Of a DNA stretch of 64,000 bases, positions 1 through 64,000 are shown piece after piece. Source of the stretch: a virus. Below the pieces are notes generated by a model that ran no database searches, had not been told where the DNA came from, and saw only the letters and a program-made list of their open reading frames with translations. Numbering within the stretch: position 1 is the stretch's first letter; each line of letters starts with the position of its first letter. The DNA lies in the IMG/VR virus record IMGVR_UViG_3300031227_000032, positions 8,517-72,516 of that record; one strand, given 5' to 3'. The translations under genes and the position numbers were made by a program.

Positions 1-390
1 GTCCTTGCAGCCGCCACACCCGCTTGCAGTGATCGCATCCTTCATGTCAATCGCACCGCACTGCGAGCAAACGCCCATGGCGCCGTCCAACAGTTCGACG
101 TCAAGGTCGTGGCGGATATGCACACCACCCAGCACCTCCCGCGCCTTGGCGAGCAGCGGGCGAACCTTACCCCATGCGGAATCTGAGTGCGCCGTGTGTT
201 GGTTCAGCGCCTCCATCAGCTCCGCCACGGTTGCGCGCAGGGTGTCATGGGCGTTGACGCATTCCACGATACGGGCGGCGTTGGCTTCGGTAGTATTAGC
301 AATCGCCATGCCGTTGTCGTCATATATTCTGGCGGCCCCGGTGACTGTTTGCCACGGCTCCGGTGTGTGTTTCGTTTCATCGCTCATCAT
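1..390 (-). CDS. Hypothetical phage protein (MMSDETKHTPEPW...), runs off the window edge
   Basis: Manual translation. GGAGG RBS and promoter upstream; KHTPxPW N-terminus common in phage proteins; Cys pairs near the C-terminal end. Confidence 0.7.
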   Translation of the reverse strand, partial: MMSDETKHTPEPWQTVTGAARIYDDNGMAIANTTEANAARIVECVNAHDTLRATVAELMEALNQHTAHSDSAWGKVRPLLAKAREVLGGVHIRHDLDVELLDGAMGVCSQCGAIDMKDAITASGCGGCKD

Positions 391-412
391 GTCACCTCCA
401 ATGTCTAGTTAG

Positions 413-441
413 ATCATAACACCGTTTGCGTCGTTTGTCAA
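413..441 (-). promoter_or_regulatory. sigma70-type promoter TTGACA-17-TATGAT
   Basis: Consensus hexamers with TG extension. Confidence 0.75.
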
Positions 442-565
442 GGTGATTCTGAAAATAAGGCGGGCTGGCTGCGGGGTAACACAACCAGCCCTATACTTCA
501 GAAAGGCTTGAAATTGGGTTCCTTTGCCTTAAAATCTAACCCCACACAAACGGGGATTATGGCCG

Positions 566-1141
566 TTATGATTCGCCCGCAGGCTGCTTATCCTTCAACT
601 TGAACGTCACCGTAGGCTGGTCAGTGACGGTTACGCCCAGTGCCTCCAGCGCAGGACGCCCCTTGCGTGCCATGTAATCACGCGCTCGCGGAGTGTCCAG
701 GCTGGCGACAGTTGAGGTCATGGCGACGTTTTCCTTTACTGCCGCCGTTGCATCAGCGCCCAGCTTGAGCGCAGGTTCACGATTCGGATTATGCGTGTAC
801 TGTCCGATATGCTCCGAGTGCTCGCCCTTCCAGAAGCGATGCGACTTGCCAATGTCCACCGGCACTTCGCCTGCGATGAGCGGCGCGTACACATTCAGCA
901 TTTTAAGTATACGCGATTTGTAGCCTTTCGCCTGCGCAGCGTGGTACTTAGCTGCAGCCTCGTGGTCTTGCTGTTGCGCGGCAATGGCAGCGATCAGCTT
1001 GTCAAGCTCATCTGCGGAGTCAGGTTGCCAGAACGGTACTTCGGGGTTATCCGGCACGGTGTCAACGCCTTCGATCACGCCGTCTACAAGCTGTCCGCGT
1101 GTGGCGAGGTTGATTGTGATTACACGTCGTTGAATGTCCAT
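566..1141 (-). CDS. Hypothetical protein, possibly Gam/Gp157-like
   Basis: 191 aa ORF next to ssb, with a helical coiled-coil segment. Family call is weak. Confidence 0.5.
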   Translation of the reverse strand: MDIQRRVITINLATRGQLVDGVIEGVDTVPDNPEVPFWQPDSADELDKLIAAIAAQQQDHEAAAKYHAAQAKGYKSRILKMLNVYAPLIAGEVPVDIGKSHRFWKGEHSEHIGQYTHNPNREPALKLGADATAAVKENVAMTSTVASLDTPRARDYMARKGRPALEALGVTVTDQPTVTFKLKDKQPAGES

Positions 1142-1150
1142 GTTATGCTC

Positions 1151-1582
1151 CTAATTACCAGGCGTGAGGCCGTCCATTTCCAACGGTGGCCCCAAGTCGC
1201 CCAAATCATCATCATCCTGCGCGCTATCAGTCTGCGCATCATCGTCCTTTTTGCCGAGAAACTGAAAGCGATTGCATACCACTTCCGTTTTATAGTGCTT
1301 AACGCCCTGCGGGTCTACCCAATCGCGCGTCTGCAACCGACCTTCGATGTATAGCTGACGCCCCTTGCGCACGTACTGCCCAGCAATCTCCGCTTGCTTC
1401 GCCCAGACTACGATGTTATGCCACTCCGTTTTGTCAACGCGCCCAGTGCCAGTTTCAGTCGGGAAACTCTCGCTAGTGGCAAGTGAGAAGTTCGCCACGG
1501 CTGTACCGCTTTGCGTATAGCGCACCTCAGCATCCCTGCCGACGTGCCCGATAAGAATAACCTTATTTACTCCAGCCATCAT
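1151..1582 (-). CDS. ssb: Single-stranded DNA-binding protein
   Basis: VNKVILIG...EVRYTQSG.AVANFSLAT...TEWHNIVVW...YIEGRLQTR; acidic tail. Confidence 0.97.
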   Translation of the reverse strand: MMAGVNKVILIGHVGRDAEVRYTQSGTAVANFSLATSESFPTETGTGRVDKTEWHNIVVWAKQAEIAGQYVRKGRQLYIEGRLQTRDWVDPQGVKHYKTEVVCNRFQFLGKKDDDAQTDSAQDDDDLGDLGPPLEMDGLTPGN

Positions 1583-1935
1583 TCACCGTCCTTAATTTGT
1601 TGCTGTATTCCATGTAAACCCTCATACATCCAGCCATCATATGTGAGTCGCGTAAAGTCTTTAATACCAGTCCTGCGCGGCATTGTTTTGTAAGTCCACC
1701 ATTCTGAACCATCATATTCGCCGCGCTCTAGCCACCATGTATTACCGACTATGACTAAATCAGTGGCAATTTCAGCAGAGCCAAACCCATCGTCATATTC
1801 CAGCCCTTCAGCTAACTCGCGGAAGCGATCAAATGATACGGCATATTGACCATCAGCAGACCCAACCCACCGCACATCATCATGTGATAGCTTGTGATAA
1901 TTCATGGTTGCAATGGTATCATCATATAAGCACAT
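1579..1935 (-). CDS. Conserved hypothetical phage protein
   Basis: YDDGFGS...WWLERGEYDGSEWW motif; translationally coupled to ssb. Confidence 0.75.
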   Translation of the reverse strand: MCLYDDTIATMNYHKLSHDDVRWVGSADGQYAVSFDRFRELAEGLEYDDGFGSAEIATDLVIVGNTWWLERGEYDGSEWWTYKTMPRRTGIKDFTRLTYDGWMYEGLHGIQQQIKDGE

Positions 1936-1939
1936 TAGA

Positions 1940-3118
1940 TCATTCTCCTTTCAGCGTAATAATAGGTTTCAGCTTGTGAACTACGTCCAGTATATCATAC
2001 TGCAATTCGATCACTTTGTCAACGTCCTTATACGCGGCGGGGCATTCATCCAGATACGCCTCATGCGCAGGCGTCAGCGTGTGCGCGATAGAATCAGCGA
2101 ACTCCGATACTGATACTGCGCGCTTAGTTGCGGTGCGTGAGCGTACCCTACCGGCCCCGTGCGAGCAACTGTGATATGAGTCCGCATTCCCTTTGCCGCG
2201 AACGATGTAACTTGACGTGCCCATGCTGCCTGGAATAATACCAAGCTCATTCTCGCGCAATCTGGTAGCGCCCTTGCGATGGATGATAACATTCTGCCCG
2301 AAATGATGCTCCCAAGCTGCGTAGTTGTGGTGAATGTTGATCATGCGTGATTCGTCAAGTTCGATGTTCAGCGCGGCAAGTGCCTCTCGCATCATCAGCT
2401 TACGATTTGCAAGCGCGTAGTTCAACGCCCAGTTCATATCGTGCATGTAATCTTTATGCGCATCAGTGCCGAGCGGTAAAAAGTGCAGCCCTGGCGGTAC
2501 GTTGGAATGCCAGTGCGTATTAAGCTGTTTAGCAATGCCGCTGTACCATAGCGCGATATTGAATCCCGTCTTGCGCGATCCGCTGTGCAGCATAATCCAC
2601 ACTTGGCCGTCCTGATCGTATTGCGCCTCGATAAAGTGGTTGCCCCCGCCGAGCGTGCCGAGTTGCCTGATCTGCATTTCAAGCACGTTAGCGAAGCTAC
2701 GCCCAGGCTTGATATTCGCACGCACTTGCCCGTCAGATTCAGCGCATATGTCCTGTACAGCGTCGGCGCGTGCCTTGCTAATCTCATCATGCTTATTGAA
2801 GCCAGACGGCACACGTTCGCCAACTGCCATCAGCCAGTCAACCCAATATGCATCTGCATAATCACCGCGCATAATGCCAGTCGGATAAGCACACATACCG
2901 CAGCCGATATCCACGCCCACTGCGCACGGCATTACAGCGCCAATCAGCGGGATAACCGAGCCGATGGTAGCGCCGTCGCCAGCGTGTACATCAGGCATAA
3001 CGGCAAGGTGACGGTACAGCATAGGTAGTTTGACAATGTTATCAATCTGCGCTAGTGCTGTAGCTTCAACATCTTCGATACTGTCTAGCCAGATTTTAGC
3101 TCTGTTGTGGTCAATCAT
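1940..3118 (-). CDS. rtcB: RtcB-family RNA ligase
   Basis: MPDVHAG, VGVDIGCGM, LGTLGGGNHFIE, HSGSR, HHNYA, HRKGAT, PGSMG, SCSHGAGR, DECPAAYK. Confidence 0.96.
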   Translation of the reverse strand: MIDHNRAKIWLDSIEDVEATALAQIDNIVKLPMLYRHLAVMPDVHAGDGATIGSVIPLIGAVMPCAVGVDIGCGMCAYPTGIMRGDYADAYWVDWLMAVGERVPSGFNKHDEISKARADAVQDICAESDGQVRANIKPGRSFANVLEMQIRQLGTLGGGNHFIEAQYDQDGQVWIMLHSGSRKTGFNIALWYSGIAKQLNTHWHSNVPPGLHFLPLGTDAHKDYMHDMNWALNYALANRKLMMREALAALNIELDESRMINIHHNYAAWEHHFGQNVIIHRKGATRLRENELGIIPGSMGTSSYIVRGKGNADSYHSCSHGAGRVRSRTATKRAVSVSEFADSIAHTLTPAHEAYLDECPAAYKDVDKVIELQYDILDVVHKLKPIITLKGE

Positions 3119-3447
3119 TCGGTTTCCTTTGCTTTGATAATCGCAAGCTCAGCTAGCCCCTGGCATAGATCATTCTCCGCGTTAGGTACACGTAATTCCA
3201 TGTCCGTTACAACATCCTGCCAGCATGTGTAACCGTATTTTCCAGCAAGATAGATGATTAGTTCGTCTGAGTTTGGGCAGTCATAGTCGTGATGTTCGTT
3301 AGCTTGGCGATTCTCTGTGCTGCGGGTACATCCATCATCGAAGATGACAAACCTACCAGCATCATCGCCACCCCAATACCACGTTGTTTCACCTTGCCGC
3401 AACCCAATAGCCTTTAGTTCTTGGCATGTCTTTAGTGATAGCATCAT
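3115..3447 (-). CDS. Hypothetical protein
   Basis: ORF coupled to both neighbours by ATGA overlaps. Confidence 0.7.
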   Translation of the reverse strand: MMLSLKTCQELKAIGLRQGETTWYWGGDDAGRFVIFDDGCTRSTENRQANEHHDYDCPNSDELIIYLAGKYGYTCWQDVVTDMELRVPNAENDLCQGLAELAIIKAKETE

Positions 3448-3590
3448 TCACTCCCCAGTTGTGCCAGCAGATGCGGTATATCGTAAATGCCAACGCTGGT
3501 CATCATACCGTCATCGTCTGTGATATGGATAGTCGGGAAATCTCCATCAGCGTCAGTAATGCTGAAAGATGGTTTATCATTTTGCATCAT
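3444..3590 (-). CDS. Small hypothetical protein (MMQNDKPSF..., 48 aa)
   Basis: Manual translation; ATGA overlaps on both sides. Confidence 0.6.
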   Translation of the reverse strand: MMQNDKPSFSITDADGDFPTIHITDDDGMMTSVGIYDIPHLLAQLGSE

Positions 3591-3877
3591 TCACACTCCT
3601 GATATGCTTCGGTACTGCGGTAGCCTACAAACGGATCATACACTACACGACCCTCGCCGTATAGCTCGATCATTATACCACGGATGTACTCAACATGCAA
3701 CGTCAAGCCTAGCCGTTTTGCAACGCGCTTCGGACTCATCACATCACCATCGGACAGCAACGCCATGATCTGCACTTTGCGATTATCGCGGATCGCCTCC
3801 ATTGCAGGCGACATGCGGATGATTGCGTTTTGCGTTACAGACTCGTGTGTGTAGTTACCTAGTGATAGTTGCATCAT
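3587..3877 (-). CDS. Putative winged-helix DNA-binding protein
   Basis: IMALLSDGDVMSPKRVAKRLGL...LYGEGRV pattern. Confidence 0.55.
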   Translation of the reverse strand: MMQLSLGNYTHESVTQNAIIRMSPAMEAIRDNRKVQIMALLSDGDVMSPKRVAKRLGLTLHVEYIRGIMIELYGEGRVVYDPFVGYRSTEAYQECE

Positions 3878-3929
3878 ACACTCCAATTATCAGCTACTAC
3901 ATTATAACATGCTATCAGCAGATTGCAAG

Positions 3930-4157
3930 CTAATCTTCGCGAATCTCAACTTTGGTCGCGTCACCTGCGTATTTTTTCGCAATGTCTTTAGGCAAGCCAC
4001 CCGTGCGCTTCAGATGCCGCGTCACTCCGATGGTCAGGCGAGCATTTGTGATACGTCCGTTGCGCCCGAAGTAATGTAGCGTGATGTCTACTTTGTCAGC
4101 ATCGCCAAGCGCGGCGGTCAGTTCTGCAAGTAGTGGTTTGTAGTCTAGGCGTTGCAT
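3930..4157 (-). CDS. Hypothetical protein
   Basis: ORF with AGGAG RBS, in operon. Confidence 0.65.
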   Translation of the reverse strand: MQRLDYKPLLAELTAALGDADKVDITLHYFGRNGRITNARLTIGVTRHLKRTGGLPKDIAKKYAGDATKVEIRED

Positions 4158-4158
4158 A

Positions 4159-5247
4159 CTACTCTCCTTTGAAACTCACTTTGCTAATTGCTGGAATGAT
4201 ATTCCCCTTGCCGTCCTTTTTCGCCACTACAATACCTGATACATGCGTCGGTAAATGCTCTTTGGCGACTGCCGCTGCGTCTCTGCTGGTATCAGTGCTG
4301 GGGATGTATGCGGCGCTTGCTACAACACCGTTATAATCCAGCTCAATCCAGTAGCGATCATTGCCGTTATCAGTGAACGAGATACAGCGGTATTCCTCAT
4401 GCCTGCCCAGTGGCCACTCATCGCGCCACGTCGGGGCTTTCGTCTCAGCCTTGGCAGGTGTGGCGGGCTTGGGTTTCGGCGCAGTGGCGGGCTTCTGTGC
4501 GGGCTTAGGTGCTGGCTGAATAGGCGGGCAGTCTGCGGCTTCCGGTTTCGCGTCTGGCAACATCTCAGCGCCACCGTCTAGCCAATCGGCGATCAGCTTG
4601 CCATGATCCGGTGTGAGCTTGCCAATGATACCATCGAATAGCCCAGTCCGATCTTTGCTGGTTTCCGCCTCATGGTTCATCGCAATATCGAATACGGTAG
4701 TAAACTCGTATTCCATTCCCTCGCGCTGTACCGGTGCCATGCCAACTTTGATCGGCGCTTGCTTGCCGCGATTGTTTTCCTGCAGGATGTATTCCTGCTT
4801 ACTACGCATTGTAGTAATGACATGCACCTTGGCTTGCAGGATGATCGCCTTAAACTGCTCATGCTGTTTCGTGATTGTAGCCCAGTTCGTATAGCTGTTA
4901 CCGCCGCGTGCGTCTAACGCTTCCTTCTGCTGGAGTAAGCCGCCGTCGCCCGCCCAGCAATGTGTCAGACTGTCGATAATCAGTACGTCATACCCTGCTT
5001 GTTCAGCGGCTTTGATCGCCTGGACATACTTATGTACTGTGAACGGTGCTTCAATGGTCAGCGCGTCATAATCACACAGACCGGAGTATGCTTCACCGCT
5101 ACCATTCTCAGTGTCAATCATCGCAACCTTGCTACCAAGTCCGCGTGCGAGTTGTAGCGCGCTGTAAGTCTTGCCGCTGCCAGATGGCCCCGTGATGGCA
5201 AGTTTGATAAACATACGTCGCCGTGTAGCCTTGTGGAATCCTGTCAT
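4159..5247 (-). CDS. AAA-family ATPase (AAA_24/Sak4-like recombination protein)
   Basis: Walker A GPSGSGKT, IDTE, Walker B LIIDSLTH, EYEFT; Pro/Ala/Lys linker to a C-terminal domain. Confidence 0.85.
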   Translation of the reverse strand: MTGFHKATRRRMFIKLAITGPSGSGKTYSALQLARGLGSKVAMIDTENGSGEAYSGLCDYDALTIEAPFTVHKYVQAIKAAEQAGYDVLIIDSLTHCWAGDGGLLQQKEALDARGGNSYTNWATITKQHEQFKAIILQAKVHVITTMRSKQEYILQENNRGKQAPIKVGMAPVQREGMEYEFTTVFDIAMNHEAETSKDRTGLFDGIIGKLTPDHGKLIADWLDGGAEMLPDAKPEAADCPPIQPAPKPAQKPATAPKPKPATPAKAETKAPTWRDEWPLGRHEEYRCISFTDNGNDRYWIELDYNGVVASAAYIPSTDTSRDAAAVAKEHLPTHVSGIVVAKKDGKGNIIPAISKVSFKGE

Positions 5248-5708
5248 TACATAGCCTCCAAGTTGGGTCGTGATTCAATCATCTGGCGAAGTTCGTCACA
5301 CTCGAACATCTTGAGTTCATATCCACGGTTACAATCCCCAAGGTGCAATGCGGCCCACTTCTCAGAGCGCGCATTGAGCCATGTGAGTATCCACTTCACG
5401 CTCAGCACGTCACCGTCGCCTGCCTTGATACATGCCATGCCGAAGTCGATGGCGGTGGCGTCGTCAAATGCAATGGTGTTGACGTTGCTCATACCGTCGT
5501 CGCCAATGGCGACACTGGCATCTATCCAAACGTGGTCATCGACACGTTCAACGCCTATACTGCAATCATCACGGGTGGCCCCATACCACCGCTTCGGCAG
5601 CGCGTCAAGCTCGGCCTGGATTCTGCCCTCAACCACCACCCTAATTACTGGGTCAAACAGATCAGGGGCAACTTCCAACGCAATCTCTAGCTTCTCTTTC
5701 CTGTCCAT
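5247..5708 (-). CDS. Hypothetical protein
   Basis: ORF coupled by TAATG overlaps. Confidence 0.7.
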   Translation of the reverse strand: MDRKEKLEIALEVAPDLFDPVIRVVVEGRIQAELDALPKRWYGATRDDCSIGVERVDDHVWIDASVAIGDDGMSNVNTIAFDDATAIDFGMACIKAGDGDVLSVKWILTWLNARSEKWAALHLGDCNRGYELKMFECDELRQMIESRPNLEAM

Positions 5709-6265
5709 TACTCACCATCCTTTATCATTGCTAACTGTTTCATCACTGCTCTGGAATAGCTCGTACTATTCAGATGTTTCCCTGTGTTGTAATACGCGGC
5801 GGCAGGCTCCCACGTTGTATCATCGTCAATGTCATATCCACCGCGCAGTAAGATCATACCACACACAGTCACATTGTCAAGTAAATCATCGAGATTCACC
5901 GGCAATCCGATTTGCTCCGATGCCCAGTTCTGCCACGGGCAACGATGCACCTGACCCCACCCGATAGCGCGTCCGTTATCTCCGCGTTGCACATTGCCGT
6001 CGGCATCATAGTGATTATTGCGCGATTCGACATGCCCGATTGCCAGCAGGTAGCCAGGTTCGATGCTCAGCCCATCCGCTACGGTTTTGATCGAAGCCAC
6101 AAGCTCATCGCTACAAGCGCGATTATCGGCGGCAAGCTCCCATGTCGGTGTATCGTCGGCACTCCAGTTCGCACACGCGCTACATACGGTCATGGTACAG
6201 GCACCCGCAACGGTGGCCATCAGCAGAAACGCGCAGCATAGTATAGTGCATCCGTTGTTAGTCAT
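5708..6265 (-). CDS. Secreted lytic transglycosylase (SLT-like)
   Basis: Signal peptide; AIGHVES (catalytic Glu), AIGWGQV, AAAYYNTG motifs. Confidence 0.8.
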   Translation of the reverse strand: MTNNGCTILCCAFLLMATVAGACTMTVCSACANWSADDTPTWELAADNRACSDELVASIKTVADGLSIEPGYLLAIGHVESRNNHYDADGNVQRGDNGRAIGWGQVHRCPWQNWASEQIGLPVNLDDLLDNVTVCGMILLRGGYDIDDDTTWEPAAAYYNTGKHLNSTSYSRAVMKQLAMIKDGE

Positions 6266-6845
6266 CGCGTCCCGCCTTAATGCGTGCAGCTAGTACCTGT
6301 GCGTTCTGCAGTGCGGTGATTAGTTCAGGCGTAATATCAATGGACAGCTCATCATCTGGAATGTCGATGTATGGCCTCCCGTCTTGGTCAACGCAAACAC
6401 CGCCGACAAGTTCAATGCACCAGTGATACATTTTTGTTGGTTTGAGGTGCTCAATGTGCGGCCACGGATCATTCATGTGAAAGCCTGCAATTTGACGCCA
6501 TATCCTAAGCTCACTCAGACCGCCGAAATTGCAGGGCGGGTAGATCGGTTCAACTCTTTTATGTTCAACGTCATCAGGATATCCCTGATACATGTTCTGA
6601 GATGAAAGCGTTAAGTCACGTTGATCAGGTTTATAGCTCGGTATATCGCACTCTGTGACTGTTGCATACCTCACAAATTCAACCACTCCACCAACCCACG
6701 TCTCCGGTGTAATCCGCACACCGCCCAACGTCATGCTGTCGTCAGAGTTAGCCTCATCATACCAGTTAAGCTGTTTCATCGCACACCTCAAAGCCATCAG
6801 TATTGCCGTCTGACCGCTGACCCATCCATCCAGACGGATATTCAA
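6258..6845 (-). CDS. Hypothetical protein
   Basis: 195 aa ORF in operon. Confidence 0.65.
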   Translation of the reverse strand: MNIRLDGWVSGQTAILMALRCAMKQLNWYDEANSDDSMTLGGVRITPETWVGGVVEFVRYATVTECDIPSYKPDQRDLTLSSQNMYQGYPDDVEHKRVEPIYPPCNFGGLSELRIWRQIAGFHMNDPWPHIEHLKPTKMYHWCIELVGGVCVDQDGRPYIDIPDDELSIDITPELITALQNAQVLAARIKAGRDD

Positions 6846-7048
6846 TGACGACAGTACCGGTGGTCAACTCAATATCATAAGGCACCGGATCACCATGCTC
6901 ACTTTCAAAAAAGCGCAACGTGCCAGGTTTGGATAGCCGCCATACTGTGACTAGGAAGCCATCGCTAATGCGACGCATCTGTACTGGTACGTCATCGACC
7001 CCGATCAGCGCATTCGGCTTGCAGGTTGGCATGTCCATATCAATGTAG

Positions 7049-7336
7049 TTACTCATCATCCTCATCCTCCACGCTATCTACCATATCACACAGCAGAGTA
7101 ATGTTATCCGCTGTCTGCAACGCAACGTCATACGCCGCTTCCTGCCATACGCCGGTGTCAATGTCACGATAGCTGAATGCCTTGCGCAGCGTTTCCGCCA
7201 TGAGGCGCAGTTCCTCAATGTTGCCGATCGTCACGGTATCGCGCATCGCGGTAGTGCGTGCGTTCAGTTCGGCTACCTTGCCGTTCAGTACCTCGCGTGC
7301 CATCGTGCGCGCCTTTTCAAATTGATCATTTGTCAT
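7049..7336 (-). CDS. Hypothetical protein
   Basis: GGAGG RBS, in operon. Confidence 0.65.
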   Translation of the reverse strand: MTNDQFEKARTMAREVLNGKVAELNARTTAMRDTVTIGNIEELRLMAETLRKAFSYRDIDTGVWQEAAYDVALQTADNITLLCDMVDSVEDEDDE

Positions 7337-7676
7337 TTTCAGCCTCCAATAATACTCTCTGCTTGTCTGCGATCCCCTGTATCTCAGCGTCCATCATGCC
7401 GGTAATGAGGATCAGCTCACCGGTCAGCGCGTCGTTTTGTTCCTGGTCGATATGCGGGTATAGCATGACGCGAACCTTGGCGCAATGCACGCCCAGCGAG
7501 TTCATGCCAGACTGCACGGCCTGGATAGCCGCGTTACTTGCTACCACACAGTGCGATAGATTCTGTCCACTGATGAGCAGGCGCTTTTGTGTGACTTCAA
7601 GTGCGCGCACGGCGTGATTCAGCCATGCTGCGTATGCCAGCAGTAGAATGATAATGGCTATGAGTACGTATGTCAT
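7326..7676 (-). CDS. Membrane-anchored hypothetical protein
   Basis: N-terminal hydrophobic helix; GGAGG RBS. Confidence 0.7.
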   Translation of the reverse strand: MTYVLIAIIILLLAYAAWLNHAVRALEVTQKRLLISGQNLSHCVVASNAAIQAVQSGMNSLGVHCAKVRVMLYPHIDQEQNDALTGELILITGMMDAEIQGIADKQRVLLEAENDK

Positions 7677-7680
7677 ACAT

Positions 7681-7744
7681 CCTCCAGTGGCAACGCGGAT
7701 GGGTTAGCATCGGGACGTATCCCGCCACCCGCGCTACCTGGAGG
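7681..7744 (-). promoter_or_regulatory. Structured 5' leader that pairs with the RBS
   Basis: CCTCCAG/CTGGAGG outer stem, GTAGCGCGG/CCGCGTTGC stem, inner CGGGA-TACG-TCCCG hairpin. Confidence 0.6.
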
Positions 7745-7780
7745 TTGAAATGTTGTTGCTGTCGTTGTCATACGATGGAT

Positions 7781-7809
7781 AGCTTAACATAGCGTTGCGC
7801 GAATGTCAA
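7781..7809 (-). promoter_or_regulatory. Leftward promoter TTGACA-17-TAAGCT
   Basis: Hexamers with TG extension; divergent from the promoter at 7844. Confidence 0.6.
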
Positions 7810-7843
7810 GCGGATCACGCAAAATCGCGGAATAACTTACAGC

Positions 7844-7872
7844 TTGACAAACGCGGTAGGGTGTGGTATAAT
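7844..7872 (+). promoter_or_regulatory. Rightward promoter TTGACA-17-TATAAT
   Basis: Perfect consensus plus TGTG extension. Confidence 0.85.
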
Positions 7873-8061
7873 GATTGCGTAGTGAAATTTTGGAGTATGA
7901 GTGATGACTACCAGACAAGAGACGTTACATTATTTTAGGAACAGGGGGCCGCGTGGCTCATATTGCAGAGCATCACAGCACTTAGCAATCAGGCTTGATA
8001 TTATGTGGCGCGAAGTATATAAGGTATTGCCAGCATGGATACGTAAACTATTGGAGGTAAA

Positions 8062-8517
8062 GTGATGAACAAGCTAGACGACATGTTGCGTGAGATCATA
8101 AAACAGGCAGAGGCGGCAAGCGGTTGGTATTGTCCAGTCTGTCAACGCGGTGTGCGCCCTGAAGATGTTACATGGGAAGCACATCACACCGAATGCGGCG
8201 CGGGCGTTATCATATCTGAGGAGGGCATTGTATCACGGCTAGCGAGGGCGCTCCGCGCGGCAGTTGGTCAGCGTGATAAGATGATCGTTGAAGTTTTTGC
8301 GCGCATGAATGGCATTGATGAGCTAGGCTTGGCGGCGATAGCGAAAGACCTGGATGACCTGAAAATCACCGGTATACTGGATGGCAATTACAAATGCCCC
8401 GACTGTGACGGTGACGGTGATCTTGGCGCTGCCCCCGACTGGCGGCTGATCGCGTGCGAAACATGCGGAGGTCATGAGGATTCTTTGGGCACAGGCAAAC
8501 TGCCGCCGTCATTTTAG
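8062..8517 (+). CDS. Zn-finger-containing hypothetical protein
   Basis: CPVC...HTEC, CPDCDGDG...CETCGG; GGAGG RBS. Confidence 0.7.
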   Translation: MMNKLDDMLREIIKQAEAASGWYCPVCQRGVRPEDVTWEAHHTECGAGVIISEEGIVSRLARALRAAVGQRDKMIVEVFARMNGIDELGLAAIAKDLDDLKITGILDGNYKCPDCDGDGDLGAAPDWRLIACETCGGHEDSLGTGKLPPSF

Positions 8518-8525
8518 ATAACCAC

Positions 8526-8554
8526 TTGACATTCCGTATTGACCATGCTATACT
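8526..8554 (+). promoter_or_regulatory. Promoter TTGACA-17-TATACT with CAGTTAGCAA leader
   Basis: Consensus hexamers; member of the repeated cassette family. Confidence 0.85.
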
Positions 8555-8583
8555 TAGATCAGTTAGCAATCAGGGAGACGGAA

Positions 8584-8961
8584 ATGAAACGCAATAGCAA
8601 ACAACCTCAAATACCAGCAGCAGCGCAGATCATTGATCGCGCAACCGCTGATACTGTCACAGTGACGCGGTGGACATGTGAGCAGTCAGGCGGATACCGG
8701 ACGGATTACAAGCCGGTACGTACTGATTATATCCTATGTACCAACTCCGCTCAGCCAGAGCAGAACACAACGCTCCGTTATACTGGGCGCAACATTTCCA
8801 CCGCTGCTGAAATTATGACTCGCGCACATTACATTGCGGCCCGTGTGAATGATGGCATGAGCTATAAGGATGCGGCGGACGCGGCAGACAACGCGGGCAG
8901 TCTTGGTATGTGCCACCGTCACCCTGATCAAGTACATACTAATGATGGCTCTGAAAAATAA
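8584..8961 (+). CDS. Hypothetical early protein
   Basis: Start reassigned to the ATG after the GGAG RBS. Confidence 0.7.
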   Translation: MKRNSKQPQIPAAAQIIDRATADTVTVTRWTCEQSGGYRTDYKPVRTDYILCTNSAQPEQNTTLRYTGRNISTAAEIMTRAHYIAARVNDGMSYKDAADAADNAGSLGMCHRHPDQVHTNDGSEK

Positions 8962-8984
8962 GCGGGGCATTTTCTCCAAACCCC

Positions 8985-9013
8985 TTGACATTCTAACAAA
9001 TCCATGTTATCAT
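8985..9013 (+). promoter_or_regulatory. Promoter TTGACA-17-TATCAT with CAGTTAGCAA leader
   Basis: Consensus; leader identical to the one at about 53430. Confidence 0.8.
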
Positions 9014-9042
9014 CTTATCAGTTAGCAACAAGGAGAAACGAA

Positions 9043-9204
9043 ATGACCGACATTAAAACAAACGCGAGAAACAGAGGATACCAGGACGGATTAGACGACG
9101 CCCTGAACAACACAGAAGCCAACCTGCTCAGCGATGTGTACAACAACAGCATCGACTACGTTGAAGGTTACTATGAAGGACGCAAGGACGGCAAGCACAG
9201 TTAA
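9043..9204 (+). CDS. Small hypothetical protein
   Basis: AGGAG RBS; GYQDG...YVEGYYEG motif. Confidence 0.7.
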   Translation: MTDIKTNARNRGYQDGLDDALNNTEANLLSDVYNNSIDYVEGYYEGRKDGKHS

Positions 9205-9228
9205 AGCAACAGTAGCAACCGTCGAATA

Positions 9229-9253
9229 AGCCCCGCTTAACGGTGGGGCTTTT
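9229..9253 (+). terminator. Intrinsic terminator
   Basis: AGCCCCGC-loop-GTGGGGCT followed by a T tract. Confidence 0.8.
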
Positions 9254-9277
9254 GTTTGCGCTATTTTCCGCAACAGC

Positions 9278-9306
9278 TTGACAAACGCGGGGAGTTGTGG
9301 TATACT
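9278..9306 (+). promoter_or_regulatory. Promoter TTGACA-17-TATACT
   Basis: Consensus plus TGTG extension. Confidence 0.85.
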
Positions 9307-9344
9307 TAATCAACGCGGCGAATGATCGCGCAAAGGAGACTGAT

Positions 9345-9983
9345 ATGGGCTGTGATATCCATATGTTTGTAGAGACGCGGCGCAATTCGGACGCGCCGTG
9401 GCAGATGGTAGGTAAGGCGTGGCACGCTTGGTGGAAAGATGATCTAATTCATGCACCTTATGATGATCGGAATTATTTTACCTTTGCTATTCTGGCAGGG
9501 GTGCGGAACGGGTATGAAATTACGCCGATTGCGGAGCCGCGCGGCTTGCCTAATGATATGAGCACTGGGCTTCGTGAGCAACTAAAGGCGTCAGACGTTG
9601 ACGATGAATCGCCGTATATCGGAGAGCACGGCCTATCGTGGCTAACCCTTGGCGAGCTTTTGGCGCATGACTGGGCGGCAGTACAGGAATTGTGTGGATG
9701 TGTCGATGAGGAGCACTATCGGGCGTTCCGGTCGGGATACGGGCCACCGCAGCAGTACAGCGGCGGCGTGTCCGGCGGCCCATCGCGGATTGTCAGCAAT
9801 GAAGAATTGAATGCGATCATTGACGGCAAAGCGGAGCGCAGCGTTCATCACTATTACACTTGGATAAAGTGGCAAGAGCCTCATAGCGAGATTTGCGATA
9901 CGTTTTATGATGAGGCAATTCCAAGGCTGCAATCGCTCGGCGATCCTGAAAACGTCCGCATAGTATTTGACTTTGATAGCTAA
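9345..9983 (+). CDS. Conserved phage protein (MGCDIH family)
   Basis: MGCDIH...RNY..FAILAGVRN...PRGLP.D...SWLTL.EL...RIVFDFD. Confidence 0.8.
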   Translation: MGCDIHMFVETRRNSDAPWQMVGKAWHAWWKDDLIHAPYDDRNYFTFAILAGVRNGYEITPIAEPRGLPNDMSTGLREQLKASDVDDESPYIGEHGLSWLTLGELLAHDWAAVQELCGCVDEEHYRAFRSGYGPPQQYSGGVSGGPSRIVSNEELNAIIDGKAERSVHHYYTWIKWQEPHSEICDTFYDEAIPRLQSLGDPENVRIVFDFDS

Positions 9984-9989
9984 AGGCAA

Positions 9990-10385
9990 ATGATGATTGA
10001 TCTACCGATGAAACCATTCCATCAGCGGCTAATCGCCAAGGGTGACAAAACTACCACGTTACGCGGCAAGGTGTGGCGACCTGATACGTATAGGATGTAT
10101 GGCTATGGTGAGAGTGTAGGGAATGCTTACATGGAATTGCTATGCGAGTATACAGCGCCGGTGTTCATCGTATTTGAAGCTGACGGGATGCTCGACTGGA
10201 CACGGCAAACGATCAGCGGCAAATACTGGCTAGCGAAGTCTGAGGGGTATGAGTCAGTAGCGGAGTTTGAATCGTTCATGCGCTGCTGGAAGATATGGGG
10301 CAAGCCGTTCGGTGAACGCTTCATTACAGGCGAGCGTAACCTATGGCTGCATAGTGTAGTGTATGTGGAGGCAAATGATGAGTAG
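9990..10385 (+). CDS. ASCH/PUA-like domain protein
   Basis: IAKGDKTTTLR and AKSEGYES motifs. Confidence 0.55.
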   Translation: MMIDLPMKPFHQRLIAKGDKTTTLRGKVWRPDTYRMYGYGESVGNAYMELLCEYTAPVFIVFEADGMLDWTRQTISGKYWLAKSEGYESVAEFESFMRCWKIWGKPFGERFITGERNLWLHSVVYVEANDE

Positions 10386-10647
10386 ACCACCGAGCTATCG
10401 GATTATCAGGCGTGCTTATGCGGATGGGCGTGAAGAGTTCAGGGTGAGGCTGGGCGGCATCATGGCATGGTGGCTGGCCGTTGATACGTCATGGGGGCAA
10501 TTGGACAAGGTATGGAGTTCAGGCAAGCCGCACGTGTTCCGCAACAGAGATGACGCAGAAGAGGCATGCCACAAGCACTGGAATAAGTGGGTATCGAAAC
10601 AGCAGATCATCACAGACGAAACGCACTTTGATCCGGAGTCACCATGA
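10375..10647 (+). CDS. Hypothetical protein, paralog of 56423..56836
   Basis: Shares PSY.IIRRA.ADG.E and HFDPE.P. Confidence 0.7.
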   Translation: MMSRPPSYRIIRRAYADGREEFRVRLGGIMAWWLAVDTSWGQLDKVWSSGKPHVFRNRDDAEEACHKHWNKWVSKQQIITDETHFDPESP

Positions 10648-10761
10648 CGTTCTGTGACCACTGCAGCGCGGCGATCCTACCAGGGTGGGGGCATGTATGC
10701 GACGGCGCGGCGCTGTGTGATGCGTGCTGGGCGTGGTTGGGGTATAAGGTGGAGGATGATT

Positions 10762-11139
10762 ATGTGCCGTAACCTGCACCGCCGTAAGCGATACTTAAAC
10801 GCTGTGCTGAGTTGCTGCAAGATTGAAATGCACGTGCATTCTGGATATGGTGCGATGGCCAACCTTAACGAGCGCTCTATTTGCATACCGGCGATATTCA
10901 ACAAGCAAACATTCACGGTGGCAATGCATGAGATCGGGCATATCATGTGCGGAGATGATCAGGACATTATGCGCTGTGAGCTAAGAGCGTGGGACTGGGC
11001 ACACAAGAAGATGAAACGGCGCGGATGGTGGGACGCTGAAGCGGAAACGCGGGCATTGCAGAGCTTGGAAACGTATCGCGATGGTCTAGCATCTACTGAC
11101 TGGAGGCCGGCGACGGCTAGAGTTACCCCGCGAGTGTAG
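10762..11139 (+). CDS. Putative zinc metallopeptidase
   Basis: HEIGH plus downstream E.RAW motif; GGAGG RBS. Confidence 0.7.
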   Translation: MCRNLHRRKRYLNAVLSCCKIEMHVHSGYGAMANLNERSICIPAIFNKQTFTVAMHEIGHIMCGDDQDIMRCELRAWDWAHKKMKRRGWWDAEAETRALQSLETYRDGLASTDWRPATARVTPRV

Positions 11140-11206
11140 GCAGGGCTACAGCGTGACGCGATCCGCGCGCTACTAGAATTTACCACTGCTATTTTCTGCT
11201 AACTGC

Positions 11207-11235
11207 TTGACATATCCAAAATACTGCGTTATACT
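11207..11235 (+). promoter_or_regulatory. Promoter TTGACA-17-TATACT
   Basis: Consensus; variant leader CAGTTGACAA. Confidence 0.8.
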
Positions 11236-11265
11236 TAGATCAGTTGACAACGGAGGTACATAGAA

Positions 11266-12878
11266 ATGGAGATTGAAGCAGTGCTGATGAAATACGAAAA
11301 TCATGTGTATGCCGTGGTATCACGCGATGGCAGGCGTCAATATTTCAGGGCAGCAAATGATCGTGATGCGGCAAAGTACACTGAACGTTTATGGAGCGCA
11401 CACTAGCTAGTCTAGTGCATATATTTCAGGAGGTTATGACGTGAGTGGATTATTGAAGTGGATCGGCGTTGGACGTGAACCAACAATACCGGGCGACAAC
11501 GCGGCAACAGACATATACGAGGCAACCGCTGAGATTATCGTCAGTTATGACACCGGACGATCTGATGTTATGCAGCCAGGTGAGCGACTGGAATGCGCAG
11601 CCCATGATTATCCGATCAGCGTGCAGGCACACAGTAGCTAGACTGCTGACAATAGTAATGGAGGTGTGGATATGACATGTGACAAATGTAGCGGTGCGGG
11701 ACAATATAGTGTGCGAGGAGAATATCAGCAATGCGATAAGTGCAAAGGGCGGGGCGTCATCCTGTCCAGCGCAGACAAGATTGCGGAATCCCTGGAGGGC
11801 ATCAACGTATCCTTTGCGTCTATTGCACAATCGCTGCGCATCCTGACAGATACACACTAGGCGGCAAGTAGACTACAGTACATACACTGAGGAGGTGTGA
11901 TGATGAAAGTACCAGACAGATTCGAAATATTCAAGATCGCCCGAAAATGGTGGATGTTATTTCGATGCCGCGCGGCAGTACTACGCATACTGGGCATGAG
12001 TGATCTATTCCCGATGCATGATGATGATGACTGCCTGGATCACTGTGCAGCATACAACGCGGCGATGTTTAACATCAGAAGCGCGATTGCCGAGGAGTTA
12101 CATATTCGTCAGGAATGGCTTGAAGCATACAACGCTATGGAAGCTGCATTAGACGCTGAGGAGGTGTGAAGTGAATATGGAACGTGAGAAAATCTCTGAG
12201 TTTGACGTATGCTTGGCGTTCACTCCAATGACAACGCAAGGGCCGCTGGATTTCCAGTACATTGATTACAACGGTATGATACTGCGGCTACAGCATGACG
12301 CGGACGGATGGTATGTGAATCTGCCAGTACAAGAGGCGCATATCACATACGGCGACAGGAACATTTAGTACACACGAGGAGGTGTAACATGAGCAATATA
12401 GCTGACAAGATCAGAGACGGCCTGGAACGCATGATCAATACTGATTTGAACATTGACGACATGGCAAGGGCGCACGCAACGCTGGTAGCCATCGCAGAAT
12501 GGTGTGAAACCACAGATGATGCACGCGGGGCATATATGGTAAAGCACATTATCGCAGAGCGCTTGGAGGTGTGATATGAAACGCTGGATAATCCGCCACG
12601 CTGTAAACTTGCTAGACAGGCAAGACGCGGCAAAGCTGAAAGTAAATGATCTAGTGATTGGCTGGCATAATGCAGGTATACGCATCGGATTGCTGGATGA
12701 TATCAGTGCCAACAAGCAAGGCGCATACTGTGTATACATGGGCAGCAATCGTTGTAGCAGATTTCATTACGTGGCAAGGGTCACAACGTGGGCGGCGTTT
12801 GTGTTTGTGCTATTCAGCCAGCCGCGCAACCTCGGCAAGCTGTTTGAAGTGCTCGCCGATCAACGGGAGGATGTATGA
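11266..12878 (+). other. Run of small hypothetical genes (including 11441..11641, Zn-finger ORF to 11860, 11897..12169, 12171..12368, ORF to 12574, 12576..12878)
   Basis: Consecutive ORFs, most preceded by GGAGG. Confidence 0.65.
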
Positions 12879-13060
12879 TCGAATACATCACAATGAAGCA
12901 AGTTAGCGTAACCTTGCCGCTATCACGTGAGCGTATCGGACAGCTAGTACGTGCTGGCACAATCGCGCGTGACGGACGTAATCGCTACAGCAAGGCAGAC
13001 GTTGAGGCGTATCGTGACGCGCCGCGCAGCAAGGGCGGCAGGCCGAAAGTACAGCGGTGA
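12875..13060 (+). CDS. HTH DNA-binding protein (excisionase-like)
   Basis: YITMKQVS..L.LSRERIGQLVRAGTI...YSKADVEAY...GGRP. Confidence 0.75.
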   Translation: MIEYITMKQVSVTLPLSRERIGQLVRAGTIARDGRNRYSKADVEAYRDAPRSKGGRPKVQR

Positions 13061-13089
13061 AATTACGCTGGCTATTTTTCGTAAACCCC

Positions 13090-13118
13090 TTGACAAACTA
13101 AAATTACCATGTTATCAT
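13090..13118 (+). promoter_or_regulatory. Promoter TTGACA-17-TATCAT
   Basis: Consensus hexamers. Confidence 0.8.
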
Positions 13119-13140
13119 ATTACTAGATCGCAAGATCGAA

Positions 13141-13271
13141 CCTTGAAAAAGGGGCGGGGAACTGGGGAGACAAACCCAACTCCGAATAAAAAAGCACCCG
13201 ATGAACCTGGTGAACAGACCAAGAGAATCGGGGAATCTGGTAGAGGGATATACCCTCAAATCTTTCCAAGG
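13141..13271 (+). ncRNA. Candidate multi-stem structured RNA or leader
   Basis: Closing stem plus three internal hairpins found by eye. Confidence 0.4.
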
Positions 13272-13279
13272 GGTCAGCA

Positions 13280-13501
13280 ATGACTACCACAACCTTCACC
13301 ATCCTCCGCATCGCCATCCTCGATGGCTTCATCGTTCCCGCCACCTGGGAGAACGTCGCCCGGATCGAAGGCGCGCAGAACACCCGCGAGTTTCGCACTC
13401 GCCTGTACACTGAAGTGGAGAACGATCTCCGCTCCACCGCCATCGCCACCAGCGCACTCTATAGCGCTGGTCATTCCACAGGGCTGGTTGGCTTAAGCTA
13501 A
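13280..13501 (+). CDS. Small hypothetical protein
   Basis: ORF with C-rich third codon positions, followed by a CCC-TTCG-GGG hairpin. Confidence 0.6.
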   Translation: MTTTTFTILRIAILDGFIVPATWENVARIEGAQNTREFRTRLYTEVENDLRSTAIATSALYSAGHSTGLVGLS

Positions 13502-13711
13502 CCGACCCTTCGGGGCATGAGTGAAGATATACCAGATTCTCAGTATTATCGGAGGCAACCATGACCAAATCACAAGAGGCAGACAAGATCAACAAGCGTA
13601 TCATCGCTGATGCGTTGCAGGGTATCGACACATCCAGCGAGGCGTGTCTGCCGGGTATGTCGGCATCCCAAATCTATTGGGATCATTATATTGTGGCTAA
13701 GGAGGTGACGC

Positions 13712-13900
13712 ATGGATAAGCTATACAAGATCATCGAGACGCCGATCAGCAACAGCGTATCGAGTTATGACGTGTATGTGTATGTGCCGGGGCTACGCAG
13801 CCTTGAGTACCTAGACTCACATGATAGCCTGGATGATGCGCGGCTGTACTGTGAGGCGCGCGGCGTGGTAGTGAAGGAATCGTTAGTAAATGGAGGATGA
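13712..13900 (+). CDS. Small hypothetical protein
   Basis: AAGGAGGTGA RBS. Confidence 0.7.
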   Translation: MDKLYKIIETPISNSVSSYDVYVYVPGLRSLEYLDSHDSLDDARLYCEARGVVVKESLVNGG

Positions 13901-13948
13901 TTTGGGATAACCCCTTGACATTTACAGAATAACGGTTATAATAGAACC

Positions 13949-14290
13949 ATGACAAGTGAAACACAGACGGATAGCAAAACGAAACAGCAGCACCTAATCG
14001 GGCTGGCTGAGTCAGTACGCGGACTGGCTGAGGGATGCGCAATCGACATGCTACTCGCCGCCGCCGAAGCTGGCGAAACTGAGTATACGCTGAATCATAA
14101 AGAACTGATCGCCGCTGGCGCAAATCGCATTCACGAGACGCTCGGATGTGACGTACCGGAGCAGGTCAAAGCTGAGATTATCAAGCTGACCACCGCGCTG
14201 ATTGCAAACGAAAGCGGACTGAACGAATGGACAGCGGGCCTCATCAGCACCAACCTTGACGACCTGCACATTATCGCTAGGGGCAAGTAA
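13949..14290 (+). CDS. Hypothetical protein, leaderless
   Basis: TTGACA(13915)-16-TATAAT, ATG 6 nt later. Confidence 0.7.
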   Translation: MTSETQTDSKTKQQHLIGLAESVRGLAEGCAIDMLLAAAEAGETEYTLNHKELIAAGANRIHETLGCDVPEQVKAEIIKLTTALIANESGLNEWTAGLISTNLDDLHIIARGK

Positions 14291-14595
14291 GATGTACCCA
14301 GGCCAGAGTGACAAGATCATACATGCAAGCAAACATCCGGCGGTGGGGGATAATGTCAGGCGCACAAATCGAGACATTGCTATCATCGCAGAATATCTGC
14401 CAGATCAACGCCCAGCGGAGCTTGTCAACGGACAGTGGCGCGTTATCTACAGAGTGCGGGTGCCGTTTCATCGTGACGGACTGATGGAAGCTGTCAAGGT
14501 GATAGAGTCGCCGCGCGGTAAGTGCCAGTGGAAAGAAGTCTAGCTATTTCAGATAACCCCTTGACATTATCACAGGTACATGTTATAGTTTCACC

Positions 14596-14766
14596 ATGAC
14601 AGCAACACAGACAGCCGAGATTCACGAAGCAGAGGACAGGCTCCACGAGGCTAGAAAGATTATCAGGGCCATCGAGTATGCGGGAGTCAAGGCACTGGAT
14701 ACGATCCAGGCGCTGATCGTGGACATGGCGGAGACTCAGACGAAACTATACAAGCTGTCGAATTAA
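14596..14766 (+). CDS. Small hypothetical protein, leaderless
   Basis: TTGACA(14561)-17-TATAGT, ATG 6 nt later; manual translation MTATQTAEIH... Confidence 0.65.
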   Translation: MTATQTAEIHEAEDRLHEARKIIRAIEYAGVKALDTIQALIVDMAETQTKLYKLSN

Positions 14767-14781
14767 GTATTGGAGGATGAT

Positions 14782-15484
14782 ATGCACGTTGTACAGATGC
14801 AATTGGCAATGAATGCAATGCGTGGGCTAAGAGACCACTTACTGGAACAAGCGCATGAGGCAACTGAGCAAAGAGATATTGACTATTTCAGCGGACGCGC
14901 GGACGGACTAGATCAGGCAATGAATATCTTGCATGACAAGACCGGCGGCGCGATCAGCGCAGAGTAACATTGGAGGATGATATGAGCAACTGGACAATCA
15001 GCGGCGATGATACGTTCTGGGTAGTCGAAGACCCCACGGAGCTATCCGAGCTTGGCGACATTTGCTATGAGGTGAATCTGGAGAGACTGCAGTACATCAT
15101 TCACGGAACGCTACTCACTCAGCAAATGCTCCGCAACCCAACGCTACACGCAACCGAACGCGCAGCAACGGCAGACGCGCAAAGCCGACTGGCGGCACGC
15201 GATGACTGAGCTACTACAGTTTGTGGTATTATGTGGATGTTTGCTGGCAGTGGAGAGATGGTGGCCAGCGTTTCAGCGATGGTTAATGCAGCTAGGAGCG
15301 TGAGATGAAGCGATCAGAAGTGACAATCGGCGACGTGTATTTAGCAAAGGTCAGCGGCGTTATTTGCCGCGTGAAGATCGAAGCGGAGTCGCGTTACGGT
15401 GGATGGGATGCGCGCAATCTGGATACTGACAAGCGCGTGCGTATCAAAACTGCGCAGCGGTTGCGGGGTAAATGTCGTGAGTAA
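14782..15484 (+). other. Four small hypothetical genes (last one 15305..15484, [18 protein letters not shown]...)
   Basis: Repeated ATTGGAGGATGATATG start regions; manual translation. Confidence 0.6.
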
Positions 15485-15485
15485 T

Positions 15486-16196
15486 ATGAAACAAGCTATC
15501 GTTTACATACGAGTGTCAACTAAGCGTCAATCAATCGAGGGTATGGGGCTAGCCGCACAGTGTACACGTGCGCAGGCATGGTGTGAGTATTCAGGCTATA
15601 CTATGACCGCCGTTTACATTGAACGCGGAACGTCCGGTAGGCGGGCTGATAATCGGCCAGCATTGCGCGAAGCTATAGCTGCGTTAGGTAGTGGTAACGC
15701 TTTGGTAGTTTACTCGCTGTCAAGGCTTGCAAGGTCGTTAATGGATGCGTGCCATGTGCTCATAGAACTAGAAGCTATTGGTGCTGACTTTGTTTCGGCA
15801 ACGGAAAATCTTGATACAACATCTAGTGCGGGTAAATTATTGTTTCACATTCTGTCGGCATTTGCAGAGTTTGAATCAGATCAGATCAGCGACAGGGTAT
15901 TAGCTGCATTTGAGCAATGCCGCGCAACGGGCCGTGCGCACTGTGCGCAACCTGTTTATGGTTTCGATCATGTGCCGGTACAGATTGGCGATAAGGTCAA
16001 ATATAATTTAGAGCCGAATGCAACCGAGCTAGCGGTGATTCAGGATATGCGGGATATGCGGGCCGCTGGTATCAGCTATGGCCGGATCGCGGATAAGCTG
16101 AATAATGACCACGTGCCGACGAAACGCGGCGGGGTGGCTTGGTATGCTTGCGGAGTGCGGAGTATCCTGCAGAACAAGTTGCACGATAAGGACTAG
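15486..16196 (+). CDS. Serine recombinase (resolvase-type catalytic domain plus recombinase domain)
   Basis: YIRVST..Q, SG...RPAL, LVVYSLSRLARS, DTTSSAGKLLFHILSAFAEFE. Confidence 0.93.
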   Translation: MKQAIVYIRVSTKRQSIEGMGLAAQCTRAQAWCEYSGYTMTAVYIERGTSGRRADNRPALREAIAALGSGNALVVYSLSRLARSLMDACHVLIELEAIGADFVSATENLDTTSSAGKLLFHILSAFAEFESDQISDRVLAAFEQCRATGRAHCAQPVYGFDHVPVQIGDKVKYNLEPNATELAVIQDMRDMRAAGISYGRIADKLNNDHVPTKRGGVAWYACGVRSILQNKLHDKD

Positions 16197-16224
16197 CCAG
16201 TAATCAACTCGGCAGTCTCAGCTA

Positions 16225-16584
16225 TCACGGCAGATCATCCAGCACGGCGTCTAGTGTACCCTCTGCTATGCGCTCCTGTTGATCCATGATCGCGTATGCG
16301 TTGAATACCACGGCAGCTAAATGATCTTCGTCTACCATGCCCTGCGCGGCTTCGTCAGCATGGCGTAACAGTGAGTCCATAAACCTGCTATTCGGCTGGC
16401 CTAGTCTCCAGTTGTTATCACCATACTTTTTTGCGCCCCTCTCATACAGCAACGCAAGCCGCCTACGCGCGCGCTGTGGTATCAGGTCATATCTACCCTT
16501 GCCATCGCGGGTATCACGCTGCGAGCCTGTATCGAATTGCTCACGCTTGCCGCTGTCCTTTGTTTCGTAATCACCCTTTGCCAT
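16225..16584 (-). CDS. dATP/dGTP diphosphohydrolase-like protein (DUF5664 type)
   Basis: GKGRYDLIP...GAKKYGDNNW...SLLRH...EDHLAAVVFNA. Confidence 0.8.
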   Translation of the reverse strand: MAKGDYETKDSGKREQFDTGSQRDTRDGKGRYDLIPQRARRRLALLYERGAKKYGDNNWRLGQPNSRFMDSLLRHADEAAQGMVDEDHLAAVVFNAYAIMDQQERIAEGTLDAVLDDLP

Positions 16585-16768
16585 TATTGCCTCCGTCGTT
16601 TACATAGAATCCGGGGCCGTTAAACTTGATACTCGGGGCATCATATATACGCTCGATATTGCGTGACTTGCAGCGCGGACACCTCGGGGCTTTGGCTTCC
16701 ATCATAGTCTTATACTGCTTATCGAACTTGCAATCACAGGCATTGCAGTAGTAAGTATACGTCACCAT
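16571..16768 (-). CDS. FmdB-family zinc ribbon protein
   Basis: Y.Y.CNAC...CPRC...FNGPGFYVND. Confidence 0.85.
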   Translation of the reverse strand: MVTYTYYCNACDCKFDKQYKTMMEAKAPRCPRCKSRNIERIYDAPSIKFNGPGFYVNDGGNNGKG

Positions 16769-18006
16769 TACCGCGTCTCCCACGATTCATCATCTTCGCC
16801 TGTGAACTTCGCATCATATCCGCCATTGGGGTATATGTGGATGCCTACCCCGCCCATTCCAGGCGGCTCCCACCCTGCTTTGTGCGCATACGTTCCGAAA
16901 TACCCAAGGTATGACTGCCCGATAAGCACGTACTGTTTCCGCATGTACAGCCGCTTATTCGCCTTATCCTCGCATAAGCAAGTGACGATATTCTCTATCG
17001 CATCATGTACATGGAAGCTGACAATGTACTCTACAAAGTCGTTGAAGTTGCGGGGCTTGGTAGCGGCGTTCATCTTGCCGCCTTTCGTCTGACTAGCAGA
17101 CCGCCCGTGCTGTACATTGAATCCCCAATCGTAATCACCCCATTGTACACGCATTCGCATAGGGTAGTGGTAGTAAGGGATGTTGAGTTTATCAGCGATA
17201 ATATCCAGCGGACATTGATCAGTCTTTTTGCTAGTGCGATCCTCGTGGTTTCCCGCGTGCAGGAATAAGCACTTATGCGCAATCGGTGCGATCAGGTGCG
17301 TTATCTGCTGGAGTTGCGTGCGTGGTCTAACGTCTGAGTCATACGTCATGCCGCGCCCATCGTCAAGCGCGTTTTCCATAAAGTCGCCGCCGCCAAACCA
17401 GTACACACCCTCATGCTCCTGGATGTAACGGATAGTCGCCTGGAATTTTTCGGCAAGGTGCGCACGGTGTCCAAGATGCACGTCGCCTATCGGGATGATC
17501 TTGATACGCTCCGTTGTATCTTTCAACGTAACCGCTTGGTAAATCGGAGTATCGGTCAGCTCATCACGCTGGATGTAACATGACCACTCACGCGGCAATA
17601 CTTTGATTTCATCGCGCCATTCGGGTAGCAGGATGTATGTCTGGTCATTCCAGTCATTACGGCCTAGATGTATTTCAAGCTCGCCGTAGTCGTCGTCTAA
17701 CGCAATCCCTACCTCATGCTCCGTAAGCTCGAACTTGCGTCCAATGTCGGCAACTGTGCGCGCTTTAGCTAGATACCTGGACAGCTTATAGCGCAGCCCT
17801 GTATTATCCTCTGGCACGTCAGACATTCCGCGTAGTCGATCAGCACACGCGCCCGTCAGTGACTTGCGGACATCGTTAGAGTTGTAGACCGTATCGGGCG
17901 AACCGAACTTATCGTTCAGCGCATCAGCTCTATCCGCCCACGTCATATCATCATCGAACGTCAAGCAGAATTTCAGTACATCGTCACGCCACTTTACGCT
18001 ATTCAC
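16768..18006 (-). CDS. Calcineurin-like metallophosphoesterase with N-terminal extension
   Basis: GDVH, GGDF, GNHE, HG and HVH motifs. Confidence 0.85.
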   Translation of the reverse strand: MNSVKWRDDVLKFCLTFDDDMTWADRADALNDKFGSPDTVYNSNDVRKSLTGACADRLRGMSDVPEDNTGLRYKLSRYLAKARTVADIGRKFELTEHEVGIALDDDYGELEIHLGRNDWNDQTYILLPEWRDEIKVLPREWSCYIQRDELTDTPIYQAVTLKDTTERIKIIPIGDVHLGHRAHLAEKFQATIRYIQEHEGVYWFGGGDFMENALDDGRGMTYDSDVRPRTQLQQITHLIAPIAHKCLFLHAGNHEDRTSKKTDQCPLDIIADKLNIPYYHYPMRMRVQWGDYDWGFNVQHGRSASQTKGGKMNAATKPRNFNDFVEYIVSFHVHDAIENIVTCLCEDKANKRLYMRKQYVLIGQSYLGYFGTYAHKAGWEPPGMGGVGIHIYPNGGYDAKFTGEDDESWETR

Positions 18007-18485
18007 GCGTCACCTCCATTCATTTCCAGCAGTCCATCTTCAGCCCACTCGTATAAATCGAAGTTACGATTTGCAGCATACTCGTATTCAGTACGCGCAC
18101 CTTTGGAATCCTGCCACGGATACATGCAATGATAATCTATCTTGCCATCGCTATCAAAGGACAGCATCAGGATAGACGCACTTTCAGCTAAGCCAAACTC
18201 ACGCATTGCATACATAGCAAATAGCCATTCGCAATCCGCCTCTATCCAATCCGAATGATCAGCCTCGCAAGTGCCATCCCAGTTTTCAATGTGGTTCACC
18301 GACCCCCACGGGCTAAATACAGCAAATCCGGCGGCAACTAATTTGCCCTCTATTCTGGCAACCTCTTTACTGATCTTTTGGGATAGCTCGAATCCAGGCT
18401 TAGTCATGGGGCCGGATATGTAGATGTAAGCGGGGCGCTCATCGGGGCAGATGATATCGTCAATAGGTTCCGTAGTAATCTCCAT
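18003..18485 (-). CDS. DUF4406 / nucleoside deoxyribosyltransferase-like protein
   Basis: IYISGPMT...VFSP...WQDSKGARTE. Confidence 0.7.
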   Translation of the reverse strand: MEITTEPIDDIICPDERPAYIYISGPMTKPGFELSQKISKEVARIEGKLVAAGFAVFSPWGSVNHIENWDGTCEADHSDWIEADCEWLFAMYAMREFGLAESASILMLSFDSDGKIDYHCMYPWQDSKGARTEYEYAANRNFDLYEWAEDGLLEMNGGDA

Positions 18486-18488
18486 AGG

Positions 18489-19130
18489 CTACTCCTTTGG
18501 TTTCAGGTTACGCAACTCCGGTGAGAATCTAAACCTATTCAGTAAACCTCGCGTCTCTTCGCTCAGCACATCAGGGGCATCGGCAATCTCGTATATCGCT
18601 GGCAGCATGTTTACCAACGCTTGCCGTTGCGCGGTAAGTGCCTCATCAGTAAACGGCGCAGCGTCAATCCGCAGCGCGTAAGCCATCGGTGTTTTTGCGA
18701 CGTACTTACCTTTATACCAACCTGACTTACCAAGGTTGCGCCAGTACAAACCCTGGTTATCACAGAACTTCACAAACGGATTGCCAAGGTCTTTACCCTG
18801 CGCGGCAGTCAGTGCAAAGCCGACGTGATCCGGCGCTTTGTTATTGTTCAAGTCCATCGTCACGATAATATCCAGCGCCCTAACGTCGCGCGGCCTCATC
18901 ACACGTGTAATGTTCTGCTCGCGTTCTATCCTGCCAGGGCCATCGACATTGCCTACAATATCAGAAGTCCATGTTCGCACCTCATCTATCATTCCAATGT
19001 CCAGTAACACAAGCGATAGGAATGTTGCGCAGCTTGGCGCTCCGTTAGTGACCTTGCGCGCGCGCTTGCGTAAGGTGTTGCAATATCCAGCATCGTGAAT
19101 GTTGCCAGATAGCTCAGCGATTTTATTCAT
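18489..19130 (-). CDS. Putative NlpC/P60/CHAP-like hydrolase (endolysin candidate)
   Basis: SCATFLS...DHVGF Cys/His pair; lysis-region position. Confidence 0.5.
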   Translation of the reverse strand: MNKIAELSGNIHDAGYCNTLRKRARKVTNGAPSCATFLSLVLLDIGMIDEVRTWTSDIVGNVDGPGRIEREQNITRVMRPRDVRALDIIVTMDLNNNKAPDHVGFALTAAQGKDLGNPFVKFCDNQGLYWRNLGKSGWYKGKYVAKTPMAYALRIDAAPFTDEALTAQRQALVNMLPAIYEIADAPDVLSEETRGLLNRFRFSPELRNLKPKE

Positions 19131-19725
19131 CGAGCACCTCCCAGTATTCAAATACTCCAGCTTCCGCAATATCACGCGGACTCCAGCGTTGCGGCTCAAT
19201 GCGTGCGTTGACCTTGCGCGGGCCTCCCAGTGCTAGTGCGTGCCGCTGCCCATTCCATGCGTTGCTGTAGCTTAATGCGTCTCTCACGGCCTCTGAGCAG
19301 AATAGCTTACCCGCCCAGCGCCAGCCGACAAACCATCGCATGATCGCAAAGACCAGCCCCCATACGTTGTATGTATCGTGACGGTGATCTTTAATCCACT
19401 GCCGCAATCCGTGAGTACTGAGTTTCGCGCTAGCTGTTTTGCTCAGGAAAAAGCCGACCGCTCCGAAAGGATACGCGGCCAGCCTGTCAGCAAGCGGAGT
19501 AATCACCATCCCGCCTTTCGGCCACGGGAATAATTTAGTGACTGTAAACTCTACGAGTGACAGCACGCCGTCAACCTGCACAACGATCCCCATATGCACG
19601 ATGTTGTGAAATCCATTGTTATCCCCGCCGTTGTAGAGTTGACCAGCGCGAATGAAGTTGTGTCCGACATTCCAGCGGTTAGCGACAAATCCTACAACGT
19701 CGCCTTCCCTTAGATGATTTAGCAT
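19123..19725 (-). CDS. Permuted papain-like amidase (YiiX/YaeF-like)
   Basis: GDVV...HMGIV...Y...FCSE. Confidence 0.7.
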   Translation of the reverse strand: MLNHLREGDVVGFVANRWNVGHNFIRAGQLYNGGDNNGFHNIVHMGIVVQVDGVLSLVEFTVTKLFPWPKGGMVITPLADRLAAYPFGAVGFFLSKTASAKLSTHGLRQWIKDHRHDTYNVWGLVFAIMRWFVGWRWAGKLFCSEAVRDALSYSNAWNGQRHALALGGPRKVNARIEPQRWSPRDIAEAGVFEYWEVLDE

Positions 19726-19842
19726 TCGCCCTCCTGACGTACCGTCGCCGTATCCACCGCTTTGATTTTAGCGGCAGATCGTCAAATTCCCCTGACGTAA
19801 TCGGCATAGCCATGATGATCCTCCAGACCATTAACAGTCCGA

Positions 19843-20514
19843 TCAATTAGACTCTGTGGTTTTGCTCATCGAAACATCTGGCATTATAGCATGGACTTCG
19901 CCAGGTGTCAAGTCACCCCGCATAGCATTACGGGCGGCTGCGATTTCTTCAGCTAGCCAGATCATGCCGATGTCCTCTTCAGCAGGCGTGAACGTTGCAT
20001 TCGGCAGCGTAGCCAGCAGCTTATTCAGCAGTGCGGTCGTGGTGATAATCTCGCCATCGTCAAACTGGATATCGCCACGCACCATCAGGTAGTGAGCAAT
20101 GCGGATCAGGTAGCCCTCTGGCACGCCTGACTCGTTGACGCGATAGAACACCGCAGTCATAACGGGCGATACACGGCTGATACCTGTCCAGATATCAACC
20201 CAGTCACCATCGCTCAGATTCTCGGCGGCTTTTTCTAGCCCGTATGCAAACAGCACATCCTTAACGGCGTCATCCGGATCGTCGCCCATCGAAGCGCTGC
20301 GCAAGTCAGTCAGCAGCCCGCCGATTTCGGCTGTGATCATCGGCAATCCGTCTGGTAAATCCACATCGAGCGATCTCAGAATGCCAGCGGCAATCGGAAC
20401 ATACTCGTGAATGATCGTGGCGATTTCCTCATACATACAGTACGTGTCTTCTTTAGCTACCGCTGGAGTTGCCAGCAGGATAGCTGCAATGCAAATTATA
20501 ATGATACGCTTCAT
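19843..20514 (-). CDS. Secreted hypothetical protein; may extend to 19831 by UGA recoding (...N-U-S-D-C)
   Basis: Signal peptide MKRIIIICIAAILLATPAVA; ends TGA-TCG-GAC-TGT-TAA. Confidence 0.75.
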   Translation of the reverse strand: MKRIIIICIAAILLATPAVAKEDTYCMYEEIATIIHEYVPIAAGILRSLDVDLPDGLPMITAEIGGLLTDLRSASMGDDPDDAVKDVLFAYGLEKAAENLSDGDWVDIWTGISRVSPVMTAVFYRVNESGVPEGYLIRIAHYLMVRGDIQFDDGEIITTTALLNKLLATLPNATFTPAEEDIGMIWLAEEIAAARNAMRGDLTPGEVHAIMPDVSMSKTTESN

Positions 20515-20525
20515 AGTACACTCCT

Positions 20526-20741
20526 CTACTTAAAAACAATACCTGCCGTCACAGCGACTAGCGTTAGAATCGTTGTAGTTAAAATCCAGTTCACGCGCAA
20601 TTCCAAAGCACATAACCTCTTTTCAGTGTAGTCGTTTGTGGTTTCCTGACTTGCGCGAAACTTTTCCATCTCGCCCATGTCTCCGCTCATTTTACCTAGC
20701 TTTTCCTTTACCCAATCTTCAGTTGCAACGCCGTTGCCCAT
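20526..20741 (-). CDS. Small membrane protein (holin/XhlA-like)
   Basis: Coiled coil plus C-terminal transmembrane helix. Confidence 0.55.
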   Translation of the reverse strand: MGNGVATEDWVKEKLGKMSGDMGEMEKFRASQETTNDYTEKRLCALELRVNWILTTTILTLVAVTAGIVFK

Positions 20742-20761
20742 GTCAACCCCTACAGTGTAGA

Positions 20762-22438
20762 TTACACTTCAACGTCCATTTCATTAGTCGGCAACGCGGT
20801 AATCGTCATTGTGTTAGTCGGCATATCGGTGACGGTCATCACCAGCACACCTGCAAGTCCGACGATGGCCTTGGTAAGTGTAACATCGCTGCCAACGAGA
20901 TTATACACGCCGGAGTCGGCACTTGTCAACCAGCCATGCAATAGGTCTGCCGACGTGCCGGTGACAATATACGTCCCGCCGTCCGCAGTCAGCGTATAGG
21001 TCGAACCGCCTTTCGTCAGTGTTACATCGAAGCCGACTAGATTATAGTTACCACCTGTAGCGGTCAGCAGATAAGTACGCAGCAAGTCAGCGGTCTGTCC
21101 GGTGACTACATACGTGCCGCCGTTTGCCGTGACTAGATAGCCGTGCAGCAAGTCTGCCGACGTGCCGGTCTCCGCGTAAGCTCCACCGGTCGCCGTAACT
21201 AGATACCCGCGTAACAGATCAGCGGCAGTGCCAGTCTCGGTATAAGCTCCACCGGTCGCACCAAGTTTGCGGGCGTGCAATAAATCAGCGGCAGTGCCGG
21301 TCTCGACATAAGCGCCAGCGGCAGCGGCCATCGTGAATCCATAGTACAGCCCAGCGTCGCTACCAGTTTCCGCATACGTGCCACCTGTTGCGCCAAGTAG
21401 GTATGCGTGCAGTAGATCAGCGGCAGTGCCGGTCTCGACATAAGCGCCAGCGGCAGCGGCCATCGTGAATCCATAGTACAGCCCAGCGTCGCTACCAGTT
21501 TCCGCATACGTGCCACCAACCGCGCCCAGTAGATAACCGTGCAGTAAGTCCGCAGCGGTTCCCGTCTCCGCATAACTGCCGCCTGTTGCCGTAACTTTCC
21601 GACCGTGCAGCAATCCCGCAGCGCTACCCGTCTCGGTATAGCTACCAGCATCAGCAGCCATAGTGAATCCGTAGTACAACCCCGCCGCCGTGCCGGTAAG
21701 TGCATACGTGCCGCCCGTTGCGCCAAGTAGGTATGCGTGCAGTAGATCAGCGGCAGTACCAGTCTCGTGAAACTCACCGCCAACTGCGGGCAGTGTGTAA
21801 GTTGACCCGCCTACAGTGTAGGTAATGACTAGTTTAGGGTCGTAGTCGGTGCCTGCTTCGTCGGCGCACCTCGTTTCCGTGTATGCAAATCCGCCACTAG
21901 ACCAACTCGGCTCTGTGTTGCTCCGGTCAGATTCATAGCGTCCGCCAAGTTTGGTAATGCTGGTTTTAGAGATTGCGGCAATGCCTGCTGGGTTTAATGT
22001 AATATCTGTATATACAGTGTCATTAGCTGTAATAGTAGATACTGCGACTGCTGTTGCATATAGCGTGGTGCCGACTTGAGCATAATCAGCATTGACTATG
22101 GCGTTGTTGTTTGCCGGAGTGCTGCCGACAAGTGCAATCGAATCAGTAAATGGGTCACTCTTTTGTGTAAACCATAAACTGAACACTGCACTGGAAATAC
22201 TGGCTCCGCTTGTCAGTGCCGACGTATCCAGCGTCCATATATTCCGCCTAAGTAAACTCCATTCATCTTGCGTGGTAGTGGCCTGCAGGGCCAGGTAAGC
22301 TGTGGCATTAGTATCGCCGCTGCCATTGCCAGCCGCCGCCCTGATGGTTGCCCATATTGCATCTGCCGATGACTGCACATAGCCATCCACCGTAGTATTG
22401 CCAGTGCCAGCATCAGGATATACGGTCAACGTGCTGAT
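20762..22438 (-). CDS. Repeat-rich virion fibre-like protein
   Basis: Globular N-terminal domain then many 22-aa repeats (A.GG.Y.ETG..ADLL); start uncertain (ATC 22438 or TTG 22429). Confidence 0.75.
   Translation of the reverse strand: MSTLTVYPDAGTGNTTVDGYVQSSADAIWATIRAAAGNGSGDTNATAYLALQATTTQDEWSLLRRNIWTLDTSALTSGASISSAVFSLWFTQKSDPFTDSIALVGSTPANNNAIVNADYAQVGTTLYATAVAVSTITANDTVYTDITLNPAGIAAISKTSITKLGGRYESDRSNTEPSWSSGGFAYTETRCADEAGTDYDPKLVITYTVGGSTYTLPAVGGEFHETGTAADLLHAYLLGATGGTYALTGTAAGLYYGFTMAADAGSYTETGSAAGLLHGRKVTATGGSYAETGTAADLLHGYLLGAVGGTYAETGSDAGLYYGFTMAAAAGAYVETGTAADLLHAYLLGATGGTYAETGSDAGLYYGFTMAAAAGAYVETGTAADLLHARKLGATGGAYTETGTAADLLRGYLVTATGGAYAETGTSADLLHGYLVTANGGTYVVTGQTADLLRTYLLTATGGNYNLVGFDVTLTKGGSTYTLTADGGTYIVTGTSADLLHGWLTSADSGVYNLVGSDVTLTKAIVGLAGVLVMTVTDMPTNTMTITALPTNEMDVEV
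21284..21517. repeat. Exact about 102-bp duplication with a 132-bp period inside the fibre gene
   Basis: 21284-21385 matches 21416-21517. Confidence 0.85.
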
Positions 22439-22472
22439 ACATCCACCTCCTCTACTGCGCTACAGATGCACA

Positions 22473-23105
22473 CTACTTCGCCTCCAGCTTCACGACCTGC
22501 TTGGAGATCACGGTGTACAGCGTTTTCAGCTTGGCAATCTGACCATTGCAGAACGTCCGCAGCTCATCGTCAGTGCTGATCTTGCCGAAGTCTTTTTCGG
22601 TGAACTTCACTGCCGGACGCCCATCCTCAACCACGCCTTCAACTGTGCTGTCAGTGATGGTTTCCTTGACCTTGAGTACGGTGGTTTCCTTGCTGATCTT
22701 GGCGCTATCCACAGTCCAATATTCAGCACCGGCTGACGGTCGCAGTGTGTAAAATTTCAGCGGAACTGGAGTGCCGTCCTTGTCAGTTTGCGGCGTGAAC
22801 TTAGACTCATAATCACCGGAGATGATGAACGAATTGTCCTTGATAGCAACAATGGACAGCTCGCCGCTGCTTGCCTTGTCCAAAGATTCGAGCGTGTACT
22901 TCGCCGACCAGTCGGGTGCCTTTGCGCTGATAACTGGATCACGCGGATGCACACGCTTACCGCGAACGTACTTCTGATATGACTTGCCATCTTCATCCAC
23001 CGCGGCAACGTATTCACACTCGCTGTAGAATTTCACGTCCGCCCAGTCGATATGCACACCGTCTAAGCGATGTACCGCCGCCCATTTGTAGTCGGTGTAT
23101 GCCAT
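22473..23105 (-). CDS. Hypothetical late protein
   Basis: 210 aa ORF in the late operon. Confidence 0.7.
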   Translation of the reverse strand: MAYTDYKWAAVHRLDGVHIDWADVKFYSECEYVAAVDEDGKSYQKYVRGKRVHPRDPVISAKAPDWSAKYTLESLDKASSGELSIVAIKDNSFIISGDYESKFTPQTDKDGTPVPLKFYTLRPSAGAEYWTVDSAKISKETTVLKVKETITDSTVEGVVEDGRPAVKFTEKDFGKISTDDELRTFCNGQIAKLKTLYTVISKQVVKLEAK

Positions 23106-23106
23106 G

Positions 23107-23523
23107 CTAAGCCACCGTCAGAATGCTCGCACCGAAATCGACCGTGAATGTCTCGCCTGTTGCAACATCCACCGCACTGCCGTAATCCCAATACGCGATC
23201 AACGGGCTACCGGCATACGAGCTATTTAGCAGCACGACATACCTGAACTGTGCAATCGCTCCGCCTGCAGCCGTGAATACGTGATCGGTGCCAGCAAGCG
23301 TGGCAGTACCGGCAGTCTCAGACCACGTTGTACCCGCAACAGTGCCGCCGCCTGTCGAATACCCGTTGCCGTCTGCAATCTCGGTAATGTCAGCCAGCAG
23401 AGCGTCAGTCGCAACCGTCGGCGCGGTGTTGGTCAATGCGAGTTTGAGTGTGTCGTTTGGAAAGTCGTGGAATGCCGCACCCAAATCCTCTACAAACTGA
23501 TCGTATTTTACAAAACTAGCCAT
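23107..23523 (-). CDS. Virion structural protein
   Basis: DTLKLALTN...EI..GNGY..GG...LIAYWDYGS...GETFTVDF, a pattern typical of phage tail-associated proteins. Confidence 0.75.
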   Translation of the reverse strand: MASFVKYDQFVEDLGAAFHDFPNDTLKLALTNTAPTVATDALLADITEIADGNGYSTGGGTVAGTTWSETAGTATLAGTDHVFTAAGGAIAQFRYVVLLNSSYAGSPLIAYWDYGSAVDVATGETFTVDFGASILTVA

Positions 23524-23537
23524 GTGTTGATAGCCTC

Positions 23538-23867
23538 CTAGCTAAACTTATCCACTACCAGAAATCTCTCCTGAGTAGTGCGTGAAAATGTGTAGAGCTT
23601 TGTGCTCTTTACAACATCCATGTATACATCGTAGTGGTCAACCTCATCAGCCCACCATGTTGTAATTGGCGTAAGTGTAATCTCGCCTGCCGTTGCGTCA
23701 GTGACACTCAATAGTCCCGTGAGATTATCAGTGGAATCCTCCACGCCAGTATTCGCCTGTCGCCGCAATGTTGCGGATGTAATGCCTGTCAGGTTGAATG
23801 CTGCGCTGTTACGTGTCAATGTAAATACAACATCCTCCGTTTCGCCTACTCGTACAGTCTGTGACAT
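23538..23867 (-). CDS. BppU N-terminal-like tail protein
   Basis: FTL......NLTG......VTDATAGEI pattern. Confidence 0.55.
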   Translation of the reverse strand: MSQTVRVGETEDVVFTLTRNSAAFNLTGITSATLRRQANTGVEDSTDNLTGLLSVTDATAGEITLTPITTWWADEVDHYDVYMDVVKSTKLYTFSRTTQERFLVVDKFS

Positions 23868-23875
23868 ATCACCTC

Positions 23876-26800
23876 CTAATCTGCGTACATGTACACTTTA
23901 ATCCAGTCTATATCTAGCTGTAATGTTATATCTTCCAACGCTACCTCACTCGCGCCTTGCGCCCACACGCCCGCGCGTAAGCACTCATTCCATCCGCCAA
24001 CGTCAGTACCGGCAGCGGCAAGCGTTGCGATGTACCAAACGCCATCGGACATACTGCCGAGTTGATCCGCAGACTTCGCGGTATTTGCGAGTACATCAGC
24101 AGTGGTAACGTCATTGACGACTAAGTACACGTTATCGAAGTTAGCCACGGTGTTTACTCTGATGCGCGCTTGCACGTATACGCGGCAGTTATCGTTGTTA
24201 TCACCCTGACGCCCGAACGGACTCCAGACGGCAACCTGTGATTGATTCGATTGTATGTAGTCAGGATCAGCGAATACTACGTTAGCCTGCCACGTCCAGC
24301 GGCCAAATGACGTTAAGCCGCCTTCGTTTGTAAAGTCAAATCCGCCCGTATTGCTGGCAGTTACGGTGCCAATCGCTACAGCGGTCGCGGGGTATTTCAA
24401 GCTGTCCCACGTTTTGCCGGTAGCGGCATTCTGCGCGGCCGTCCAGCCAGCGAAGTAATGCGGCGTGCGCTGCGTCAGGTCGTGGCGATTGGCGTCTGAG
24501 TCGATAGCGTATAGCCTGCCATCGTCACCGGCGATAGCGCGGACATAGCCAGCTTCCGGAGCATCGGATAGGGGGGTATTTGAGGACTCCCCCATATCAT
24601 GCCAATTGTCAGAAACAACACGCGGGAATTTGCCTTCATATGCTGCATTATCCGCCGAAGCGCAAACACCTTCAACTCCAATGGTTTCACCAGTTGCGCC
24701 AGTAGCTTGGCCCAACATCGCGCGCCCATCGTTAACAGTGCCGGTGTATTCGCCTACAATAGGCCCGGTGTCGCTACTTACCACTTCTATCCTATCATTC
24801 ACCGTGGCCGGTGTAAGCGCAGTGCCAATGCGTTGCCAGTAATTCACACCGAGCGGGCCTGTCTCAGTTCCGTCATCTTCCAGATAATACAGCCCATCTG
24901 CGAGTGCATAAACTCGCCAATCATCTGCCGCTGGATTGGCAGGGGTGCTGCCCAGTTCATCTAAGTCAGCCCACGTGCTTATCTTGACACTATCTATCGA
25001 CAATCCGTAACCAGGGCCGTCGCATCGTACTGATAGTGCGTTTTCGGTATCGGTTGCATCATCCTGTATGATCTCGACTACTGGCTTATCAGTTTCGGCG
25101 TCTACCAAGTCACGCTCGATACGCACCGTGTAGCCTTTTTCCGTGGCGCTATCGTTGCCGTTAATGTCCAACACTCCAGCGGGTGTGGCCGTGCTGATAC
25201 CGATGCGATCCTTTGACGCATCAGTGTAGATTAGGTTGATGTCGTTTTCACCCTCAACTCTAAAGTCAATGTCAACACCGTCTTCGTTGATAACTGCACG
25301 ATCAGGCCACAGGTCTAAGACACTTTTGAATGTGCTGTCAACCTGCATTTCGATACCAAGCCCACCGTCTTCCGAGCCTGCTATCACGTTTTCAGAATAC
25401 GCACGCAAACGCACGTAATCTGTCATGGCGGGCGTGGAGTTATTGCCGCTGAATAGTAGCTCGCCAAGTATGTCATTGTTCGCCTGTGTTGCGGAGTCAT
25501 GCTCAAAGGTGATCGTCGGGCCTGAAACATCAGCGCCAGTATACGTCAGCTTGAACATTTCATCATCGGTGGCGTTAGGAATCTCTACCGTATCATCGGC
25601 AGTTGCCGGCGAAAGCACAACGCCGTTACGTTGCCATAGGGACGCTACGTTGATTTGATCCCACACCGCAGCGGTGGCCGTATCGTCAACGCTCTTGTAG
25701 GCTATGTCAGTTGCTGTATCTACCCAAGTATCGCCAGTAAAGAATGTGCCGTTACCGCCCGTACCTACGTTATCATCGTTCGCATCCGGCGGTGAAGTAT
25801 CTGTATAGCGTTGTACCGCGTGTGTGTGATTGCCAACCTTTCGATTGCCAGCGTCTAACCCTGAAAGCTGCCCGTGATCGCTAGTGCTTACCTCTACACG
25901 GCTGATCGTTTCACTACGCCAATCAATGTAATCGTCGCCCTCATCAGTGCTGACAATCCGCGCGTTAATAGCAGACGCATATGCCGTATTGGTCTGGTAA
26001 ATCACCGTGGCAATAGGGCGAATCTCTGGCAGCAGAATATCATTAGTGACCAAGCTAAGCACTTCAGTTTTAGCACCCTCGCGCGCCGCTGGCTTGTTGC
26101 CATAGGTAGCCTGCCCCATCAGTGAGATCATGGGTTTATCTTTTTCAGTTGTGGCGAATACATGGTAAAGAACATACTTGCCACTGTCAGCTTCGGTAAG
26201 TTGCCATGCGCCGCCTGTGTACTCATTCCAAGCCAACCTGTCAGCGGATGTATTATCGAACGTCCGCGCGCTGAATCCAGCTACCACAGTCTGCCGTAAG
26301 TTGCCATCAGCGCCATCTAAATGATAGACTGGCAATCCAGTGGTACTCAATACTGCGCTGATAGGTAGATAAATATCCTCATCAGCGACAGCGCCAACGT
26401 CAACGCCGAACTGTGCATCGGCGGTTGCCCCGCCACCGTCAACGCTAAACGTATTCAGGCCAAGCCCGCTGAAGTATTGCAATCCTAAAGCGAAGTGTAA
26501 ATAGGCGTGAGTATCCGGCGACATGCGTTCGGCGTGCCGCTCCTCGCCTATGTAGTTTCCCTCCGGTGTTGACGCATCCCAGTAGATGAAACTCACCAAA
26601 GCATAGTTGCGGATCAGGTCGGAGATGTTCTCAACAGTAGGATTGGCAAGCGCAGTAAGCGTTGCGCCATCGTAGTAGATTGCATGCACGCCCTCGGTAT
26701 TATCAATCTGCACCGTGTCGCCAGTCGCCGTATATTTCACTCCAACTACCCAGTAGTTAAAGTCAGTGCCAGTCGGCTGGATGCTGAGCGTGCGATCAGG

Positions 26801-27160
26801 CCCGGTGTCCGTCCAGGTCAGGGTGCTGAGTGTGCGATCATCGAAGCCGTTCTGATTCCATTCAGGACGTGTGGGCCACAGGTCATCTACAGCTATCTCA
26901 ATATCCTGAGCAGCTTGCGTGAGCAGTACACCGTAACCCTCAGACAGCGTAACGTCGTCAACTAACGCAGTTTCGCCAGCCTTGGCAAGCGTGAAATAAT
27001 CACCGCCACTGCCGCCTGGTTGTGTGTCTGCATTCTGGAATCCAGCGGACGTGAAAGTCGCAGGTGATACCGGCGCATCATCACCCGATACTTGTTCGAT
27101 CAGGTCGATAATATCCGGCACATCATTCAGTGCTGGGCGTTTGATCTTTGGTTTAGACAT
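23876..27160 (-). CDS. Large tail fibre / receptor-binding protein
   Basis: 1094 aa, mosaic and beta-rich; RIGISTATP..LDI fibre motif; repeated WQR.G..L.PAT. Confidence 0.75.
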   Translation of the reverse strand: MSKPKIKRPALNDVPDIIDLIEQVSGDDAPVSPATFTSAGFQNADTQPGGSGGDYFTLAKAGETALVDDVTLSEGYGVLLTQAAQDIEIAVDDLWPTRPEWNQNGFDDRTLSTLTWTDTGPDRTLSIQPTGTDFNYWVVGVKYTATGDTVQIDNTEGVHAIYYDGATLTALANPTVENISDLIRNYALVSFIYWDASTPEGNYIGEERHAERMSPDTHAYLHFALGLQYFSGLGLNTFSVDGGGATADAQFGVDVGAVADEDIYLPISAVLSTTGLPVYHLDGADGNLRQTVVAGFSARTFDNTSADRLAWNEYTGGAWQLTEADSGKYVLYHVFATTEKDKPMISLMGQATYGNKPAAREGAKTEVLSLVTNDILLPEIRPIATVIYQTNTAYASAINARIVSTDEGDDYIDWRSETISRVEVSTSDHGQLSGLDAGNRKVGNHTHAVQRYTDTSPPDANDDNVGTGGNGTFFTGDTWVDTATDIAYKSVDDTATAAVWDQINVASLWQRNGVVLSPATADDTVEIPNATDDEMFKLTYTGADVSGPTITFEHDSATQANNDILGELLFSGNNSTPAMTDYVRLRAYSENVIAGSEDGGLGIEMQVDSTFKSVLDLWPDRAVINEDGVDIDFRVEGENDINLIYTDASKDRIGISTATPAGVLDINGNDSATEKGYTVRIERDLVDAETDKPVVEIIQDDATDTENALSVRCDGPGYGLSIDSVKISTWADLDELGSTPANPAADDWRVYALADGLYYLEDDGTETGPLGVNYWQRIGTALTPATVNDRIEVVSSDTGPIVGEYTGTVNDGRAMLGQATGATGETIGVEGVCASADNAAYEGKFPRVVSDNWHDMGESSNTPLSDAPEAGYVRAIAGDDGRLYAIDSDANRHDLTQRTPHYFAGWTAAQNAATGKTWDSLKYPATAVAIGTVTASNTGGFDFTNEGGLTSFGRWTWQANVVFADPDYIQSNQSQVAVWSPFGRQGDNNDNCRVYVQARIRVNTVANFDNVYLVVNDVTTADVLANTAKSADQLGSMSDGVWYIATLAAAGTDVGGWNECLRAGVWAQGASEVALEDITLQLDIDWIKVYMYAD

Positions 27161-29580
27161 TAGCTAATGTTACTCGCTGCATAGTTCAATACTGTATAGT
27201 CAATTGTCGTCGCTTCGCCGTCTACTGAGATTGTAAACTCGCGCATTACTCCGGTGTAATCCACACCGCCGCCGTCCTCATCAGTGGCAATCGTATCGCC
27301 AAGTTCAGGCTTTGAGGCTAGCACACCTGGATAACTGTAGCTATGCTGTTTATACAGGATCAGGCTTGACTCAAGATACGCACGCCCGATGGTCAACGCT
27401 GCCGCTTCGGATGCCGCGCCAATGTTGATATTGTGTACACGTTGCGCACCCGCTGATCCGTCGGCATTCACACCGCCGCGTAACTTCACATGCGCGTTCA
27501 CGTCATAGAGATACTGCGGCAATGTTTTGTTCAGTACATCATCCGTAGTCTGCACTAGAGCATACTTTGTGATGTTACCCATAATGCGAATGTTGTGGAT
27601 TGCCGCCCAGTACTTATGCCCGCTATCTACCGGCCCCGCCATGTATTCCCAGACCACACGTACTGCGTTTACTTGCGGTAATGCAAACTGTTTCAGATTA
27701 AGCTCTACAGTCTTGGCAGTACGCCCGATATTACCTTTGGCTGTACCCTGTAGCTTAGTGCCGAGATTCTGCCATGTGCCGGTGTGAGTTGCGTCATTAA
27801 AATCAGTGCAGCCATCTATGCGCAGTACGTAGGTTTCGTCTGTGTTGTGACGTGTGCGATCCTCAGTCGAACGATAAGCGTTTACCCGTAATACGATTTC
27901 GTCAAGGTCAACGGACGGCGAGCCCGCGCCAAACCAGTACATCGTATGCGGAAAATCAGCAGCGGGATCGTGGAATACTTCAGCGAGTAACTTACTATCT
28001 AGCTTACCATCAGTTGTAGCCGCCGCGCCGAATGCACTTGCACCTGCCGCCGTGCTGGTAGTATTCGTTCCCTTGCCGTAACCTTCCGCGCCCTCAGTGC
28101 AGTAATACCACGTATCAGGCTTCGCCCCCGCCGCCGCCGCGCCCTCATGCCACGCAAAAGTATGACTTGCAAGGTTAGGGTCTTGATCGTGCGTATACTC
28201 CACCCTCACCGCGCTGTATACATCGGCAATGCTGGTCTCTTGTTCTAGCCTATCCACTCCAGTGATAGTCTGATCTACAACGCCGTTAGCAATCTCCAGC
28301 AGGCGTAACTTACCCTCGCTGTGATTGTATACAAACTCGTATTCATCAGTCAAGCCGAGCGACGTAATCAGCCCTTGCGCAGCTAGCCATTGCGTCTTAG
28401 GGTTACGCTGCGGATTGTAGTCATAGCGCGTTATCCGTGTGACAAGTGCCATCGCTGTATATTCAGCAGACGGTGAGACGTAATCGAACTCATCGCCTAG
28501 ATCAGCGAGCACAAAGCCTGAACCGCCGTAAGCAAGCGGAGTCGTGACGATCAGCCGAATAATATCTGGCAGTGAGTAGACGGTCGATCCCGCGTCCAGC
28601 ACCTTGTCAGCATCATAGTAGTAACATGTCGTCGCATATGTAGCGCCCGCCTCAACGCCGCCTGCCATGACGAAACAACCGTAGCTGTAATGCGCCGTCC
28701 ATCGTTCGCCGTAGCGCATGGATATGTATGCAGTACCGCCCGCTGGGTCTTCGTAAACGATGGCAGGTTCAGGGCCGAGCCGTTTGCCGACCTTGCTTGT
28801 AACAGTCGCATTTGCCGCATGACCAGCCGCCGTCGTGCCAAGTGCCGCGCGTTCTTTCACGTTGACCTTGTATCTATCACTGCCGCCCGTCGGGTCATAG
28901 CCCTCATAATACATCCATTCAGTACCAATTTTCAGCCAGCCTTGCGGCGGGAATCCCTGATTAGTTGTTGTAAATTCAACGTCAAACGGTGCAGCCGTGC
29001 CTATCAGTATTTCGGCGTGGATTGTATCGCTTGCGCTATCGCCATCTTGCACATAACATTTCGCGCCCTCTGCGTCTGCCGGATCAGGCCATAGCGTATC
29101 AGTGTCAACATCGAACGAACCAAACTCGCCGCTGGATTGCAGCGGTAAATAACTAGGTGCGCTTTCACCGACTAGCACGGTGGACGTTGCCACACTCCAA
29201 CGCACGTTGCCCGCTGAGTCCGTCACAGCGGCGCGTGTAAGCCCTTGTTCGTTCCCGTCGCATTCCACTACTATATGGCGGGCCGGTGATCCGTCAGCGG
29301 CCTGTGATACTTCGTAGTATGGCTTGGCGGCCACAACGCCGCGAAACCAGAAGTCCGCGCCGTCCTTAACTACCACCTGCGAATGTAGCTGCAATGCGTT
29401 GGTATCAGTTGAGTCCAGGTTATACACGTTGGCAGCGTCAGTCTCGACTCGCAACGTGACGCCGGATATTTCACCGAACGATTGGTGAATCTCCAGACGC
29501 GCGACGGGCACGGTGGTTTCCGCACCGCCCGCACCGTTGTAATTTTTGACCGGATTGGAGAATGTTGCTAGTTTGCTCAT
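27160..29580 (-). CDS. Tail tip / baseplate hub protein
   Basis: 806 aa; position after the TMP and distal-tail-like gene; KPELGDTI C-terminal motif. Confidence 0.65.
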   Translation of the reverse strand: MSKLATFSNPVKNYNGAGGAETTVPVARLEIHQSFGEISGVTLRVETDAANVYNLDSTDTNALQLHSQVVVKDGADFWFRGVVAAKPYYEVSQAADGSPARHIVVECDGNEQGLTRAAVTDSAGNVRWSVATSTVLVGESAPSYLPLQSSGEFGSFDVDTDTLWPDPADAEGAKCYVQDGDSASDTIHAEILIGTAAPFDVEFTTTNQGFPPQGWLKIGTEWMYYEGYDPTGGSDRYKVNVKERAALGTTAAGHAANATVTSKVGKRLGPEPAIVYEDPAGGTAYISMRYGERWTAHYSYGCFVMAGGVEAGATYATTCYYYDADKVLDAGSTVYSLPDIIRLIVTTPLAYGGSGFVLADLGDEFDYVSPSAEYTAMALVTRITRYDYNPQRNPKTQWLAAQGLITSLGLTDEYEFVYNHSEGKLRLLEIANGVVDQTITGVDRLEQETSIADVYSAVRVEYTHDQDPNLASHTFAWHEGAAAAGAKPDTWYYCTEGAEGYGKGTNTTSTAAGASAFGAAATTDGKLDSKLLAEVFHDPAADFPHTMYWFGAGSPSVDLDEIVLRVNAYRSTEDRTRHNTDETYVLRIDGCTDFNDATHTGTWQNLGTKLQGTAKGNIGRTAKTVELNLKQFALPQVNAVRVVWEYMAGPVDSGHKYWAAIHNIRIMGNITKYALVQTTDDVLNKTLPQYLYDVNAHVKLRGGVNADGSAGAQRVHNINIGAASEAAALTIGRAYLESSLILYKQHSYSYPGVLASKPELGDTIATDEDGGGVDYTGVMREFTISVDGEATTIDYTVLNYAASNIS

Positions 29581-29586
29581 GGTGAC

Positions 29587-29615
29587 TTGACAATCTCCGC
29601 GTTATGTGTTACATT
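29587..29615 (+). promoter_or_regulatory. Moron promoter TTGACA-17-TACATT
   Basis: Hexamers with TGTG extension; antisense to the tail operon. Confidence 0.65.
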
Positions 29616-29631
29616 CTGATTGGAGGATATT

Positions 29632-30081
29632 ATGTACAAATACATTTTAGTGCTGGTAATCTTACTCGCCGTGAGTTGCGGCGGCGGTTCGCCTGTGAAT
29701 GATCCGCCCGATCCGCCAGTCAAAACGCTTGGCGGCGATTGGCTGCTGACTGCGCGCGGCGACGTGCCCGATAGCTGGCCGGAAGACGTGCAGATTTATA
29801 TGCATTCCGAGCCTGATAATAGATGGGGTCTGCTGACATTGCCGCCTGCTATCAGCGAAAGTCTGAATGACGATGTAATGGAGTTTCGTAAACGCAGCCA
29901 TCCGGTTATCGCCAACACACAGGTATACAATTCTGATCGTATATTTTCCGCCTACGATGATCCGCACCTGTATGGTCAGTGGACGTTTATCAAGTCAGGC
30001 AACGGCGACTACCTCACGCTGAAGTTCCCCGACGGCGACGGCGGCGCGGTAGTGGTAGTGTATGACGCGGTGAAACAGTGA
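29632..30081 (+). CDS. Lipoprotein (moron)
   Basis: MYKYILVLVILLAVS-C-GGG lipobox; GGAGG RBS. Confidence 0.75.
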   Translation: MYKYILVLVILLAVSCGGGSPVNDPPDPPVKTLGGDWLLTARGDVPDSWPEDVQIYMHSEPDNRWGLLTLPPAISESLNDDVMEFRKRSHPVIANTQVYNSDRIFSAYDDPHLYGQWTFIKSGNGDYLTLKFPDGDGGAVVVVYDAVKQ

Positions 30082-30284
30082 TGGAATACAAGGCACATTT
30101 CACAGGCAAGGGTGATACCGCGCTCTATATTGAGGGTCAATCTGACGATCCGGAACTAGGCCCAGATGTATATGTCGGGCTAGGCCATAGCGGGGACTCG
30201 TTCACGCCCGCACAGGCTCGCATCATTGCCGCCGCTATGATTGCTGCCGCCGACGCTGCAGATGACGCGGTGAAACAGTGATGG
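30062..30284. repeat. 23-bp direct repeat ATGACGCGGTGAAACAGTGATGG at 30062 and 30262
   Basis: Exact match; flanks gene 30081..30281. Confidence 0.9.
30081..30281 (+). CDS. Small hypothetical protein
   Basis: FTPAQARIIAAAMIAAADAA motif; coupled ORF. Confidence 0.7.
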   Translation: MEYKAHFTGKGDTALYIEGQSDDPELGPDVYVGLGHSGDSFTPAQARIIAAAMIAAADAADDAVKQ

Positions 30285-30565
30285 CAACTGATAACACAAG
30301 TCATAAGATGATCCCGCTATCTGTATTCACCCGCACGCTGGCGCGGCTGGATGCGATAAAGCGCGGCACTGAGTTCATGCACTGCCCCAAATGTAAGGGT
30401 CTCGGCGGATGGAATGGCCCGTTGGCGGACGGTGATTTCAAATTCAATAAATGCGCCTATTGCAATGATAGCGGCATCGTTGTTAGGCCAGATGAGGTAG
30501 CGTTTGATTGGTGCGCAGAGATAATCCGTGAGGAAATTGAACGATGCCCAGATGCAACGCGGTGA
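30281..30565 (+). CDS. Zn-finger protein (DnaJ-like CxxCxGxG)
   Basis: CPKCKGLG...CAYCNDSG. Confidence 0.65.
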   Translation: MATDNTSHKMIPLSVFTRTLARLDAIKRGTEFMHCPKCKGLGGWNGPLADGDFKFNKCAYCNDSGIVVRPDEVAFDWCAEIIREEIERCPDATR

Positions 30566-30593
30566 GATTGTAGCGCGATTTTCTGGAAACAGC

Positions 30594-30622
30594 TTGACAT
30601 TGCTGAAAGGTCGTGGTATACT
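30594..30622 (+). promoter_or_regulatory. Promoter TTGACA-17-TATACT with CAGTTAGCAA leader
   Basis: Member of the cassette family. Confidence 0.85.
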
Positions 30623-30653
30623 ATGACCAGTTAGCAACTTTGGAGGAAACGAA

Positions 30654-30944
30654 ATGCACCCGAATCAGAAATGCGAAGATCAAATTACAGCAAAGGTAGA
30701 TCGCTTCTGGCAGGATCGCGCCCTGGATATGTTTCGCACCCTCACCAGCAGAAACGGCGATGTACCGGCCTACGGTGATAACATGCGAATCTCGGCGAAC
30801 TGGCCGCAGCGTGGCAGCATCAGCTTTGATCTGCACCCCGAAGAACACCGCGTCTACCTGCGGATGAATAAGAAAGGGTTTCACATCACGCATAAGGCGA
30901 TCAAGTCAGCCAAAGCGAACCGTGCCAAGCTAAAGGTTGCATAG
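30654..30944 (+). CDS. Hypothetical protein (cassette cargo)
   Basis: GGAGG RBS; own promoter and terminator. Confidence 0.75.
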   Translation: MHPNQKCEDQITAKVDRFWQDRALDMFRTLTSRNGDVPAYGDNMRISANWPQRGSISFDLHPEEHRVYLRMNKKGFHITHKAIKSAKANRAKLKVA

Positions 30945-30971
30945 CTAACAAATCCCCAACCGTCGCAGACC

Positions 30972-30994
30972 GCCCCGATTCGTCGGGGCTTTTT
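30972..30994 (+). terminator. Intrinsic terminator
   Basis: GCCCCGA-TTCG-TCGGGGC-TTTTT. Confidence 0.85.
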
Positions 30995-30996
30995 CT

Positions 30997-31857
30997 TTAG
31001 CTCAGTATCGCGGTAGACGACTGTATATCGAATGCCAGCTCATAGCCGTTGCCAAGTTTCATCTTTGACGGCGACTCAACATCGCCTGGAATACTCGCTA
31101 GCCATCCGGTGTAATCCTTGAAGTATGCGTCTATATCCAGGTCGGGAACCGTACTCACTGCTAAATCTTCGATGTACAGCGTGGATTGATTCTCCCACCA
31201 ATACCACAGCAATGATAGGTTAGGCTGGCCTTGCGGCGTGGATTGATTATCGCCCGTAGCTCTCGTCTGACACCGCACGCTTAACGCCGTTACTCCGGTG
31301 TTGACAATATCACGCTTTCGCAACGTGCCGCCAGTATCTTTGTACTGACGATTCGATGCAAGTGTAGGCTTCACGTCAAGGCGATTCTGCAGCGTCATGT
31401 TACGCAGCCAGTTTAGAAACTTGCCGGTAGTGGTATAGCTTGCGATGGTGAGCTTGATCCAATACGCATCTGTGCCGTCAATGGTATCCTTGCCCCACGC
31501 CGACGCGCCGGGTGGATTCTGCACCGCAACGTAGCCGTCCGCCGTGAATCCATTAGTGGAATCATGAAACGGATTGCTACCATTGAATGCAGTCCAACCG
31601 GCAGCGCCGTTACTATACGCCCATGTGATAGCCCCCACCACAGGCGCTGTATCCCCCACGCGGTAGCCAAAGGTGCCCGGTATGGCATCCCAGCCTAGAT
31701 ACATAATATCGCTATCAGCAGACCACAGCGCATTACCAGCGCCCGTCAGGTCGTTTACATCGCTATCATAATCGTCAGCAACCGAGCCGCCCGAATCGCG
31801 TCTGCAGTATTCGGGGTAATCGTCAGTTTGCGTAATGCGTACTTCTTTACGTGACAT
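30997..31857 (-). CDS. Putative distal tail protein
   Basis: Position immediately after the TMP. Confidence 0.55.
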   Translation of the reverse strand: MSRKEVRITQTDDYPEYCRRDSGGSVADDYDSDVNDLTGAGNALWSADSDIMYLGWDAIPGTFGYRVGDTAPVVGAITWAYSNGAAGWTAFNGSNPFHDSTNGFTADGYVAVQNPPGASAWGKDTIDGTDAYWIKLTIASYTTTGKFLNWLRNMTLQNRLDVKPTLASNRQYKDTGGTLRKRDIVNTGVTALSVRCQTRATGDNQSTPQGQPNLSLLWYWWENQSTLYIEDLAVSTVPDLDIDAYFKDYTGWLASIPGDVESPSKMKLGNGYELAFDIQSSTAILS

Positions 31858-34800
31858 TTAATAACCCGTCGTGCGCATTTGCCCACGTAGTGTATTGCCG
31901 CGCGATACTTGCTGTAACCGTTGCGCTTTCGTGACGTTCAGCATTTCTGACAGCAGCCGTTCGCGTTCATTGTTAGTATCGAATACATAGATCGGATTGC
32001 TGGTAGACTCGCCACGGTTTTTCTTGCCGCCGAATAGTCCGCCGAATAGTGCTGATATTCCAGCGCCCAGGAATCCGCCGATGACAGGCCCGAAGCCGCC
32101 CATGCTACCAAAGCTGGACGTGATAGCCTGTGTGAGTGGCTGTACAATCGCGTCCGCCACGCCTGACCAATCGTTAGTGCTTACCGCTGTGAATAGTGCA
32201 TCGCCTAGCTGCGCGGTGAATAGCGTAGCCGTCTGCTGTGCTTGCTGTGCGATTTGCTCAGTAGCTCCACCAGTAGCGCCCAGACCGGACGCATCAGCCG
32301 TGCCTCAACCGCCAGGGCCGCAAGCCGCATTACTTTCGCCGTATGTAGGATCATACCCACCGGCCATAATGCCGATACCGCGCATCTCCAAGCCGAGTGC
32401 TGCAGCCCCAACGCCCATGTGTGATTGTTGAGCAACAGCGCCTAGTGCCCGTCCGCCAATGTCAGCAGGGGTGTTACGAATCCAACCTGCGCTATCACTA
32501 CCACCCGACTGGGCGGCCACATCAGCGGCTAGACTTAACGCATCATTAACTGTCCGCTTGGCCGTTGCCAGTGAGCCTATTAATGATCGCTCGATAGCAT
32601 CAGTAACCGCCATAATCGAAGCCACTGATGCGGTCTGCATTGCAGTAAACGCACTGACCATTTCAGTATGCAGATCAGTAACGCGCTGTAAGACACGTGG
32701 CACGGATTCATCTACAGTGTCATAAATCCCTTTCCACATGTCAGGCCAGATTGAATGGCCTACAATGAGATCCCACGCCCATTGAAATGGAGCCACTACG
32801 TTCTTTGCGAATGTCTCGATCTCTTTAACGACCTTGCCTACAAATTCAGTTACGGTAGCCCATATGCCATCCCACAAGCCAACCCAGAACTCCGTTATAT
32901 CAGTATTGACGTTTTCGAACCATTCAGTAATATCATCAATGAAGCCAGATATAAACTCGCCAGTATTAGCAGCAATTGTATCAGCAGTATCGGCGATAGT
33001 TTGCCATGCTCCCGACCAATCGCCAGTAATCAATTTCAGCCCAACCTCGAAGATACCACCGACAATAGCAAGCGCGTTTTTAACAACAAGTTTGATCGCA
33101 TTCCATACGGTTGAAATGACAAGCTTAATGCTTTCCCACACAATGCTAACAGCGGCCATGAACGGCGGCCCCCACTTATCCCATATGATCTTGATAGCAT
33201 CCAACGTAACGCTAAATGCTTCTTTAATCAGTGGCCAGTTTTTCATCCACCAATCAATGATCGGCTGTACTAACTCCAGCGCCTCAGCGCCAAGCCAACC
33301 GAATACCTCACCGGCTTTATCCCTTATGGCAGTGAGTGTCGGACTGATTTTATCCTTGACTTCCTGAATCTTTTCTGCGAACGCGCTAGCCTTTTGTTCA
33401 CCCTCAGTCAACGGCCCGACGAATCCGTCAGCAGGTGCTTTGCCTGTCAACGCATCCCATGCTGCGCGAACTGTTTCAATCCTTTCGGCCAGAACTTGCG
33501 CGCTAACCTCCGCCTCACTCAATGGCCCGATAAATCCCGACTGAATCTTATCCGGCCCCTGCCCAGTCAATGCCAGCCATGCCGCCTTGACAACATCCAT
33601 AGCCTGTGCTATCTGCGGGAAGTTGCTGTCAGCAAATGATTTAATCTTACCCCAGTTGGCGATGATCAACGCACCGCCCGCCACAATAGCAGCTACAGCA
33701 ATCCCGATAGGGCCAGTCATGGCGGTAAATGCAACACCAATACCTGGCGCGGCAGCTACTATGTTCCCAATGATCATCAGCAACGGGCCAAGTGAAGCTA
33801 CCACTCCGGCGGCAATCACTCCGAAATTCAATAATACTGGATTGGTTTTTGCCAGATTTTGCACGAACGGTATTGCGGCTTCAACTAATGAGACAAAGCC
33901 GTCAAGCAGTCCGCTGTCTGAGATTGACAAGCCTAAGCCCTGCACTGCTGAACTGAGTCGCGTCAATACCGGCGTTACTTCTGTAGCGATCCGCGCAGCC
34001 GTGCCAGCCGAGGCCAGGTTCGCCTCAGATAGTCTTTCTAGTGCCGCGCTGCCCTGATTCACCAATGCGGCCATAGCTGGCCCTGCACGCTGTCCAAAAA
34101 TAGTCATAAGCTCAGCGGTTCTTTCCACTTCGCCCATGCCTTCCAATCCCTCTTCAAACTGCGCGATGATATCAACAAGCGGCAGCATAGCACCATCCGC
34201 ACCTTCAATACTAACTTTGAGTTTCTTAAGGGATGCAGTGGCCTTTGCGCCTGGATTGATCAGTAGCGATATAGCGGTCTTGAGTGACGTACCCGCCATG
34301 CTTCCCTGAATACCAGCGTTACCTAACAGACCAACAGCGGCAGCGACCTCTTCAAACACAAGCCCAGATGATGATGCAATCGGGCCTACGAACTTCATTG
34401 ATTCGCCAAGCATCCGCAGATCAACATTGGCGCTAGTGAATGTGTTAGTCATTACATCCGCTACGCGCGTCATTTCAGTGGCCTCAAGGCCGAAACCAGT
34501 CAGGATGTTAGACGCAATATCGGCAGTAGTCGCTAGATCAATCTGACCAGCGGCGGCAGCGTTCAACACACCGGGCAACGCGCCGATAATATCCACAGCC
34601 TTGAAGCCCGCCATTGCGAGGAAGCTCTGTGCATCAGCGGCTTGCTTGGCTGTAAACGCCGTGGTCTCGCCAAGCATTTTGGACTGCTTACGTAGCTTCG
34701 CAAACTCTTCAGCGGTGGCACCTGACAATGCACGCACGCGATTCATCGAGTTCTGAAAGTCAATGCCGAGCTTAATGATCGCAGCGCCGACGCCGACGAT

Positions 34801-34986
34801 AGGCAACGTCAAGCCCATCGTCATTTTTCTGCCGACGCCCGCCATCTGACTGCCCGTCTTTTTCCACGCGGCGGCTGTCTTTTGCGCAGCAGTGACGCCC
34901 TTTTTACCAGCGTCAGTCAGCGGCTTGCTGAGCTTGTCTTTCAGCTCTAGTACAACCTCTAAGATTTTCTGATCAGTGTTTGCCAT
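31858..34986 (-). CDS. Tape measure protein (TP901-like core) with in-frame UGA at 32305-32307 (893 aa if stopped, 1042 aa if read through)
   Basis: FTAKQAADA..FLAMAG, GIQGSMAGTSL, W/F periodic repeats; the frame stays open past UGA into a typical Gly-rich TMP C-terminus (GFLGAGISALFGGLFGGKK). Confidence 0.9.
32276..32307 (-). promoter_or_regulatory. UGA plus SECIS-like hairpin in the TMP gene
   Basis: TGA-12 nt-GCGTCC-GGTCT-GGGCGC. Confidence 0.7.
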
Positions 34987-35706
34987 TCTTTTTACTGCTC
35001 GCCTTTTCTTTAGCCGCGTCAAGCTCGGCTATTTTTCTGTCAATCACGCCCATCGCAGATATGTACCAAACAGGTTGATCCTCAAGCCCGCCTGCACGGA
35101 ATGAGAATCCATTTTTGTAATGAGCATATAGCCCATTCAAGTAAACGCTCAGTTCGGATACATCTTTCCACGGGCAGTGGGTAGCATAGATAGGCTCTAT
35201 GCAATCCCCCACCCGTCGCTCGTCAATCTGCAGCATCCCATCTGTACAACCTACTCTACAGTTAGCTTCGTCAAAGTTGCATCCGGAACATCGGTCTCCG
35301 ATTCCGTGCTGGAGTTTGATGTAAAATTTACATCGGCAGTTTCCTCCTTATTCAGCCCGCCGATAGCCTCACTGACTGTAAGTGCGATATTCGTAATCAA
35401 CTCCAGCGGAAGGCGCTTCATTGATGCCTTGTCAATAACATCCTCACGCTCCCCGCAAACCTTGACCTTCTCGAACGTCGGTTTGAAATCCTCACCGTCG
35501 TCTTGCAATCCTTCGATGTCAGTCAACATCAACTTAACCAGCATGTAATTCAGCTCGCCGCCGTTCACTTCGCCGTGCTTATCAGTGACATTGCCGATCA
35601 GCCAGAATTGCATACGGTTATCAATGTCGCGGATTTGGTAGCGCACACTATCATCGCATTCAGCGGTGAACCATCCACCGGTTACTTTTGGGGACAATAC
35701 TTGCAT
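34973..35706 (-). CDS. Tail assembly chaperone pair (gpG 35251..35706; gpGT by -1 frameshift to 34973)
   Basis: A-AAT-TTT slippery site at 35323-35329; the -1 frame is open into ORF 34973..35236. Confidence 0.85.
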
Positions 35707-35715
35707 CTCAAACTC

Positions 35716-36615
35716 CTATGTATACACAATAGTAAATCCGTCTTCGCCAGACTCATCAGACATACGGCAACTCACCGTGATATCGTGGAAGCCATTGCTG
35801 TTTCCGAAGTCAGGCTCGACATTGAAATAGCCATCCATGTTGTAGGTAATAATGTTGCCAGCATCGGAACCTACAATCGCGTTCAGCGTAGTCTTAGTAC
35901 CGGCAGTAGCGGATGCGAAAATATCATACGCAGCAACGGTGGTTAGCCTGAATGTGGTCGTGTAGATGACCTCACGATTGCTAAGCTCTGGGTCTTGAAT
36001 GCCGTTCGTACCTGCGATATCTTCGTCAGGATCAGGGAACGCATTACCGAGCGTAATGGTAGCGCCCTTAATGTTCAACGTCTTACCGCCAACGGTAAAG
36101 GTCAAGCCCTTACAGATCGGCTGTAACGCACCTGTCACGGTTGCGGCAGTACCGGACGCATCAGTCGGCGCTGTGTAGGTTCCGGAGCCTGTCCAGCTTT
36201 CCTTCACAGGCTCGTTCGGAGTGAATGTCCATGTCGGATTAAGCACTGTGCTGTTGCCGCTGATTAGATATGTGTTACCTGGATAGTAGTCAATATCCAC
36301 TGCGCTAAATGTCAGCGCGGGTGTCAATGAATAGGTTACGCTAGTAGCGCCGACAGTGACTCCCTCCATACCACTAGCGAGCAGTAATTTGTCAACTGGC
36401 GGCACAACTCCAGCAGGCGCACCCGCGCCCCTGGCGTAAGTTGCAAACGATACATTGCTGTACAACGCCCCCGCCTGCGGACGATCACGGATAGACAGCG
36501 GCATCATGTCAGCATTATCGTGGTAGCCCACCTTTGGAGTGATGTCCAATTCCATCACTTTGTGACCGGCACTATCAAACTCAACGCGGTCAAGTGCCAT
36601 AATTAGATTCGCCAT
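35716..36615 (-). CDS. Major tail (tube) protein
   Basis: Position; Thr/Gly-rich beta protein; DKLLLASGM. Confidence 0.75.
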   Translation of the reverse strand: MANLIMALDRVEFDSAGHKVMELDITPKVGYHDNADMMPLSIRDRPQAGALYSNVSFATYARGAGAPAGVVPPVDKLLLASGMEGVTVGATSVTYSLTPALTFSAVDIDYYPGNTYLISGNSTVLNPTWTFTPNEPVKESWTGSGTYTAPTDASGTAATVTGALQPICKGLTFTVGGKTLNIKGATITLGNAFPDPDEDIAGTNGIQDPELSNREVIYTTTFRLTTVAAYDIFASATAGTKTTLNAIVGSDAGNIITYNMDGYFNVEPDFGNSNGFHDITVSCRMSDESGEDGFTIVYT

Positions 36616-36630
36616 AAATTCCCCCTGCGG

Positions 36631-36864
36631 TTAGATCCGCGTTAGTTCTTTAAGTTTACGTTGATAGCCCATAGACTTCCACGCTTGAAATCCGATGCGC
36701 TCAATCACATTACACGCATCATTGTAAGTATAGGGCTTCGGGATAGTACCCAGCTCTGCGCGCTTTGGAAAGTATAGCGTGACAGGTGCAAGCGGCGCGC
36801 GTATTGCACGATCCATCACTTCTGGGTTGACCGCTTTACGGCGGGCCTGTACCTTTTTCTTCAT
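36631..36864 (-). CDS. Small basic hypothetical protein
   Basis: Coupled ORF. Confidence 0.6.
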   Translation of the reverse strand: MKKKVQARRKAVNPEVMDRAIRAPLAPVTLYFPKRAELGTIPKPYTYNDACNVIERIGFQAWKSMGYQRKLKELTRI

Positions 36865-37310
36865 TATGCAAACTCCTGTTCAATCACTATATCTACTGAA
36901 CGAATACGCTGATGTAATCCGCTATCCTGTACATTGTGTACTGTCGTTTCATTGTTAGCTGAGATGTTAAGGCATGTCTCAGTACCGTCACTGTCGGGTA
37001 ATCTTGTTTTAGCAGCCTGTTCGCAGTATTTCACAAGATCATCCGAGATACCCCTGGCTACCGCCTCTGTAGTGTCAGACGAATTATAGTACAGTGACAA
37101 GTCAAGTGATAGGTTAATCTCACGTGATGCCGTAGTGAAGCGGTCGATCAATGTCTCACCGCGTTCCGCTACGATCAGCAGTGGAAAGTCAGAATCAGTT
37201 GCGGACGTGACGGGGATTGGCCCGTCCTCAAAGCCCTTGATTGCTGCAATGTTTGTATCAAGGTATGTTATCAGTGCTGTTATTACCGCGTTGCGTGATT
37301 GATTAGCCAT
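36864..37310 (-). CDS. Putative tail terminator
   Basis: Position; FPLLIV motif. Confidence 0.6.
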   Translation of the reverse strand: MANQSRNAVITALITYLDTNIAAIKGFEDGPIPVTSATDSDFPLLIVAERGETLIDRFTTASREINLSLDLSLYYNSSDTTEAVARGISDDLVKYCEQAAKTRLPDSDGTETCLNISANNETTVHNVQDSGLHQRIRSVDIVIEQEFA

Positions 37311-37709
37311 TTAGTCTTTCCATGTGATAATATCTTTCAACCGTTGCATCAGTCCTTCTGATTCCTCGCGGATAGGGATGCCCAAAAACTCACGCGCCTT
37401 GATATGCTTAGTACCATGCTCCAGATACTTGGCATATGTCGTGGTTGCCTTTAGCCCGATAGCGTCGTTCTTGAGTCCGACACGAATGACGTTCGCACGG
37501 CGCTCAGTGAAACGCTGAATCCTTCTAAACAATTCACCGCTCTGACGATTCAATACGCTATCATAAAAGCCCTTGGCACGTCGCAAGAACTTCCATGACA
37601 ATCCGCGCATTTCATCTTTGACTACTTGCGGATTGCGCTTCGCAGTTTCGTTCAATAGCTTGTTAATCGCAGGGCTAAGCTCTTCTAAGGTAACCGTTTC
37701 TTTAGACAT
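37311..37709 (-). CDS. HK97 gp10-like tail completion protein
   Basis: SGELFRRI...YAKYLEHGT....AREFL. Confidence 0.8.
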   Translation of the reverse strand: MSKETVTLEELSPAINKLLNETAKRNPQVVKDEMRGLSWKFLRRAKGFYDSVLNRQSGELFRRIQRFTERRANVIRVGLKNDAIGLKATTTYAKYLEHGTKHIKAREFLGIPIREESEGLMQRLKDIITWKD

Positions 37710-38362
37710 TAGTATGACCTGCGGATATATCCGTCCAGCACGGTCTTAACTTCTGGCGTCATGCCCTTATTGAATCGCTGGATTAGAAACTCCTGTCCGG
37801 TAACTTCAACGCCCTTCACGCCCAACCTGCCACCGCCGCCGCTTGCGCCCTTGCCCTCTAACCACTTCAGCACAGCCATAGTACACACCGCCCATTCCAG
37901 ATCAGCGGGCACGCCGAAACTTGCAGTCATGGCTAACGTATCCCAGCTCGTGGTGATGTATCCCGCGATGTAAGTGACTTTGATATTCTCATCACCGATA
38001 GGCCACGCGCCGTATTCCGCATCATCCTCTTGCCCCAACTTCGGATAGCGCACGTGGAATGAAATGCCGCGCTCATCTTTCAGCAGTTGCATGTATGAGG
38101 TAGATTCGCTCACATATGTCTCAGTGCCAGTATCCCAAATGCTGACAGCACTTAGCGCAGTGACAGGCTCCTCGTTCAGATACAACAGCGTGCGATCATC
38201 ACCGGAGTAATACTCATCAGTGATGGTAGACGATTCTAGCCGACGGTTGCAGTATTCGTTGACCTCTACTGTCGCAGCTTCAAGTAACAGCTTGAATGAA
38301 TCGTCATATGTCGTCTCAGGTTCATTCAGCAGCAAGTCATCTTTCATTACGCTTAATCTACC
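37709..38362 (-). CDS. Head-tail adaptor/connector
   Basis: YCNRRL...IKVTYIAGY...VPADL..AV...LDGY. Confidence 0.8.
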   Translation of the reverse strand, partial: GRLSVMKDDLLLNEPETTYDDSFKLLLEAATVEVNEYCNRRLESSTITDEYYSGDDRTLLYLNEEPVTALSAVSIWDTGTETYVSESTSYMQLLKDERGISFHVRYPKLGQEDDAEYGAWPIGDENIKVTYIAGYITTSWDTLAMTASFGVPADLEWAVCTMAVLKWLEGKGASGGGGRLGVKGVEVTGQEFLIQRFNKGMTPEVKTVLDGYIRRSY

Positions 38363-39015
38363 TAGTGCCATTGTTGCAATAACTCCCTGGCCACCGGTAC
38401 ATCGAGTAGCGTTGGCGATAGTGATTCTATTCTGATTCCGTTATCTTGCGCGCGGTATATCATTGTCTGTAATGTGCCGCGCTTGTAGCCCCAAATGTCC
38501 CCCTCAGAGCGCTTGCCGTCACAGGTTGACCCGTCGGCGTGTGCGTGACCTGTCATGTCAACTCCGCAATAAACGATATGCCGACACCCTTGCTTAATCA
38601 ACATGTCAGTCGCAACACCCGCTACAGTGCCGCCCGCAACTAAGTAGCTTTCGCCAAGTCGCTTAGGTGCTTTGTTGTATGCGTATTGTCTGCAGGCATA
38701 CGTCGGGTTATGTTCGCGCATCCGGTGATCCATCAGTGACTCAACGCCGCTATGTAATCCAAACTCCCACCATTGCGGGTTGATACCGGGCGCTTCGGGT
38801 GATGTGCATATCCATAGATCGAAGTTGAGCAGGTGTTGTATCGAGCCGTTGACAGCGACAGTGTAGATGTTATCGGGTATGCGGTTTATGTAAGCGCTAC
38901 CTAGCGGCCCAGCGCCTACTATGATGGATGGATTAGTTACCGGTAGCTGCGCATCGAATATGTCTATGGGCGTAGTATGTTCTGAGGAGGTATTCATGAT
39001 TGAGGTATTGTGCAA
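38362..39015 (-). CDS. DUF115/Maf-like (sialyltransferase-like Rossmann) protein
   Basis: IIVGAGP...VAVN...GGTV...IVYCGVDM. Confidence 0.6.
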   Translation of the reverse strand: MHNTSIMNTSSEHTTPIDIFDAQLPVTNPSIIVGAGPLGSAYINRIPDNIYTVAVNGSIQHLLNFDLWICTSPEAPGINPQWWEFGLHSGVESLMDHRMREHNPTYACRQYAYNKAPKRLGESYLVAGGTVAGVATDMLIKQGCRHIVYCGVDMTGHAHADGSTCDGKRSEGDIWGYKRGTLQTMIYRAQDNGIRIESLSPTLLDVPVARELLQQWH

Positions 39016-39916
39016 CTTCGTATACGCCGGTAGACTGGATACTATTCAGCTTGTTTGTAAGTACAGTTTGATAATCTTCGTTGACTAACTTTATGCCGTC
39101 CGTCAGCTCTGACAATCGGAATACGCCTGACGGATGTTCATGTATGGGCGGGATGCCAGCGTGATATACCGCCCTGCCCGCCATAAGCGCCTCGTATCCA
39201 GCGGTAGAGTTGATTGTTACTACCGCATCACACCTTGCTAAATCCTTAGCGTAGGGGCGCTTCATTTGCCAATCGTCGGTTACTGAGATTTCAACGCCGT
39301 CTATCGGATCGCTGAGCATCGGATCAGGATACCACGTTATGTCTGCTGTAAACTCTTTATTCTGTAGCGCAACGCATTTAGGATGCGGTCGATATGTCAG
39401 CTTTGCGTTAGGTAATATTGTAGACACTTCGGCTACAAGTGTAGATGAATTGTATCCATTGCCGCCGTATGCTAGTGATTGATCGCTCTGTATCTGTCCA
39501 ACGATAAGCACGCTTTTAATCTCAGCGTCAGTCTGTAGCGCGGGTTTAGTCGCTATGTATTGCTGCGAGGTCATCGCACGCTGAAATGTATCTTCGGTGT
39601 ACAGCGCCCAGTCGAATCTATCGCCTGCATAATGACTAGCGTAGGGTAACGCATAATGCCAGTAGTGTATACCAGCATCGCGGAATGCCTGTCGCCGTGC
39701 ATCATCATGGTCAACGTATTCCATGGCGAGTACTGTATCAATACCGCGCTCTATGCAATCAGCAACGCTATCATCTTCCAGCAGCCACAACTCGCCGAAT
39801 GATTTAAGCAACGTCGGCATACGGACTGTATCGGGATGATCGAAGCGCCCGCGTAAATGCGGCATGATGGCAATGTGGCGGTGTTGTAGCTCGCTGTTAG
39901 TGTGGAGTAGTTTCAT
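38933..39916 (-). CDS. Capsule biosynthesis KpsS/KpsC-like glycosyltransferase
   Basis: GQIQSDQSL, YRPHP, AVVTINSTAGYEAL. Confidence 0.75.
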   Translation of the reverse strand: MKLLHTNSELQHRHIAIMPHLRGRFDHPDTVRMPTLLKSFGELWLLEDDSVADCIERGIDTVLAMEYVDHDDARRQAFRDAGIHYWHYALPYASHYAGDRFDWALYTEDTFQRAMTSQQYIATKPALQTDAEIKSVLIVGQIQSDQSLAYGGNGYNSSTLVAEVSTILPNAKLTYRPHPKCVALQNKEFTADITWYPDPMLSDPIDGVEISVTDDWQMKRPYAKDLARCDAVVTINSTAGYEALMAGRAVYHAGIPPIHEHPSGVFRLSELTDGIKLVNEDYQTVLTNKLNSIQSTGVYEVAQYLNHEYLLRTYYAHRHIRCAATGN

Positions 39917-41048
39917 TTATCTCGCCAAACAAACTTCGCTGTTGAGTCCGCTTCTTTGCCAACTCTGCATACTCCGGGTTAAGCTCGATCCCTACCCACT
40001 GCCTGCCCAATGTCTCGGCTACTTCGCCTGTCGTGCCGCTGCCGAAGAACGGGTCTAGCACTATGCCGCCTTCAGGACACCCCGCCAGTATGCATCGCCG
40101 TGGTATCTCAGGCGGGAACACTGCGAAGTGCGCGCCGCTGTAGGGCTTGGTAGCGATTGTCCAGACGTTGCGGGCGTTGCGGGTTTCACCTCTGCCGCTG
40201 AGCATTGCTCGAGTACCCTGCTTGCTGGTGTCTGATGCTCGAGATAGGCTATCGCCTTTGTGCGCGATATTCCCGCCGAGCCGCTGATAGCATTGCCGCA
40301 TGCCCGGGAAGTTCACATCTGTTTGATTAGGTTCGCTGATCGCATCCGCGTCATACCAATAATCCATTCCCCGCCACAGGTTAATCCGCCGCCAGTCTGC
40401 CATCATTACTTCGGGTGGCTCAACGTCGGTTTCCTCTCTGGTGTGTTTATTGATCCATCGGTAATCCGTCAGATGCACGTATGACCACTCACGGGAATCA
40501 CGGTGTCGCCAGACGGTTGTGTTACCACTCTTGGTCAGCAGGTAGATATGCTCATGCGCTGACGTTGGGCGATCCTTGCAACTCTCGGGCATCGGGTTAG
40601 GCTTTGCCCAGATGATGTCACTACGCAGCCACCAGCCGTCAGCCCGCAGCGCCAGGGCTACACGGGCGGGGATCATGCACAGGTCTTTGGGTTTGAGTCC
40701 TGGGGGTAGTTTGCGCCGTGGCAATGCAGTTCCTTCCGCTTGCCCAATGTTACGACCAGTGGTGCTGTTCGCCCCTTGTTTGCCTGTCATACATCCAACG
40801 CTGTAGCTATCCCCCAGGTTCAGCCAGCATGTGCCCTCGGGTTTTAGCACGCGCCGCACTTCGGCGAACACCGCTACCATCTTGGCGACATATTCATCCG
40901 GCGTGGATTCAAGGCCGATCTGCTCATCGTTGCCATAGTCACGCAAGCCCCAGTAAGGCGGACTGGTCACACAGCAATCAATGGAATCAGCAGCCATGCC
41001 GCGCAGGATTTCGATACAGTCGCCAACGCGGATGGTGTTAGTCTCCAT
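39897..41048 (-). CDS. DNA methyltransferase (beta class, probably N4-cytosine)
   Basis: VTSPPY, IIWAKPNPMPES, VLDPFFGSGTTG, GIELNPEY. Confidence 0.93.
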   Translation of the reverse strand: METNTIRVGDCIEILRGMAADSIDCCVTSPPYWGLRDYGNDEQIGLESTPDEYVAKMVAVFAEVRRVLKPEGTCWLNLGDSYSVGCMTGKQGANSTTGRNIGQAEGTALPRRKLPPGLKPKDLCMIPARVALALRADGWWLRSDIIWAKPNPMPESCKDRPTSAHEHIYLLTKSGNTTVWRHRDSREWSYVHLTDYRWINKHTREETDVEPPEVMMADWRRINLWRGMDYWYDADAISEPNQTDVNFPGMRQCYQRLGGNIAHKGDSLSRASDTSKQGTRAMLSGRGETRNARNVWTIATKPYSGAHFAVFPPEIPRRCILAGCPEGGIVLDPFFGSGTTGEVAETLGRQWVGIELNPEYAELAKKRTQQRSLFGEINETTPH

Positions 41049-41913
41049 TTAGCTCATCATCCACAACGCGCACTATGGGTTGCTCAGGATCATTGGTTGC
41101 GAAATCATGCACCATCGGATGTTCGCCCGCTTCTGGATGTTCTGCCATCTCCCATGGCGGCTTATCCGTCACTGTCATTATTGATTTAACTTCGCCAATC
41201 TTTACGGGCAAACCATCATCATCCCTGAAACACAGATCGGCTATTGGCTTACGTTTCATCGCATAGACTTCCATCATGTTACCTGGCCATGCGAAGTTGT
41301 ATTTGAATCCTAACAGCTTGCCGATGAACTTAAACCAATCCCACGTATCAGCATAAGGCGTTCCGTGATATGGCAACTCAATATCTGTAATCACCATGCC
41401 GACATGTCGCAAGATGTTACACAGTTCACGTTCGCCGAATGTCACATAGTTATACGCAGGATCGAGTGCCGGTAAGTCACCGAATAGCCTATACACTATG
41501 CTGTCAGTATTGGGCGTTGCGAGGAATATCATGTATCCCCCTGGACGCAAGCGTTCAACGCATTCGCTGATCACTGTTAGCGGATTGTCAAGGTGCTGGA
41601 TAGTGCCACGGAATACTACAACATCGTAGTAATCGTAGCGGTATTTATACGGATGTACTGTGATGCCTTTGCTTGCAGCAATCTCGCGCGCATGGTCTGA
41701 TACTTCGATGCCGTGCTTAGTCCACGTATCGGGGAACATCTGCAGAAAATCGCCGATACCACAGCCGTAGTCCAGAATGCGATGCCGCTTATCGAAGTCA
41801 GGTATCAGCGTTTCGATACGCGCGATCTCCTGTCGGTACATCTCCGCGCGCTTCGGATCGTCGCCGTATGCCGAGAAGTAGTCGGCGTTGTATAGCTTTT
41901 GGGGGCTAGTCAT
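41038..41913 (-). CDS. Class I SAM-dependent methyltransferase (glycan-cluster type)
   Basis: ILDYGCGIG.F, GIEVS, IQHL.NP, LRPGG...TPN. Confidence 0.85.
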   Translation of the reverse strand: MTSPQKLYNADYFSAYGDDPKRAEMYRQEIARIETLIPDFDKRHRILDYGCGIGDFLQMFPDTWTKHGIEVSDHAREIAASKGITVHPYKYRYDYYDVVVFRGTIQHLDNPLTVISECVERLRPGGYMIFLATPNTDSIVYRLFGDLPALDPAYNYVTFGERELCNILRHVGMVITDIELPYHGTPYADTWDWFKFIGKLLGFKYNFAWPGNMMEVYAMKRKPIADLCFRDDDGLPVKIGEVKSIMTVTDKPPWEMAEHPEAGEHPMVHDFATNDPEQPIVRVVDDELNGD

Positions 41914-41923
41914 GTTTACTCCC

Positions 41924-42145
41924 TTACTCTACTCTGCGCTTGACTCCAGCGCAATACACATAACGTGGTTTATCACTGCTGTACATGCCGTCAAACTCCG
42001 CGCGTGATTCGGGCTTGCGCAGTGCGGCCTTGCGGCGTTTCAGCTTGTCAATCACGTTATCAACCTCATGCCACGAGCGCGGGTCGATGCCGCCTAAGCT
42101 GAACTCCAGATCAGAGATTGTAGCGTCAATGTCGCGTTTAGTCAT
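41924..42145 (-). CDS. Small hypothetical protein
   Basis: Coupled ORF. Confidence 0.6.
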   Translation of the reverse strand: MTKRDIDATISDLEFSLGGIDPRSWHEVDNVIDKLKRRKAALRKPESRAEFDGMYSSDKPRYVYCAGVKRRVE

Positions 42146-42408
42146 CGCAGACTGCTCTCAGTGATGTTCATTTCCTTTGCGAACTCCAATATATCCGTCG
42201 TGATGTTCCCCGCCTCATCTGTGCAATTGTTAGCAACGGCGGTTCGCAAGTCACCCTCAAGCCGATTCAGCCGCGCCTCGCCGTCATTAACCCATTGCGT
42301 TGTTTCGTCAATGCCAGGGACATTGCCAGCCCACTCAATCATACCACGTTTATCATCAATGGTGGCATGCATAGATGCGATATAACGCTCAATTAAATTA
42401 TTATCCAT
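42142..42408 (-). CDS. Hypothetical protein, leaderless moron
   Basis: Promoter 42415..42443 TTGACA-17-TATGAT, ATG 6 nt later. Confidence 0.7.
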   Translation of the reverse strand: MDNNLIERYIASMHATIDDKRGMIEWAGNVPGIDETTQWVNDGEARLNRLEGDLRTAVANNCTDEAGNITTDILEFAKEMNITESSLR

Positions 42409-42447
42409 ACCACCATCATACCACACTACCGAGCATTTGTCAACCCC

Positions 42448-43242
42448 TCATCGCGCATCCTGTTTCCATGCCGCGCGTTTCGCGCAGGTATCCAGTGCAT
42501 CAGCTTGGGCAATGTTCGCCGCCCCGATCTTGTCAACCTGCGCCGCCGCCTCGTTTGCTGTATCATGCACTGAGAATGTAAGCCCATATCCGCCGTGCCA
42601 AACAAGTTCATACCAAATGGCGCGGTAACGGGTTTCGTCTAATGCGTTCGTCTCGGCGATGATCTCTGGCAGTATGCGTAGGAAACGCTGATGGTCAGGC
42701 ATTTTAGTATATGGCGTCTCACTGTAATAATCAATATCATTGGCGTGGCTTACCTGATCAATGTGTTCGGCATGTTCGAGCGCCGCCAGCATGCTTTCAA
42801 ATCCTAACCTTTTGATAACCGCCTTTTTCCAGTCCCAGCAACTGCCGCCATCAGTGAAACCTCAACCGCCAGATGATGATGATGTTCCTTTCTGCACACC
42901 TCCCCAATAAATATCATATTGATCGCCGTCTTTGATTATCCATGCTGGCTTATGCAAATCACTCAATGCGCATTTAGCAACATATGTGGTACGTTGTGTA
43001 TTGCATAATGAATATCGGATAGCGTATATTGGGAGCGCACATAATACCAATATACACAGGGCCATAATGACTATACATATCGTTGATCCCACACAGGCGA
43101 CTTCAGACATCTCATGCCCATCTGCCGCAGATTGGGTAATGTATGCGTATTGTGGCCCTGCCACTTCATCACACGAACAAGTTAGCGTAACTATCAGCAA
43201 TATACTGATTAACGCAACTGCAAATTGCAAATGTTTGTTCAT
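42448..43242 (-). CDS. Membrane/lipoprotein moron with in-frame UGA at 42862-42864 (joins ORFs 42862.. and 42448..)
   Basis: Leaderless promoter 43249..43277; frame open across SSGG*GFTDGGSCWDW...ESMLAALEH. Confidence 0.6.
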
Positions 43243-43274
43243 GCTTACACTATACCACACTCCGCGCCGTTTGT

Positions 43275-43754
43275 CTAGTACCACGTATCTCTTTTCTTTG
43301 CAATGATATCATCTTGCTTAGCCTGCAGCCTTTGGGCTAAATCCTGCTCCGCTAATTGCCGTGTGGCGTGAATAGTTTGAACCACTTCACACCATTCATA
43401 CTGCTCTGACCATGAAGATGTACCACAGCCGTCTATGGTATCACTGCCGTGCGTGTAGTGATTCGTTTCAGACTTTAACTCATATACGCACACTGCGTAA
43501 CGCTGCTCGCCTAGCTCATTTTGCTCAGTTTCAATCCACGGGTCTCTGGCAAGGTCTTTCACTCTGACGGCGCGTTTACGGGCGCAATAACGGATTATTG
43601 CAATCCCACCGAATATTGATAATACCATTATCCCTGATGCGACTACTATGTACAGCAGATTGCCAGACGCGAGCGGTGGTATCAAGCATAGCGGACATAC
43701 CAATAAAAGCATTCCGATTATAATAGTTTCATCACTCATGCCATATGTGTCCAT
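43275..43754 (-). CDS. Two-TM membrane protein, leaderless moron
   Basis: Promoter 43761..43789; two hydrophobic helices. Confidence 0.7.
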   Translation of the reverse strand: MDTYGMSDETIIIGMLLLVCPLCLIPPLASGNLLYIVVASGIMVLSIFGGIAIIRYCARKRAVRVKDLARDPWIETEQNELGEQRYAVCVYELKSETNHYTHGSDTIDGCGTSSWSEQYEWCEVVQTIHATRQLAEQDLAQRLQAKQDDIIAKKRDTWY

Positions 43755-43785
43755 ACTACCATCATACCACACTATCGCGCTTTTG

Positions 43786-45024
43786 TCAACCCCAGACCAC
43801 GCATTCATCACGCATCCTGTTTATCCACGTCAGCAGTTGCCAGTAATCCAACTCCAGCCCATGCGCAATATCCAGCACTGACAGCCTGCCGTCCAGCAAA
43901 TCGAGCACGTCGGCGTATTTCAGATTGAGTTGCCGATCCTGTCGCCAGTCTACCCATAGCCCATGCTTCGATAAACAGATCGGCCCTTGCCCCGTGCGTT
44001 GCGGATACCAGTCGCTATCCATCATATCCAGCAGATCAGCAACGCGGTTAGCGGCGTCCATTATCAAGCTGGGGTGTAGGCGCTCCGCAGTGTCCAGGCT
44101 CGTGTGATAGCCGTAATATGGCACCTCACCTTTCGCCCAGCAACGCGCACGGCTTATACTGACAGCTGGGATGCCGACGTTGTTATACACCTTTTCATCA
44201 TTGCTTACAACGGTGCGGTATGGCTCGGCCTCATCACAGACCAGCACGCCAGCTTTGTCAATCAGCGATTCATCGAACGGCGAGTGCTGTAATACTAGCC
44301 TGTTATCATTGCCCAGCATATCCAGCGCGATAGCGTAGCGGATGTTATGCTGCTCGTTCGCCAAGTATGCGATAGTGCCGATGGTCTCAGGTAGCCACAG
44401 AAATCTCAACCCATACTTACGCGGCGTATCGCGGAGTCGCTTCACAAGCTCGACCATCGCAACGCAACCTGACGCATCATCGTTCGCCTGCATCGGATGG
44501 CAGACGTGCGCTGTCAGCACAATCTCGGCGTCAAGCGTGCCAGGTAGGTACACCTCGCCGATGGCAAGTTCGCCGTCGCTAAACTCGCTGTCGATAAGCA
44601 CGCGGTATTCGTCAGCATCGAACTCGTGTAGGCGGTCATGCTGAATGCAGAATGCCCACGCTGGTTCGTAGTATGAAAACTCAAACGGGATACCCGCTGG
44701 GCAATCCTCACGACTGCGCACATGTTTCATCAGCTCGTTATGGCTGATCGCAGTATCGACCGCCGTGCTGTAGCTCATCACGTGCAGCGGATGGTCGTCA
44801 GTGGATACGATGATACTACCGTCGGGACGTGCGATGTATGCTGTGCGGCACTCCCACTTCGGCGGTATCGTCCAGTCCCATACCTCACTGCCGGTCGGGT
44901 AGCGATGTATTTGCAGCTCCGGTAGGCGTGCGGCAATCGCGCCAAGTGCCGTATCGTAGCCGTCTGAGATGAGGTCACGGCGGTATGCGCTGATTTCGTG
45001 AAGTAGGTTTTGCATAGTTGACAT
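43786..45024 (-). CDS. DUF4910 aminopeptidase-like polysaccharide biosynthesis protein
   Basis: DWTIPPKW, PLHVMSYS, HVCHP.QANDDASG, PETIGTIAYL, YHTSLD, C-terminal winged helix. Confidence 0.85.
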   Translation of the reverse strand: MSTMQNLLHEISAYRRDLISDGYDTALGAIAARLPELQIHRYPTGSEVWDWTIPPKWECRTAYIARPDGSIIVSTDDHPLHVMSYSTAVDTAISHNELMKHVRSREDCPAGIPFEFSYYEPAWAFCIQHDRLHEFDADEYRVLIDSEFSDGELAIGEVYLPGTLDAEIVLTAHVCHPMQANDDASGCVAMVELVKRLRDTPRKYGLRFLWLPETIGTIAYLANEQHNIRYAIALDMLGNDNRLVLQHSPFDESLIDKAGVLVCDEAEPYRTVVSNDEKVYNNVGIPAVSISRARCWAKGEVPYYGYHTSLDTAERLHPSLIMDAANRVADLLDMMDSDWYPQRTGQGPICLSKHGLWVDWRQDRQLNLKYADVLDLLDGRLSVLDIAHGLELDYWQLLTWINRMRDECVVWG

Positions 45025-45052
45025 TTAGCGTGATGTGTGGTATAGTGATGGT

Positions 45053-45238
45053 ATGAGGATTATCAAGATAGTCGCTGCATTCTTTTTATTCTGCGTGCTG
45101 GCGTCAATCCCAATATCATTACAACCTGAGGTTGGCGGCTATCTCAACGCATTAGTCGCAACAATTGCCGTGATGGTTGTAGGATTGCTGATCGTCGTTC
45201 CGGTCGTGCTATTGCTGGCATCAGCAAGCGACCACTAA
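45053..45238 (+). CDS. Small two-TM membrane protein, leaderless antisense moron
   Basis: Promoter 45018..45046 TTGACA-17-TATAGT. Confidence 0.65.
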   Translation: MRIIKIVAAFFLFCVLASIPISLQPEVGGYLNALVATIAVMVVGLLIVVPVVLLLASASDH

Positions 45239-45243
45239 TACCG

Positions 45244-46890
45244 CTACTTATCCGTCCCTGGTAGTAACTGTTTCACCGCTTTATTCAGTCTGCACAGCGA
45301 GCTTGGCCCGTAGTGTCCTAGTGATATACGCGGATCGAGACTGCCCAGCACCATATTCATTCCAGCAGCCATACTACCAAATGGTTTTTGCGGTGGCCCT
45401 GTAGGCGGTTCCTGGTAGTCATAGTAATGCGTGCGGTTATTGCAGTAGTCTAGTCCGATCATGTGTATCGTCTTGACGTTCGGAAAACTCGCCGCAAGCT
45501 GTACCGCTCTGGATGAAATGCCGCCTGCGCCGTTCAGATTGAACGCCTCAAACTTCGCATCATTACGTCTAGGCGGTAGATGCTCGAACTCGTAATGATC
45601 GAACGGATAACCGCCTGCCGCCTCCAGTAGCTTATGCCCGATCAGGTGTACATTGCCCCGTAGGTTGCGCCAGATACGCGGATACTTCCAGGCATCAATG
45701 TTCATCACTAAAAACAGATCAGCGTCCACAACTCCGCAACCTGCGTTAACGGAGATCACGGTATATTTGCTCAAGTCTACTTTGTCGATGTACAACGCGG
45801 TAGGCCCACTGCCGACGACCAGCACCTTATCGGTAGGCTGGAAATCCTCTGCGAACTTCTCTATCTTGCCAAGGCACTTACCCTGGACGTTCATCGGCGG
45901 CGATGCGTTAGGCTTGCTCAATGTCGTTTTATGCATGTCACCATATGTTATCAGCATATCGCGTTCCTGCTGTAGCCAGAACTCCGCCTCGTATGCTGAA
46001 AACTTGCTGCTCTGAATGCGCGATAGTGTGGGCTTTAACGCTCGCAGGTAATCGCCCGTTACAACCTTAGCGCCCTCATCTAAATAATCCAGTAACAGAT
46101 TGCCGCCTGGATGCTCGTGCAACATCGGCACGCCTGCGTTATAGACCGGCACGCTTGCCATAAGTGACTCATACGCGGCAGTAGAATTGATAGTGACTGT
46201 CGCATCAGGCCATCCGAAACTCAGCTTACCCTTGTCAACCTTCACGCCGTCTATCGGATGCTGTAAATACGGATCGTTGTAGACCTGCTCGCCGTTTACT
46301 TCGCGTGATTCCTTGACTCGATTCAGCGTCTTAGGATGCGGACGGTATTTAATCTCCGCGTCAGGTAGTATCGTGCGAACGTCTTTAACTAACCGCAGTG
46401 AGTCATACCCCCTACTGCCGTATTGCAACGCCTGATCGCCCGTCACCTGTCCAATGATCAACACCTTGCGGATAGGCTGGCCTGTCGCTATTGCCGCCTC
46501 CGCCGCCATGCGCTGCGGTGAGGTGACGTAACGTAGGTAGGTATCGTCGGTGTATAAGCCCCAATCGAAGCGTGACGTTTCGTAGTGGTCTACCACGCCT
46601 AGCCCGTGATGCCAGTAGTTTATGCCAGCGTGACGGAATAGCCGCGAACGGAAATCACGATGCCCTGAATACTCACTACAGAATACAGTATCAACACGGT
46701 GGTCTAAGCATTGTGCTAACAATTCCTCATCGGTATACGCAAGGTCATCCAGCACATACACCTGGCCGAACGCGCTGAACATCGGACGTAACCTGTTGCT
46801 CCGGATATGCGGCACCATGTGAGTCGTTACCGCCACGATACGGTTAGCAAGCGGTGTGCTCTGGTCAGTTGTAGAGTGTAGTAGTTGCAT
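45244..46890 (-). CDS. Fusion of a KpsS/KpsC-like glycosyltransferase and a DUF115/Maf-like domain
   Basis: GQVTGDQAL, YRPHP, VTINSTAAYESL; then VVGSGP..ISVN..IGLDY...HYY. Confidence 0.75.
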   Translation of the reverse strand: MQLLHSTTDQSTPLANRIVAVTTHMVPHIRSNRLRPMFSAFGQVYVLDDLAYTDEELLAQCLDHRVDTVFCSEYSGHRDFRSRLFRHAGINYWHHGLGVVDHYETSRFDWGLYTDDTYLRYVTSPQRMAAEAAIATGQPIRKVLIIGQVTGDQALQYGSRGYDSLRLVKDVRTILPDAEIKYRPHPKTLNRVKESREVNGEQVYNDPYLQHPIDGVKVDKGKLSFGWPDATVTINSTAAYESLMASVPVYNAGVPMLHEHPGGNLLLDYLDEGAKVVTGDYLRALKPTLSRIQSSKFSAYEAEFWLQQERDMLITYGDMHKTTLSKPNASPPMNVQGKCLGKIEKFAEDFQPTDKVLVVGSGPTALYIDKVDLSKYTVISVNAGCGVVDADLFLVMNIDAWKYPRIWRNLRGNVHLIGHKLLEAAGGYPFDHYEFEHLPPRRNDAKFEAFNLNGAGGISSRAVQLAASFPNVKTIHMIGLDYCNNRTHYYDYQEPPTGPPQKPFGSMAAGMNMVLGSLDPRISLGHYGPSSLCRLNKAVKQLLPGTDK

Positions 46891-46893
46891 AGG

Positions 46894-47637
46894 TTATCTA
46901 GGCTGGTCTGCTTGCCATTGTCTGATGCTCGCTTCGTTGCGTGGCTGAGTGTCCGCTATCCATTGCGCGAGTGCTGGGTTAAGCGGGCCTTTGTGACGTT
47001 TCATCCAGGTGTAGGGATCGCGGGCATGCTTGGAGTAATTACACCGCTGGCACGCTGGTATGATGTTATCTTGTGTGTATGGCCCATCATTGTCTTGTGC
47101 AATGAAATGTTCCTGATGAAACTCTTTACCTATTTCTGATTCTGTCCGATTGCAATATGCGCACCGGTGATTAAACAGCATCCATGTATCTTGTCGTTGT
47201 TTTGGTGTCAGTGTGTCCGGCAAGTTGGCTTTGCGCGCTCTGCGACGTTGGTCTTTCATCCGGCATAGTTCTCTGCCCCTGTCAGTTGCGCGGTATACTT
47301 TACCATATTTAGCAGTCCTGTCTTTATGAACCTCGCGCCAGATCTTGATGCGATCATGATTTCGCTCATATCGCGCCTTTCTACATGCGGCAATATTCTC
47401 TTTGTTTGCTTCACAGTATGCCTTGCGAGTTACGGCAATCTTGTCTTTGTAATCTACACGATATGATTTGTCACGTGCGGCTTTGCGGTCTTTGTTGGCT
47501 TCATAGTACGCCTTGTCAGACATCTTCATGCACATTTTACATGCGCTCTGCAATCCGTCCCGTTTCCCTTTATGCTTATAAAACTCGCCAACAGGCTTCA
47601 CTTCCCCACACTTGCTGCATCGCTTAGTCTTACACAT
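46894..47637 (-). CDS. HNH homing endonuclease, leaderless
   Basis: N-terminal CSKC...CKMC; CAYC...EHFIA...NIIPACQRCNYSK; promoter 47644..47672. Confidence 0.88.
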   Translation of the reverse strand: MCKTKRCSKCGEVKPVGEFYKHKGKRDGLQSACKMCMKMSDKAYYEANKDRKAARDKSYRVDYKDKIAVTRKAYCEANKENIAACRKARYERNHDRIKIWREVHKDRTAKYGKVYRATDRGRELCRMKDQRRRARKANLPDTLTPKQRQDTWMLFNHRCAYCNRTESEIGKEFHQEHFIAQDNDGPYTQDNIIPACQRCNYSKHARDPYTWMKRHKGPLNPALAQWIADTQPRNEASIRQWQADQPR

Positions 47638-47711
47638 AGCTACAGTATACCACGGCTAGCGCGGAATGTCAAGTGGTTATGAATACTACACCGCGCAAAT
47701 GTCAAGTGAAT

Positions 47712-47751
47712 GAAACGGGCGACCCTAACGGCCCCAACATCAGAGCCGCCC
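47712..47751 (-). terminator. Long hairpin after the capsid genes (terminator or processing site)
   Basis: CGGGCGGCTCTGATG / CGTTAGGGTCGCCCG stem followed by TTT. Confidence 0.6.
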
Positions 47752-47799
47752 GCGCAAAGGAGTTAATAGTAGTAACCTCGTAAGGCTACAGGTAGATTG

Positions 47800-48267
47800 C
47801 TATGCTGGATTCAGCAGATTGCCGCTAGCAGGCACGTTACCGTGACCACGAATCGCATGCACGCCGATAATGACACCGTAAGACCACGAGCCAGTCAGCG
47901 TGATATAGACGCGGTAGAAATCGTAGTCCGGGTCAATCTTGACGCCCGCCATATAACTCTCGCTGATCTCTGTGTCATCGTTGACGAATCCGAAAGCATT
48001 GGATGTGCTCTCGCCGTCCTTGCTGATCAGATCAGTTGCGGCGCAATCGGTATAGGTTCCGCCGAGCGTGGTACATTTCTGTACCTTGCAAGTGACATAA
48101 ACGGTTGACCCGAGCGTATCGCTGGAAGCGCCATAGTCCACTAGGAACGTGAGTGAGTTCCATCCGCCCATGTCAATGCCCGTCACTTCCGTAGTGGCAG
48201 CACTGATAAGGATTGGCGACTGCAGTTTCTCAATAGATTGAGTATCAACGTTGCTTTGACTAGCCAT
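47800..48267 (-). CDS. Putative capsid decoration/cement protein
   Basis: Directly after the major capsid gene; beta-sandwich-like pattern (IDM.G....F, YRVYITLTG). Confidence 0.6.
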   Translation of the reverse strand: MASQSNVDTQSIEKLQSPILISAATTEVTGIDMGGWNSLTFLVDYGASSDTLGSTVYVTCKVQKCTTLGGTYTDCAATDLISKDGESTSNAFGFVNDDTEISESYMAGVKIDPDYDFYRVYITLTGSWSYGVIIGVHAIRGHGNVPASGNLLNPA

Positions 48268-49556
48268 TAGGTGATCTCCAGAATTTTGATTGCTTCACTC
48301 TGTGCGACCTTGCCACCATAACGCGCATACCACTTGAATACCACGTTCGGGCTTGAGCTGAACGGATCACGCAGAATCCATACGTCCTTACGTCGCACAA
48401 TACGGTAGCCCTCGCGGAAATCGCCTAGCATCAGCGGCTTATTCCCGTCAACAGCATCATTGTCCATAGACTGCGAAATGTCATACGGACGCCCCGCGAG
48501 CATGACCGGCGGGCCTTCCTTCAGATTGCGCTGCCAGATGAATCCACCGTTATCGTCTTCGAGCTTCATTGCCTTACCCAGCACAGTCGCATTCATCAGG
48601 AATGTCGAACTATTCTGGTAGCGTGGCAGCAGTCCCGTACCGTCGTCGCCGTTACCGGAAAGCAGCGAATAGAAGTCAACCGCTTCGAGTAACCAAGTGC
48701 TCGTGTCATTGCCGGCCACGAGGTCAACGTCAGAGGTAGAGATGATACCTTCCGGCTTGCCGTTGCCATCACCTTCCAGGAAGGCGACTCCCAGCGTATA
48801 GCCGATAGCCTCGCCAGCGTCCTTAGTCAGCTCGTTTTCCATGTAACTAACATCCTGCAGCAACGAAGTGGTAGCAGGGGTGTTGACGCCTACAATGTGA
48901 ATCGGAATACTGACCAGGTTATAAACCGACTGACTCGCGGTCGCATCGCTTTCCTCGCCAACCCAGTAACCGGTAGGCCCAGCAGAGCGCCGACTAAACC
49001 GATACTCGTTGGAGTTTTCCAGCGTAACTACGCGAGCATACTTCATAATCGGATCAACGCTGACGGTGTTCTTAACAATCTCATCAGTCTGTTCCGGAGT
49101 GACAAGGAAACCGCCAGCGGTAGCCACGCCCTCAGACAATGCGCGGGTAGCAATAGCCTGAAATTCCTGACGCGCCATAAACTCCTTAGCGAGCCCAGGA
49201 TTATCGTCACGCATAAACGCATGACTAGCGACGCGGTGCTCTTCTTTCAGCACGTCAGTTTCGCCAGCGGCATTACTCCGCGACAGCTTAGTGTCCAGTT
49301 CGTCAATGCGAGATTCCAGCGCTTCAGTAGCATCTTCGCGTGCCAGCTTATCAGCGTCATTGGCAACCCGCGCCTCGCCGACCTCTTTAGTAACGCCGAC
49401 TACTTCTTCAGTGATGCGAGCAAACATTTCGTCAACGTCGCTGCGGGCAACCTTGCTGCCCAAGAGCGTTTGCATTTCCTCAACGTGCTCGCCAATGTCG
49501 CCGAGCCGATTCTGTAAATCGGTGCCCAGCTTTTCAAAATTAAATTCGGTACTCAT
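48267..49556 (-). CDS. Major capsid protein (HK97 family)
   Basis: Coiled-coil delta domain; GGFLVTPE, WVGE, FLEGDGNGKPEGI, KLEDDNGGFIWQ, GDF..GY.I, RYGG. Confidence 0.95.
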   Translation of the reverse strand: MSTEFNFEKLGTDLQNRLGDIGEHVEEMQTLLGSKVARSDVDEMFARITEEVVGVTKEVGEARVANDADKLAREDATEALESRIDELDTKLSRSNAAGETDVLKEEHRVASHAFMRDDNPGLAKEFMARQEFQAIATRALSEGVATAGGFLVTPEQTDEIVKNTVSVDPIMKYARVVTLENSNEYRFSRRSAGPTGYWVGEESDATASQSVYNLVSIPIHIVGVNTPATTSLLQDVSYMENELTKDAGEAIGYTLGVAFLEGDGNGKPEGIISTSDVDLVAGNDTSTWLLEAVDFYSLLSGNGDDGTGLLPRYQNSSTFLMNATVLGKAMKLEDDNGGFIWQRNLKEGPPVMLAGRPYDISQSMDNDAVDGNKPLMLGDFREGYRIVRRKDVWILRDPFSSSPNVVFKWYARYGGKVAQSEAIKILEIT

Positions 49557-49587
49557 AGATTCCTCCGATGAGTAAAGTAAATGTGTG

Positions 49588-50325
49588 TTACAGTTTATTT
49601 GCAACAGTGGTAGCGGTGTCTATCAGCGAGTGCAACATGCGCGACTCAGCTTCATTAGTAGCGGCTTGAGTGGATTCATCCGGCTCAAGTGCTGGCGCTT
49701 CAATGTCAGCTTCGGTACTGCCGTGCCCGTCGCCGTTGTCTGCAAGGTATTCGTCAAGCTGCGTAGCATTCGGAATGCTCACGCCTAAATCTTGAAGTAG
49801 CTGGATTGTAAACCTAACTTGCGCTAGATTATATGCGGATCGCATTTCATTGACTCCAGCACTCGGCCCAGCCTGCCAGTCTGGAGGTGTAATCGAATAT
49901 TCAAATAGTCTCGCCTCTTTAACATGATTAACTTGCTTATCGTCAGTCTCCATTTGCATAGGTTGGAAGCCGACGGATAGACCAATCTTACGATCAGCCT
50001 CATGTACCAACTTCATATATCCCCACGTCTCTTTAGCGATGGCGTGAGTCTCGATACTCAGCTTCGCACTGACTGCTAGGCCGTGCAGGTCTTCCGTTGC
50101 TGACTGCCCCAATCCAATCGGCGGTCTGCCAGAATATGAATCGTGCATATACAGCACTGATACCTTGCCGCCATTCTCCGATAGCGTCTTTTTATATGCG
50201 CCAGGGTCTACCATTTCGTTGTAGCATTCAATCAGTTCATTGAACACACTGGCGTATCCGTCAAACTCTCCTGTATCGCGCACGTCGGCTACGCGCATTT
50301 TAACGGTGTAATAATGTCTATCCAT
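49588..50325 (-). CDS. HK97-type prohead protease
   Basis: FDGYASVF, GAYKKTL, LYMHD, EDLHGL, GLSVGF, LFEYS. Confidence 0.92.
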   Translation of the reverse strand: MDRHYYTVKMRVADVRDTGEFDGYASVFNELIECYNEMVDPGAYKKTLSENGGKVSVLYMHDSYSGRPPIGLGQSATEDLHGLAVSAKLSIETHAIAKETWGYMKLVHEADRKIGLSVGFQPMQMETDDKQVNHVKEARLFEYSITPPDWQAGPSAGVNEMRSAYNLAQVRFTIQLLQDLGVSIPNATQLDEYLADNGDGHGSTEADIEAPALEPDESTQAATNEAESRMLHSLIDTATTVANKL

Positions 50326-50362
50326 GTTTCCCCCGTGGCGGGTAGCCGCCGTGTTTATCCTC

Positions 50363-51250
50363 TTAAGTTTTCGGGCGTAATTGTTTATCACCTGGTAGCA
50401 TCGGTGACAATCCGCAACGGCATTGAATGTCAAACGCAGCCTTGCCGCTCAGCATCGGCCCTTCGATGAAACCGACCTGATTGAATGTATCAAACAGCCC
50501 GTCCGCATCCGTCACGGCTCCGTCCATGACGATGTGACTGTACATGTCTTTGCCACCGCCACGTACTAAGCTATCGCGTGCCGTTAGCCACTCTGAACGT
50601 ATCACAACATCCAAGTATTCGGCGGACTGTTTGTAACCTTCAAGCTCTGCTTTAATGTCCGCACGTCCGACTTCGGTTCTAGCAATAGCGTTGCTACGCG
50701 GTTGTGTGATCGCATCAGTCTTGCCTGACCATTCGGCGTATTTCTCACTGATTGCTTTCGATGTAACCTTGAAGCCCTGATCTGCAGTATCAGCGATGAT
50801 GACCTCTAACTTTGCCGCGCTGGTTTTGTCAATCAGGTTAGAGCGTATATGTAAATTCTCAGTAAGCCACTTCCGGAAGTCAGGGCGATCAGGTGCGAAC
50901 GCCGGTAGCTTTTCCGCTGCCAGTACTGCAACCTCATCGACTGCCAACTGCCCGAACTCAGCTACTAACTCAGCTTGCAATGGGCCAATGATCGCAGCAT
51001 ACGCGGCATTTTCCACTTCAGGATTCAGCAACGGCTTAGGCTTATCAGCGCGTGTCTGTGCGGTCTTGAGTACCCGCGCCTCCTGACCTACCCAGTATTT
51101 TTCAATGCCCGCCTTGTAGCGTTCCTGCCACGGCTCGCGTATCTTATCCTGATCGGCTAATCGCTCCTCACGATCAGCCAGCGTTGGATACTTACTGCTG
51201 GGGAATGTAGGCTCATCGCCTATATCGTCATCGACCCGATGACTTGGCAC
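50363..51250 (-). CDS. MuF/SPP1 gp7-like minor head domain, in frame with the portal across one UGA
   Basis: RSNAIARTEV, EWLTARD..VR...H..MDG, IQCRC. Confidence 0.88.
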   Translation of the reverse strand: MPSHRVDDDIGDEPTFPSSKYPTLADREERLADQDKIREPWQERYKAGIEKYWVGQEARVLKTAQTRADKPKPLLNPEVENAAYAAIIGPLQAELVAEFGQLAVDEVAVLAAEKLPAFAPDRPDFRKWLTENLHIRSNLIDKTSAAKLEVIIADTADQGFKVTSKAISEKYAEWSGKTDAITQPRSNAIARTEVGRADIKAELEGYKQSAEYLDVVIRSEWLTARDSLVRGGGKDMYSHIVMDGAVTDADGLFDTFNQVGFIEGPMLSGKAAFDIQCRCGLSPMLPGDKQLRPKT

Positions 51251-51256
51251 GCCTCA
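51227..51256 (-). promoter_or_regulatory. UGA plus SECIS-like hairpin at the portal/MuF junction
   Basis: TGA-10 nt-GTCATCG-GGT-CGATGAC. Confidence 0.65.
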
Positions 51257-52606
51257 TCCGCAGGTTTCCAGATACGAACGCATAGCGCGCGCCGCCTCTT
51301 TTGTTTCATTCTCTTCGGTATCGACTCCGATCTCCTCTGGCTGGAGTTGTTTCAATGTATCTGGCAGTCTGATATACGGCTTGTTCAACGGGTTATCCGG
51401 ATCGTCAGGCTCGATCATTTCAAGCCCGCTGGCTTCGCGCTTTTCGTTCGGGGTCATCCAATCGCTGTTAGCAAGGTTGTGCACTCGTTCCGTTACGTTA
51501 TCCTGCAGCGCGTTGATTCCGCTTACAATCGGTAACAGCTTTACATCATCTTCAAGCCCCATCTTAGGTAACACAAACTCTGCAAACTCCTCGCGGAATA
51601 AGCGATGCAATGGCAATACTGTATTCTCATAGAGGAATCGTTCAGCGGACTCGACATTGTTATACGTTGATGATTTGTCATCGCCGACTAACTGTGACGG
51701 CACGCCCAGCGCCGCGCAGATATGCCGCATTGTCACACCAGCGCCGCTAGTCCAGTCCATCTCTTTCGGGCTATGCGCGAGTGCCATATAGTTAGACTTC
51801 TCGCCGTCAATGAAAGCCGTCGCGCCTGCGTTAGATGCACCGCTGAACTTATCGTTGTAATCCTGCTCAATGCGTGCGCGCACTTGCGGAGTCAGTGAAC
51901 TCCAACCCGTAATCTGCAACACACCGCCTGGTACTGCACTATTAGTAAGTAGCTTAGAGTTCCAAGCTAGCTGTAGGTTGCTGGTATCAATGTCCGTCGC
52001 TGCAGCATTCAATGGTGATAATCCAAACATCGGATGCGCAGGATCGGTGAACTTCACGTTATACATTTCGTCAGGCGTCAGATAGCGTTTATTGCCAATG
52101 CCTGTTTCGATAACGTACCGACTGACTGTGCGATTATCTGTGGTTTCAATCGTCACGCGGTCAGGCAATTCGAGATACATTTCAGGTGCGGTCTTGGGTT
52201 GCGTCTTGCCATTAGTCGTGCGCTTGCCAATGCCGATACCTTCGATGTATGTGATACCGGCAAGGTGAAGCTGATTAGACCACAGCGCGATGAACTCGTG
52301 ATAGCCTTGATTCGGATTGAAGCGCTGCACTAAGTTGTACAACGGCTTGACGCGCGGGGCTATATCATCCTGCGTTACAATCTCGCCCTCATACTCGATG
52401 CCGATTGGTACTGCGCAAAGGCCGTTGCCGATTACCCGCAAGCAGGCATATACAATCGGATTGTGCCGATACGCCTCTTTGTAAAACTCATTGAATCGGC
52501 GCGCGCGAAACTCAGCACTGACACCGTTAGTATCCTGAATCGTCAGAACCTTAGCGCGCAACATCGACCGTAGTATGAAGTTTTGGAATCGTTGTTTAAG
52601 GTTCAT
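51254..52606 (-). CDS. Portal protein (HK97 family)
   Basis: NPIVYAC, FNP, GLSPL.AA, ICAALGVP..LVG, STYNN, MTPNEKRE..GL. Confidence 0.94.
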   Translation of the reverse strand: MNLKQRFQNFILRSMLRAKVLTIQDTNGVSAEFRARRFNEFYKEAYRHNPIVYACLRVIGNGLCAVPIGIEYEGEIVTQDDIAPRVKPLYNLVQRFNPNQGYHEFIALWSNQLHLAGITYIEGIGIGKRTTNGKTQPKTAPEMYLELPDRVTIETTDNRTVSRYVIETGIGNKRYLTPDEMYNVKFTDPAHPMFGLSPLNAAATDIDTSNLQLAWNSKLLTNSAVPGGVLQITGWSSLTPQVRARIEQDYNDKFSGASNAGATAFIDGEKSNYMALAHSPKEMDWTSGAGVTMRHICAALGVPSQLVGDDKSSTYNNVESAERFLYENTVLPLHRLFREEFAEFVLPKMGLEDDVKLLPIVSGINALQDNVTERVHNLANSDWMTPNEKREASGLEMIEPDDPDNPLNKPYIRLPDTLKQLQPEEIGVDTEENETKEAARAMRSYLETCG

Positions 52607-52609
52607 AGT

Positions 52610-53137
52610 TTATCCCGTCGCCAATATATGAAATGGCGGCTTGACCGTTCCCTGTAGCGCCGCTGATGCTGATAGCGCAGTCTTAATCCTAGTCTTGGGC
52701 GCTTGCCCAGCAGTGCTGTATAGCGAGCCTAGCGCAACCATATAGCCGCTCCCTACTGATTCGTAGCCGCAGTGCGCACGGTTGTACTGAAAGTCATGAA
52801 AGTTATACAGGTGCTTACCCCACGCGATCAGGAATTGCCCAGCGGACGCTTTGTTATTTTCCAGCGCGGCAAAGTTTAGATCAGTGAATACCGGTCTCAG
52901 TAACTCGGTTATGTTGTATGCGTGGCGGTCAGGATCATTATGTATTTGGTCAGGCCACTTGACACCGTGCTTTAGAATCTGAATCATACGATAATCCGTC
53001 GTGCCGCCCATGACATACGGCCCGCGCTTGAATAGCTTGCGGTCGCCCTGTGAGATGCTAGTCCACTCATTCGCCGCCGCGCTGTCAGCTCCCATGTACA
53101 CGACGCCTTTATGCTTTAGGGCTACAATGCAAGTCAT
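52610..53137 (-). CDS. HslV/proteasome-like Ntn-hydrolase
   Basis: MTCIVAL....VYMGADS, RKLF, SVGSG..VALG; Thr is residue 1 after Met removal. Confidence 0.8.
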   Translation of the reverse strand: MTCIVALKHKGVVYMGADSAAANEWTSISQGDRKLFKRGPYVMGGTTDYRMIQILKHGVKWPDQIHNDPDRHAYNITELLRPVFTDLNFAALENNKASAGQFLIAWGKHLYNFHDFQYNRAHCGYESVGSGYMVALGSLYSTAGQAPKTRIKTALSASAALQGTVKPPFHILATG

Positions 53138-53182
53138 CTATACTCCCTTGACAAATGCTGGATAGTGTGTTATGATGATGGT

Positions 53183-53371
53183 ATGGTATTATACGAAACG
53201 CCAGCGGGCAGGGATAATATTGATCTGTATTTGGAAACCTGCCATGCGGGTGACAATCTGGTTATCATGCTCTATGACGATGATGGCAGCATTGTCCGTG
53301 AGCTATCTCCCGAGCAGTGTGACGCGCTACGTATCGCGCTATCGGATCATCTGGCAACGCTCATAAAATAA
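53183..53371 (+). CDS. Small hypothetical protein, leaderless moron
   Basis: Promoter 53148..53176 TTGACA-17-TATGAT. Confidence 0.65.
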   Translation: MVLYETPAGRDNIDLYLETCHAGDNLVIMLYDDDGSIVRELSPEQCDALRIALSDHLATLIK

Positions 53372-53395
53372 CGCGCCGTAATTTTGCGTAACCCC

Positions 53396-53424
53396 TTGAC
53401 ATTGCTCGCTGGCTGTGCTATACT
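53396..53424 (+). promoter_or_regulatory. Promoter TTGACA-17-TATACT with CAGTTAGCAA leader
   Basis: Member of the cassette family. Confidence 0.85.
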
Positions 53425-53453
53425 TATACCAGTTAGCAACAAGGAGAAACGAA

Positions 53454-53648
53454 ATGTTAGACAATAAAAACAACACGATGAACAAGTTTAATACAGGCGA
53501 TCACGTTATCTGCCGTGGTAAGAACTACAGAGTTACTGAGATCCGTGGTAGCCGTGGTTATGATACAAGCTGGTATTACACTTACAAGCTAACCTCAACT
53601 AACGGCTCATCCCGCCGTGCCCCGCAACACCTTATCTCGGTTGCATGA
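53454..53648 (+). CDS. Small SH3/KOW-like protein (cassette cargo)
   Basis: KFNTGDHV...YRVTEI; AGGAG RBS. Confidence 0.7.
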   Translation: MLDNKNNTMNKFNTGDHVICRGKNYRVTEIRGSRGYDTSWYYTYKLTSTNGSSRRAPQHLISVA

Positions 53649-53671
53649 CGAAACAATATGCATAATCATTC

Positions 53672-53694
53672 AGCCCCGCCCTCGCGGGGTTTTT
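53672..53694 (+). terminator. Intrinsic terminator
   Basis: GCCCCGC-CCTC-GCGGGGT-TTTT. Confidence 0.8.
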
Positions 53695-53696
53695 AC

Positions 53697-55061
53697 TTAC
53701 CCTGTCAGGTAATCCAGCAACTCCATTCCGCCCAGCTCACCGTATACCATGTACCTACAGGCGTCCGGTGCGTGGTCATGCTCTTTCACTGGCTTATCAT
53801 CTGCCAGCTTAGACGCGCTGTAATGATACGCGGGCATCCACTGCACTGCATTCGGACACTTCACCTTATCGAAGCATAGCGCCGGTACGTCCTCCCTGAC
53901 TAGCAGGCTGCGCACTTGCGAGATACCATCGTCAATGCCGTTAATGATCTTGCCCGTGGCGGTCTTAATGTACACCGGAATGCCAAGGCCGATTAACTCC
54001 GCGTTTGCTGCAGCCGACGACGGATCACAGAACGCACCCTTAAACTGATTCTCGTTCAGATGGTCAATGCCTAACGCCGTGAGCTTGTTAATGATCTGCT
54101 CGCCGATCTGCGCTGGTATCTGACCGCTGACGTATATCTCATCGAAGACATTGATCTGCTCAGCGCCTACTTGCTGCCCGAATAGTACACACGTTGGGTT
54201 ATCGAAACCCCAGTCAATGCCCAGGAACACCCGCGAGTCAGGCGTATACTTTACCTCTGCAACGTGGCGCTCTAAGCTGAACTGCGGATAGACTGAACCT
54301 GTCCGCGCTTCAAACTCTGCTAGAAACTCCTGACTGAAGCGTGATAGCTCACCGCGCCGGATGTACATATCGCGGATTTTGTCAATCGTCGCCGTATCAT
54401 TAAACGGGTTATCATAGCTAGTCCACTTCGCTGTAGCATACTCTGAATCGACTAACGCTTGGTCTGTCCAGTCAAGCCAGGTGTCCCGTGCGTGGTTATA
54501 TCCGTTCGGTGTGGTAGGTATACCCAGCACGCCCTTACAGTCAAGCAGCGGCGGCATGAGATGTTCAGCGAGCACGTCCTTACCAAAGGCGTACTCATCG
54601 GCAAGTGTCATTACAAGCCCAGGCCCGCGCAGTGAGGTAGGGTCTTTTGTAGTCTTACCCTCAATCCTAGCACGCCACGGCATTTCGATATACCGCTCAC
54701 GTGTAGACTTATGCAACGGCGTTGCGCCCAATACCTTTTGATCGACTACGAACTTCCAGACCTGCCCGAAGATGTTATCTGTAATGTCAGATTCAGGTGC
54801 AGCTACAAGTATCAAACGTTTCGGCAGTAGGCCAATCGGTTTGAATGCCATCTCAGTTGTACCCTCGGTAGACCAGCCTAGCGACTTACCGGAACGCCGA
54901 CCTGCAACGTTCATTATGTACTTAGCGCCCGCGTCTATCGGGTTATGTATGCCGCGCAGTTGCCCCGCGTGCGGTACGTAGTCTATGGCATTCCATATAC
55001 GTTGCCTGTGATATTTGCGTTCAAGCGTGCGGAATTGCTGTGGTGTAATGAGTGTAGACAA
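53697..55061 (-). CDS. terL: Terminase large subunit
   Basis: AGRRSGKS, LRG...LADEYA, TTPNG.N, GIDWG, DHAPDACRY. Confidence 0.95.
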   Translation of the reverse strand: MSTLITPQQFRTLERKYHRQRIWNAIDYVPHAGQLRGIHNPIDAGAKYIMNVAGRRSGKSLGWSTEGTTEMAFKPIGLLPKRLILVAAPESDITDNIFGQVWKFVVDQKVLGATPLHKSTRERYIEMPWRARIEGKTTKDPTSLRGPGLVMTLADEYAFGKDVLAEHLMPPLLDCKGVLGIPTTPNGYNHARDTWLDWTDQALVDSEYATAKWTSYDNPFNDTATIDKIRDMYIRRGELSRFSQEFLAEFEARTGSVYPQFSLERHVAEVKYTPDSRVFLGIDWGFDNPTCVLFGQQVGAEQINVFDEIYVSGQIPAQIGEQIINKLTALGIDHLNENQFKGAFCDPSSAAANAELIGLGIPVYIKTATGKIINGIDDGISQVRSLLVREDVPALCFDKVKCPNAVQWMPAYHYSASKLADDKPVKEHDHAPDACRYMVYGELGGMELLDYLTG

Positions 55062-55076
55062 AGCATTGTAGTTAGG

Positions 55077-56836
55077 TTAGTTGCGGCAAAGGTGTTTCAG
55101 CGATTCGCAGCGATCAGTATGTCTGAAACGCTCATCGTGAAAATCGTAATGATCAATCACTAGCGCGATCAATTCAGCATCTTTATCGAAATCATCCAGC
55201 TCATAGATTGCTGGCTTAACGAAATCAGATACGGTAATACTGTTTAGGTCTGTGTGATTATCACGAATCATCACAACCAACTCGGCGACGCGCTCCAATT
55301 CGTTATCCAGTATGCCTGTGTGATGATACAGCCAGATGAACCGCTTAAACTCAGTTATACATTCTCGCAACTCACGTGATGCCTTGAATATGCTATCACG
55401 CATTGCGCGATGCTGGTCTCTTATGTGGGGCATACAAACTCCTTTGCATTAGTCATGTGGCCGGTTGGTTATCTCGCCTAACGTATTCAAGTATCCGGCG
55501 TGTCCGCAATGGTAGCATTCAATCGGTATCTGCATAACTGACTTATCTCCAGCTTGTGACGCTCTCAGCAGTGCAATGTCAACGATAACATATTCCGCAC
55601 TGCCGCATTTCGCGCATTGCCAACTAGATTGAAAGCACGGCGAATAGTCGCTATGATACCTGTCGGCGCTACTAGAATAATGATCACTTGCACGCAACGC
55701 CGACGTAAGCCTCTGAACGGCCATCGTCAGTTCTGCAATGTCATTTTCAGTGGGACACATATTTACTCCTATGCTGTAGTATTAATCATCGTCATCGTCA
55801 TGGGGCGGATACCCTAGATGTTTAGCACACTCATCACATAGGCCATAGCCGTAATCATCCCATAGCGTGGCCCCGCAGTTACTACACATGCTCATCTATC
55901 ATCTCCAATTACTGGGCGGTATGTGGATTATCATAGCCTGTCCATTCGCTAGCAACATGCTCGCTGAAGTCTGCTAGATATTCCTGCTGAAATATTGAAT
56001 CACTCATCTATTCACCTTTCCGTAACTCGCTTGTAAATCCACTCATCTATGTTGCGCAATACGTGAAGCTGATCCGGCGTCAGGTCGCCTAATGCCAATA
56101 CCGCCTTGCGAATCTCGCGTAGTTCGTATGCGATCTTGCCTGCGTTATCCAGGTGCAGGTAATATAGTTTGTCAATGTTATCAGGCCACTCGCCATCTTC
56201 TGAGACGATCAGCGGGCCTCTATCCCATAGACAATATCCATTCTCCTGTAATGGGATCAGCAAGTGATAACGCAACCGCCCGTCTTCATAGTCATCATGT
56301 GAAATGAAATCGAACTGCATTTCGCGGTACATCTGTGTGCGACTTGAATAACCAGAACAATATTCATCGCTCATCTATCCATCTCCTTTGCTAAATTGAT
56401 CTAGTCACAATTATCTAGCTGATCAGAGTGCGCATACCGGCTCCTCGGGATCGAAGTGCAGCTCCTCGGTGAATAGCTCTTGTTCTGATAGCCAGTCTTG
56501 CCAATGCTCGCGCGCTACACTTTCAGCCGTTGCACGCTCACTCCATGTTGTTTTGCAAGGGTATCTTTCGTCAATTGGGCGCGGTGACATTGACCACGAT
56601 CCACTATCGCTCAGGTTGCGGACTAGATACATCTTGCCAATCATCACCTGCCAACGCTCAACTCCGTCTGCACATGCGCGGCGGATGATGCTATAGCTCG
56701 GGATAGAGCGGGCATCACGCTTATTTTTGTGCGTTCGCCATAGTTCGCTGATACCGGCAATGATAATGACAAACAACACTGACACGCCTGCAATCAATAT
56801 GATAAATGCGATTGTCGGTATAATATATTGCATCAT
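55077..56836 (-). other. Cluster of small hypothetical genes (55077..55433, 55449..55760, 56012..56374, 56423..56836)
   Basis: ORFs with RBS-like sites; 56423..56836 is a membrane-anchored paralog of 10375..10647. Confidence 0.65.
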
Positions 56837-57197
56837 TCACTTCCTTTGAACATCTCCAATGCCATGTTAAACTTCGTTCGCAGACGCGCCGCTGTTTCAT
56901 CATCCAGCAGCAACATACGATCCTCGCGTAAGTTATCGTGCAGGTCGGCTAGCTTGATCCTGATAGCAGCATCGTCTCCGCTGTTAATGATACGCTGTAT
57001 GTAATCTTTGTAATGATGCTCAGTGCGAGTCAGGCATGCATCAACGCGGCGTCGGTTTCATCTTCGTCAAGGCCGTCACCCAAGCATTCCAACATAACAT
57101 CGCGTGGATGGCAGTAATACGGCGTGCCGCTTTTGTCAGTCTGGCCAGCGTGCGCGGCGAACATATATTCTATGCTATCAATAGTCAGCTTAGCCAT
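56833..57197 (-). pseudogene. Disrupted HD-domain hydrolase (SpoT/Mesh1-like)
   Basis: AHAGQTDKSGTPY..HP...AALMH, then a frameshift to LTR....Y..YIQRI.....IKLADLHDN. Confidence 0.75.
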
Positions 57198-57634
57198 CAG
57201 TGGCACTCCCCGTCAAACTCATACTTACTGCCATGCAATGTGATATTCGCCACGCCCCATGCAATCTGAATATCCAAAATATATCTACCGTCGGGATATT
57301 GCAAAAGCAGCGCCACTGCAAAACCCAGCTTGCTCAGTTGATAGATAATCTTGCCATCATCTATACGGTGCCGCCATGTGATATGATTATCGCACGCATC
57401 ACAACCGAAGCCGTGACACTGCCAGCAATACTCGCTGTTGCGCTTGGCGACGTTCATGTGCGCTCGGTACATACTACTGAAATACATCAGTGGCGCTCCT
57501 CGCGTATGGCCGCACACCGCGCCTCTATATCAGCTACCCACTCTGCTATATCTGCTTTATCCTCATCACTCAAACCACCGCGCTGATTGATCGCAAAGAA
57601 CCACTGCAAAGTACCTAGCATGTCTGCACACTGA

Positions 57635-57751
57635 TTATCCACTATGGCACTCCTCGCAATCCAGCGGTACATCGTAGTAATGCCGTGGGCAATCATCCAC
57701 GATAGCGGCGCATCCTGTCAGCAGTAGCGCAATGATGATTAGTCGTATCAT
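57635..57751 (-). CDS. 38-aa lipoprotein with a CxxCH motif, leaderless
   Basis: MIRLIIIALLLTG-C...DCEECHSG; promoter 57758..57786 TTGACT-17-TATAAT. Confidence 0.6.
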   Translation of the reverse strand: MIRLIIIALLLTGCAAIVDDCPRHYYDVPLDCEECHSG

Positions 57752-57778
57752 AACTACATTATACCACAGTCACGGCAG

Positions 57779-59480
57779 TTAGTCAAGCCAGTACAGCGGA
57801 TCGTATATGCTACAATTCCAGTCATCAGCGCAGTAGTCATCTTCGGGCTTCACTACGCTATCACGCACGCGGTCGCCTGCTTGTTCGTTTGGCTGTGCGT
57901 CAACTTTCATCGTGCCGCTAATGTTATTTCGGCATCTCCCCTGTATCGTAACATCCTGATATTCTGCCATGAATCGTGCGTGGTCATCAGACGACGGCTT
58001 TGCATTATTCCATACAGCATCATCAGTATCGTTATCCCAGAAGTCATCGCCCATTACAATCGGCTTATCGCCGTCGCGCTTGCCGAATAGACCACCGATG
58101 GCCTCACCGATCAGCGCGCCAACCTCGATACTGCCGCGTTCAGCTAGGTCACTGAGCTTCTGCGCAGCTTCACAGAACGCCTTGACCGCTGGCGATACAG
58201 TTGCATCCACGATCTTCGCGCCCATGTTGGTAGCGTGTGCGTGCGCTTGGCCGTATGTTTCAAAGCCATCAGCGGTGAAGCATACCGGAATGTGGCTGGG
58301 GTGTGGCACTTCATACTCCACATACCACGGCAAGTGCAGTGCGTCAGTCTTGCGGATGTAAGCGATCAGCTTCGCAATTTTCTCATTTGTTGGATATGCC
58401 ATCTACTCATCTCCCTTGCTGTTGCGCGATTGCGAATACAGCTTGTATCCCTTGCGCGCCTCATCATTTGTCGTGCATGTAATGAGAGCACCGCACATAC
58501 ACTTAAACGTCATATCAATATCAAGGTATGTATGACCGTCATACCCAAATGCGATCATATACTTTCGATCAAACGAGCACCGCGAACCGCAACTAGGACA
58601 CTCTACATTCATCTCAGAGCTAACGCCGCATGACCACGTTGGATCATTGTAGAAATGCCACTTGCAGTATTGGCTGTAGCTCATCCATCCCCCCTTGCCG
58701 TTTGCTGTGTATCGCACCACGCCCATAGCTCAACGTCGGTTCTGATCTTGCCAAAGTGATCCGCTGTCAGTAGTGTGCGATTGCTGTTATCTATTTCTGG
58801 CAGGTCGATGTTGAACAATTCAGATAATACACGGGACAGTTCGGTGTCAGGCGTGCGATGATCCAAACTAGACTCACGCACTGTTAATGCACTGACATGA
58901 TCCATGCCATACACGAACGCAACCTCAGTAATGTATCTACTCTCGGCATCCTCACGCCAGATGTACCAAGGCCGATATGCACGCATCATCCATCCCCCTG
59001 ACCTATCTGGTCGCCGTGATCTCCGAAGTGGTCTATGTGTGCATCCCTAGCTATCTTATCCATTTCACGCTCATAGTATGCGTCCCATGCGGCGCTAGTA
59101 TCTTCGCTGCCGCCAAACAGCCCAGCAACCCACCCGAACATAGAGGCGATAGCGCGGATTATGTGCATACGTATGCTCTCCTTTGTCTGCTATTTGCGTA
59201 CAATTGGATGCTATTTGCGTACATCTACACATCCCCTTTGCGATACACGTAATACAACACCAGCACAAGACGGGGCTATGTGCAAGTGCTATTTCAGCCA
59301 TGCTCCGAGACACAGCACGGACGCACTGAGCGTCATGTACCCAGCGCAACTCACCAGAACGCTCCAGCCCCTCATGCCGCGATCAAACAGAAAACTGCCC
59401 ATGTCAACCAGCCCAACACCAAAGATCAGCGTCAAGACCGCTCCACAGTAATATCCATTAAATTCTAGTCCGTCCATCAT
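57779..59480 (-). other. Cluster of hypothetical genes (57779..58402, Zn-finger ORF to 58403, 58681..58989, 58986..59168, 59289..59480)
   Basis: Coupled ORFs; promoter 59502..59530 TTGACA-17-TATGAT. Confidence 0.65.
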
Positions 59481-59697
59481 ACGTCTCCTTTACTTACCAT
59501 CATCATAACACAGTCAGGCGTGTATGTCAAGCTACTCATACATGATCGTCGGGAAGCTATGGTTATATCCACATTGCGGACACGTCGCATCGTGTGACAG
59601 TGCATTGCCAGCTTCCATCTGAGAGTGCTGCAGTTCGCAGTCACAGTCAGGGCAGAAATACACGTCAATCTCTATCGTGCGTTTGCGGATTATGGGA

Positions 59698-60600
59698 TCA
59701 CTCATACATCCACCCCATCACTACAATCTCATCGTCGCTCAGTAGCCACATCCCGCTAGCGTTGACCACATGCCCAGTGTAGCTCATCAGCCCTGGTGCG
59801 TCGGGTGTCAGGTCAGTACCCATCGGCGGTTCCGTTGCAAGCGGATCAGGCGTCGGCAGGTTGTCATTAAACCCGACTATCGCATGACCTAGCTCATGGC
59901 GCGTAATGTTCGGTATGTATGTCAGAGCAACGTCACGCCCCCAGCCTGGTAGTCCCATTACATGCACGTTAATCCACACGCTTGCGGCAGTGAGTCTATC
60001 ACCGCGCCGTGTGAAGTAGCATACGCCGTTGTAGTTCGCTTCAGCAGGCGGCGGCGTATTGTTCAGCAGATTCATCAGTGCAGATTCAGTGCCGTCCTGT
60101 GTACCCGTCAGGTCAAAGCCAACGGTGCTGCCGTTAATATCAGCGTTATCTATGATCACCATGACGCCGATCAGGATAAGCCATTTCAGCAGTTCGTCAC
60201 GATCCATGTCAGAGCATCCACCATACGGCCCATCGTAGAGACGCACTGGAATGTCAGCATATAGAATATCGCCAACGAATCGTGCATCTACCTTGGGGCA
60301 AATGCCGTGAACGTAAGCTACGAAATCACGTACTGCAGGTTCGGTGATGCCCTCGCATAACGGCTGCAGCGCAGGGTTAGGTGTACATCCAGTGGGCGTA
60401 TACACTATCGAGTCGTCAACGCAGATAGTCGGCGTGCGTGTCCATTTGCCGACAGGCGGCGATACGGTATCTTGGCAAGGCTGATCGGATAGGTCGATGA
60501 GGCCAGGTGACTTGCACGACGGAATGTACGTGCATATGTTGAACAGTAGCACGCCGCCAAGGATGGCGCACAGAATCGTTATACACGTGCGTATGTTCAT
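59698..60600 (-). CDS. Secreted or anchored zinc metalloprotease (metzincin-like)
   Basis: N-terminal hydrophobic helix; RHELGHAIVG...GLM Met-turn. Confidence 0.7.
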   Translation of the reverse strand: MNIRTCITILCAILGGVLLFNICTYIPSCKSPGLIDLSDQPCQDTVSPPVGKWTRTPTICVDDSIVYTPTGCTPNPALQPLCEGITEPAVRDFVAYVHGICPKVDARFVGDILYADIPVRLYDGPYGGCSDMDRDELLKWLILIGVMVIIDNADINGSTVGFDLTGTQDGTESALMNLLNNTPPPAEANYNGVCYFTRRGDRLTAASVWINVHVMGLPGWGRDVALTYIPNITRHELGHAIVGFNDNLPTPDPLATEPPMGTDLTPDAPGLMSYTGHVVNASGMWLLSDDEIVVMGWMYE

Positions 60601-62194
60601 TCGCTGCCACCGCCCTCATCGGGCGATCCGCCAAGCACCTCTTGGTACAGGTCGGGCACCGTCTCAAGCCGTGGTGTATCTGTGTGATCGACTGGCCTTG
60701 ATGTGCTGGTCGGTATACCGTTCTTCTCGGCATCCAGAAGGTTGTTTGCATAGTCGGCCAAACTGATATTGGCCTGCGCGGCAAATTTGATCTGCTGTAG
60801 CGTCAGCAGTGCATCTACACGCTTGATGCTGACGACATGAAGCTCCTGCAGCATAGCAACCAAAAAGTAGCGCGGATATTTCTTGTCCTCGTATCCCTTG
60901 AGCCTATTGAACAAAAACCAACCTTCACGAAGATCAACCTCATCACAGGCGATCTCCTCTCTGCCGTTGGTCTTCTCGACAACATAGATTGCGTGCTCAA
61001 AGTTCGTCACTTCGGCCTCTGGCGCTGGCATCAGTGCTATCATCACTCATCCTCCACAGTCTTAGATGCGCACTCTGCCTCGTGCATATTGATCACCACT
61101 TCCGCCCAGTGCTTCGGTACATCTATCCCGGGGGCGCTGTAGTGAGTGGGTTTGACGTGTGTATGTGCGATGGCTGTGGTGTGTATCTGTACGTCCCAGT
61201 CCTTCGGTATCACTATCCCCTTCGGGTTTGTTTGTAGTTCCTCTAGCGCATCAACGAGGTCTTGGCGCTCCTCTGCTGACAATTGCTCGCTGGGCTGGAT
61301 AATTGGAAATGTGTCGAGATTCAGTACGGTCGCATACAGTTCCCACACCAGATATGCACGCCGTAGTGTGTATTTGCCCCCGAAGGTGTATACGTTCGGG
61401 TTGTCAGCGTCTCGTGTCCAGTCACTCATCCTTCGTACCTCCGTGCATCCTCTCGAAGTATTTTGCGGCGTACTTGACGGCCCTGCTCGGCTCCATCGTC
61501 TGTGCCGCTGCATCTACACTCACTTCCAATATCTTCCGCAGCAGGTAGTGTGTCTTGCGCGTCTCCCAGCCGTTTACTTCTGCATGTGCGCGTAGCACAG
61601 TAAAATGCACACCGTGTCTCTCGGCAAGCACAGGTATGCTCACGTCAAACGCCAGATAGTCGGCGTAAATTTCAGGATTTGTCACATCGCTCACTTCTTC
61701 ACCCCTTTCGCAATCACCATAATAAACACCACCCACCACAGACACACACACGCAAACGCCTCTATCGCCCACGGTGCACTTGGCAGGCTTGTGCGTGGCT
61801 TAATGACCAGCATGTGCACAAGATACACAGCAAGGCCAATGCCAAAGTGCCACATGAGGAATAAGAGTAAGGTGTGCATCTATGCCTCATCACGCTCTGC
61901 GAGTTCTGCCAGATAGCGCTCCTTGTATTCGGATATGTCATTCTGCTCATTCGGGACTGTGCCAATCGCGTCAACCATCGCGTTAAGGTCGGCGGCTACC
62001 AGCGCGGCATCCGATGGATGCAAAATGATGCTTGCGACAACTTTCCCGTCCTTCCAGCACACGATATCCGCCTCCATCCCGTGCCATGCGCGGACGATCT
62101 CCACCCAGTCTAATCCGCCCTGAGCTGGCCTATACCAAGTCCCAGTGGTTCGCGGCGACATACGTTCACACGGTGCCTTGTGTCTACCCATCAC
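60597..62194 (-). other. Cluster of hypothetical genes, including an HTH protein 61422..61694 (small terminase-like candidate) and a membrane protein 61691..61879
   Basis: Coupled ORFs; SIPVLAERHGV...LR......GW HTH pattern. Confidence 0.55.
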
Positions 62195-62457
62195 TCGCCC
62201 TCCTGCTCGCCAAGCGACCGTGCACCAATGTACCCATCGGCGACCATCGCCGATAACCAGCTAGGGTGCGCATATGCACACAAATACTCCCACAGGCGCT
62301 CTCCCGTGACGAACCACTGGTTGCCGATCTTGCGCCCGATGAGTTTTTTGCTGGTGAGCAGCTTCTTGATGGTTGTTTCCGAGACCATCGCCTCGGTATC
62401 TGCAAAAATCGCATTCGCCGCTGATTCCGGCGTGTACAGCTTGTTTCGATCAATCAT
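62191..62457 (-). CDS. Excisionase-like HTH protein, leaderless
   Basis: LYTPESAA...VSETTIKKLL...LIGRKIGNQWFV; TATACT 6 nt upstream of the ATG. Confidence 0.75.
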   Translation of the reverse strand: MIDRNKLYTPESAANAIFADTEAMVSETTIKKLLTSKKLIGRKIGNQWFVTGERLWEYLCAYAHPSWLSAMVADGYIGARSLGEQEGE

Positions 62458-62565
62458 AACCACAGTATACCGTGCATTTGGCCGTTTTGGGGTGATTTTG
62501 GAAAAAACGGGCTGAATTTGTGAAAATGACGTGCAATTCGTGCAGATACACGGTATAATCCACCC

Positions 62566-63871
62566 ATGAACGATAAAATCAGAGCATATCAGGTCGCACA
62601 CGGCGGCCCCGATGAGGAAAAATGCCGCGCAGAGCTTGAGGCAGCGATTGATGTGCATATCGGTAAAGCGGCTACAGTGATATACACAGCAGGGTGGAGT
62701 GAGGATTTGGTTGAGGTTGAGGCTGTGTGTATGTTGCTTGAGTGTTGTCGCAAGGGCGGCGATGACTACAGCCCAAAAAGTGTGCTTCTGGTCGGTAGCG
62801 GACAGGTCATCGACGGTGAGCCTAAACACATCGACGGGATACACTTCACACGGCTGCGTAGTATTGTAATCAAGGAGGCGAAAGATGTCACCGAGTAAGC
62901 TGACAATCACCCTGTATAACAGGTTTGCCAAGTACCAGCGTGAATCTATCTTGGTGGCGTTGCGACCGTTTAACGGCAAGTGGTCATGGCGCGTCAGGGT
63001 GCTGTATGCGTTTGCACGGTTGATTGGGTTTACGGAGGATACACATGAGTAAGGCAACATGCCCTATAAGCGACTGCTGTGGCACGTGGGCTTACCAGCG
63101 GTGCCAGGGTGAGCGCGTGAAGAACCACGACATCAAGCCAGAGGTGAAGCCCGTGGAGGGCGGTGACGTGTGGCTTGTGTGCTCGCAGTGTGGATGCAGA
63201 TGCACGTCGAGCGAGTCACGTGAATTTGATACACACAAGCCTGCACGGAAGAAGCTGACGACGACAGGAAATATGTTTGAAGGAGTGGATGATGAGTGAC
63301 TACCTAGTTACAGATGGGAAGGGGAACATGCTCCTGTCTGCCTGCTGTAAGGACTGCATGAGGCTGGCCAGGATCGAGATTGTCAGCCCGAATTGCCCGT
63401 TCCCAATCACCATACCTGATAACCCGATATACGGGCTGGAGTGCTGTACATGCGGAGAGATCACTAAACCACTGGAGATGCACGATGACGAAAGCTGAAC
63501 TACTGCTGATACTGGATAGGTATGATGACGATGCTGACGTGCATCTATTGAAGCCGAACCGCCACCATCCCGATCTGCACAAGACATACACACCTATCGG
63601 CGAATACCGCGACAAGTATCACAGCAACGGAAATTGCTACATCGAGATTGAGAAGGAAGTCTGAGTGACGCCAGAGGAAATTAACAAGCTGGTCTACAGC
63701 AAGTACCGTGAATCCAGGCGTCGGGCGAGGGAGAGATACAACGTGAAGCTACGTGCAGATGAAGTGCGATATGCAGCCTACCTGGAATATCACCGCAACA
63801 AGGCAGCGGAGTACAGAGAGCTGCGCAAGGCAGAAGATGCACGTATAATGGAACTGATGTATGAGGAGTGA
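62566..63871 (+). other. Divergent plus-strand operon of small hypothetical genes (first 62566..62898, leaderless)
   Basis: TATAAT at 62554-62559, ATG 6 nt later; coupled small ORFs, several Cys-rich. Confidence 0.65.
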
Positions 63872-64000
63872 ATATGATTAGCACTGACAGAACGGAATAT
63901 ATCGTCCTGGCCACACTTGAGTCATGGGAACGGGCGAGGGCAGACTATACACCAACTGACCCCGCCGTCACTAAGGATGTGCACGATGCGTCCATGCGGC

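What the first reader, a model, noticed from the sequence alone, without database searches (positions are those of the whole stretch)
19816..52606. Candidate selenocysteine (UGA + SECIS) recoding system across phage virion genes
Seen: in-frame TGA codons at 51254 (portal to MuF), 32305 (TMP) and 42862 (membrane moron) all read Gly-UGA-Gly (GGW TGA GGY), have a Cys within 2-8 residues, keep the frame open into sensible protein, and are followed by a hairpin with a G/GU-containing loop starting 18-19 nt after the UGA. A fourth, weaker case is at 19843. Nearly all other late genes I checked end in TAA/TAG; the exceptions (34973, 43786 and a few coupled overlaps) are explained by overlap with another gene or a promoter. 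Known: bacterial Sec insertion needs UGA plus an adjacent 3' SECIS hairpin bound by SelB. Inference: the phage borrows host SelA/B/C/D to make selenoprotein structural components, or uses Sec-insertion efficiency as a selenium-dependent switch or stoichiometry control. I know of no description of this in phage morphogenesis genes, but I could not search the literature.
Basis: partly seen in the sequence, partly recalled or inferred. Interest (0 to 1): 0.95.

Follow-up and report, generated by a model that had tools for sequence, protein, structure and literature searches.

The report
Phage virion genes read through UGA
Three structural genes of an uncultured salt-lake phage continue past an internal UGA "stop" that is followed by an RNA hairpin like the bacterial selenocysteine signal, so the phage probably builds selenium-containing or read-through forms of its tail and portal proteins.

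Summary
Three of the four reported in-frame TGAs are real (portal/MuF 51254, tape measure 32305, small membrane ORF 42862). The fourth (19843) is wrong: more stops follow at once. The TGAs stand unchanged in contigs of independent runs.

Translation through the tape-measure TGA is well supported. The 48 start-less codons after it score as coding. A distant relative (L011) has a TGA at the equivalent place, and protein homology begins upstream of any start codon in both phages. Two further relatives (L014, L083) carry the same C-terminal domain in one uninterrupted ORF. The nearest portal relatives aligned are all fused portal-MuF proteins.

The hairpins put R-G-U at +22..+24, as in six gammaproteobacterial formate dehydrogenase SECIS elements (0.5% of TGAs pass by chance). 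The only cysteine of each TGA-bearing tape measure lies 5 or 9 residues before the TGA; the two TGA-free relatives have none.

Best reading: SECIS-directed selenocysteine insertion (about 0.55), unproven. There is no Cys/Sec column, the host is unknown and the E. coli bulged U17 is missing. Rival: stop-hopping or near-cognate readthrough, since synonymous codons flank all four UGAs.

This scan has noted phage selenocysteine candidates on other DNA. My four literature searches on the topic found no such case in print.

The parts
51254..52606 (-). Portal protein ORF (450 aa, PF04860) ending at the in-frame TGA 51256-51254 (context TGC GGA TGA GGC; Cys at -2).
50363..51253 (-). MuF-like head morphogenesis domain, in frame with the portal through the TGA (296 codons, TAA at 50365-50363). 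The only nearby start is a GTG two codons after the TGA, with GAGG just 1 nt upstream of it.
   Evidence: phrog_2468; phrog_2662 'portal protein', profile positions 467-708 of 717. The five best non-self hits (P0003-P0007, 30-43% identity) and 3 further ones aligned in A1 are single fused portal-MuF ORFs.
51227..51243 (-). Perfect 7-bp hairpin GUCAUCG[GGU]CGAUGAC at +14..+30 after the portal UGA, with GGUC at +21..+24. It lies within a ~20-aa segment (SYLETCG-U-GVPSHRVDDDIG) that 7 of the 8 aligned relatives lack.
32305..35022 (-). Tape measure protein main ORF (PF10145) ending at the in-frame TGA 32307-32305 (GGC GGT TGA GGC). Its only Cys lies 5 residues before the TGA.
31858..32304 (-). Tape measure C-terminal extension of 148 codons, with its TAA abutting the next gene's ATG. 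The first 48 codons hold no start codon, yet they score as coding in frame 0. The extension is homologous to the post-TGA part of the L011 tape measure and to the C-termini of the uninterrupted L014 and L083 tape measures.
32276..32292 (-). 6-bp hairpin GCGUCC[GGUCU]GGGCGC at +16..+32 after the tape-measure UGA. GGUCUG at +22..+27 is identical in letters and offset to E. coli fdhF.
42862..43242 (-). Small Cys-rich membrane ORF ('gene B', ATG 43242). It is driven by its own extended -10 promoter (43277-43249) and ends at the in-frame TGA 42864-42862. It shares CTGGCGGTTGAGG, then 5 nt, then CTGATG with the tape-measure site.
42448..42861 (-). In-frame continuation of gene B (137 codons). An independent ATG (42792) with a moderately placed AGGA exists, so read-through is not required here. 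No relatives were found.
42836..42847 (-). Weak 4-bp hairpin CGGC[AGUU]GCUG with A22 G23 U24. It is not part of the minimum-energy fold.
19843..19845 (-). Ordinary TGA stop.

Best explanation
The phage carries a short recoding cassette at three places in late genes. The cassette consists of a nearby Cys, a small residue, UGA, the same small residue, and then, 10-14 nt later, a hairpin whose loop shows R-G-U about 20 nt after the UGA. Most ribosomes probably stop at the UGA. A fraction are directed by the hairpin to insert selenocysteine through the host's SelB and tRNA-Sec, and then continue.

This would give a portal-MuF fusion beside plain portal, a full-length tape measure with its conserved C-terminal domain, and a long form of a small membrane protein.

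Shown: the UGAs are real; the sequence after the tape-measure UGA is translated as part of the tape measure; the site is conserved in a distant relative; the hairpins match the bacterial SECIS in place and in loop letters.

Inferred: SelB binds these hairpins; selenocysteine is the residue inserted; the neighbouring Cys pairs with it as a selenenylsulfide.
For: (1) Translation through the tape-measure UGA. The 48 start-less codons after it score 0.396 log2 LR per codon in frame 0. True coding windows score 0.38 +/- 0.15, and no off-frame window reaches 0.396. BLASTP homology to the L011 extension (32% identity, E 2e-11) starts at residue 918, before the first possible start at residue 955. In L011 it starts at nt 16584, before the first start at 16632. 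L014 and L083 hold the same C-terminal domain in one ORF without a stop.

(2) Conservation. The L011 phage (portal-MuF 32% identical) has a TGA at the equivalent junction.

(3) SECIS likeness, tested with a criterion taken from six known SECIS elements. These are E. coli fdhF, fdnG and fdoG plus three other gammaproteobacterial Sec formate dehydrogenase genes, all with RGUCU at +22..+26. The criterion is R22-G23-U24 in a 3-7 nt loop on a stem of at least 4 bp. It is met by 17 of 3,131 TGA triplets of this genome. The tape-measure and membrane sites meet it exactly, and the portal site meets it one base closer. GGUC at +21..+23 in the loop of a stem of at least 6 bp occurs at 27 of 144,912 positions and at 2 of 3,131 TGAs, and those two are the portal and tape-measure sites. 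In L011, 1 of 682 TGAs meets the 6-bp version, and it is the tape-measure TGA. The stems of the two tape-measure hairpins differ in sequence but keep the same place and loop. Published description from passages read: a stem of 6-8 bp with a conserved loop G about 20 nt after the UGA (PMC4605307); a 17-nt stem-loop 11 nt from the UGA with U17, G23 and U24 (PMC8659212).

(4) Cysteine. Our tape measure has one Cys in 1,053 residues, at -5. L011 has one in 769, at -9. The TGA-free L014 and L083 have none. The portal-MuF has a Cys at -2 (1 of 6) and the membrane ORF at +8 (1 of 10).

(5) Cassette nature. The Cys-UGA-hairpin stretch is extra sequence relative to 7 of the 8 aligned portal-MuF relatives and relative to the TGA-free tape measures. 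Sites 2 and 3 share 13 identical bases, then after 5 variable bases 6 more, in unrelated genes.
Against: No relative has Cys aligned with any of the UGAs, because the TGA-free relatives lack the whole segment. The standard Cys/Sec signature is therefore missing.

The host is unknown, so its Sec machinery could not be checked. The contig holds no tRNA-Sec, SelA or SelB-wing match, and it is only 67% complete by CheckV.

None of the phage hairpins has the bulged U17 that E. coli SelB needs.

The membrane-ORF hairpin has only 4-5 pairs and is absent from the minimum-energy fold.

Folding energies are not unusual against shuffles. Given the peptide sequence, synonymous recoding yields such a hairpin fairly often: portal 6%, tape measure 2-4%, membrane ORF 16%.

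Synonymous codons flank all four UGAs (GGA/GGC, GGU/GGC, GGU/GGU, AGC/AGU). The chance of this is about 5.5e-4 even allowing for local composition. Selenocysteine insertion does not predict this; stop-hopping does.

The UGAs lie in flexible linkers of structural proteins, not in known redox sites.

The hairpin and Cys criteria were partly shaped after the sites had been seen.
Confidence: 0.55

Rival explanations
1. SECIS-independent recoding. The ribosome pauses at a poorly terminated UGA and one of two things follows. Either the peptidyl-tRNA hops from the codon before the stop to the synonymous codon after it (a 'stop-hop', in which 9 nt give one residue), or a near-cognate tRNA (Trp or Cys) reads the UGA. 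Either way, a minor long form arises beside the major short form. The hairpin would be a general pausing element or a coincidence.
For: Synonymous codons flank the UGA at 4 of 4 sites, including the relative's AGC UGA AGU. The chance given local composition is about 5.5e-4. [quoted passage not shown] Passages of PMC7246954, citing Pierson 2016 and Bjornsson 1996, say that peptide release is slow after C-terminal Gly or Pro and that the last two residues modulate termination at UGA. TGA is rare as a stop in the late block, as expected if UGA is leaky late in infection. All the evidence that the tape-measure UGA is translated through fits this rival equally well.
Against: It does not explain the R-G-U loop at +22..+24, at the SECIS distance, at 4 sites. 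It does not explain the single Cys beside the UGA in both TGA-bearing tape measures, nor its absence from both TGA-free ones. At the portal site the GGA and GGC codons are usually read by different tRNA-Gly species (recalled). Stems starting 10-14 nt after the stop are further away than typical frameshift or readthrough stimulators (recalled).
Confidence: 0.27
2. No recoding. The TGAs are plain stops. MuF and the second half of the membrane ORF start on their own (GTG 51250 by termination-reinitiation; ATG 42792 with AGGA 9 nt upstream). The tape-measure tail is a separate small protein or a dead remnant. The shared contexts are gene-boundary sequences (stop plus GAGG Shine-Dalgarno).
For: In-frame neighbours are common: 25 of 130 ORFs. 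TGAGG contains a Shine-Dalgarno core. The same 22-letter pattern occurs at an ordinary stop/SD/ATG junction in other phage contigs (L031 and L043). Many phages have separate portal and MuF genes. Gene B's second half has a usable ATG.
Against: There is no start codon for 48 codons (44 in L011) after the tape-measure TGA, yet that stretch is coding-like and conserved at the protein level between two phages. The domain is part of one polypeptide in L014 and L083. The GAGG before the MuF GTG is only 1 nt away. The ATGs placed 8 nt after GAGG at sites 2 and 3 open ORFs of only 29 and 15 codons (read). This view explains neither the hairpins, nor the Cys, nor the matched codons.
Confidence: 0.1
3. 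General reassignment or suppression of UGA in late infection, as in code 4 or code 25, or a phage suppressor tRNA carried on the missing third of the genome. UGA might then be read as Gly within Gly runs.
For: TGA stops are depleted in late genes. The contig is 67% complete, so a tRNA could have been missed. Three of the UGAs sit in Gly runs, one base change away from GGA.
Against: 50 of 130 called ORFs end in TGA, and only three in-frame TGAs are found in about 35 kb of late genes, all with one special context. No tRNA was found by ARAGORN in the whole contig, and Rfam found nothing in the window. The relative's site is Ser-UGA-Ser, not Gly.
Confidence: 0.04

Closest known systems
Bacterial selenoprotein genes with an in-ORF SECIS bound by SelB (prototype E. 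coli fdhF, fdnG, fdoG)
   Same: An in-frame UGA is followed, after 10-14 nt, by a hairpin of 6-7 bp (two phage sites, plus L011) with G-U in the loop at +23/+24. The tape-measure site shares GGUCUG at +22..+27 with fdhF.
   Different: No bulged U17. The UGA lies in flexible linkers of virion proteins, not in an enzyme active site. No Cys-containing homolog at the column. Three sites occur in one small genome, which carries no Sec machinery in the part held. Synonymous codons flank the UGA.
Synthetic 'stop-hops' in E. coli and translational bypassing of phage T4 gene 60
   Same: Matched codons lie on both sides of a stop codon, Gly in three of the four cases as in gene 60 (GGA take-off and landing: abstract of bioRxiv 10.1101/2024.12.09.627546; matched codons around a stop: passages of PMC5009743).
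   Different: The gap is a single codon rather than 50 nt. No take-off stem-loop containing the stop and no nascent-peptide signal was identified. According to PMC5009743, no natural stop-hop is known.
Ratio-setting recoding in phage morphogenesis genes (tail assembly chaperone G/GT -1 frameshift; Q-beta A1 UGA read-through) - recalled, not tested here
   Same: One gene gives a major short product and a minor C-terminally extended product that is needed in few copies.
   Different: Here there is a UGA with a SECIS-like hairpin rather than a slippery heptamer or a bare leaky stop. For the tape measure, the extended form carries a domain that relatives always include.
Stop-codon reassignment in phages (TAG to Gln, TGA to Trp in late genes)
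   Same: A stop codon is read as sense in late genes, and that codon is depleted as a late-gene terminator.
   Different: Only three sites, each with a dedicated local signal. TGA still ends 50 of 130 called ORFs. No suppressor tRNA was found.

Membership tests
Bacterial SelB/SECIS-dependent selenoprotein gene | In-frame UGA inside a translated reading frame | tested here: met
   Tape measure: the start-less gap scores as coding, protein homology crosses it in two phages, and L014 and L083 have a single ORF. Portal-MuF: the nearest relatives are fused. Membrane ORF: the frame is open, but an independent start is possible.
Bacterial SelB/SECIS-dependent selenoprotein gene | Hairpin just 3' of the UGA, stem of 6-8 bp, conserved G in the loop about 20 nt downstream (PMC4605307, passages) | tested here: met
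   Portal 7 bp with loop GGU at +21..23. Tape measure 6 bp with loop GGUCU at +22..26. L011 6 bp with loop AGGU at +21..24. The membrane ORF has only 4-5 bp, which is not met there.
Bacterial SelB/SECIS-dependent selenoprotein gene | E. coli-type SelB determinants: G23 and U24 in the loop, and a bulged U17 (PMC8659212, passages) | tested here: not met
   G23/U24 are present at the exact offset at the tape-measure, membrane-ORF and L011 sites, and one base closer at the portal site. No phage hairpin has a bulged U17. SelB specificity in other hosts may differ; this was not tested.
Bacterial SelB/SECIS-dependent selenoprotein gene | Homologs with Cys at the UGA column | tested here: not met
   8 portal-MuF relatives and 2 TGA-free tape measures were aligned. 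None has an alignable Cys, because the segment is absent from them or unalignable. The membrane ORF has no relatives.
Bacterial SelB/SECIS-dependent selenoprotein gene | selA, selB, selC and selD available in the cell | not testable with these tools
The contig itself has no tRNA-Sec, SelB-wing_3 or SelA match. selD was not searched. The contig is 67% complete.
Stop-hop / translational bypass | Matched (synonymous) take-off and landing codons flanking a stop | tested here: met
   GGA/GGC, GGU/GGC and GGU/GGU and AGC/AGU in L011. The chance given local composition is 5.5e-4.
Stop-hop / translational bypass | Product lacks the stop position (9 nt give one residue) | not testable with these tools
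   Needs peptide mass spectrometry.
Stop-codon reassignment (code 4, code 25 or suppressor-tRNA phages) | Many in-frame TGAs, TGA not used as a terminator, and a suppressor tRNA | tested here: not met
   3 in-frame TGAs. 50 of 130 called ORFs end in TGA. 0 tRNAs.
Fused portal-MuF proteins (phrog_2662; P0003-P0011) | PF04860 portal domain followed by a PF04233-like MuF domain in one polypeptide | tested here: inconclusive
   Both domains are present, collinear and in frame, but a UGA separates them. One polypeptide forms only if the UGA is recoded.

The most novel reading that the evidence does not exclude
A bacteriophage uses its host's selenocysteine machinery at three UGA-hairpin cassettes in virion genes. 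The tape-measure cassette is old enough to be shared with a distant relative. The selenocysteine sits beside the protein's only cysteine, forming a selenenylsulfide (or an inter-subunit diselenide) that can exist in the reducing cytoplasm. This would be a covalent or redox latch in the tail and at the portal, and it would make virion assembly depend on the host's selenium status. The matched codons around each UGA may give a stop-hop fallback when selenocysteine is not delivered.
Probability: 0.4. Interest if true: 0.92.

Novelty: new variant of a known kind. Interest (0 to 1): 0.8.

Why it matters
My four literature searches on the topic turned up no selenoprotein of a virus of bacteria and no natural stop-hop (judged from listings; PMC5009743, from passages). 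Either reading would therefore be a first in print.

It would show that phages can set the ratio of short and long structural proteins, or add a selenium-based chemical group to the particle, through a portable 60-nt cassette. It would also tie phage assembly to host selenium metabolism.

There is a practical point as well. Gene callers split such genes: the protein database held this portal as 450 aa and this tape measure as 893 aa. Tape-measure lengths and portal architectures are therefore misread in metagenomes.

The system is directly testable with a short reporter construct.

Tried and rejected
Fourth site (19843): rejected, because in-frame stops follow at once.

Sequencing error: rejected.

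Global TGA reassignment: rejected.

Rfam at gathering scores over the window found 0 matches; as far as I recall, Rfam holds no bacterial SECIS family.

Near-identical phages: none for the portal region.

The tape-measure tail against phage records gave only weak Tsukamurella hits to the pre-TGA part. The L011 tail against phages gave none.

The large protein database held only the phage's own entry for the tape-measure C-terminus and nothing for its tail among longer proteins.

The paralog argument for gene B (note e1-6198566) was weakened. The N-terminal similarity comes from a repeated promoter that is translated in frame, and the rest is E = 0.008.

Gene B against 1.84 billion representatives gave its own two halves and one spurious tandem-repeat protein.

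The shared 22-letter pattern in viral contigs gave 15 hits. None was an in-frame read-through of this kind, and one pair was an ordinary gene junction.

Host: not found. The genome-contig scan with the portal-MuF alignment gave 5 distant hits in unrelated phyla. The terminase gave about 25% identity to phages of many hosts. The tape-measure tail alignment rang in 0 of 401 gammaproteobacterial genomes searched, and without a positive control that says little.

Building a SECIS covariance model was dropped. Of the 150 matches listed for 201 gammaproteobacterial genomes, only 3 formate dehydrogenase matches carried a TGA.

I could not find the bSECISearch rules in the passages read, so I took my own criterion from six known elements.

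RNA: no RNA holder listed.

No structure or complex job was run, because none would bear on the question. Supplements were not requested.

Full report
WHAT THE DNA IS. The window is the last 64,000 bases of a single 72,516-base virus contig. IMG/VR classes the contig as linear and CheckV puts it at 67% complete. Seven runs labelled salt-lake metagenome, each from its own study, hold a third or more of the sampled words; one of them may be the source. The late genes lie on the minus strand. They include a terminase, a portal (PF04860), a MuF-like protein, an HK97-type capsid (PF05065) and a tape measure (PF10145). ARAGORN finds no tRNA in the window or in the whole contig. Rfam gives no match at gathering scores. 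The phage has no close kin among deposited phages.

THE OBSERVATION. Three of the four sites are as described. On the minus strand the portal ORF ends ..ETCG at TGA 51256-51254 and continues GVPSHRVDDD.. for 296 codons into the MuF domain. The tape measure ends ..NAACGPGG at TGA 32307-32305 and continues GTADASGL.. for 148 codons, up to a TAA that abuts the next gene's ATG. A small Cys-rich membrane ORF ends ..SSSSGG at TGA 42864-42862 and continues GFTDGGSCWDW.. for 137 codons. All three read GGN TGA GGY. The fourth site (19843) is wrong: in-frame stops follow after 3 and then 21 codons.

The TGAs are not assembly slips. Contigs of independent runs bridge each site with no difference: 32305 by X2, 42862 by X4 and X5, and 51254 by X2, X4 and X5. 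The caveat is that only 40 of 163 variant rows were printed; none of those lay at the sites.

WHAT IS NOT SPECIAL. Reading on in frame past a stop is common. Of the 130 ORFs in my greedy call, 25 have 60 or more open codons after their stop, behind TAA and TAG as well. GGNTGAGGY occurs 6 times against 3.0 expected. The 60 nt after each TGA fold no better than shuffles, with z = -0.98, +0.78 and -0.01. The TGA at 42448 (Arg-TGA-Gly, 101 open codons) and the TGA at 43786 lie inside copies of a repeated TTGACA-17-TATGAT promoter and need no further explanation.

IS THE UGA TRANSLATED THROUGH? For the tape measure the evidence is strong.

(a) Between the TGA and the first ATG, GTG or TTG in frame lie 48 codons. 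With a codon model trained on 19 long genes, they score 0.396 log2 LR per codon in frame 0. That is the mean of true coding windows (0.38 +/- 0.15), and no off-frame window reached it; the other two frames score -0.33 and -0.56.

(b) L011 is a metagenome contig fetched because its portal-MuF is 32% identical. It has a homologous tape measure: the N-termini match (MAN-EQEILEVVLK.. against MANTDQKILEVVLE.., E 0.003). That ORF also stops at an in-frame TGA (L011 16497-16499) and then runs on for 180 codons. The two post-TGA stretches are 32% identical over 143 aligned columns (E 2e-11). In both phages the alignment begins upstream of the first possible start codon: at residue 918 against the GTG at 955 here, and at nt 16584 against the GTG at 16632 in L011.

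(c) Two further relatives, L014 and L083, carry the same C-terminal domain at the end of one uninterrupted tape-measure ORF.

The tail is therefore part of the tape measure. In two lineages it can only be reached through a UGA.

For the portal, the five best non-self hits in a 5.8-billion-protein search (P0003-P0007, 30-43% identity, 95-99% coverage) are single fused portal-MuF proteins, as are three more distant ones aligned with them. Many further hits carry both Pfam domains, and so does Bacillus phage Silence. Here the UGA lies in a ~20-residue stretch (SYLETCG-U-GVPSHRVDDDIG) that 7 of the 8 aligned relatives lack. A GTG two codons after the UGA could serve for reinitiation, so read-through is likely there but not required.

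For the membrane ORF, an ATG with AGGA 9 nt upstream lies 23 codons after the UGA, and the protein has no relatives. Apart from the open frame and a coding-like 23-codon gap (0.33 log2 LR per codon), the case there rests on the shared cassette.

THE SIGNAL. Sites 2 and 3 lie in unrelated genes but share CTGGCGGTTGAGG, then 5 variable bases, then CTGATG. The portal site reads CCTGCGGATGAGGC.

Each UGA is followed by a hairpin. Counting the U of UGA as 1, these are: portal G14-C30, 7 perfect pairs, loop GGU; tape measure G16-C32, 6 pairs, loop GGUCU; membrane ORF C18-G29, 4 pairs, loop AGUU.

To have a yardstick not fitted to the phage, I read known elements. E. coli fdhF has GGUCU at +22..+26. 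E. coli fdnG and fdoG, and three Sec-type formate dehydrogenase genes from two other gammaproteobacterial genomes, have AGUCU there. The tape-measure site has GGUCUG at +22..+27, the same letters at the same offset as fdhF.

The criterion is R22-G23-U24 inside a 3-7 nt loop on a stem of at least 4 pairs (G-U allowed). It is met at 993 of 144,912 positions and at 17 of 3,131 TGA triplets of this genome. The tape-measure and membrane sites meet it, and the portal site meets it one base closer. GGUC starting at +21..+23 in the loop of a stem of at least 6 pairs occurs at 27 of 144,912 positions and at 2 of 3,131 TGAs, and those two are the portal and tape-measure sites.

The L011 site has ACCGUC[AGGU]GGCGGU with G23 and U24 at the exact offset. 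It is the only one of the 682 TGAs of that locus to meet the 6-pair version; 11 of 682 meet the 4-pair version. The two tape-measure stems differ in sequence but keep their place and loop.

Published descriptions agree with this geometry: a stem of 6-8 bp with a conserved loop G about 20 nt after the UGA (PMC4605307, passages), and a 17-nt stem-loop 11 nt from the UGA with U17, G23 and U24 as the fixed positions (PMC8659212, passages).

Against this, no phage hairpin has a bulged U17. Gene stops in general pass a looser version (G-U with G at +22..+24) no more often for TGA (4 of 50) than for TAA (3 of 41) or TAG (5 of 39). Given the peptide, synonymous recoding gives a stem as long as the observed one in 6% of trials (portal), 2-4% (tape measure) and 16% (membrane ORF). 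That null is conservative, because these linkers are unconstrained.

THE CYSTEINE. Our tape measure has one Cys in 1,053 residues, 5 before the UGA. L011's has one in 769, 9 before the UGA. L014's (701 aa) and L083's (613 aa), which lack the UGA, have none. So across four homologs, Cys and UGA come together or not at all. The portal-MuF has 6 Cys, one of them at -2. The membrane ORF has 10, one of them at +8, which is not unusual. A lone Cys next to the recoded codon is what a Cys-Sec pair would look like. Neither read-through nor hopping predicts it.

THE MATCHED CODONS. All four UGAs lie between synonymous codons: GGA/GGC, GGU/GGC, GGU/GGU and, in L011, AGC/AGU. Even allowing for the Gly- and Ser-rich surroundings, the chance is about 5.5e-4. 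This is the defining feature of the 'stop-hops' seen in synthetic constructs. The review PMC5009743 (passages) says that no natural case is known, and notes that some supposed read-through might be hopping. Peptide release is also reported to be slow after C-terminal Gly (PMC7246954, passages citing Pierson 2016). Slow release would favour any competitor of RF2, SelB included. I cannot decide this point by computation.

WEIGHING. Recoding of some kind is, in my judgement, about 0.85-0.9 likely for the tape measure. Among mechanisms, selenocysteine explains the hairpin's place and loop letters and the Cys, but leaves the matched codons unexplained. Hopping or near-cognate read-through explains the context, but leaves the hairpin and the Cys unexplained. 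The latter two coincidences are the less likely, so I put selenocysteine first (0.55), SECIS-independent recoding second (0.27), plain stops third (0.10) and general suppression last (0.04).

What is missing for the usual proof: a Cys/Sec column, since the UGA-free relatives lack the whole segment; the host; and any sel gene, since none was found on the 67%-complete contig for tRNA-Sec, SelB-wing_3 or SelA, and selD was not searched.

HOW IT WOULD WORK. Most ribosomes end at the UGA and give the 450-aa portal, the 905-aa tape measure and the 126-aa membrane protein. The SelB-tRNA-Sec complex, held by the hairpin at the mRNA entrance, decodes a fraction of UGAs. That gives a 747-aa portal-MuF, a 1,053-aa tape measure with the conserved Gly-rich hydrophobic tail, and a 264-aa membrane protein.

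For portal-MuF this would turn a protein that is fully fused in relatives into a portal ring carrying a few MuF domains. For the tape measure the long form is presumably the functional one, since relatives always include the domain. The roles of the Sec-Cys pair (selenenylsulfide latch, inter-subunit bond, redox trigger) are inference only.

PRIOR WORK. Four searches of the held library listed no paper on a phage selenoprotein, judging by titles and abstract starts: 'selenocysteine, bacteriophage, SECIS, selenoprotein', 29 papers, 15 listed; 'selenoprotein, phage, in-frame UGA', 9 papers; 'selenocysteine, phage genomes, recoding, UGA' from 2018, 3 papers; and 'bSECISearch', 25 papers, 10 listed.

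Earlier notes of this scan describe selenocysteine candidates in other phages on other DNA. I treat them as leads, not support. They show that the kind of finding is not unique within the scan. What differs here is three cassettes in one genome, in the tape measure and at the portal-MuF junction, plus the matched flanking codons.

Noticed in passing
window 43789-43761, 43277-43249 and 42443-42415 (minus strand): Three copies of a strong extended -10 sigma-70-type promoter (TTGACA or TAGACA, 17 nt, TG-n-TATGAT or TATAGT). Each has an ATG 6 nt after the -10 hexamer, which suggests leaderless moron transcripts inside the head module. The TGA stops at 43786 and 42448 lie inside two of them. Because the repeats are translated in frame, they mimic N-terminal protein similarity.
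   Followed up: partly
window 38936-47637 (minus strand): A block of non-structural genes sits between the capsid and tail genes. It holds a capsule-synthesis-like protein, a DNA N6/N4 methylase (PF01555), a SAM methyltransferase, a DUF4910/DUF2172/peptidase M28-like protein and an HNH endonuclease. Contigs of other organisms in the same metagenomes match the methylase region at 85-95% identity.
   Followed up: no
window 32294 and 42851 (minus strand): At both sites 2 and 3, GAGG of TGAGG is followed 8 nt later by an out-of-frame ATG (the shared CTGATG), which is a textbook ribosome-binding layout. The ATGs open ORFs of only 29 and 15 codons. The second ends 9 nt before the ATG at 42792. They could be coupling mini-ORFs or part of the recoding signal.
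   Followed up: partly
L011 16497-16499 (plus strand): A related uncultured phage has its own in-frame TGA in the tape measure (Ser-TGA-Ser), with a SECIS-like hairpin and a single Cys 9 residues upstream. Its portal-MuF is one ORF without a TGA.
   Followed up: yes
L007 5644 and L027 10799: A Gly-TAG-Gly junction (GGA GGC TAG GGT GAT) lies between open frames of 941 and 814 codons in a contig labelled Neomegalonema. It looks like an ordinary stop/Shine-Dalgarno/GTG junction, but it was not examined.
   Followed up: no
window 20526-55760 (minus strand): TGA ends 7 of 38 late ORFs against 43 of 92 elsewhere (Fisher p=0.0028; without the three recoded sites, 4 of 35, p=0.0002). This rests on a rough greedy ORF call. 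It could reflect high expression or selection against a leaky UGA.
   Followed up: partly
window 34973-35706 (minus strand): Two small ORFs lie just upstream of the tape measure (35251-35706 and 34973-35236, the latter overlapping the tape-measure start). They sit where tail assembly chaperones with a -1 frameshift usually lie. No slippery site was looked for.
   Followed up: no

What the first reader, a model, noticed from the sequence alone, without database searches (positions are those of the whole stretch)
31858..32340. Tape measure protein has an in-frame UGA with an fdhF-like SECIS
Seen: ...AACGPGG*GTADASGLGATGG... continues 148 codons past the UGA into a typical TMP C-terminus, with no good independent start. 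After the UGA comes GGCACGGCTGAT-GCGTCC-GGTCT-GGGCGC. As I recall the E. coli fdhF SECIS (UGA CACGGCCCATC GGTTGC AGGTCT GCACC), GGTCTG lies at the same +19..+24 offset in both. Inference: a CxxxxU motif in the TMP could form a selenenylsulfide. The TMP C-terminus normally engages the tail tip, so tail assembly may depend on recoding.
Basis: partly seen in the sequence, partly recalled or inferred. Interest (0 to 1): 0.9.

Follow-up and report, generated by a model that had tools for sequence, protein, structure and literature searches.

The report
Recoded UGA in phage tape measure
A group of uncultured phages keeps an internal UGA "stop" inside the gene for the protein that sets tail length, followed by a small RNA hairpin like those that direct selenocysteine insertion, so the full protein probably needs that stop to be read as an amino acid, most likely selenocysteine.

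Summary
The tape measure (TMP) gene lies on the minus strand (ATG 34986). It has one in-frame TGA (32307-32305) after ...AACGPGG, then 148 open codons to a TAA that abuts the next gene.

It is neither an error nor a private mutation:
- Assemblies of two other samples keep the TGA.
- Five other phage lineages with DNA in hand carry in-frame TGA(s) at the same linker. That makes 8 sites in 6 lineages, all TGA. Two of the sites were fished with a pattern that already contained TGA.
- The 148-codon part is a conserved C-terminal domain. In 10 relatives it is fused to the TMP without a stop.

Cys sits 5 residues before the TGA at 6 of 8 sites. Several stop-free relatives have C-x4-C in the same linker.

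Seven of 8 sites are followed by a hairpin of at least 5 bp with GG in the loop at +19..+23. In the window this is G22-G23-U24, as in E. coli fdhF, which I fetched and checked. This hairpin evidence is weaker than it looks: a synonymous-recoding null gives only p = 0.018.

Best reading: programmed UGA recoding (about 0.85), most likely selenocysteine (about 0.5). Rivals are near-cognate readthrough, reinitiation and a stop-hop.

The host is unknown and there are no protein data. This scan has noted candidate phage selenoproteins on other DNA before. I found no paper describing this.

The parts
32308..34986 (-). Tape measure gene, part before the UGA (893 codons, ATG 34986)
   Evidence: PF10145 6e-47; phrog_1533 1.2e-99. 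It is identical to the called protein P0002.
32320..32322 (-). Cys codon (TGC) five residues before the UGA: C-G-P-G-G-UGA
   Evidence: Cys is at -5 at 6 of 8 sites in 6 lineages. C-x4-C occurs in the stop-free relatives P0018, P0027 and P0020, and internally in P0004 and P0023.
32308..32310 (-). GGT (Gly) codon directly 5' of the UGA
   Evidence: GGT precedes the TGA at 7 of 8 sites; it is used at 7 of the 7 sites where the preceding codon is Gly. GGT makes up only 10-32% of the Gly codons of those genes, giving P = 3e-5.
32305..32307 (-). In-frame UGA, the candidate recoded (selenocysteine) codon 894 of a 1042-codon gene
   Evidence: It is kept in the X1, X2 and X3 contigs. Homologous in-frame TGAs are present in L002, L060, L067, L108 and L110.
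32276..32292 (-). SECIS-like hairpin: stem GCGUCC/GGGCGC at +16..+21 / +27..+32, loop GGUCU at +22..+26 (U of UGA = 1)
   Evidence: G22-G23-U24-C25-U26-G27 is identical in position to E. coli fdhF.
31861..32304 (-). 148 codons after the UGA: Gly-rich linker plus the conserved TMP C-terminal domain
   Evidence: The HMMER search finds the domain fused at the C-terminus of long TMPs and as short called ORFs (alignments). All 6 listed X3 substitutions are synonymous here. The AF2 model is all-helical with pLDDT 69.
32017..32091 (-). Hydrophobic glycine-zipper-like segment (GGFGPVIGGFLGAGISALFGGLFGG) followed by KKNRGE...P-I-Y
   Evidence: This is the most conserved block of alignment A2. A membrane-active role is inference only.
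32158..32160 (-). First canonical start (GTG) after the UGA, 48 codons downstream; start of the called 100-aa ORF P0003
   Evidence: It lies inside the conserved DWSGVAD motif, so it would truncate the domain.
31855..31860 (-). TAA of the TMP frame, abutting the ATG of the next tail gene (TAAATG)
   Evidence: L002 has the same arrangement.

Best explanation
The tape measure gene is one 1042-codon gene. Its codon 894, UGA, is recoded during translation. Ribosomes that terminate make an 893-aa protein without the C-terminal domain. Ribosomes that decode the UGA make the full TMP with its conserved 148-aa C-terminal part.

The most likely decoder is the host's selenocysteine system: SelB with Sec-tRNA, recruited by the hairpin that starts 16 nt from the U of UGA and shows G23/U24 in its loop. 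This would give a C-x4-U motif where stop-free relatives have C-x4-C.

Shown: the conserved in-frame UGA, the conserved domain behind it, the nucleotide context GGU-UGA-G, and the hairpin.
Inferred: that the UGA is decoded at all, that the residue is Sec, and what the Cys/Sec pair does (a redox or metal site near the tail tip is a guess).

My odds: recoding of some kind about 0.85; Sec specifically about 0.5.
For: 1. Not an error or a private mutation. The TGA is in contigs of X1 (possible source), X2 and a diverged X3 strain.

2. The frame behind it appears to be under coding constraint. Six of 6 listed X3 substitutions are third-position synonymous in this frame, and 3 of them lie before any canonical start.

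3. Conservation across lineages. There are 8 in-frame stops in 6 lineages, all TGA, each followed in frame by the same domain:
- window;
- L002, 2 sites;
- L067 group and L060, 2 sites in L060;
- L108 and L110.
L002, L060 site 1, L108 and L110 were found without using the stop in the query. Five further TMP cluster representatives end at the same motif at protein level (P0004, P0007, P0010, P0017, P0023).

4. The domain belongs to the TMP. It is fused without a stop in 10 relatives.

5. In L002 the stretch between its two TGAs (…EYYHPNTA…) matches a stretch of P0004 (…EYYHPGTA…) that is translated there after an intact Cys.

6. Cys is at -5 at 6 of 8 sites. C-x4-C is in P0018, P0027, P0020, P0004 and P0023.

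7. Hairpin. Seven of 8 sites have a stem of at least 5 bp closing a 3-6-nt loop with GG at +19..+23. The same holds for 936 of 18839 positions in the same genes (binomial p = 6e-9) and 66 of 2706 TGA trinucleotides in the window. The stems differ in sequence between lineages. True SECIS controls behave alike: G001 selD has 7 bp from +14 with loop GGC, and E. coli fdhF has G22-G23-U24.

8. No tRNA (suppressor or Sec) in any held phage DNA, so decoding must be done by the host.

9. The metagenome-assembled genome (MAG) that holds L002 uses Sec. It has selA, SelB, and selD and fdhA each with an in-frame TGA.
Against: 1. With the peptide held fixed and codons redrawn, the hairpins are only mildly unusual: per-site p from 0.04 to 1.0, Fisher p = 0.018. 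The MFE version gives p = 0.31 on 6 sites. The Gly/Ala-rich linker alone therefore explains much of the signal.

2. The criterion was fixed after I had seen the hairpins. Four of 23 ordinary terminal TGAs in the window also pass it.

3. The 63-nt fold is no more stable than shuffles (z = +0.51).

4. L060 site 1 has no GG-loop hairpin. L002 site 2 has no upstream Cys, and L002 site 1 has Cys at -7.

5. With X at the stop, MAFFT pairs the window's Cys, not the stop, with the second Cys of P0018. The Sec/Cys pairing therefore holds at motif level only.

6. Four of 8 fused relatives from the search have no Cys in the linker.

7. The strong GGU-UGA-G context is not a known SECIS requirement (recalled) and hints at another mechanism.

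8. The host of the window phage is unknown.

9. L002's contig is a whole phage contig without host flanks, so its link to a Sec-using MAG is weak. No tRNA-Sec was found in that MAG.

10. No expression or protein data.
Confidence: 0.5

Rival explanations
1. Programmed leaky termination. The UGA is read at low frequency by a near-cognate host tRNA (Trp as in Qbeta A1, or Cys, Arg or Gly). This fixes a ratio of short to full-length TMP, or keeps the membrane-active C-domain scarce. The hairpin and the GGU-UGA-G context weaken RF2 termination.
For: All 8 sites are UGA, which is the leakiest stop (recalled). GGU precedes 7 of 8 sites and a G follows 7 of 8; P = 3e-5 for GGT among Gly codons. This context is unexplained by SECIS rules, and a 3' purine favours tRNA over release factor (recalled). 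Sites without a Cys partner exist: L002 site 2 and the ends of P0007 and P0023. The synonymous null for the hairpin is weak. A TMP is needed in only a few copies per virion (established knowledge), so low efficiency is tolerable.
Against: It does not explain why Cys is kept exactly 5 residues upstream at 6 of 8 sites while stop-free relatives have C-x4-C. Two UGAs in one gene (L002, L060) would multiply two low efficiencies. The hairpin position and the GG(U) loop match real SECIS elements.
Confidence: 0.27
2. Two proteins. The TMP ends at the UGA, and the C-terminal domain is made separately by termination-reinitiation or an unusual start. In this reading the family is simply split in some phages and fused in others.
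For: Fifteen short C-domain-only proteins are called in public data. In L002 an ATG with a G-rich stretch before it follows site 2 by 10 codons. UGAGG contains a GAGG Shine-Dalgarno core.
Against: The window has no canonical start for 48 codons, and the first one cuts the conserved DWSGVAD motif. In all 6 lineages the domain is in the TMP frame, with nothing but TGA between. Three of the X3 synonymous changes lie before any start. The segment between the TGAs of L002 is homologous to translated sequence of P0004. The one short protein whose DNA I could see (P0005) proved to lie behind in-frame TGAs.
Confidence: 0.1
3. Stop-hop. Peptidyl-tRNA-Gly leaves GGU at the hungry UGA and re-pairs on the next GGN codon (a +6 hop), as in the low-level hops described for E. 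coli. The product then lacks one residue.
For: GGU is the codon before the stop at 7 of 8 sites. GGN follows the stop at 6 of 8 sites. L002 site 1 reads ACU UGA GGG ACC.
Against: L060 site 1 (GGU UGA GUC) and L110 (GGU UGA CGC) have no landing codon after the stop. GGG is not cognate for a GGY-reading tRNA. A long hop to the loop GGU is unlikely because all 8 gaps keep the triplet frame. The model ignores the conserved Cys.
Confidence: 0.05
4. Defect or artefact: a sequencing or assembly error, or a nonsense mutation (TGY to TGA) in a dead or dying phage.
For: TGA is one change away from a Cys codon. Only contigs, not raw reads, could be laid.
Against: The same TGA is in assemblies of three samples from 2017-2019, including a diverged strain. 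In-frame TGA occurs at the homologous spot in five other lineages. Only synonymous changes are seen downstream.
Confidence: 0.03
5. Alternative genetic code: host and phage read every UGA as Gly or Trp (NCBI tables 25 or 4).
For: A Gly would fit the Gly-rich context (GPGG-G-GT).
Against: Twenty-four of 73 crude ORFs end in TGA, and 17 of the 23 other terminal TGAs overlap the next start as ATGA or GTGA. Only this gene, and possibly portal-MuF, has an internal TGA between long open stretches. No suppressor tRNA is present.
Confidence: 0.02

Closest known systems
Bacterial selenoprotein genes with an in-ORF SECIS read by SelB (prototype E. coli fdhF codon 140)
   Same: An in-frame UGA is followed at about 11-13 nt by a short hairpin with G-G-U in the apical loop. 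The window has G22-G23-U24-C25-U26-G27 exactly as fdhF does. Relatives carry Cys in the same motif. A real SECIS of another organism (G001 selD) has the same geometry as the L067, L060 and L108 hairpins.
   Different: The protein is a phage virion protein, not a redox enzyme. The window hairpin has no bulged U17 (the role of that bulge in fdhF is recalled). Up to two UGAs occur per gene. A GGU-UGA-G context is conserved that the three real Sec sites I read lack: GUC UGA C, GGC UGA G and AUA UGA C. Rfam's SECIS models do not match, but they also miss the G001 selD SECIS.
Qbeta A1 (readthrough) protein: leaky UGA read as Trp, a minor virion protein needed for infection (recalled)
   Same: A phage structural gene is extended past a UGA, giving a short and a long product with a common N-terminus.
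   Different: Qbeta is an RNA phage, and no SECIS-like hairpin or Cys partner is described for it (recalled). Here the part after the stop is a domain that other relatives carry fused.
gpG/gpGT -1 frameshift of tail assembly chaperones next to the TMP gene (Atkins et al. 2016, PMC5009743; I read the passages around 'tape measure')
   Same: Translational recoding in the tail module that can set a fixed ratio of two products. The window also has a candidate A_AAT_TTT site in the gene upstream of the TMP.
   Different: That is a frameshift in the chaperone gene, not stop-codon decoding in the TMP itself. Those passages say nothing about a stop inside a TMP gene.
T4 gene 60 bypass and short stop-hops in E. 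coli (recalled)
   Same: A Gly take-off codon sits directly before a stop, with a nearby hairpin and a matching Gly codon downstream at several sites.
   Different: Two of 8 sites have no landing codon, and all gaps keep the triplet frame.
Stop-codon reassignment in late genes of gut phages (Borges et al., recalled; also named in note e1-5747880 listed)
   Same: A stop codon inside structural genes of uncultured phages.
   Different: Those phages carry many recoded stops per genome and often their own suppressor tRNA. Here there are one or two sites, TGA remains the normal stop, and there is no tRNA.

Membership tests
Phage tail length tape measure protein (PF10145 / TP901 family) | N-terminal PhageMin_Tail domain in a long, mostly helical protein of the tail module | tested here: met
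   PF10145 6e-47 over residues 97-296. phrog_1533 1.2e-99 and 35 further PHROG families, most annotated as tape measure. The gene lies downstream of the capsid, protease, portal and terminase genes.
Bacterial selenoprotein gene (Sec-UGA plus SECIS) | In-frame UGA conserved among orthologues | tested here: met
   Eight sites in 6 lineages, all TGA. Five of the 7 non-window sites were found with queries that did not contain the stop.
Bacterial selenoprotein gene (Sec-UGA plus SECIS) | Homologues with Cys at the position of the UGA | tested here: inconclusive
   At motif level, C-x4-UGA (6 of 8 sites) stands against C-x4-C in P0018, P0027, P0020, P0004 and P0023. At residue level the alignment depends on the letter put at the stop: C gives Cys, while X pairs the upstream Cys instead. 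Four of 8 fused relatives from the search have no Cys there.
Bacterial selenoprotein gene (Sec-UGA plus SECIS) | Hairpin just 3' of the UGA with G (GU) in the apical loop at a fixed distance | tested here: met
   Seven of 8 sites meet it, against a 5.0% same-gene background. The window matches fdhF at G22-U26. Caveats: the criterion is post hoc, the synonymous null gives p = 0.018, and 4 of 23 ordinary TGA stops also pass.
Bacterial selenoprotein gene (Sec-UGA plus SECIS) | The host has selA, selB, selC and selD | not testable with these tools
   The host of the window phage is unknown. The MAG holding L002 has selA, SelB and Sec-type selD and fdhA, but no tRNA-Sec was detected. L002's contig is a free phage contig.
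Bacterial selenoprotein gene (Sec-UGA plus SECIS) | Selenium in the protein (75Se labelling or mass spectrometry) | not testable with these tools
   No protein data. No RNA run was listed either.
Short stop-hop / T4 gene 60-type bypass | Matching take-off and landing codons flanking the stop | tested here: not met
   GGU then GGN at 5 of 8 sites, and ACU then ACC one codon further at L002 site 1. No landing codon at L060 site 1 (GUC) or L110 (CGC).
Genome-wide UGA reassignment (NCBI tables 4 and 25) | UGA not used as a terminator; many in-frame UGAs | tested here: not met
   Twenty-four of 73 ORFs end in TGA, and 17 of the 23 other terminal TGAs overlap a start.

The most novel reading that the evidence does not exclude
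A clade of uncultured siphophages builds selenocysteine into its tape measure protein, with one or two C-x4-U motifs in the linker before the tail-tip/membrane domain. It does so by borrowing the host's SelB through SECIS hairpins inside the gene. This would be a virion selenoprotein, and it would make tail assembly or DNA injection depend on the host's selenium status. The same phage may also do this in its portal-MuF gene.
Probability: 0.45. Interest if true: 0.85.

Novelty: new variant of a known kind. Interest (0 to 1): 0.8.

Why it matters
If the UGA is decoded, gene callers systematically truncate this TMP family. In public data it appears as a TMP that ends in ...CGPGG plus an orphan "hypothetical" ORF of about 100-200 aa.

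If the residue is selenocysteine, this would be a selenoprotein inside a phage particle. Phage production would then be tied to the host's Sec machinery and selenium supply. I found that described in no paper across five full-text searches.

If instead it is leaky termination, it would be a Qbeta-like readthrough in a dsDNA phage tail gene, with a conserved GGU-UGA-G signal. That would also be new.

Either way the site is compact (about 40 nt) and easy to test in a reporter.

Tried and rejected
Searches for relatives that found nothing or little:
- Megablast of the TMP region and tblastn of the C-domain against 50,697 phage records: no match.
- The search for related loci with the C-terminal 300 aa and with alignment A3 in viral contigs: no relative.
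- Alignment A4 in metagenome contigs: 128 pattern matches, none confirmed.
- The [HN]DWSGVAD DNA pattern in viral contigs: 8 loci, of which 3 were already known and 5 unrelated.
- Alignment A5 in viral contigs: the 3 known loci plus L107, an unrelated TMP without the domain.
- The A5 scan of metagenome contigs also returned L111 and L112. These are N-terminal fragments too short to reach the site.
- The search for homologous proteins on residues 740-1040 found only the window's own protein.
- The 'longer' search with A2 gave 2 weak Gly-rich hits.
- Among the best 120 TMP homologues by the N-domain, only 3 end in the motif (the window's own protein, P0007, P0042) and 2 carry the domain. The trait belongs to a narrow clade.

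RNA tests that gave little:
- Rfam found no SECIS at any phage site. This carries no weight: Rfam finds the fdhF-type elements (87 bits on E. coli, 25 bits on G001 fdhA) but misses the genuine G001 selD SECIS.
- The fold of 63 nt after the UGA is not more stable than shuffles.
- The MFE of +10..+42 ranks only in the top 5-10% of same-gene windows at 4 of 6 sites (Fisher p = 0.018).

Other points:
- No RNA holder was listed among the sequencing runs. X4 does not cover the TGA.
- The six synonymous X3 changes are equally synonymous in one antisense frame, the shadow ORF 31997-32431. I take that ORF to be a shadow because it straddles sequence that certainly codes for the TMP.
- Named TMP relatives (Symbiobacterium, Heliorestis, actinomycetes) match only the common N-domain and give no host.
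- The AF2 model of the C-domain is helical with pLDDT 69. I ran no fold search on it.
- CCGCAACU occurs at +8..+15 in both L002 site 1 and G001 fdhA. I noted it but did not pursue it.
- Supplements of papers were not opened.
- The DNA behind P0004, P0007, P0010, P0017, P0023 and 14 short proteins could not be seen, so their stop codons are unknown.
Full report
WHAT IS THERE. The window is bases 8517-72516 of a 72.5-kb IMG/VR virus record, estimated 67% complete. Capsid, prohead protease, portal and terminase genes lie upstream on the minus strand.

The tape measure gene runs on the minus strand from ATG 34986. It has PF10145 at 6e-47 and phrog_1533 at 1.2e-99. After 893 codons it reads ...AAT GCG GCT TGC GGC CCT GGC GGT TGA GGC ACG..., with the TGA at 32307-32305. 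The same frame stays open for 148 more codons, to a TAA (31860-31858) that touches the ATG of the next gene. The first ATG, GTG or TTG after the TGA is GTG 32160, 48 codons on.

NOT AN ERROR, NOT ANOTHER CODE, NOT A PRIVATE MUTATION.
- TGA ends 24 of 73 crude ORFs of the window. Of the 23 other terminal TGAs, 17 overlap the next start as ATGA or GTGA.
- There is no tRNA gene in the whole record.
- Logan contigs of four salt-lake runs were laid on 31600-33200. X1 may be the source; it matches with no difference. X2, from another sample and year, covers 32220-33200 with no difference. X3 carries a variant strain: its contig over 32180-32421 has 5 differences, none listed at the TGA. X4 does not cover the site.
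- The six substitutions listed for X3 are all third-position and synonymous in the TMP frame. Three of them (codons 13, 21 and 31 after the TGA) lie before any canonical start.
- Those six changes are also synonymous in one antisense frame. That frame is the usual shadow ORF and spans sequence that certainly codes for the TMP.

THE 148 CODONS ARE A REAL, CONSERVED TMP DOMAIN. I ran an exhaustive HMMER search with the last 400 residues, putting C at the stop. It gave 82 hits at E of 1e-3 or better. The part after the stop matches two kinds of protein:
- the C-terminus of long TMPs without any stop: 8 cluster representatives (P0018, P0020, P0021, P0027, P0036, P0043, P0052, P0083), plus P0087 and P0190;
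- 15 short called proteins of 87-225 aa.

The domain has a DWSGV motif, a hydrophobic Gly-rich stretch, then a KKKRGD...P-I-Y-x-x-D-V-N...LLNxTK block. The AF2 model is helical with pLDDT 69. No Pfam or PHROG family covers it.

THE STOP IS CONSERVED. Besides the window's own protein, seven long TMP hits end exactly at the same kind of motif...ECGPGG (P0017)...GGCGPGG (P0042)...LCGPQG (P0050)...ESCPGGT (P0010)...SCGAGGG (P0004)...LGMGGG (P0007) and ...GGAGG (P0023).

1. P0005, one of the short proteins, lies on a 56.7-kb contig of a Dissulfurispiraceae MAG (L002). It sits in the frame of a 924-codon TMP ORF and is separated from it by two TGAs...SACDEATGT*GTATPSGGG... and ...PGAGGG*GDAAAGG.... 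The stretch between them contains ...EYYHPNTA.... P0004 has ...EYYHPGTA... as ordinary translated sequence after an intact C-x4-C.

2. A pattern scan of IMG/VR for the window's motif found 75 loci. Four of them have the domain behind the TGA.
- L015, L053 and L067 are one phage species (the TMP is P0042): ...GGCGPGG*GVPSPQDEG.
- L060 is a closer relative with two TGAs...PCVGDG*VKGQPS... and ...DECGPGG*GTDSAAGGG.

3. A search with the conserved TMP N-terminus, which is blind to the stop, found two more in metagenomes: L108 (...GAGCGSGG*GGGSPPGGG) and L110, whose TMP is P0050 (...LCGPQG*RQVEVG).

Altogether there are 8 sites in 6 lineages. All are TGA, and all are followed in frame by the domain. 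L067 and L060 site 2 were selected with a pattern that contained CGPGG-TGA-GG, so they are not independent for those letters. The other five non-window sites are.

SIGNALS AROUND THE UGA.
- Cys lies 5 residues upstream at 6 of 8 sites. It is at -7 at L002 site 1 and absent at L002 site 2.
- Stop-free relatives have C-x4-C in the same linker: CTDGSC (P0018), CTDSQC (P0027), CSSGTC (P0020). CETGSC and CGDNGC occur internally in P0004 and P0023.
- The residue-level alignment is unsafe. With C at the stop it aligns to Cys. With X, MAFFT shifts by one Cys. Four of the 8 fused relatives from the search have no Cys there.
- The codon before the UGA is GGT at 7 of 8 sites, although GGT makes up only 10-32% of the Gly codons of these genes (P = 3e-5). 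All 8 sites have U at -1, and 7 of 8 have G at +4.
- Seven of 8 sites are followed by a stem of at least 5 bp whose 3-6-nt loop has GG at +19..+23. The hairpins are listed below.

Hairpins (stem length, start relative to the U of UGA, loop):
- window: 6 bp from +16, loop GGUCU;
- L067: 7 bp from +14, loop GGA;
- L060 site 2: 7 bp from +15, loop GGU;
- L108: 7 bp from +14, loop AGGU;
- L110: 5 bp from +16, loop GGACA;
- L002 sites 1 and 2: 5 bp each;
- L060 site 1: only a 5-bp stem with loop GUU, which fails the criterion.

The stems differ in sequence and encode different peptides.

Background rates for this hairpin criterion:
- 936 of 18839 positions in the same genes (5.0%; binomial p = 6e-9);
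- 66 of 2706 TGA trinucleotides in the window;
- 4 of 23 ordinary terminal TGAs, where Shine-Dalgarno sequences of the next gene supply the GG.

COMPARISON WITH REAL SECIS ELEMENTS. E. coli K-12 fdhF, fetched as L100, reads UGA CAC GGC CCA UCG GUU GCA GGU CUG CAC C. G22-G23-U24-C25-U26-G27 stand at the same positions as in the window, and in both they form the loop.

The MAG that holds L002 has selA (609 bits), SelB, a selD with an in-frame TGA and an fdhA with an in-frame TGA. Its selD SECIS is a 7-bp stem from +14 with loop GGC. That is the same geometry as L067, L060 site 2 and L108.

WHAT WEAKENS THE SEC READING.
- I fixed the hairpin criterion after seeing the hairpins.
- When the peptide is kept and synonymous codons are redrawn from the gene's own usage, the observed stems are only modestly unusual: per-site p from 0.04 to 1.0, Fisher p = 0.018. 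The MFE version gives 0.31 on six sites. Gly/Ala-rich coding sequence makes such hairpins easily. Alternatively, selection for the hairpin has shaped the peptide; the two cannot be separated here.
- GGU-UGA-G is not seen at the three real Sec sites I read: GUC UGA C, GGC UGA G and AUA UGA C.
- L002's contig has terminase, portal and DnaB genes and no host flank. It is a binned phage contig, so its host link is weak. No tRNA-Sec was detected in that MAG; the best hit, 46.1 bits, is a tRNA-Ser.
- The host of the window phage is unknown.

MECHANISM. That the UGA must be decoded to make a working TMP follows from three things: the fused relatives, the same-frame arrangement in all six lineages, and the missing start in the window. 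I put this at about 0.85.

Selenocysteine is the best single explanation, at about 0.5, because only it accounts for the conserved Cys at -5 together with C-x4-C relatives and a hairpin of SECIS geometry.

The rivals and my odds:
- near-cognate readthrough tuned by GGU-UGA-G and the hairpin: 0.27;
- separate translation of the domain: 0.10;
- a +6 stop-hop from GGU to GGN: 0.05;
- a defect: 0.03;
- another genetic code: 0.02.

What the Cys/Sec pair does (a cross-link or a metal site near the tail tip) is a guess.

LITERATURE AND EARLIER NOTES. Five full-text searches found no paper on a stop or Sec codon in a TMP, or on a phage-encoded virion selenoprotein. For all papers other than the two below I saw only the search listings.
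- PMC5009743: I read the passages around 'tape measure'. They deal only with the gpG/gpGT frameshift.
- PMC6145125: I read the passage found. It reports a predicted tRNA-Sec gene in Basilisk-like Bacillus phages.

This scan's own notes list candidate phage selenoproteins in other genomes, in a hub, a MuF protein and small late genes. They also list a second first-reader note on this same site. These are unchecked AI notes and I did not use them as evidence.

Noticed in passing
window 50363-52606 (-); TGA 51254-51256; hairpin 51227-51243: Possible second recoding site in the same phage. The portal ORF (450 aa, PF04860 1.6e-49) and a MuF-like ORF (296 aa, weak PF04233) are in one frame, separated by a single TGA (...SYLETCG*GVPSHRV). 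A perfect 7-bp hairpin GUCAUCG-GGU-CGAUGAC follows at +14..+30. In 3 of 3 relatives, portal-MuF is one ORF without a stop (706, 759 and 768 aa). The TGA lies in an insertion of about 12 aa private to this phage. A GTG one codon after the TGA could instead restart translation. TGAGGCGTGCC is shared with the L067 TMP site.
   Followed up: partly
window 35323-35329 (-), within ORF 35251-35706: Candidate -1 frameshift heptamer A_AAT_TTT in the gene just upstream of the TMP. The -1 frame is open from there for about 118 codons, to the stop at 34973, inside the start of the TMP gene. This fits the usual gpG/gpGT tail chaperone pair. No family hit for either ORF.
   Followed up: partly
window 42400-42450 (-): After the TGA of ORF 42448-42792 comes TTGACA-N17-TATGAT, a perfect sigma-70-type promoter, in the middle of the structural gene block.
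   Followed up: no
L002 5816-5823 and L097 1619-1626: The 8-mer CCGCAACU stands at +8..+15 after the UGA both at L002 TMP site 1 and in the fdhA selenoprotein gene of the MAG that holds L002. This may be chance, or a trace of SECIS mimicry of that host.
   Followed up: no
window 23876-31857 (-): The large tail genes downstream of the TMP (286, 806 and 1094 aa) and most other structural genes have no significant PHROG hit (one marginal match, E 0.0004, for the 1094-aa protein). The 286-aa gene and two upstream neighbours also have no Pfam hit; the 806- and 1094-aa genes were not scanned against Pfam. The phage has no megablast or tblastn match among 50,697 deposited phage genomes for the TMP region.
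   Followed up: no
window 31997-32431 (+): A 144-codon antisense shadow ORF spans the UGA site. Its third codon positions coincide with those of the TMP frame, so the strain differences are synonymous in both frames.
   Followed up: yes

Follow-up and report, generated by a model that had tools for sequence, protein, structure and literature searches.

A derived split of a portal–MuF fusion gene at an in-frame UGA, with a candidate restart codon three bases downstream

Introduction

Portal and MuF proteins are found in nature both fused and separate. In bacteriophage SPP1, the MuF-family protein gp7 enters the procapsid through binding to the portal and is present in few copies (PMC6316719), in agreement with the low-copy portal binding on which the original prediction for the present locus drew. 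Fusions of the two proteins, which that prediction also took to exist, are in print for Microbacterium phages, where they are carried by clusters EB and EA3/EA5/EA8 (PMC7302621).

Work in Escherichia coli is relevant to a reading frame that lies close behind a stop codon. There, a distance of +2 nt cut reinitiation by only 5–70 % (PMC10666635). Structure after the stop codon lowers re-initiation, without a link to readthrough in the system described, and is depleted in gene pairs closer than 25 nt (PMC7518266). According to a review, the minimal SECIS of E. coli is 17 nt long, lies 11 nt from the UGA, carries G23 and U24 in its loop, and has a bulged U17; mutation of U17 or G23 abolishes its function (PMC8659212). 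Known selenoproteins are all said to have cysteine homologues with conserved flanks, and predictions of SECIS-like hairpins are reported to include many false positives (PMC12013277).

The locus described here lies in a stretch of 64,000 nt (the window; positions 8,517 to 72,516 of IMG/VR virus record IMGVR_UViG_3300031227_000032). The phage is from a salt lake. The features of the locus are collected in Table 1.

Table 1. Features of the portal–MuF junction, in positions of the window
Feature	Position	Strand	Basis or remark
Portal protein ORF, 450 aa, ending in TGA	51254..52606	minus	PF04860 and PHROG profiles
In-frame TGA between the portal and MuF halves	51254..51256	minus	
GTG, sole candidate start of the MuF-like ORF	51248..51250	minus	3 nt past the stop
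MuF-like minor head protein ORF, 295 aa	50363..51250	minus	phrog_2468, phrog_2662
17-nt hairpin, GTCATCG-GGT-CGATGAC	51227..51243	minus	10 nt after the TGA, 4 nt after the GTG
Variable linker with TGA, GTG, and hairpin	51185..51373	minus	Read-through residues 412–474

Domain content and ancestry

The upstream ORF is a portal gene by its profile matches. PF04860 (phage portal) aligns with residues 50–392 (E=1.6e-49; 169.3 bits against a cut-off of 39.1), covering profile positions 1–319 of 321, and the PHROG families matched are phrog_12 (E=7e-52) and phrog_2662 (E=1.4e-47). The gene neighbourhood is composed of terminase, portal-MuF, S78 protease, and HK97-type capsid genes. For the 295-aa ORF, the PHROG matches are phrog_2468, 'head morphogenesis' (E=2e-14), and again phrog_2662 (E=3e-12). 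Its match to PF04233 (Phage Mu F / SPP1 gp7) is weak (E=9e-4), the 20.4 bits lying below the cut-off of 29.6, and tblastn finds proteins that are annotated as minor head or capsid proteins in phages of Lactococcus, Streptococcus, and Enterococcus, with E from 3e-5 to 1e-3.

Both ORFs map to phrog_2662, a 717-position 'portal' profile, with positions 47–410 corresponding to the portal ORF and 467–708 to the second ORF. This collinearity and the lengths of the homologues bear out the earlier suggestion that these are the two halves of a portal–MuF fusion. Among the 36 non-self matches of the 295-aa ORF at E<=1e-10, 28 are proteins of 661–746 aa that align by their C-terminal part; its nearest homologues are tethered, not standalone, forms. 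The read-through translation (P0151) is collinear over its full length with 11 fusions, to which it is 30–44 % identical (alignment A1), and every invariant column of A1 is kept in the 295-aa ORF. The single uninterrupted frame that is typical of phrog_2662 fusions is absent here, being broken by the TGA.

In a tree of 62 portal rows, obtained by a quick IQ-TREE search, the 11 fused rows group with the window and locus L011 in one clade (SH-aLRT 97), which is itself a polytomy. Since this clade comprises 11 fused and two split forms, the split is derived. In L011 the split results from a frame change within the acidic linker, a clade of 26 rows is split in every row, and the standalone homologue P0024 begins 4 residues ahead of its S-L-Y-P-T. 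To judge from these cases, fission at this linker is a recurrent event.

Close relatives are lacking among the data searched. When the region was compared by blastn with 50,697 phage records there was no match, and no related loci were found by either single protein among viral contigs; word-index protein searches returned, beyond the window's own proteins, only two fusions, one 45 % and the other 31 % identical. Alignment-based scans yielded 162 loci (viral, 80; metagenome, 80; genome, 2), of which the best was approximately 40 % identical. Overall, the nearest relatives found are 40–45 % identical and none is closer than about 45 %. None of the 162 fetched loci has the same combination of TGA, GTG, and hairpin. 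The two genome loci are contigs of Anaerolineae MAGs, too thin a basis for naming a host.

The stop codon, the start codon, and the hairpin

The 3′ end of the portal ORF reads TAT CTG GAA ACC TGC GGA TGA (YLETCG and stop) on the minus strand, and directly 3′ of the TGA, in the same frame, is GGC GTG CCA AGT CAT CGG GTC GAT GAC GAT (GVPSHRVDDD). Translation of the minus strand reproduces the predicted passage from the portal through the TGA and GGC-GTG into the MuF-like ORF, giving a read-through product of 747 residues. The frame is open for 296 codons past the UGA, and the conserved motif P-T-F-P-S-S-K-Y-P-T-L begins 15 residues past the GTG. The stop falls in mid-linker and both halves are intact. 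In an AlphaFold2 model of the read-through product, which is modest overall (mean pLDDT 64.8, pTM 0.43) and was used for its confidence profile only, predicted pLDDT is below 50 across residues 412–474. In A1 the linker varies in length and its columns are gapped, with linkers of 27–81 aa in the homologues.

A sequencing or assembly error in a gene that is truly fused would agree with the closest relatives, all but one of which are fused. However, the TGA and hairpin (51227–51256) show 0 differences among the contigs of four runs (X1–X4) from four studies, dated 2017–2019 in the run table. All four are represented by contigs and one is possibly the source of the record, but those of X2, X3, and X4 were separately assembled from other samples. 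Finding the same TGA in contigs of four sequencing runs excludes an assembly error, and the probability that the gene is fused and misread is negligible. An RNA run was sought among the 18 runs carrying part or all of the region and none was listed.

TGA is the terminator of 17 of the 56 listed minus-strand ORFs and is therefore an ordinary stop in this phage. Genome-wide reassignment of TGA was rejected on the same count. Of the 55 pairs of consecutive minus-strand ORFs, 4 have a stop-NNN-start junction, one of these being the pair immediately upstream, so the in-frame relation of the portal and MuF ORFs is unremarkable in itself. Spacings of -4, -1, or 0 account for 13 further pairs.

The GTG had been described as having a poorly spaced Shine–Dalgarno (SD) sequence, and this is true in part: a GAGG lies only 1 nt before the GTG, whereas a GGA is placed 6 nt before it. 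The best anti-SD duplex at the GTG has an energy of -5.0 kcal/mol, which ranks 34th among the 56 ORF starts, and the TIR folds at -18.3 kcal/mol, making it the 3rd most structured of the 56 (mean -9.9, sd 4.8). Due to the GTG start codon, the weak or badly spaced SD, and the strong folding, independent initiation here is expected to be poor, and the hairpin and surrounding structure would therefore couple MuF synthesis to that of the portal.

The perfect 7-bp stem (GTCATCG/CGATGAC) with its GGT loop is present as predicted, starting at +11, and folds alone at -7.2 kcal/mol. Perfect hairpins of at least 7 bp with loops of 3–8 nt are rare here, at 12 per strand in the 64 kb (two of these being one nested hairpin), and the same class numbers 26.8 ± 5.6 in 30 shuffles, more than the observed 12. 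The chance of such a hairpin starting in a given 16-nt span is P ~0.003, or ~0.17 over 56 stops. When the peptide GVPSHRVDDDI is held fixed and codons are redrawn by phage usage, 413 of 5000 recodings fold equally well. The 40 nt past this stop are the 4th most structured of the 56, and folding of the 81 nt that surround the junction shows no significant stability (z=-1.70; 9 of 200 shuffles as stable).

Proposed selenocysteine at the UGA

The original prediction was that the UGA is partly read as selenocysteine, on the basis of a CxU motif. Under this explanation the hairpin would be a SECIS bound by host SelB and the C-G-U motif would belong to a portal–MuF selenoprotein. The sequence before and after the UGA is indeed homologous to single proteins, and a cysteine lies two residues ahead of it. 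However, an in-frame UGA between two homologous coding stretches is equally what a split fusion would give.

A cysteine at the UGA column was not found. The check covered 35 fetched fused homologues of 640–760 aa (P0003–P0046), out of 236 matches; neither a cysteine nor another UGA occupies the aligned column in any of these (0/35), and the flanks are gapped. The site lies within the variable, low-confidence linker and not in an active site. In 34 of the 35 the linker is free of cysteine; the exception, P0037, has C-S-C a few columns from the UGA column and is the one homologue that speaks for selenocysteine. This C-S-C and the SD-like GAGG only 1 nt from the GTG are observations that count against fission.

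The hairpin resembles the minimal E. coli element of the fdhF type in being 17 nt long, in lying 10 nt, as against 11 nt, from the UGA, and in having G and U in its G-G-U loop (PMC8659212). This SECIS-like geometry (17 nt, 10-nt spacer, G-U loop) is not predicted by the fission model. Unlike the fdhF-type SECIS, the hairpin has a 3-nt loop closed by G-C and no lower stem, and its seven base pairs are perfect, leaving out the bulged U that is essential, as U17, in the E. coli type (PMC8659212). Nor does the window share the cysteine homologues and Rfam match of that type: searching Rfam at E<=10 gave no SECIS family, the five sub-threshold matches (snoRNA-like and similar) being taken as chance. 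The whole 72.5-kb record has no tRNA gene, tRNA-Sec included, and selenocysteine insertion would depend on selA, selB, selC, and selD in the host. SECIS-like predictions are described as prone to false positives (PMC12013277), and a natural phage selenoprotein was absent among the literature matches listed (best 12 of 48). With no aligned cysteine, SECIS match, bulged U, or tRNA gene, the predicted selenocysteine readthrough is not upheld, and selenocysteine at this UGA is considered very improbable.

Restart, readthrough, or loss of function

The evidence points to ordinary translational coupling. Most likely, with moderate confidence, the gene underwent fission and MuF is made mainly by termination–reinitiation at the GTG, throttled by structure, with background leakage at the UGA giving traces of fusion. 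The linker TGA would have divided the chain of approximately 700 aa seen in the nearest relatives between a portal of 450 aa and a MuF-like protein of 295 aa. After termination at the portal UGA, the same ribosomes would restart at the GTG three bases downstream, and the hairpin and surrounding structure would tie MuF synthesis to that of the portal and probably keep MuF below the portal level. Free MuF may then join the portal non-covalently, by analogy with SPP1 gp7 and gp6, and small amounts of the 747-aa fusion may arise in addition from background misreading of the UGA. Restart at the GTG, which had previously been set aside, is the simpler route. It is plausible at a distance of 3 nt because of the E. 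coli result for +2 nt (PMC10666635). Since post-stop structure lowers restart and is depleted in close pairs in the data of PMC7518266, restart here could be very inefficient.

Readthrough of the UGA by a near-cognate tRNA (for example tRNA-Trp), programmed or otherwise used, with the hairpin as stimulator and GTG restart minor or absent, is unlikely. A set minority of portal chains would be extended, so that each 12-mer would have roughly one tethered MuF or fewer. The 296 open codons past the UGA form an intact domain that is always tethered in relatives, the GTG site is poor for independent initiation, and a perfect hairpin this near a stop is rare in the genome. UGA is also the leakiest stop, with ~2 % readthrough at 37 °C and ~4 % at 25 °C in E. 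coli K-12 with no signal (PMC10570021). However, in a synthetic operon in E. coli it was re-initiation that depended on the structure after the stop, and hardly any readthrough product was detected (PMC7518266). The GTG is exactly where a restart codon would be needed, and the in-frame state is the product of any point nonsense change in a fused gene. Likewise, given the dimensions of the ribosome footprint, the 10-nt spacer would leave the hairpin outside the entry channel when the UGA is in the A site. Fold strength equal to that of the hairpin is reached by 413 of 5000 synonymous recodings, and the device is not repeated in any of the 162 fetched loci.

The stronger proposal, that the UGA serves to set the MuF dose, being decoded at a fixed low frequency (by a near-cognate tRNA, less likely as selenocysteine), stimulated by the hairpin at +11 and tethering MuF to a minority of portal subunits, is improbable. 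A minority of portal subunits may carry MuF through leakage at the UGA, and nothing shows that this is programmed.

It is similarly doubtful that the TGA is a recent disabling nonsense mutation that leaves little useful MuF, with the GTG and hairpin accidental and the phage managing without MuF, like SPP1 lacking gp7. SPP1 gp7 is dispensable, about 25 % of virions being infectious without it (PMC6316719). The start signals at the GTG are weak and, with the peptide fixed, the hairpin is only marginally unusual. Against this, the frame of 295 codons is fully open and has lost none of the invariant columns of the family, the sequence is identical in the four runs of four studies over 2017–2019, and a start codon so close to the stop, no more than one codon away, would not be expected by chance (an estimated 5 % or so per codon).

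Implications

New here are the finding that fusions of 661–746 aa make up almost all of the nearest homologues of the 295-aa ORF, the collinearity of the read-through translation with them at 30–44 % identity, and the derivation of the split from within a fused clade. The locus represents a fission inside an otherwise fused clade, in which both halves are intact and in frame, and would be a clean natural case of a phage passing from a state with 12 MuF copies tethered to each portal to one in which MuF is a freely dosed partner. The locus is suited to comparing restart with UGA leakage in a structural gene. If set, used readthrough were true, this would be one of the rare cases in tailed phages, and if the UGA were a dosing device, it would be a stop-codon counterpart, in the head of a tailed dsDNA phage, of stoichiometry set by frameshifting.

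Comparison with known systems

The junction is like the termination–reinitiation pairs and the 'ribosome termination structure' described for E. coli in its 3-nt gap, in its stable post-stop structure, and in that portal and MuF are partners of one complex (PMC10666635, PMC7518266). An overlap of 4 or 1 nt is the commonest arrangement in coupled pairs, whereas this pair is spaced by 3 nt, and because post-stop structures are depleted in the close pairs of PMC7518266, it is atypical.

As in SPP1 (gp6/gp7), a gene of the MuF family comes after the portal gene. Unlike SPP1 gp7, the MuF half is nearest to tethered forms, its PF04233 match is below the cut-off, and its binding to the portal is putative. 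In the RNA phage Q-beta, UGA readthrough from coat to A1 has been shown experimentally. Here, too, a longer minor structural protein could come from leakage at a UGA after a major structural gene; unlike Q-beta, the window has a restart codon, and readthrough is possible rather than established.

The fused portal–MuF proteins of phrog_2662 and of the Microbacterium clusters have the same two domains, in the same order and in the same neighbourhood, as the window. Compared with these, the frame of the window is cut by the linker TGA, and a GTG follows 3 nt on.

Two open reading frames as halves of one protein

The late genes are on the minus strand, in the order terminase, 175-aa ORF, portal, 295-aa ORF, protease, and capsid; the viral record is linear and 72.5 kb long, 64 kb of which are in the window. 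By Pfam, the 295-aa ORF has a weak likeness to MuF (PF04233, 20.4 bits, below the cut-off of 29.6), and in PHROGs, more clearly, it matches phrog_2468 'head morphogenesis' (E=2e-14). Within phrog_2662 (717 positions, labelled portal), the portal corresponds to positions 47-410 and the 295-aa ORF to 467-708.

Searched exhaustively with HMMER against 1.84 billion representatives, the second ORF matched 236 proteins at E<=1e-3. At E<=1e-10 there are 36 non-self matches, 28 of 661-746 aa with their C-terminal ~270 residues aligned to the ORF, and eight of 130-409 aa that are fragments or standalone forms. The frame translated across the portal TGA, 747 residues, aligns end to end with 11 of the long proteins at 30-44 % identity, therefore the two ORFs are halves of a protein that relatives make whole. 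The portal-MuF fusion link of the original prediction is right, and much strengthened by this homology. Portal-MuF fusions have been reported for Microbacterium phages (PMC7302621).

Features of the window discussed in the text
Feature	Position	Strand	Match or start
Large terminase	53697-55061	-	
175-aa ORF	52610-53137	-	phrog_1040 'peptidase HslV family', E=2e-14; no Pfam match
Portal	51254-52606	-	PF04860, E=1.6e-49
295-aa ORF, MuF-like	50363-51250	-	GTG start
S78 prohead protease	49588-50433 (listed)	-	TTG start (listed)
HK97-type capsid protein	after S78 prohead protease	-	
ORF downstream of head genes	43786-45024	-	DUF4910, DUF2172, Peptidase_M28
RtcB RNA ligase, full length	1940-3118	-	PF01139, E=1.4e-102

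As listed, the protease ORF shares 71 nt with the MuF ORF. Its more likely start is an in-frame ATG at 50325, with GGGGGAAAC ahead of it, which would leave ~37 nt between the MuF stop and the protease. The product of the ORF downstream of the head genes is aminopeptidase-like, which is unusual for a phage late region.

The junction and its stop codon

The portal ends ...YLETCG-TGA and continues in frame as GGC GTG CCA AGT CAT CGG GTC GAT GAC GAT, in which the GTG is the start of the 295-aa ORF. A perfect 7 bp hairpin with a GGU loop (51243-51227) begins at the 11th base past the stop, the fifth past the GTG. The sequence had been described in these terms (C-G-UGA join, 747 aa, 7-bp hairpin at +11), accurately.

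The TGA is within the most variable part of the alignment, in a CG*GVPSHRV stretch absent from most homologues; the linkers of fused homologues are 27-81 aa and often acidic. In an AlphaFold2 model based on that alignment (mean pLDDT 64.8), the portal core is predicted with good confidence and the MuF half with moderate confidence, and pLDDT is below 50 at residues 412-474, the stop being at 451.

The region is present in 18 salt-lake metagenome runs. Four of these, from four studies that the run table dates to 2017-2019, were compared as contigs; X1 is a possible source of the window and X2, X3, and X4 are separate assemblies. Each of these three has a contig spanning 51227-51256 with no differences, which excludes assembly error as the cause of the stop; contigs do not reveal rare variants. 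The split form persists in nature.

The split as the probably derived state

From 162 related loci, 87 with both halves, in which the portal match was 220 aa or longer, were kept, the other 75 being mostly truncated by contig ends or having one half only. The portals of the 87 reduce to 61 distinct sequences, of which 34 are fused and 27 split. In a quick maximum-likelihood tree of the portals, 26 split rows form one distant clade, with the genes in other frames or ~100-230 nt apart. The window's clade (SH-aLRT 97), a polytomy in this quick search, has 13 rows: 11 fused, the window, and a second split locus, L011. The whole tree requires three changes between fused and split.

L011 is split differently, by a shift to the +1 frame within its acidic linker, and there are ATG codons where the two frames overlap. 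At ~4300-4420, on the same contig as another related locus (L089), its portal ends ...DDDEGDGD-TGA and the MuF half goes on in the +1 frame. Possible causes are a genuine start codon in the overlap, a frameshift site, and an indel following a GGGG run. As the window's clade is mostly fused and L011 is split otherwise, the window's split is most simply read as a derived fission, and this linker has been the site of fission more than once. The fused gene is a known one, and its fission in the window looks recent.

Proposed selenocysteine at the UGA

The original prediction had the UGA as a site of partial selenocysteine readthrough, for which the hairpin would act as SECIS; this mechanism is unsupported here and highly improbable. 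The UGA has homologous coding sequence on either side and a Cys two residues before it, and the hairpin has the 17-nt length of the minimal E. coli SECIS, much the same place (10 versus 11 nt from the UGA), and a loop containing G-U; however, because its stem is perfect, it has no bulged U, mutation of which is reported to abolish function in E. coli (PMC8659212). The UGA is also in a disordered linker rather than a catalytic centre. Every known selenoprotein is reported to have Cys homologues with conserved flanks (PMC12013277), yet none of the 35 fused homologues examined had Cys at the UGA-aligned column and 34 had no linker Cys at all. The exception, P0037, carries a linker C-S-C-H motif within a few alignment columns of the window's C-G-TGA, a point in favour of selenocysteine. 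Of the five matches in Rfam at E<=10, none is to a SECIS family. The 72.5-kb record has no tRNA gene, and TGA serves the phage as a normal stop codon, terminating 17 of 56 ORFs. Despite the lack of tRNA genes the phage carries RtcB, which may mend host tRNA cleaved by a defence nuclease.

Significance of the hairpin

Perfect hairpins (>=7 bp, loop 3-8 nt) number 12 per strand in the window, two of these being parts of one nested hairpin; shuffled sequence has 26.8 +/- 5.6, about twice as many. Besides that at the portal stop, only one comes within 10 nt of a stop in the ORF list, and it looks like a terminator. The 40 nt past the portal stop are the fourth most structured of 56. The fold of the 81-nt junction is not significant (z=-1.70), and with the peptide fixed 413 of 5000 synonymous recodings fold equally well; the 3' arm is plain Asp codons, to which the 5' arm happens to be complementary. 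Evidence for the hairpin as a selected element is weak. It is taken as real and as probably affecting translation.

Translation of the MuF half

Stop-NNN-start junctions occur in four of 55 consecutive minus-strand ORF pairs, including the pair directly upstream (TAA-ACT-ATG, 175-aa ORF into portal), and 13 further pairs have spacings of -4, -1, or 0. Tight coupling is a general habit of this phage genome. A promoter-like motif (TTGACA, ~17 nt, then TGTGGTAT(A/G)AT) recurs between several minus-strand genes: it follows the stops at 42448, 43275, 43786, and 57779 and precedes the start at 47637.

The GTG region (-30..+33) folds at -18.3 kcal/mol, third of 56 starts (mean -9.9), and for strength of the best anti-SD duplex it is 34th of 56, most genes here having AGGAG-type sites at 6-9 nt. 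It is poorly suited to entry of free 30S subunits. In E. coli, reinitiation at a +2-nt distance is reported to lose 5-70 % and to collapse by about 40 nt (PMC10666635), and in a synthetic operon stable post-stop structure is reported to cut re-initiation, with no link to readthrough (PMC7518266). Taken together, the tight junctions, poor GTG site, and post-stop structure point to a dependence of MuF translation on ribosomes that come from the portal gene. Fission with coupled restart at the GTG is the somewhat favoured explanation.

Readthrough of the UGA put to use as a dosing device, rather than as noise, is unlikely. Leak in E. coli K-12 reporters is given as about 2 % at 37 C, against about 4 % at 25 C (PMC10570021); by our arithmetic, 2-4 % would give 0.2-0.5 fused chains per average portal ring. 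Any leak gives a plausible fusion, since the downstream frame is open and encodes the domain that relatives tether to each subunit, and such a fusion is probably assembly-competent. That the MuF half is silent or dispensable is quite unlikely; both domains are intact despite the cut, and every invariant family column is kept.

The locus is a good experimental handle on restart versus leak. With coupled restart, local structure would trim the rate at the GTG, and the yield of MuF would thus be below that of the portal. Such a low dose fits SPP1, in which gp7 is reported to bind the portal and to enter the procapsid in few copies (PMC6316719).
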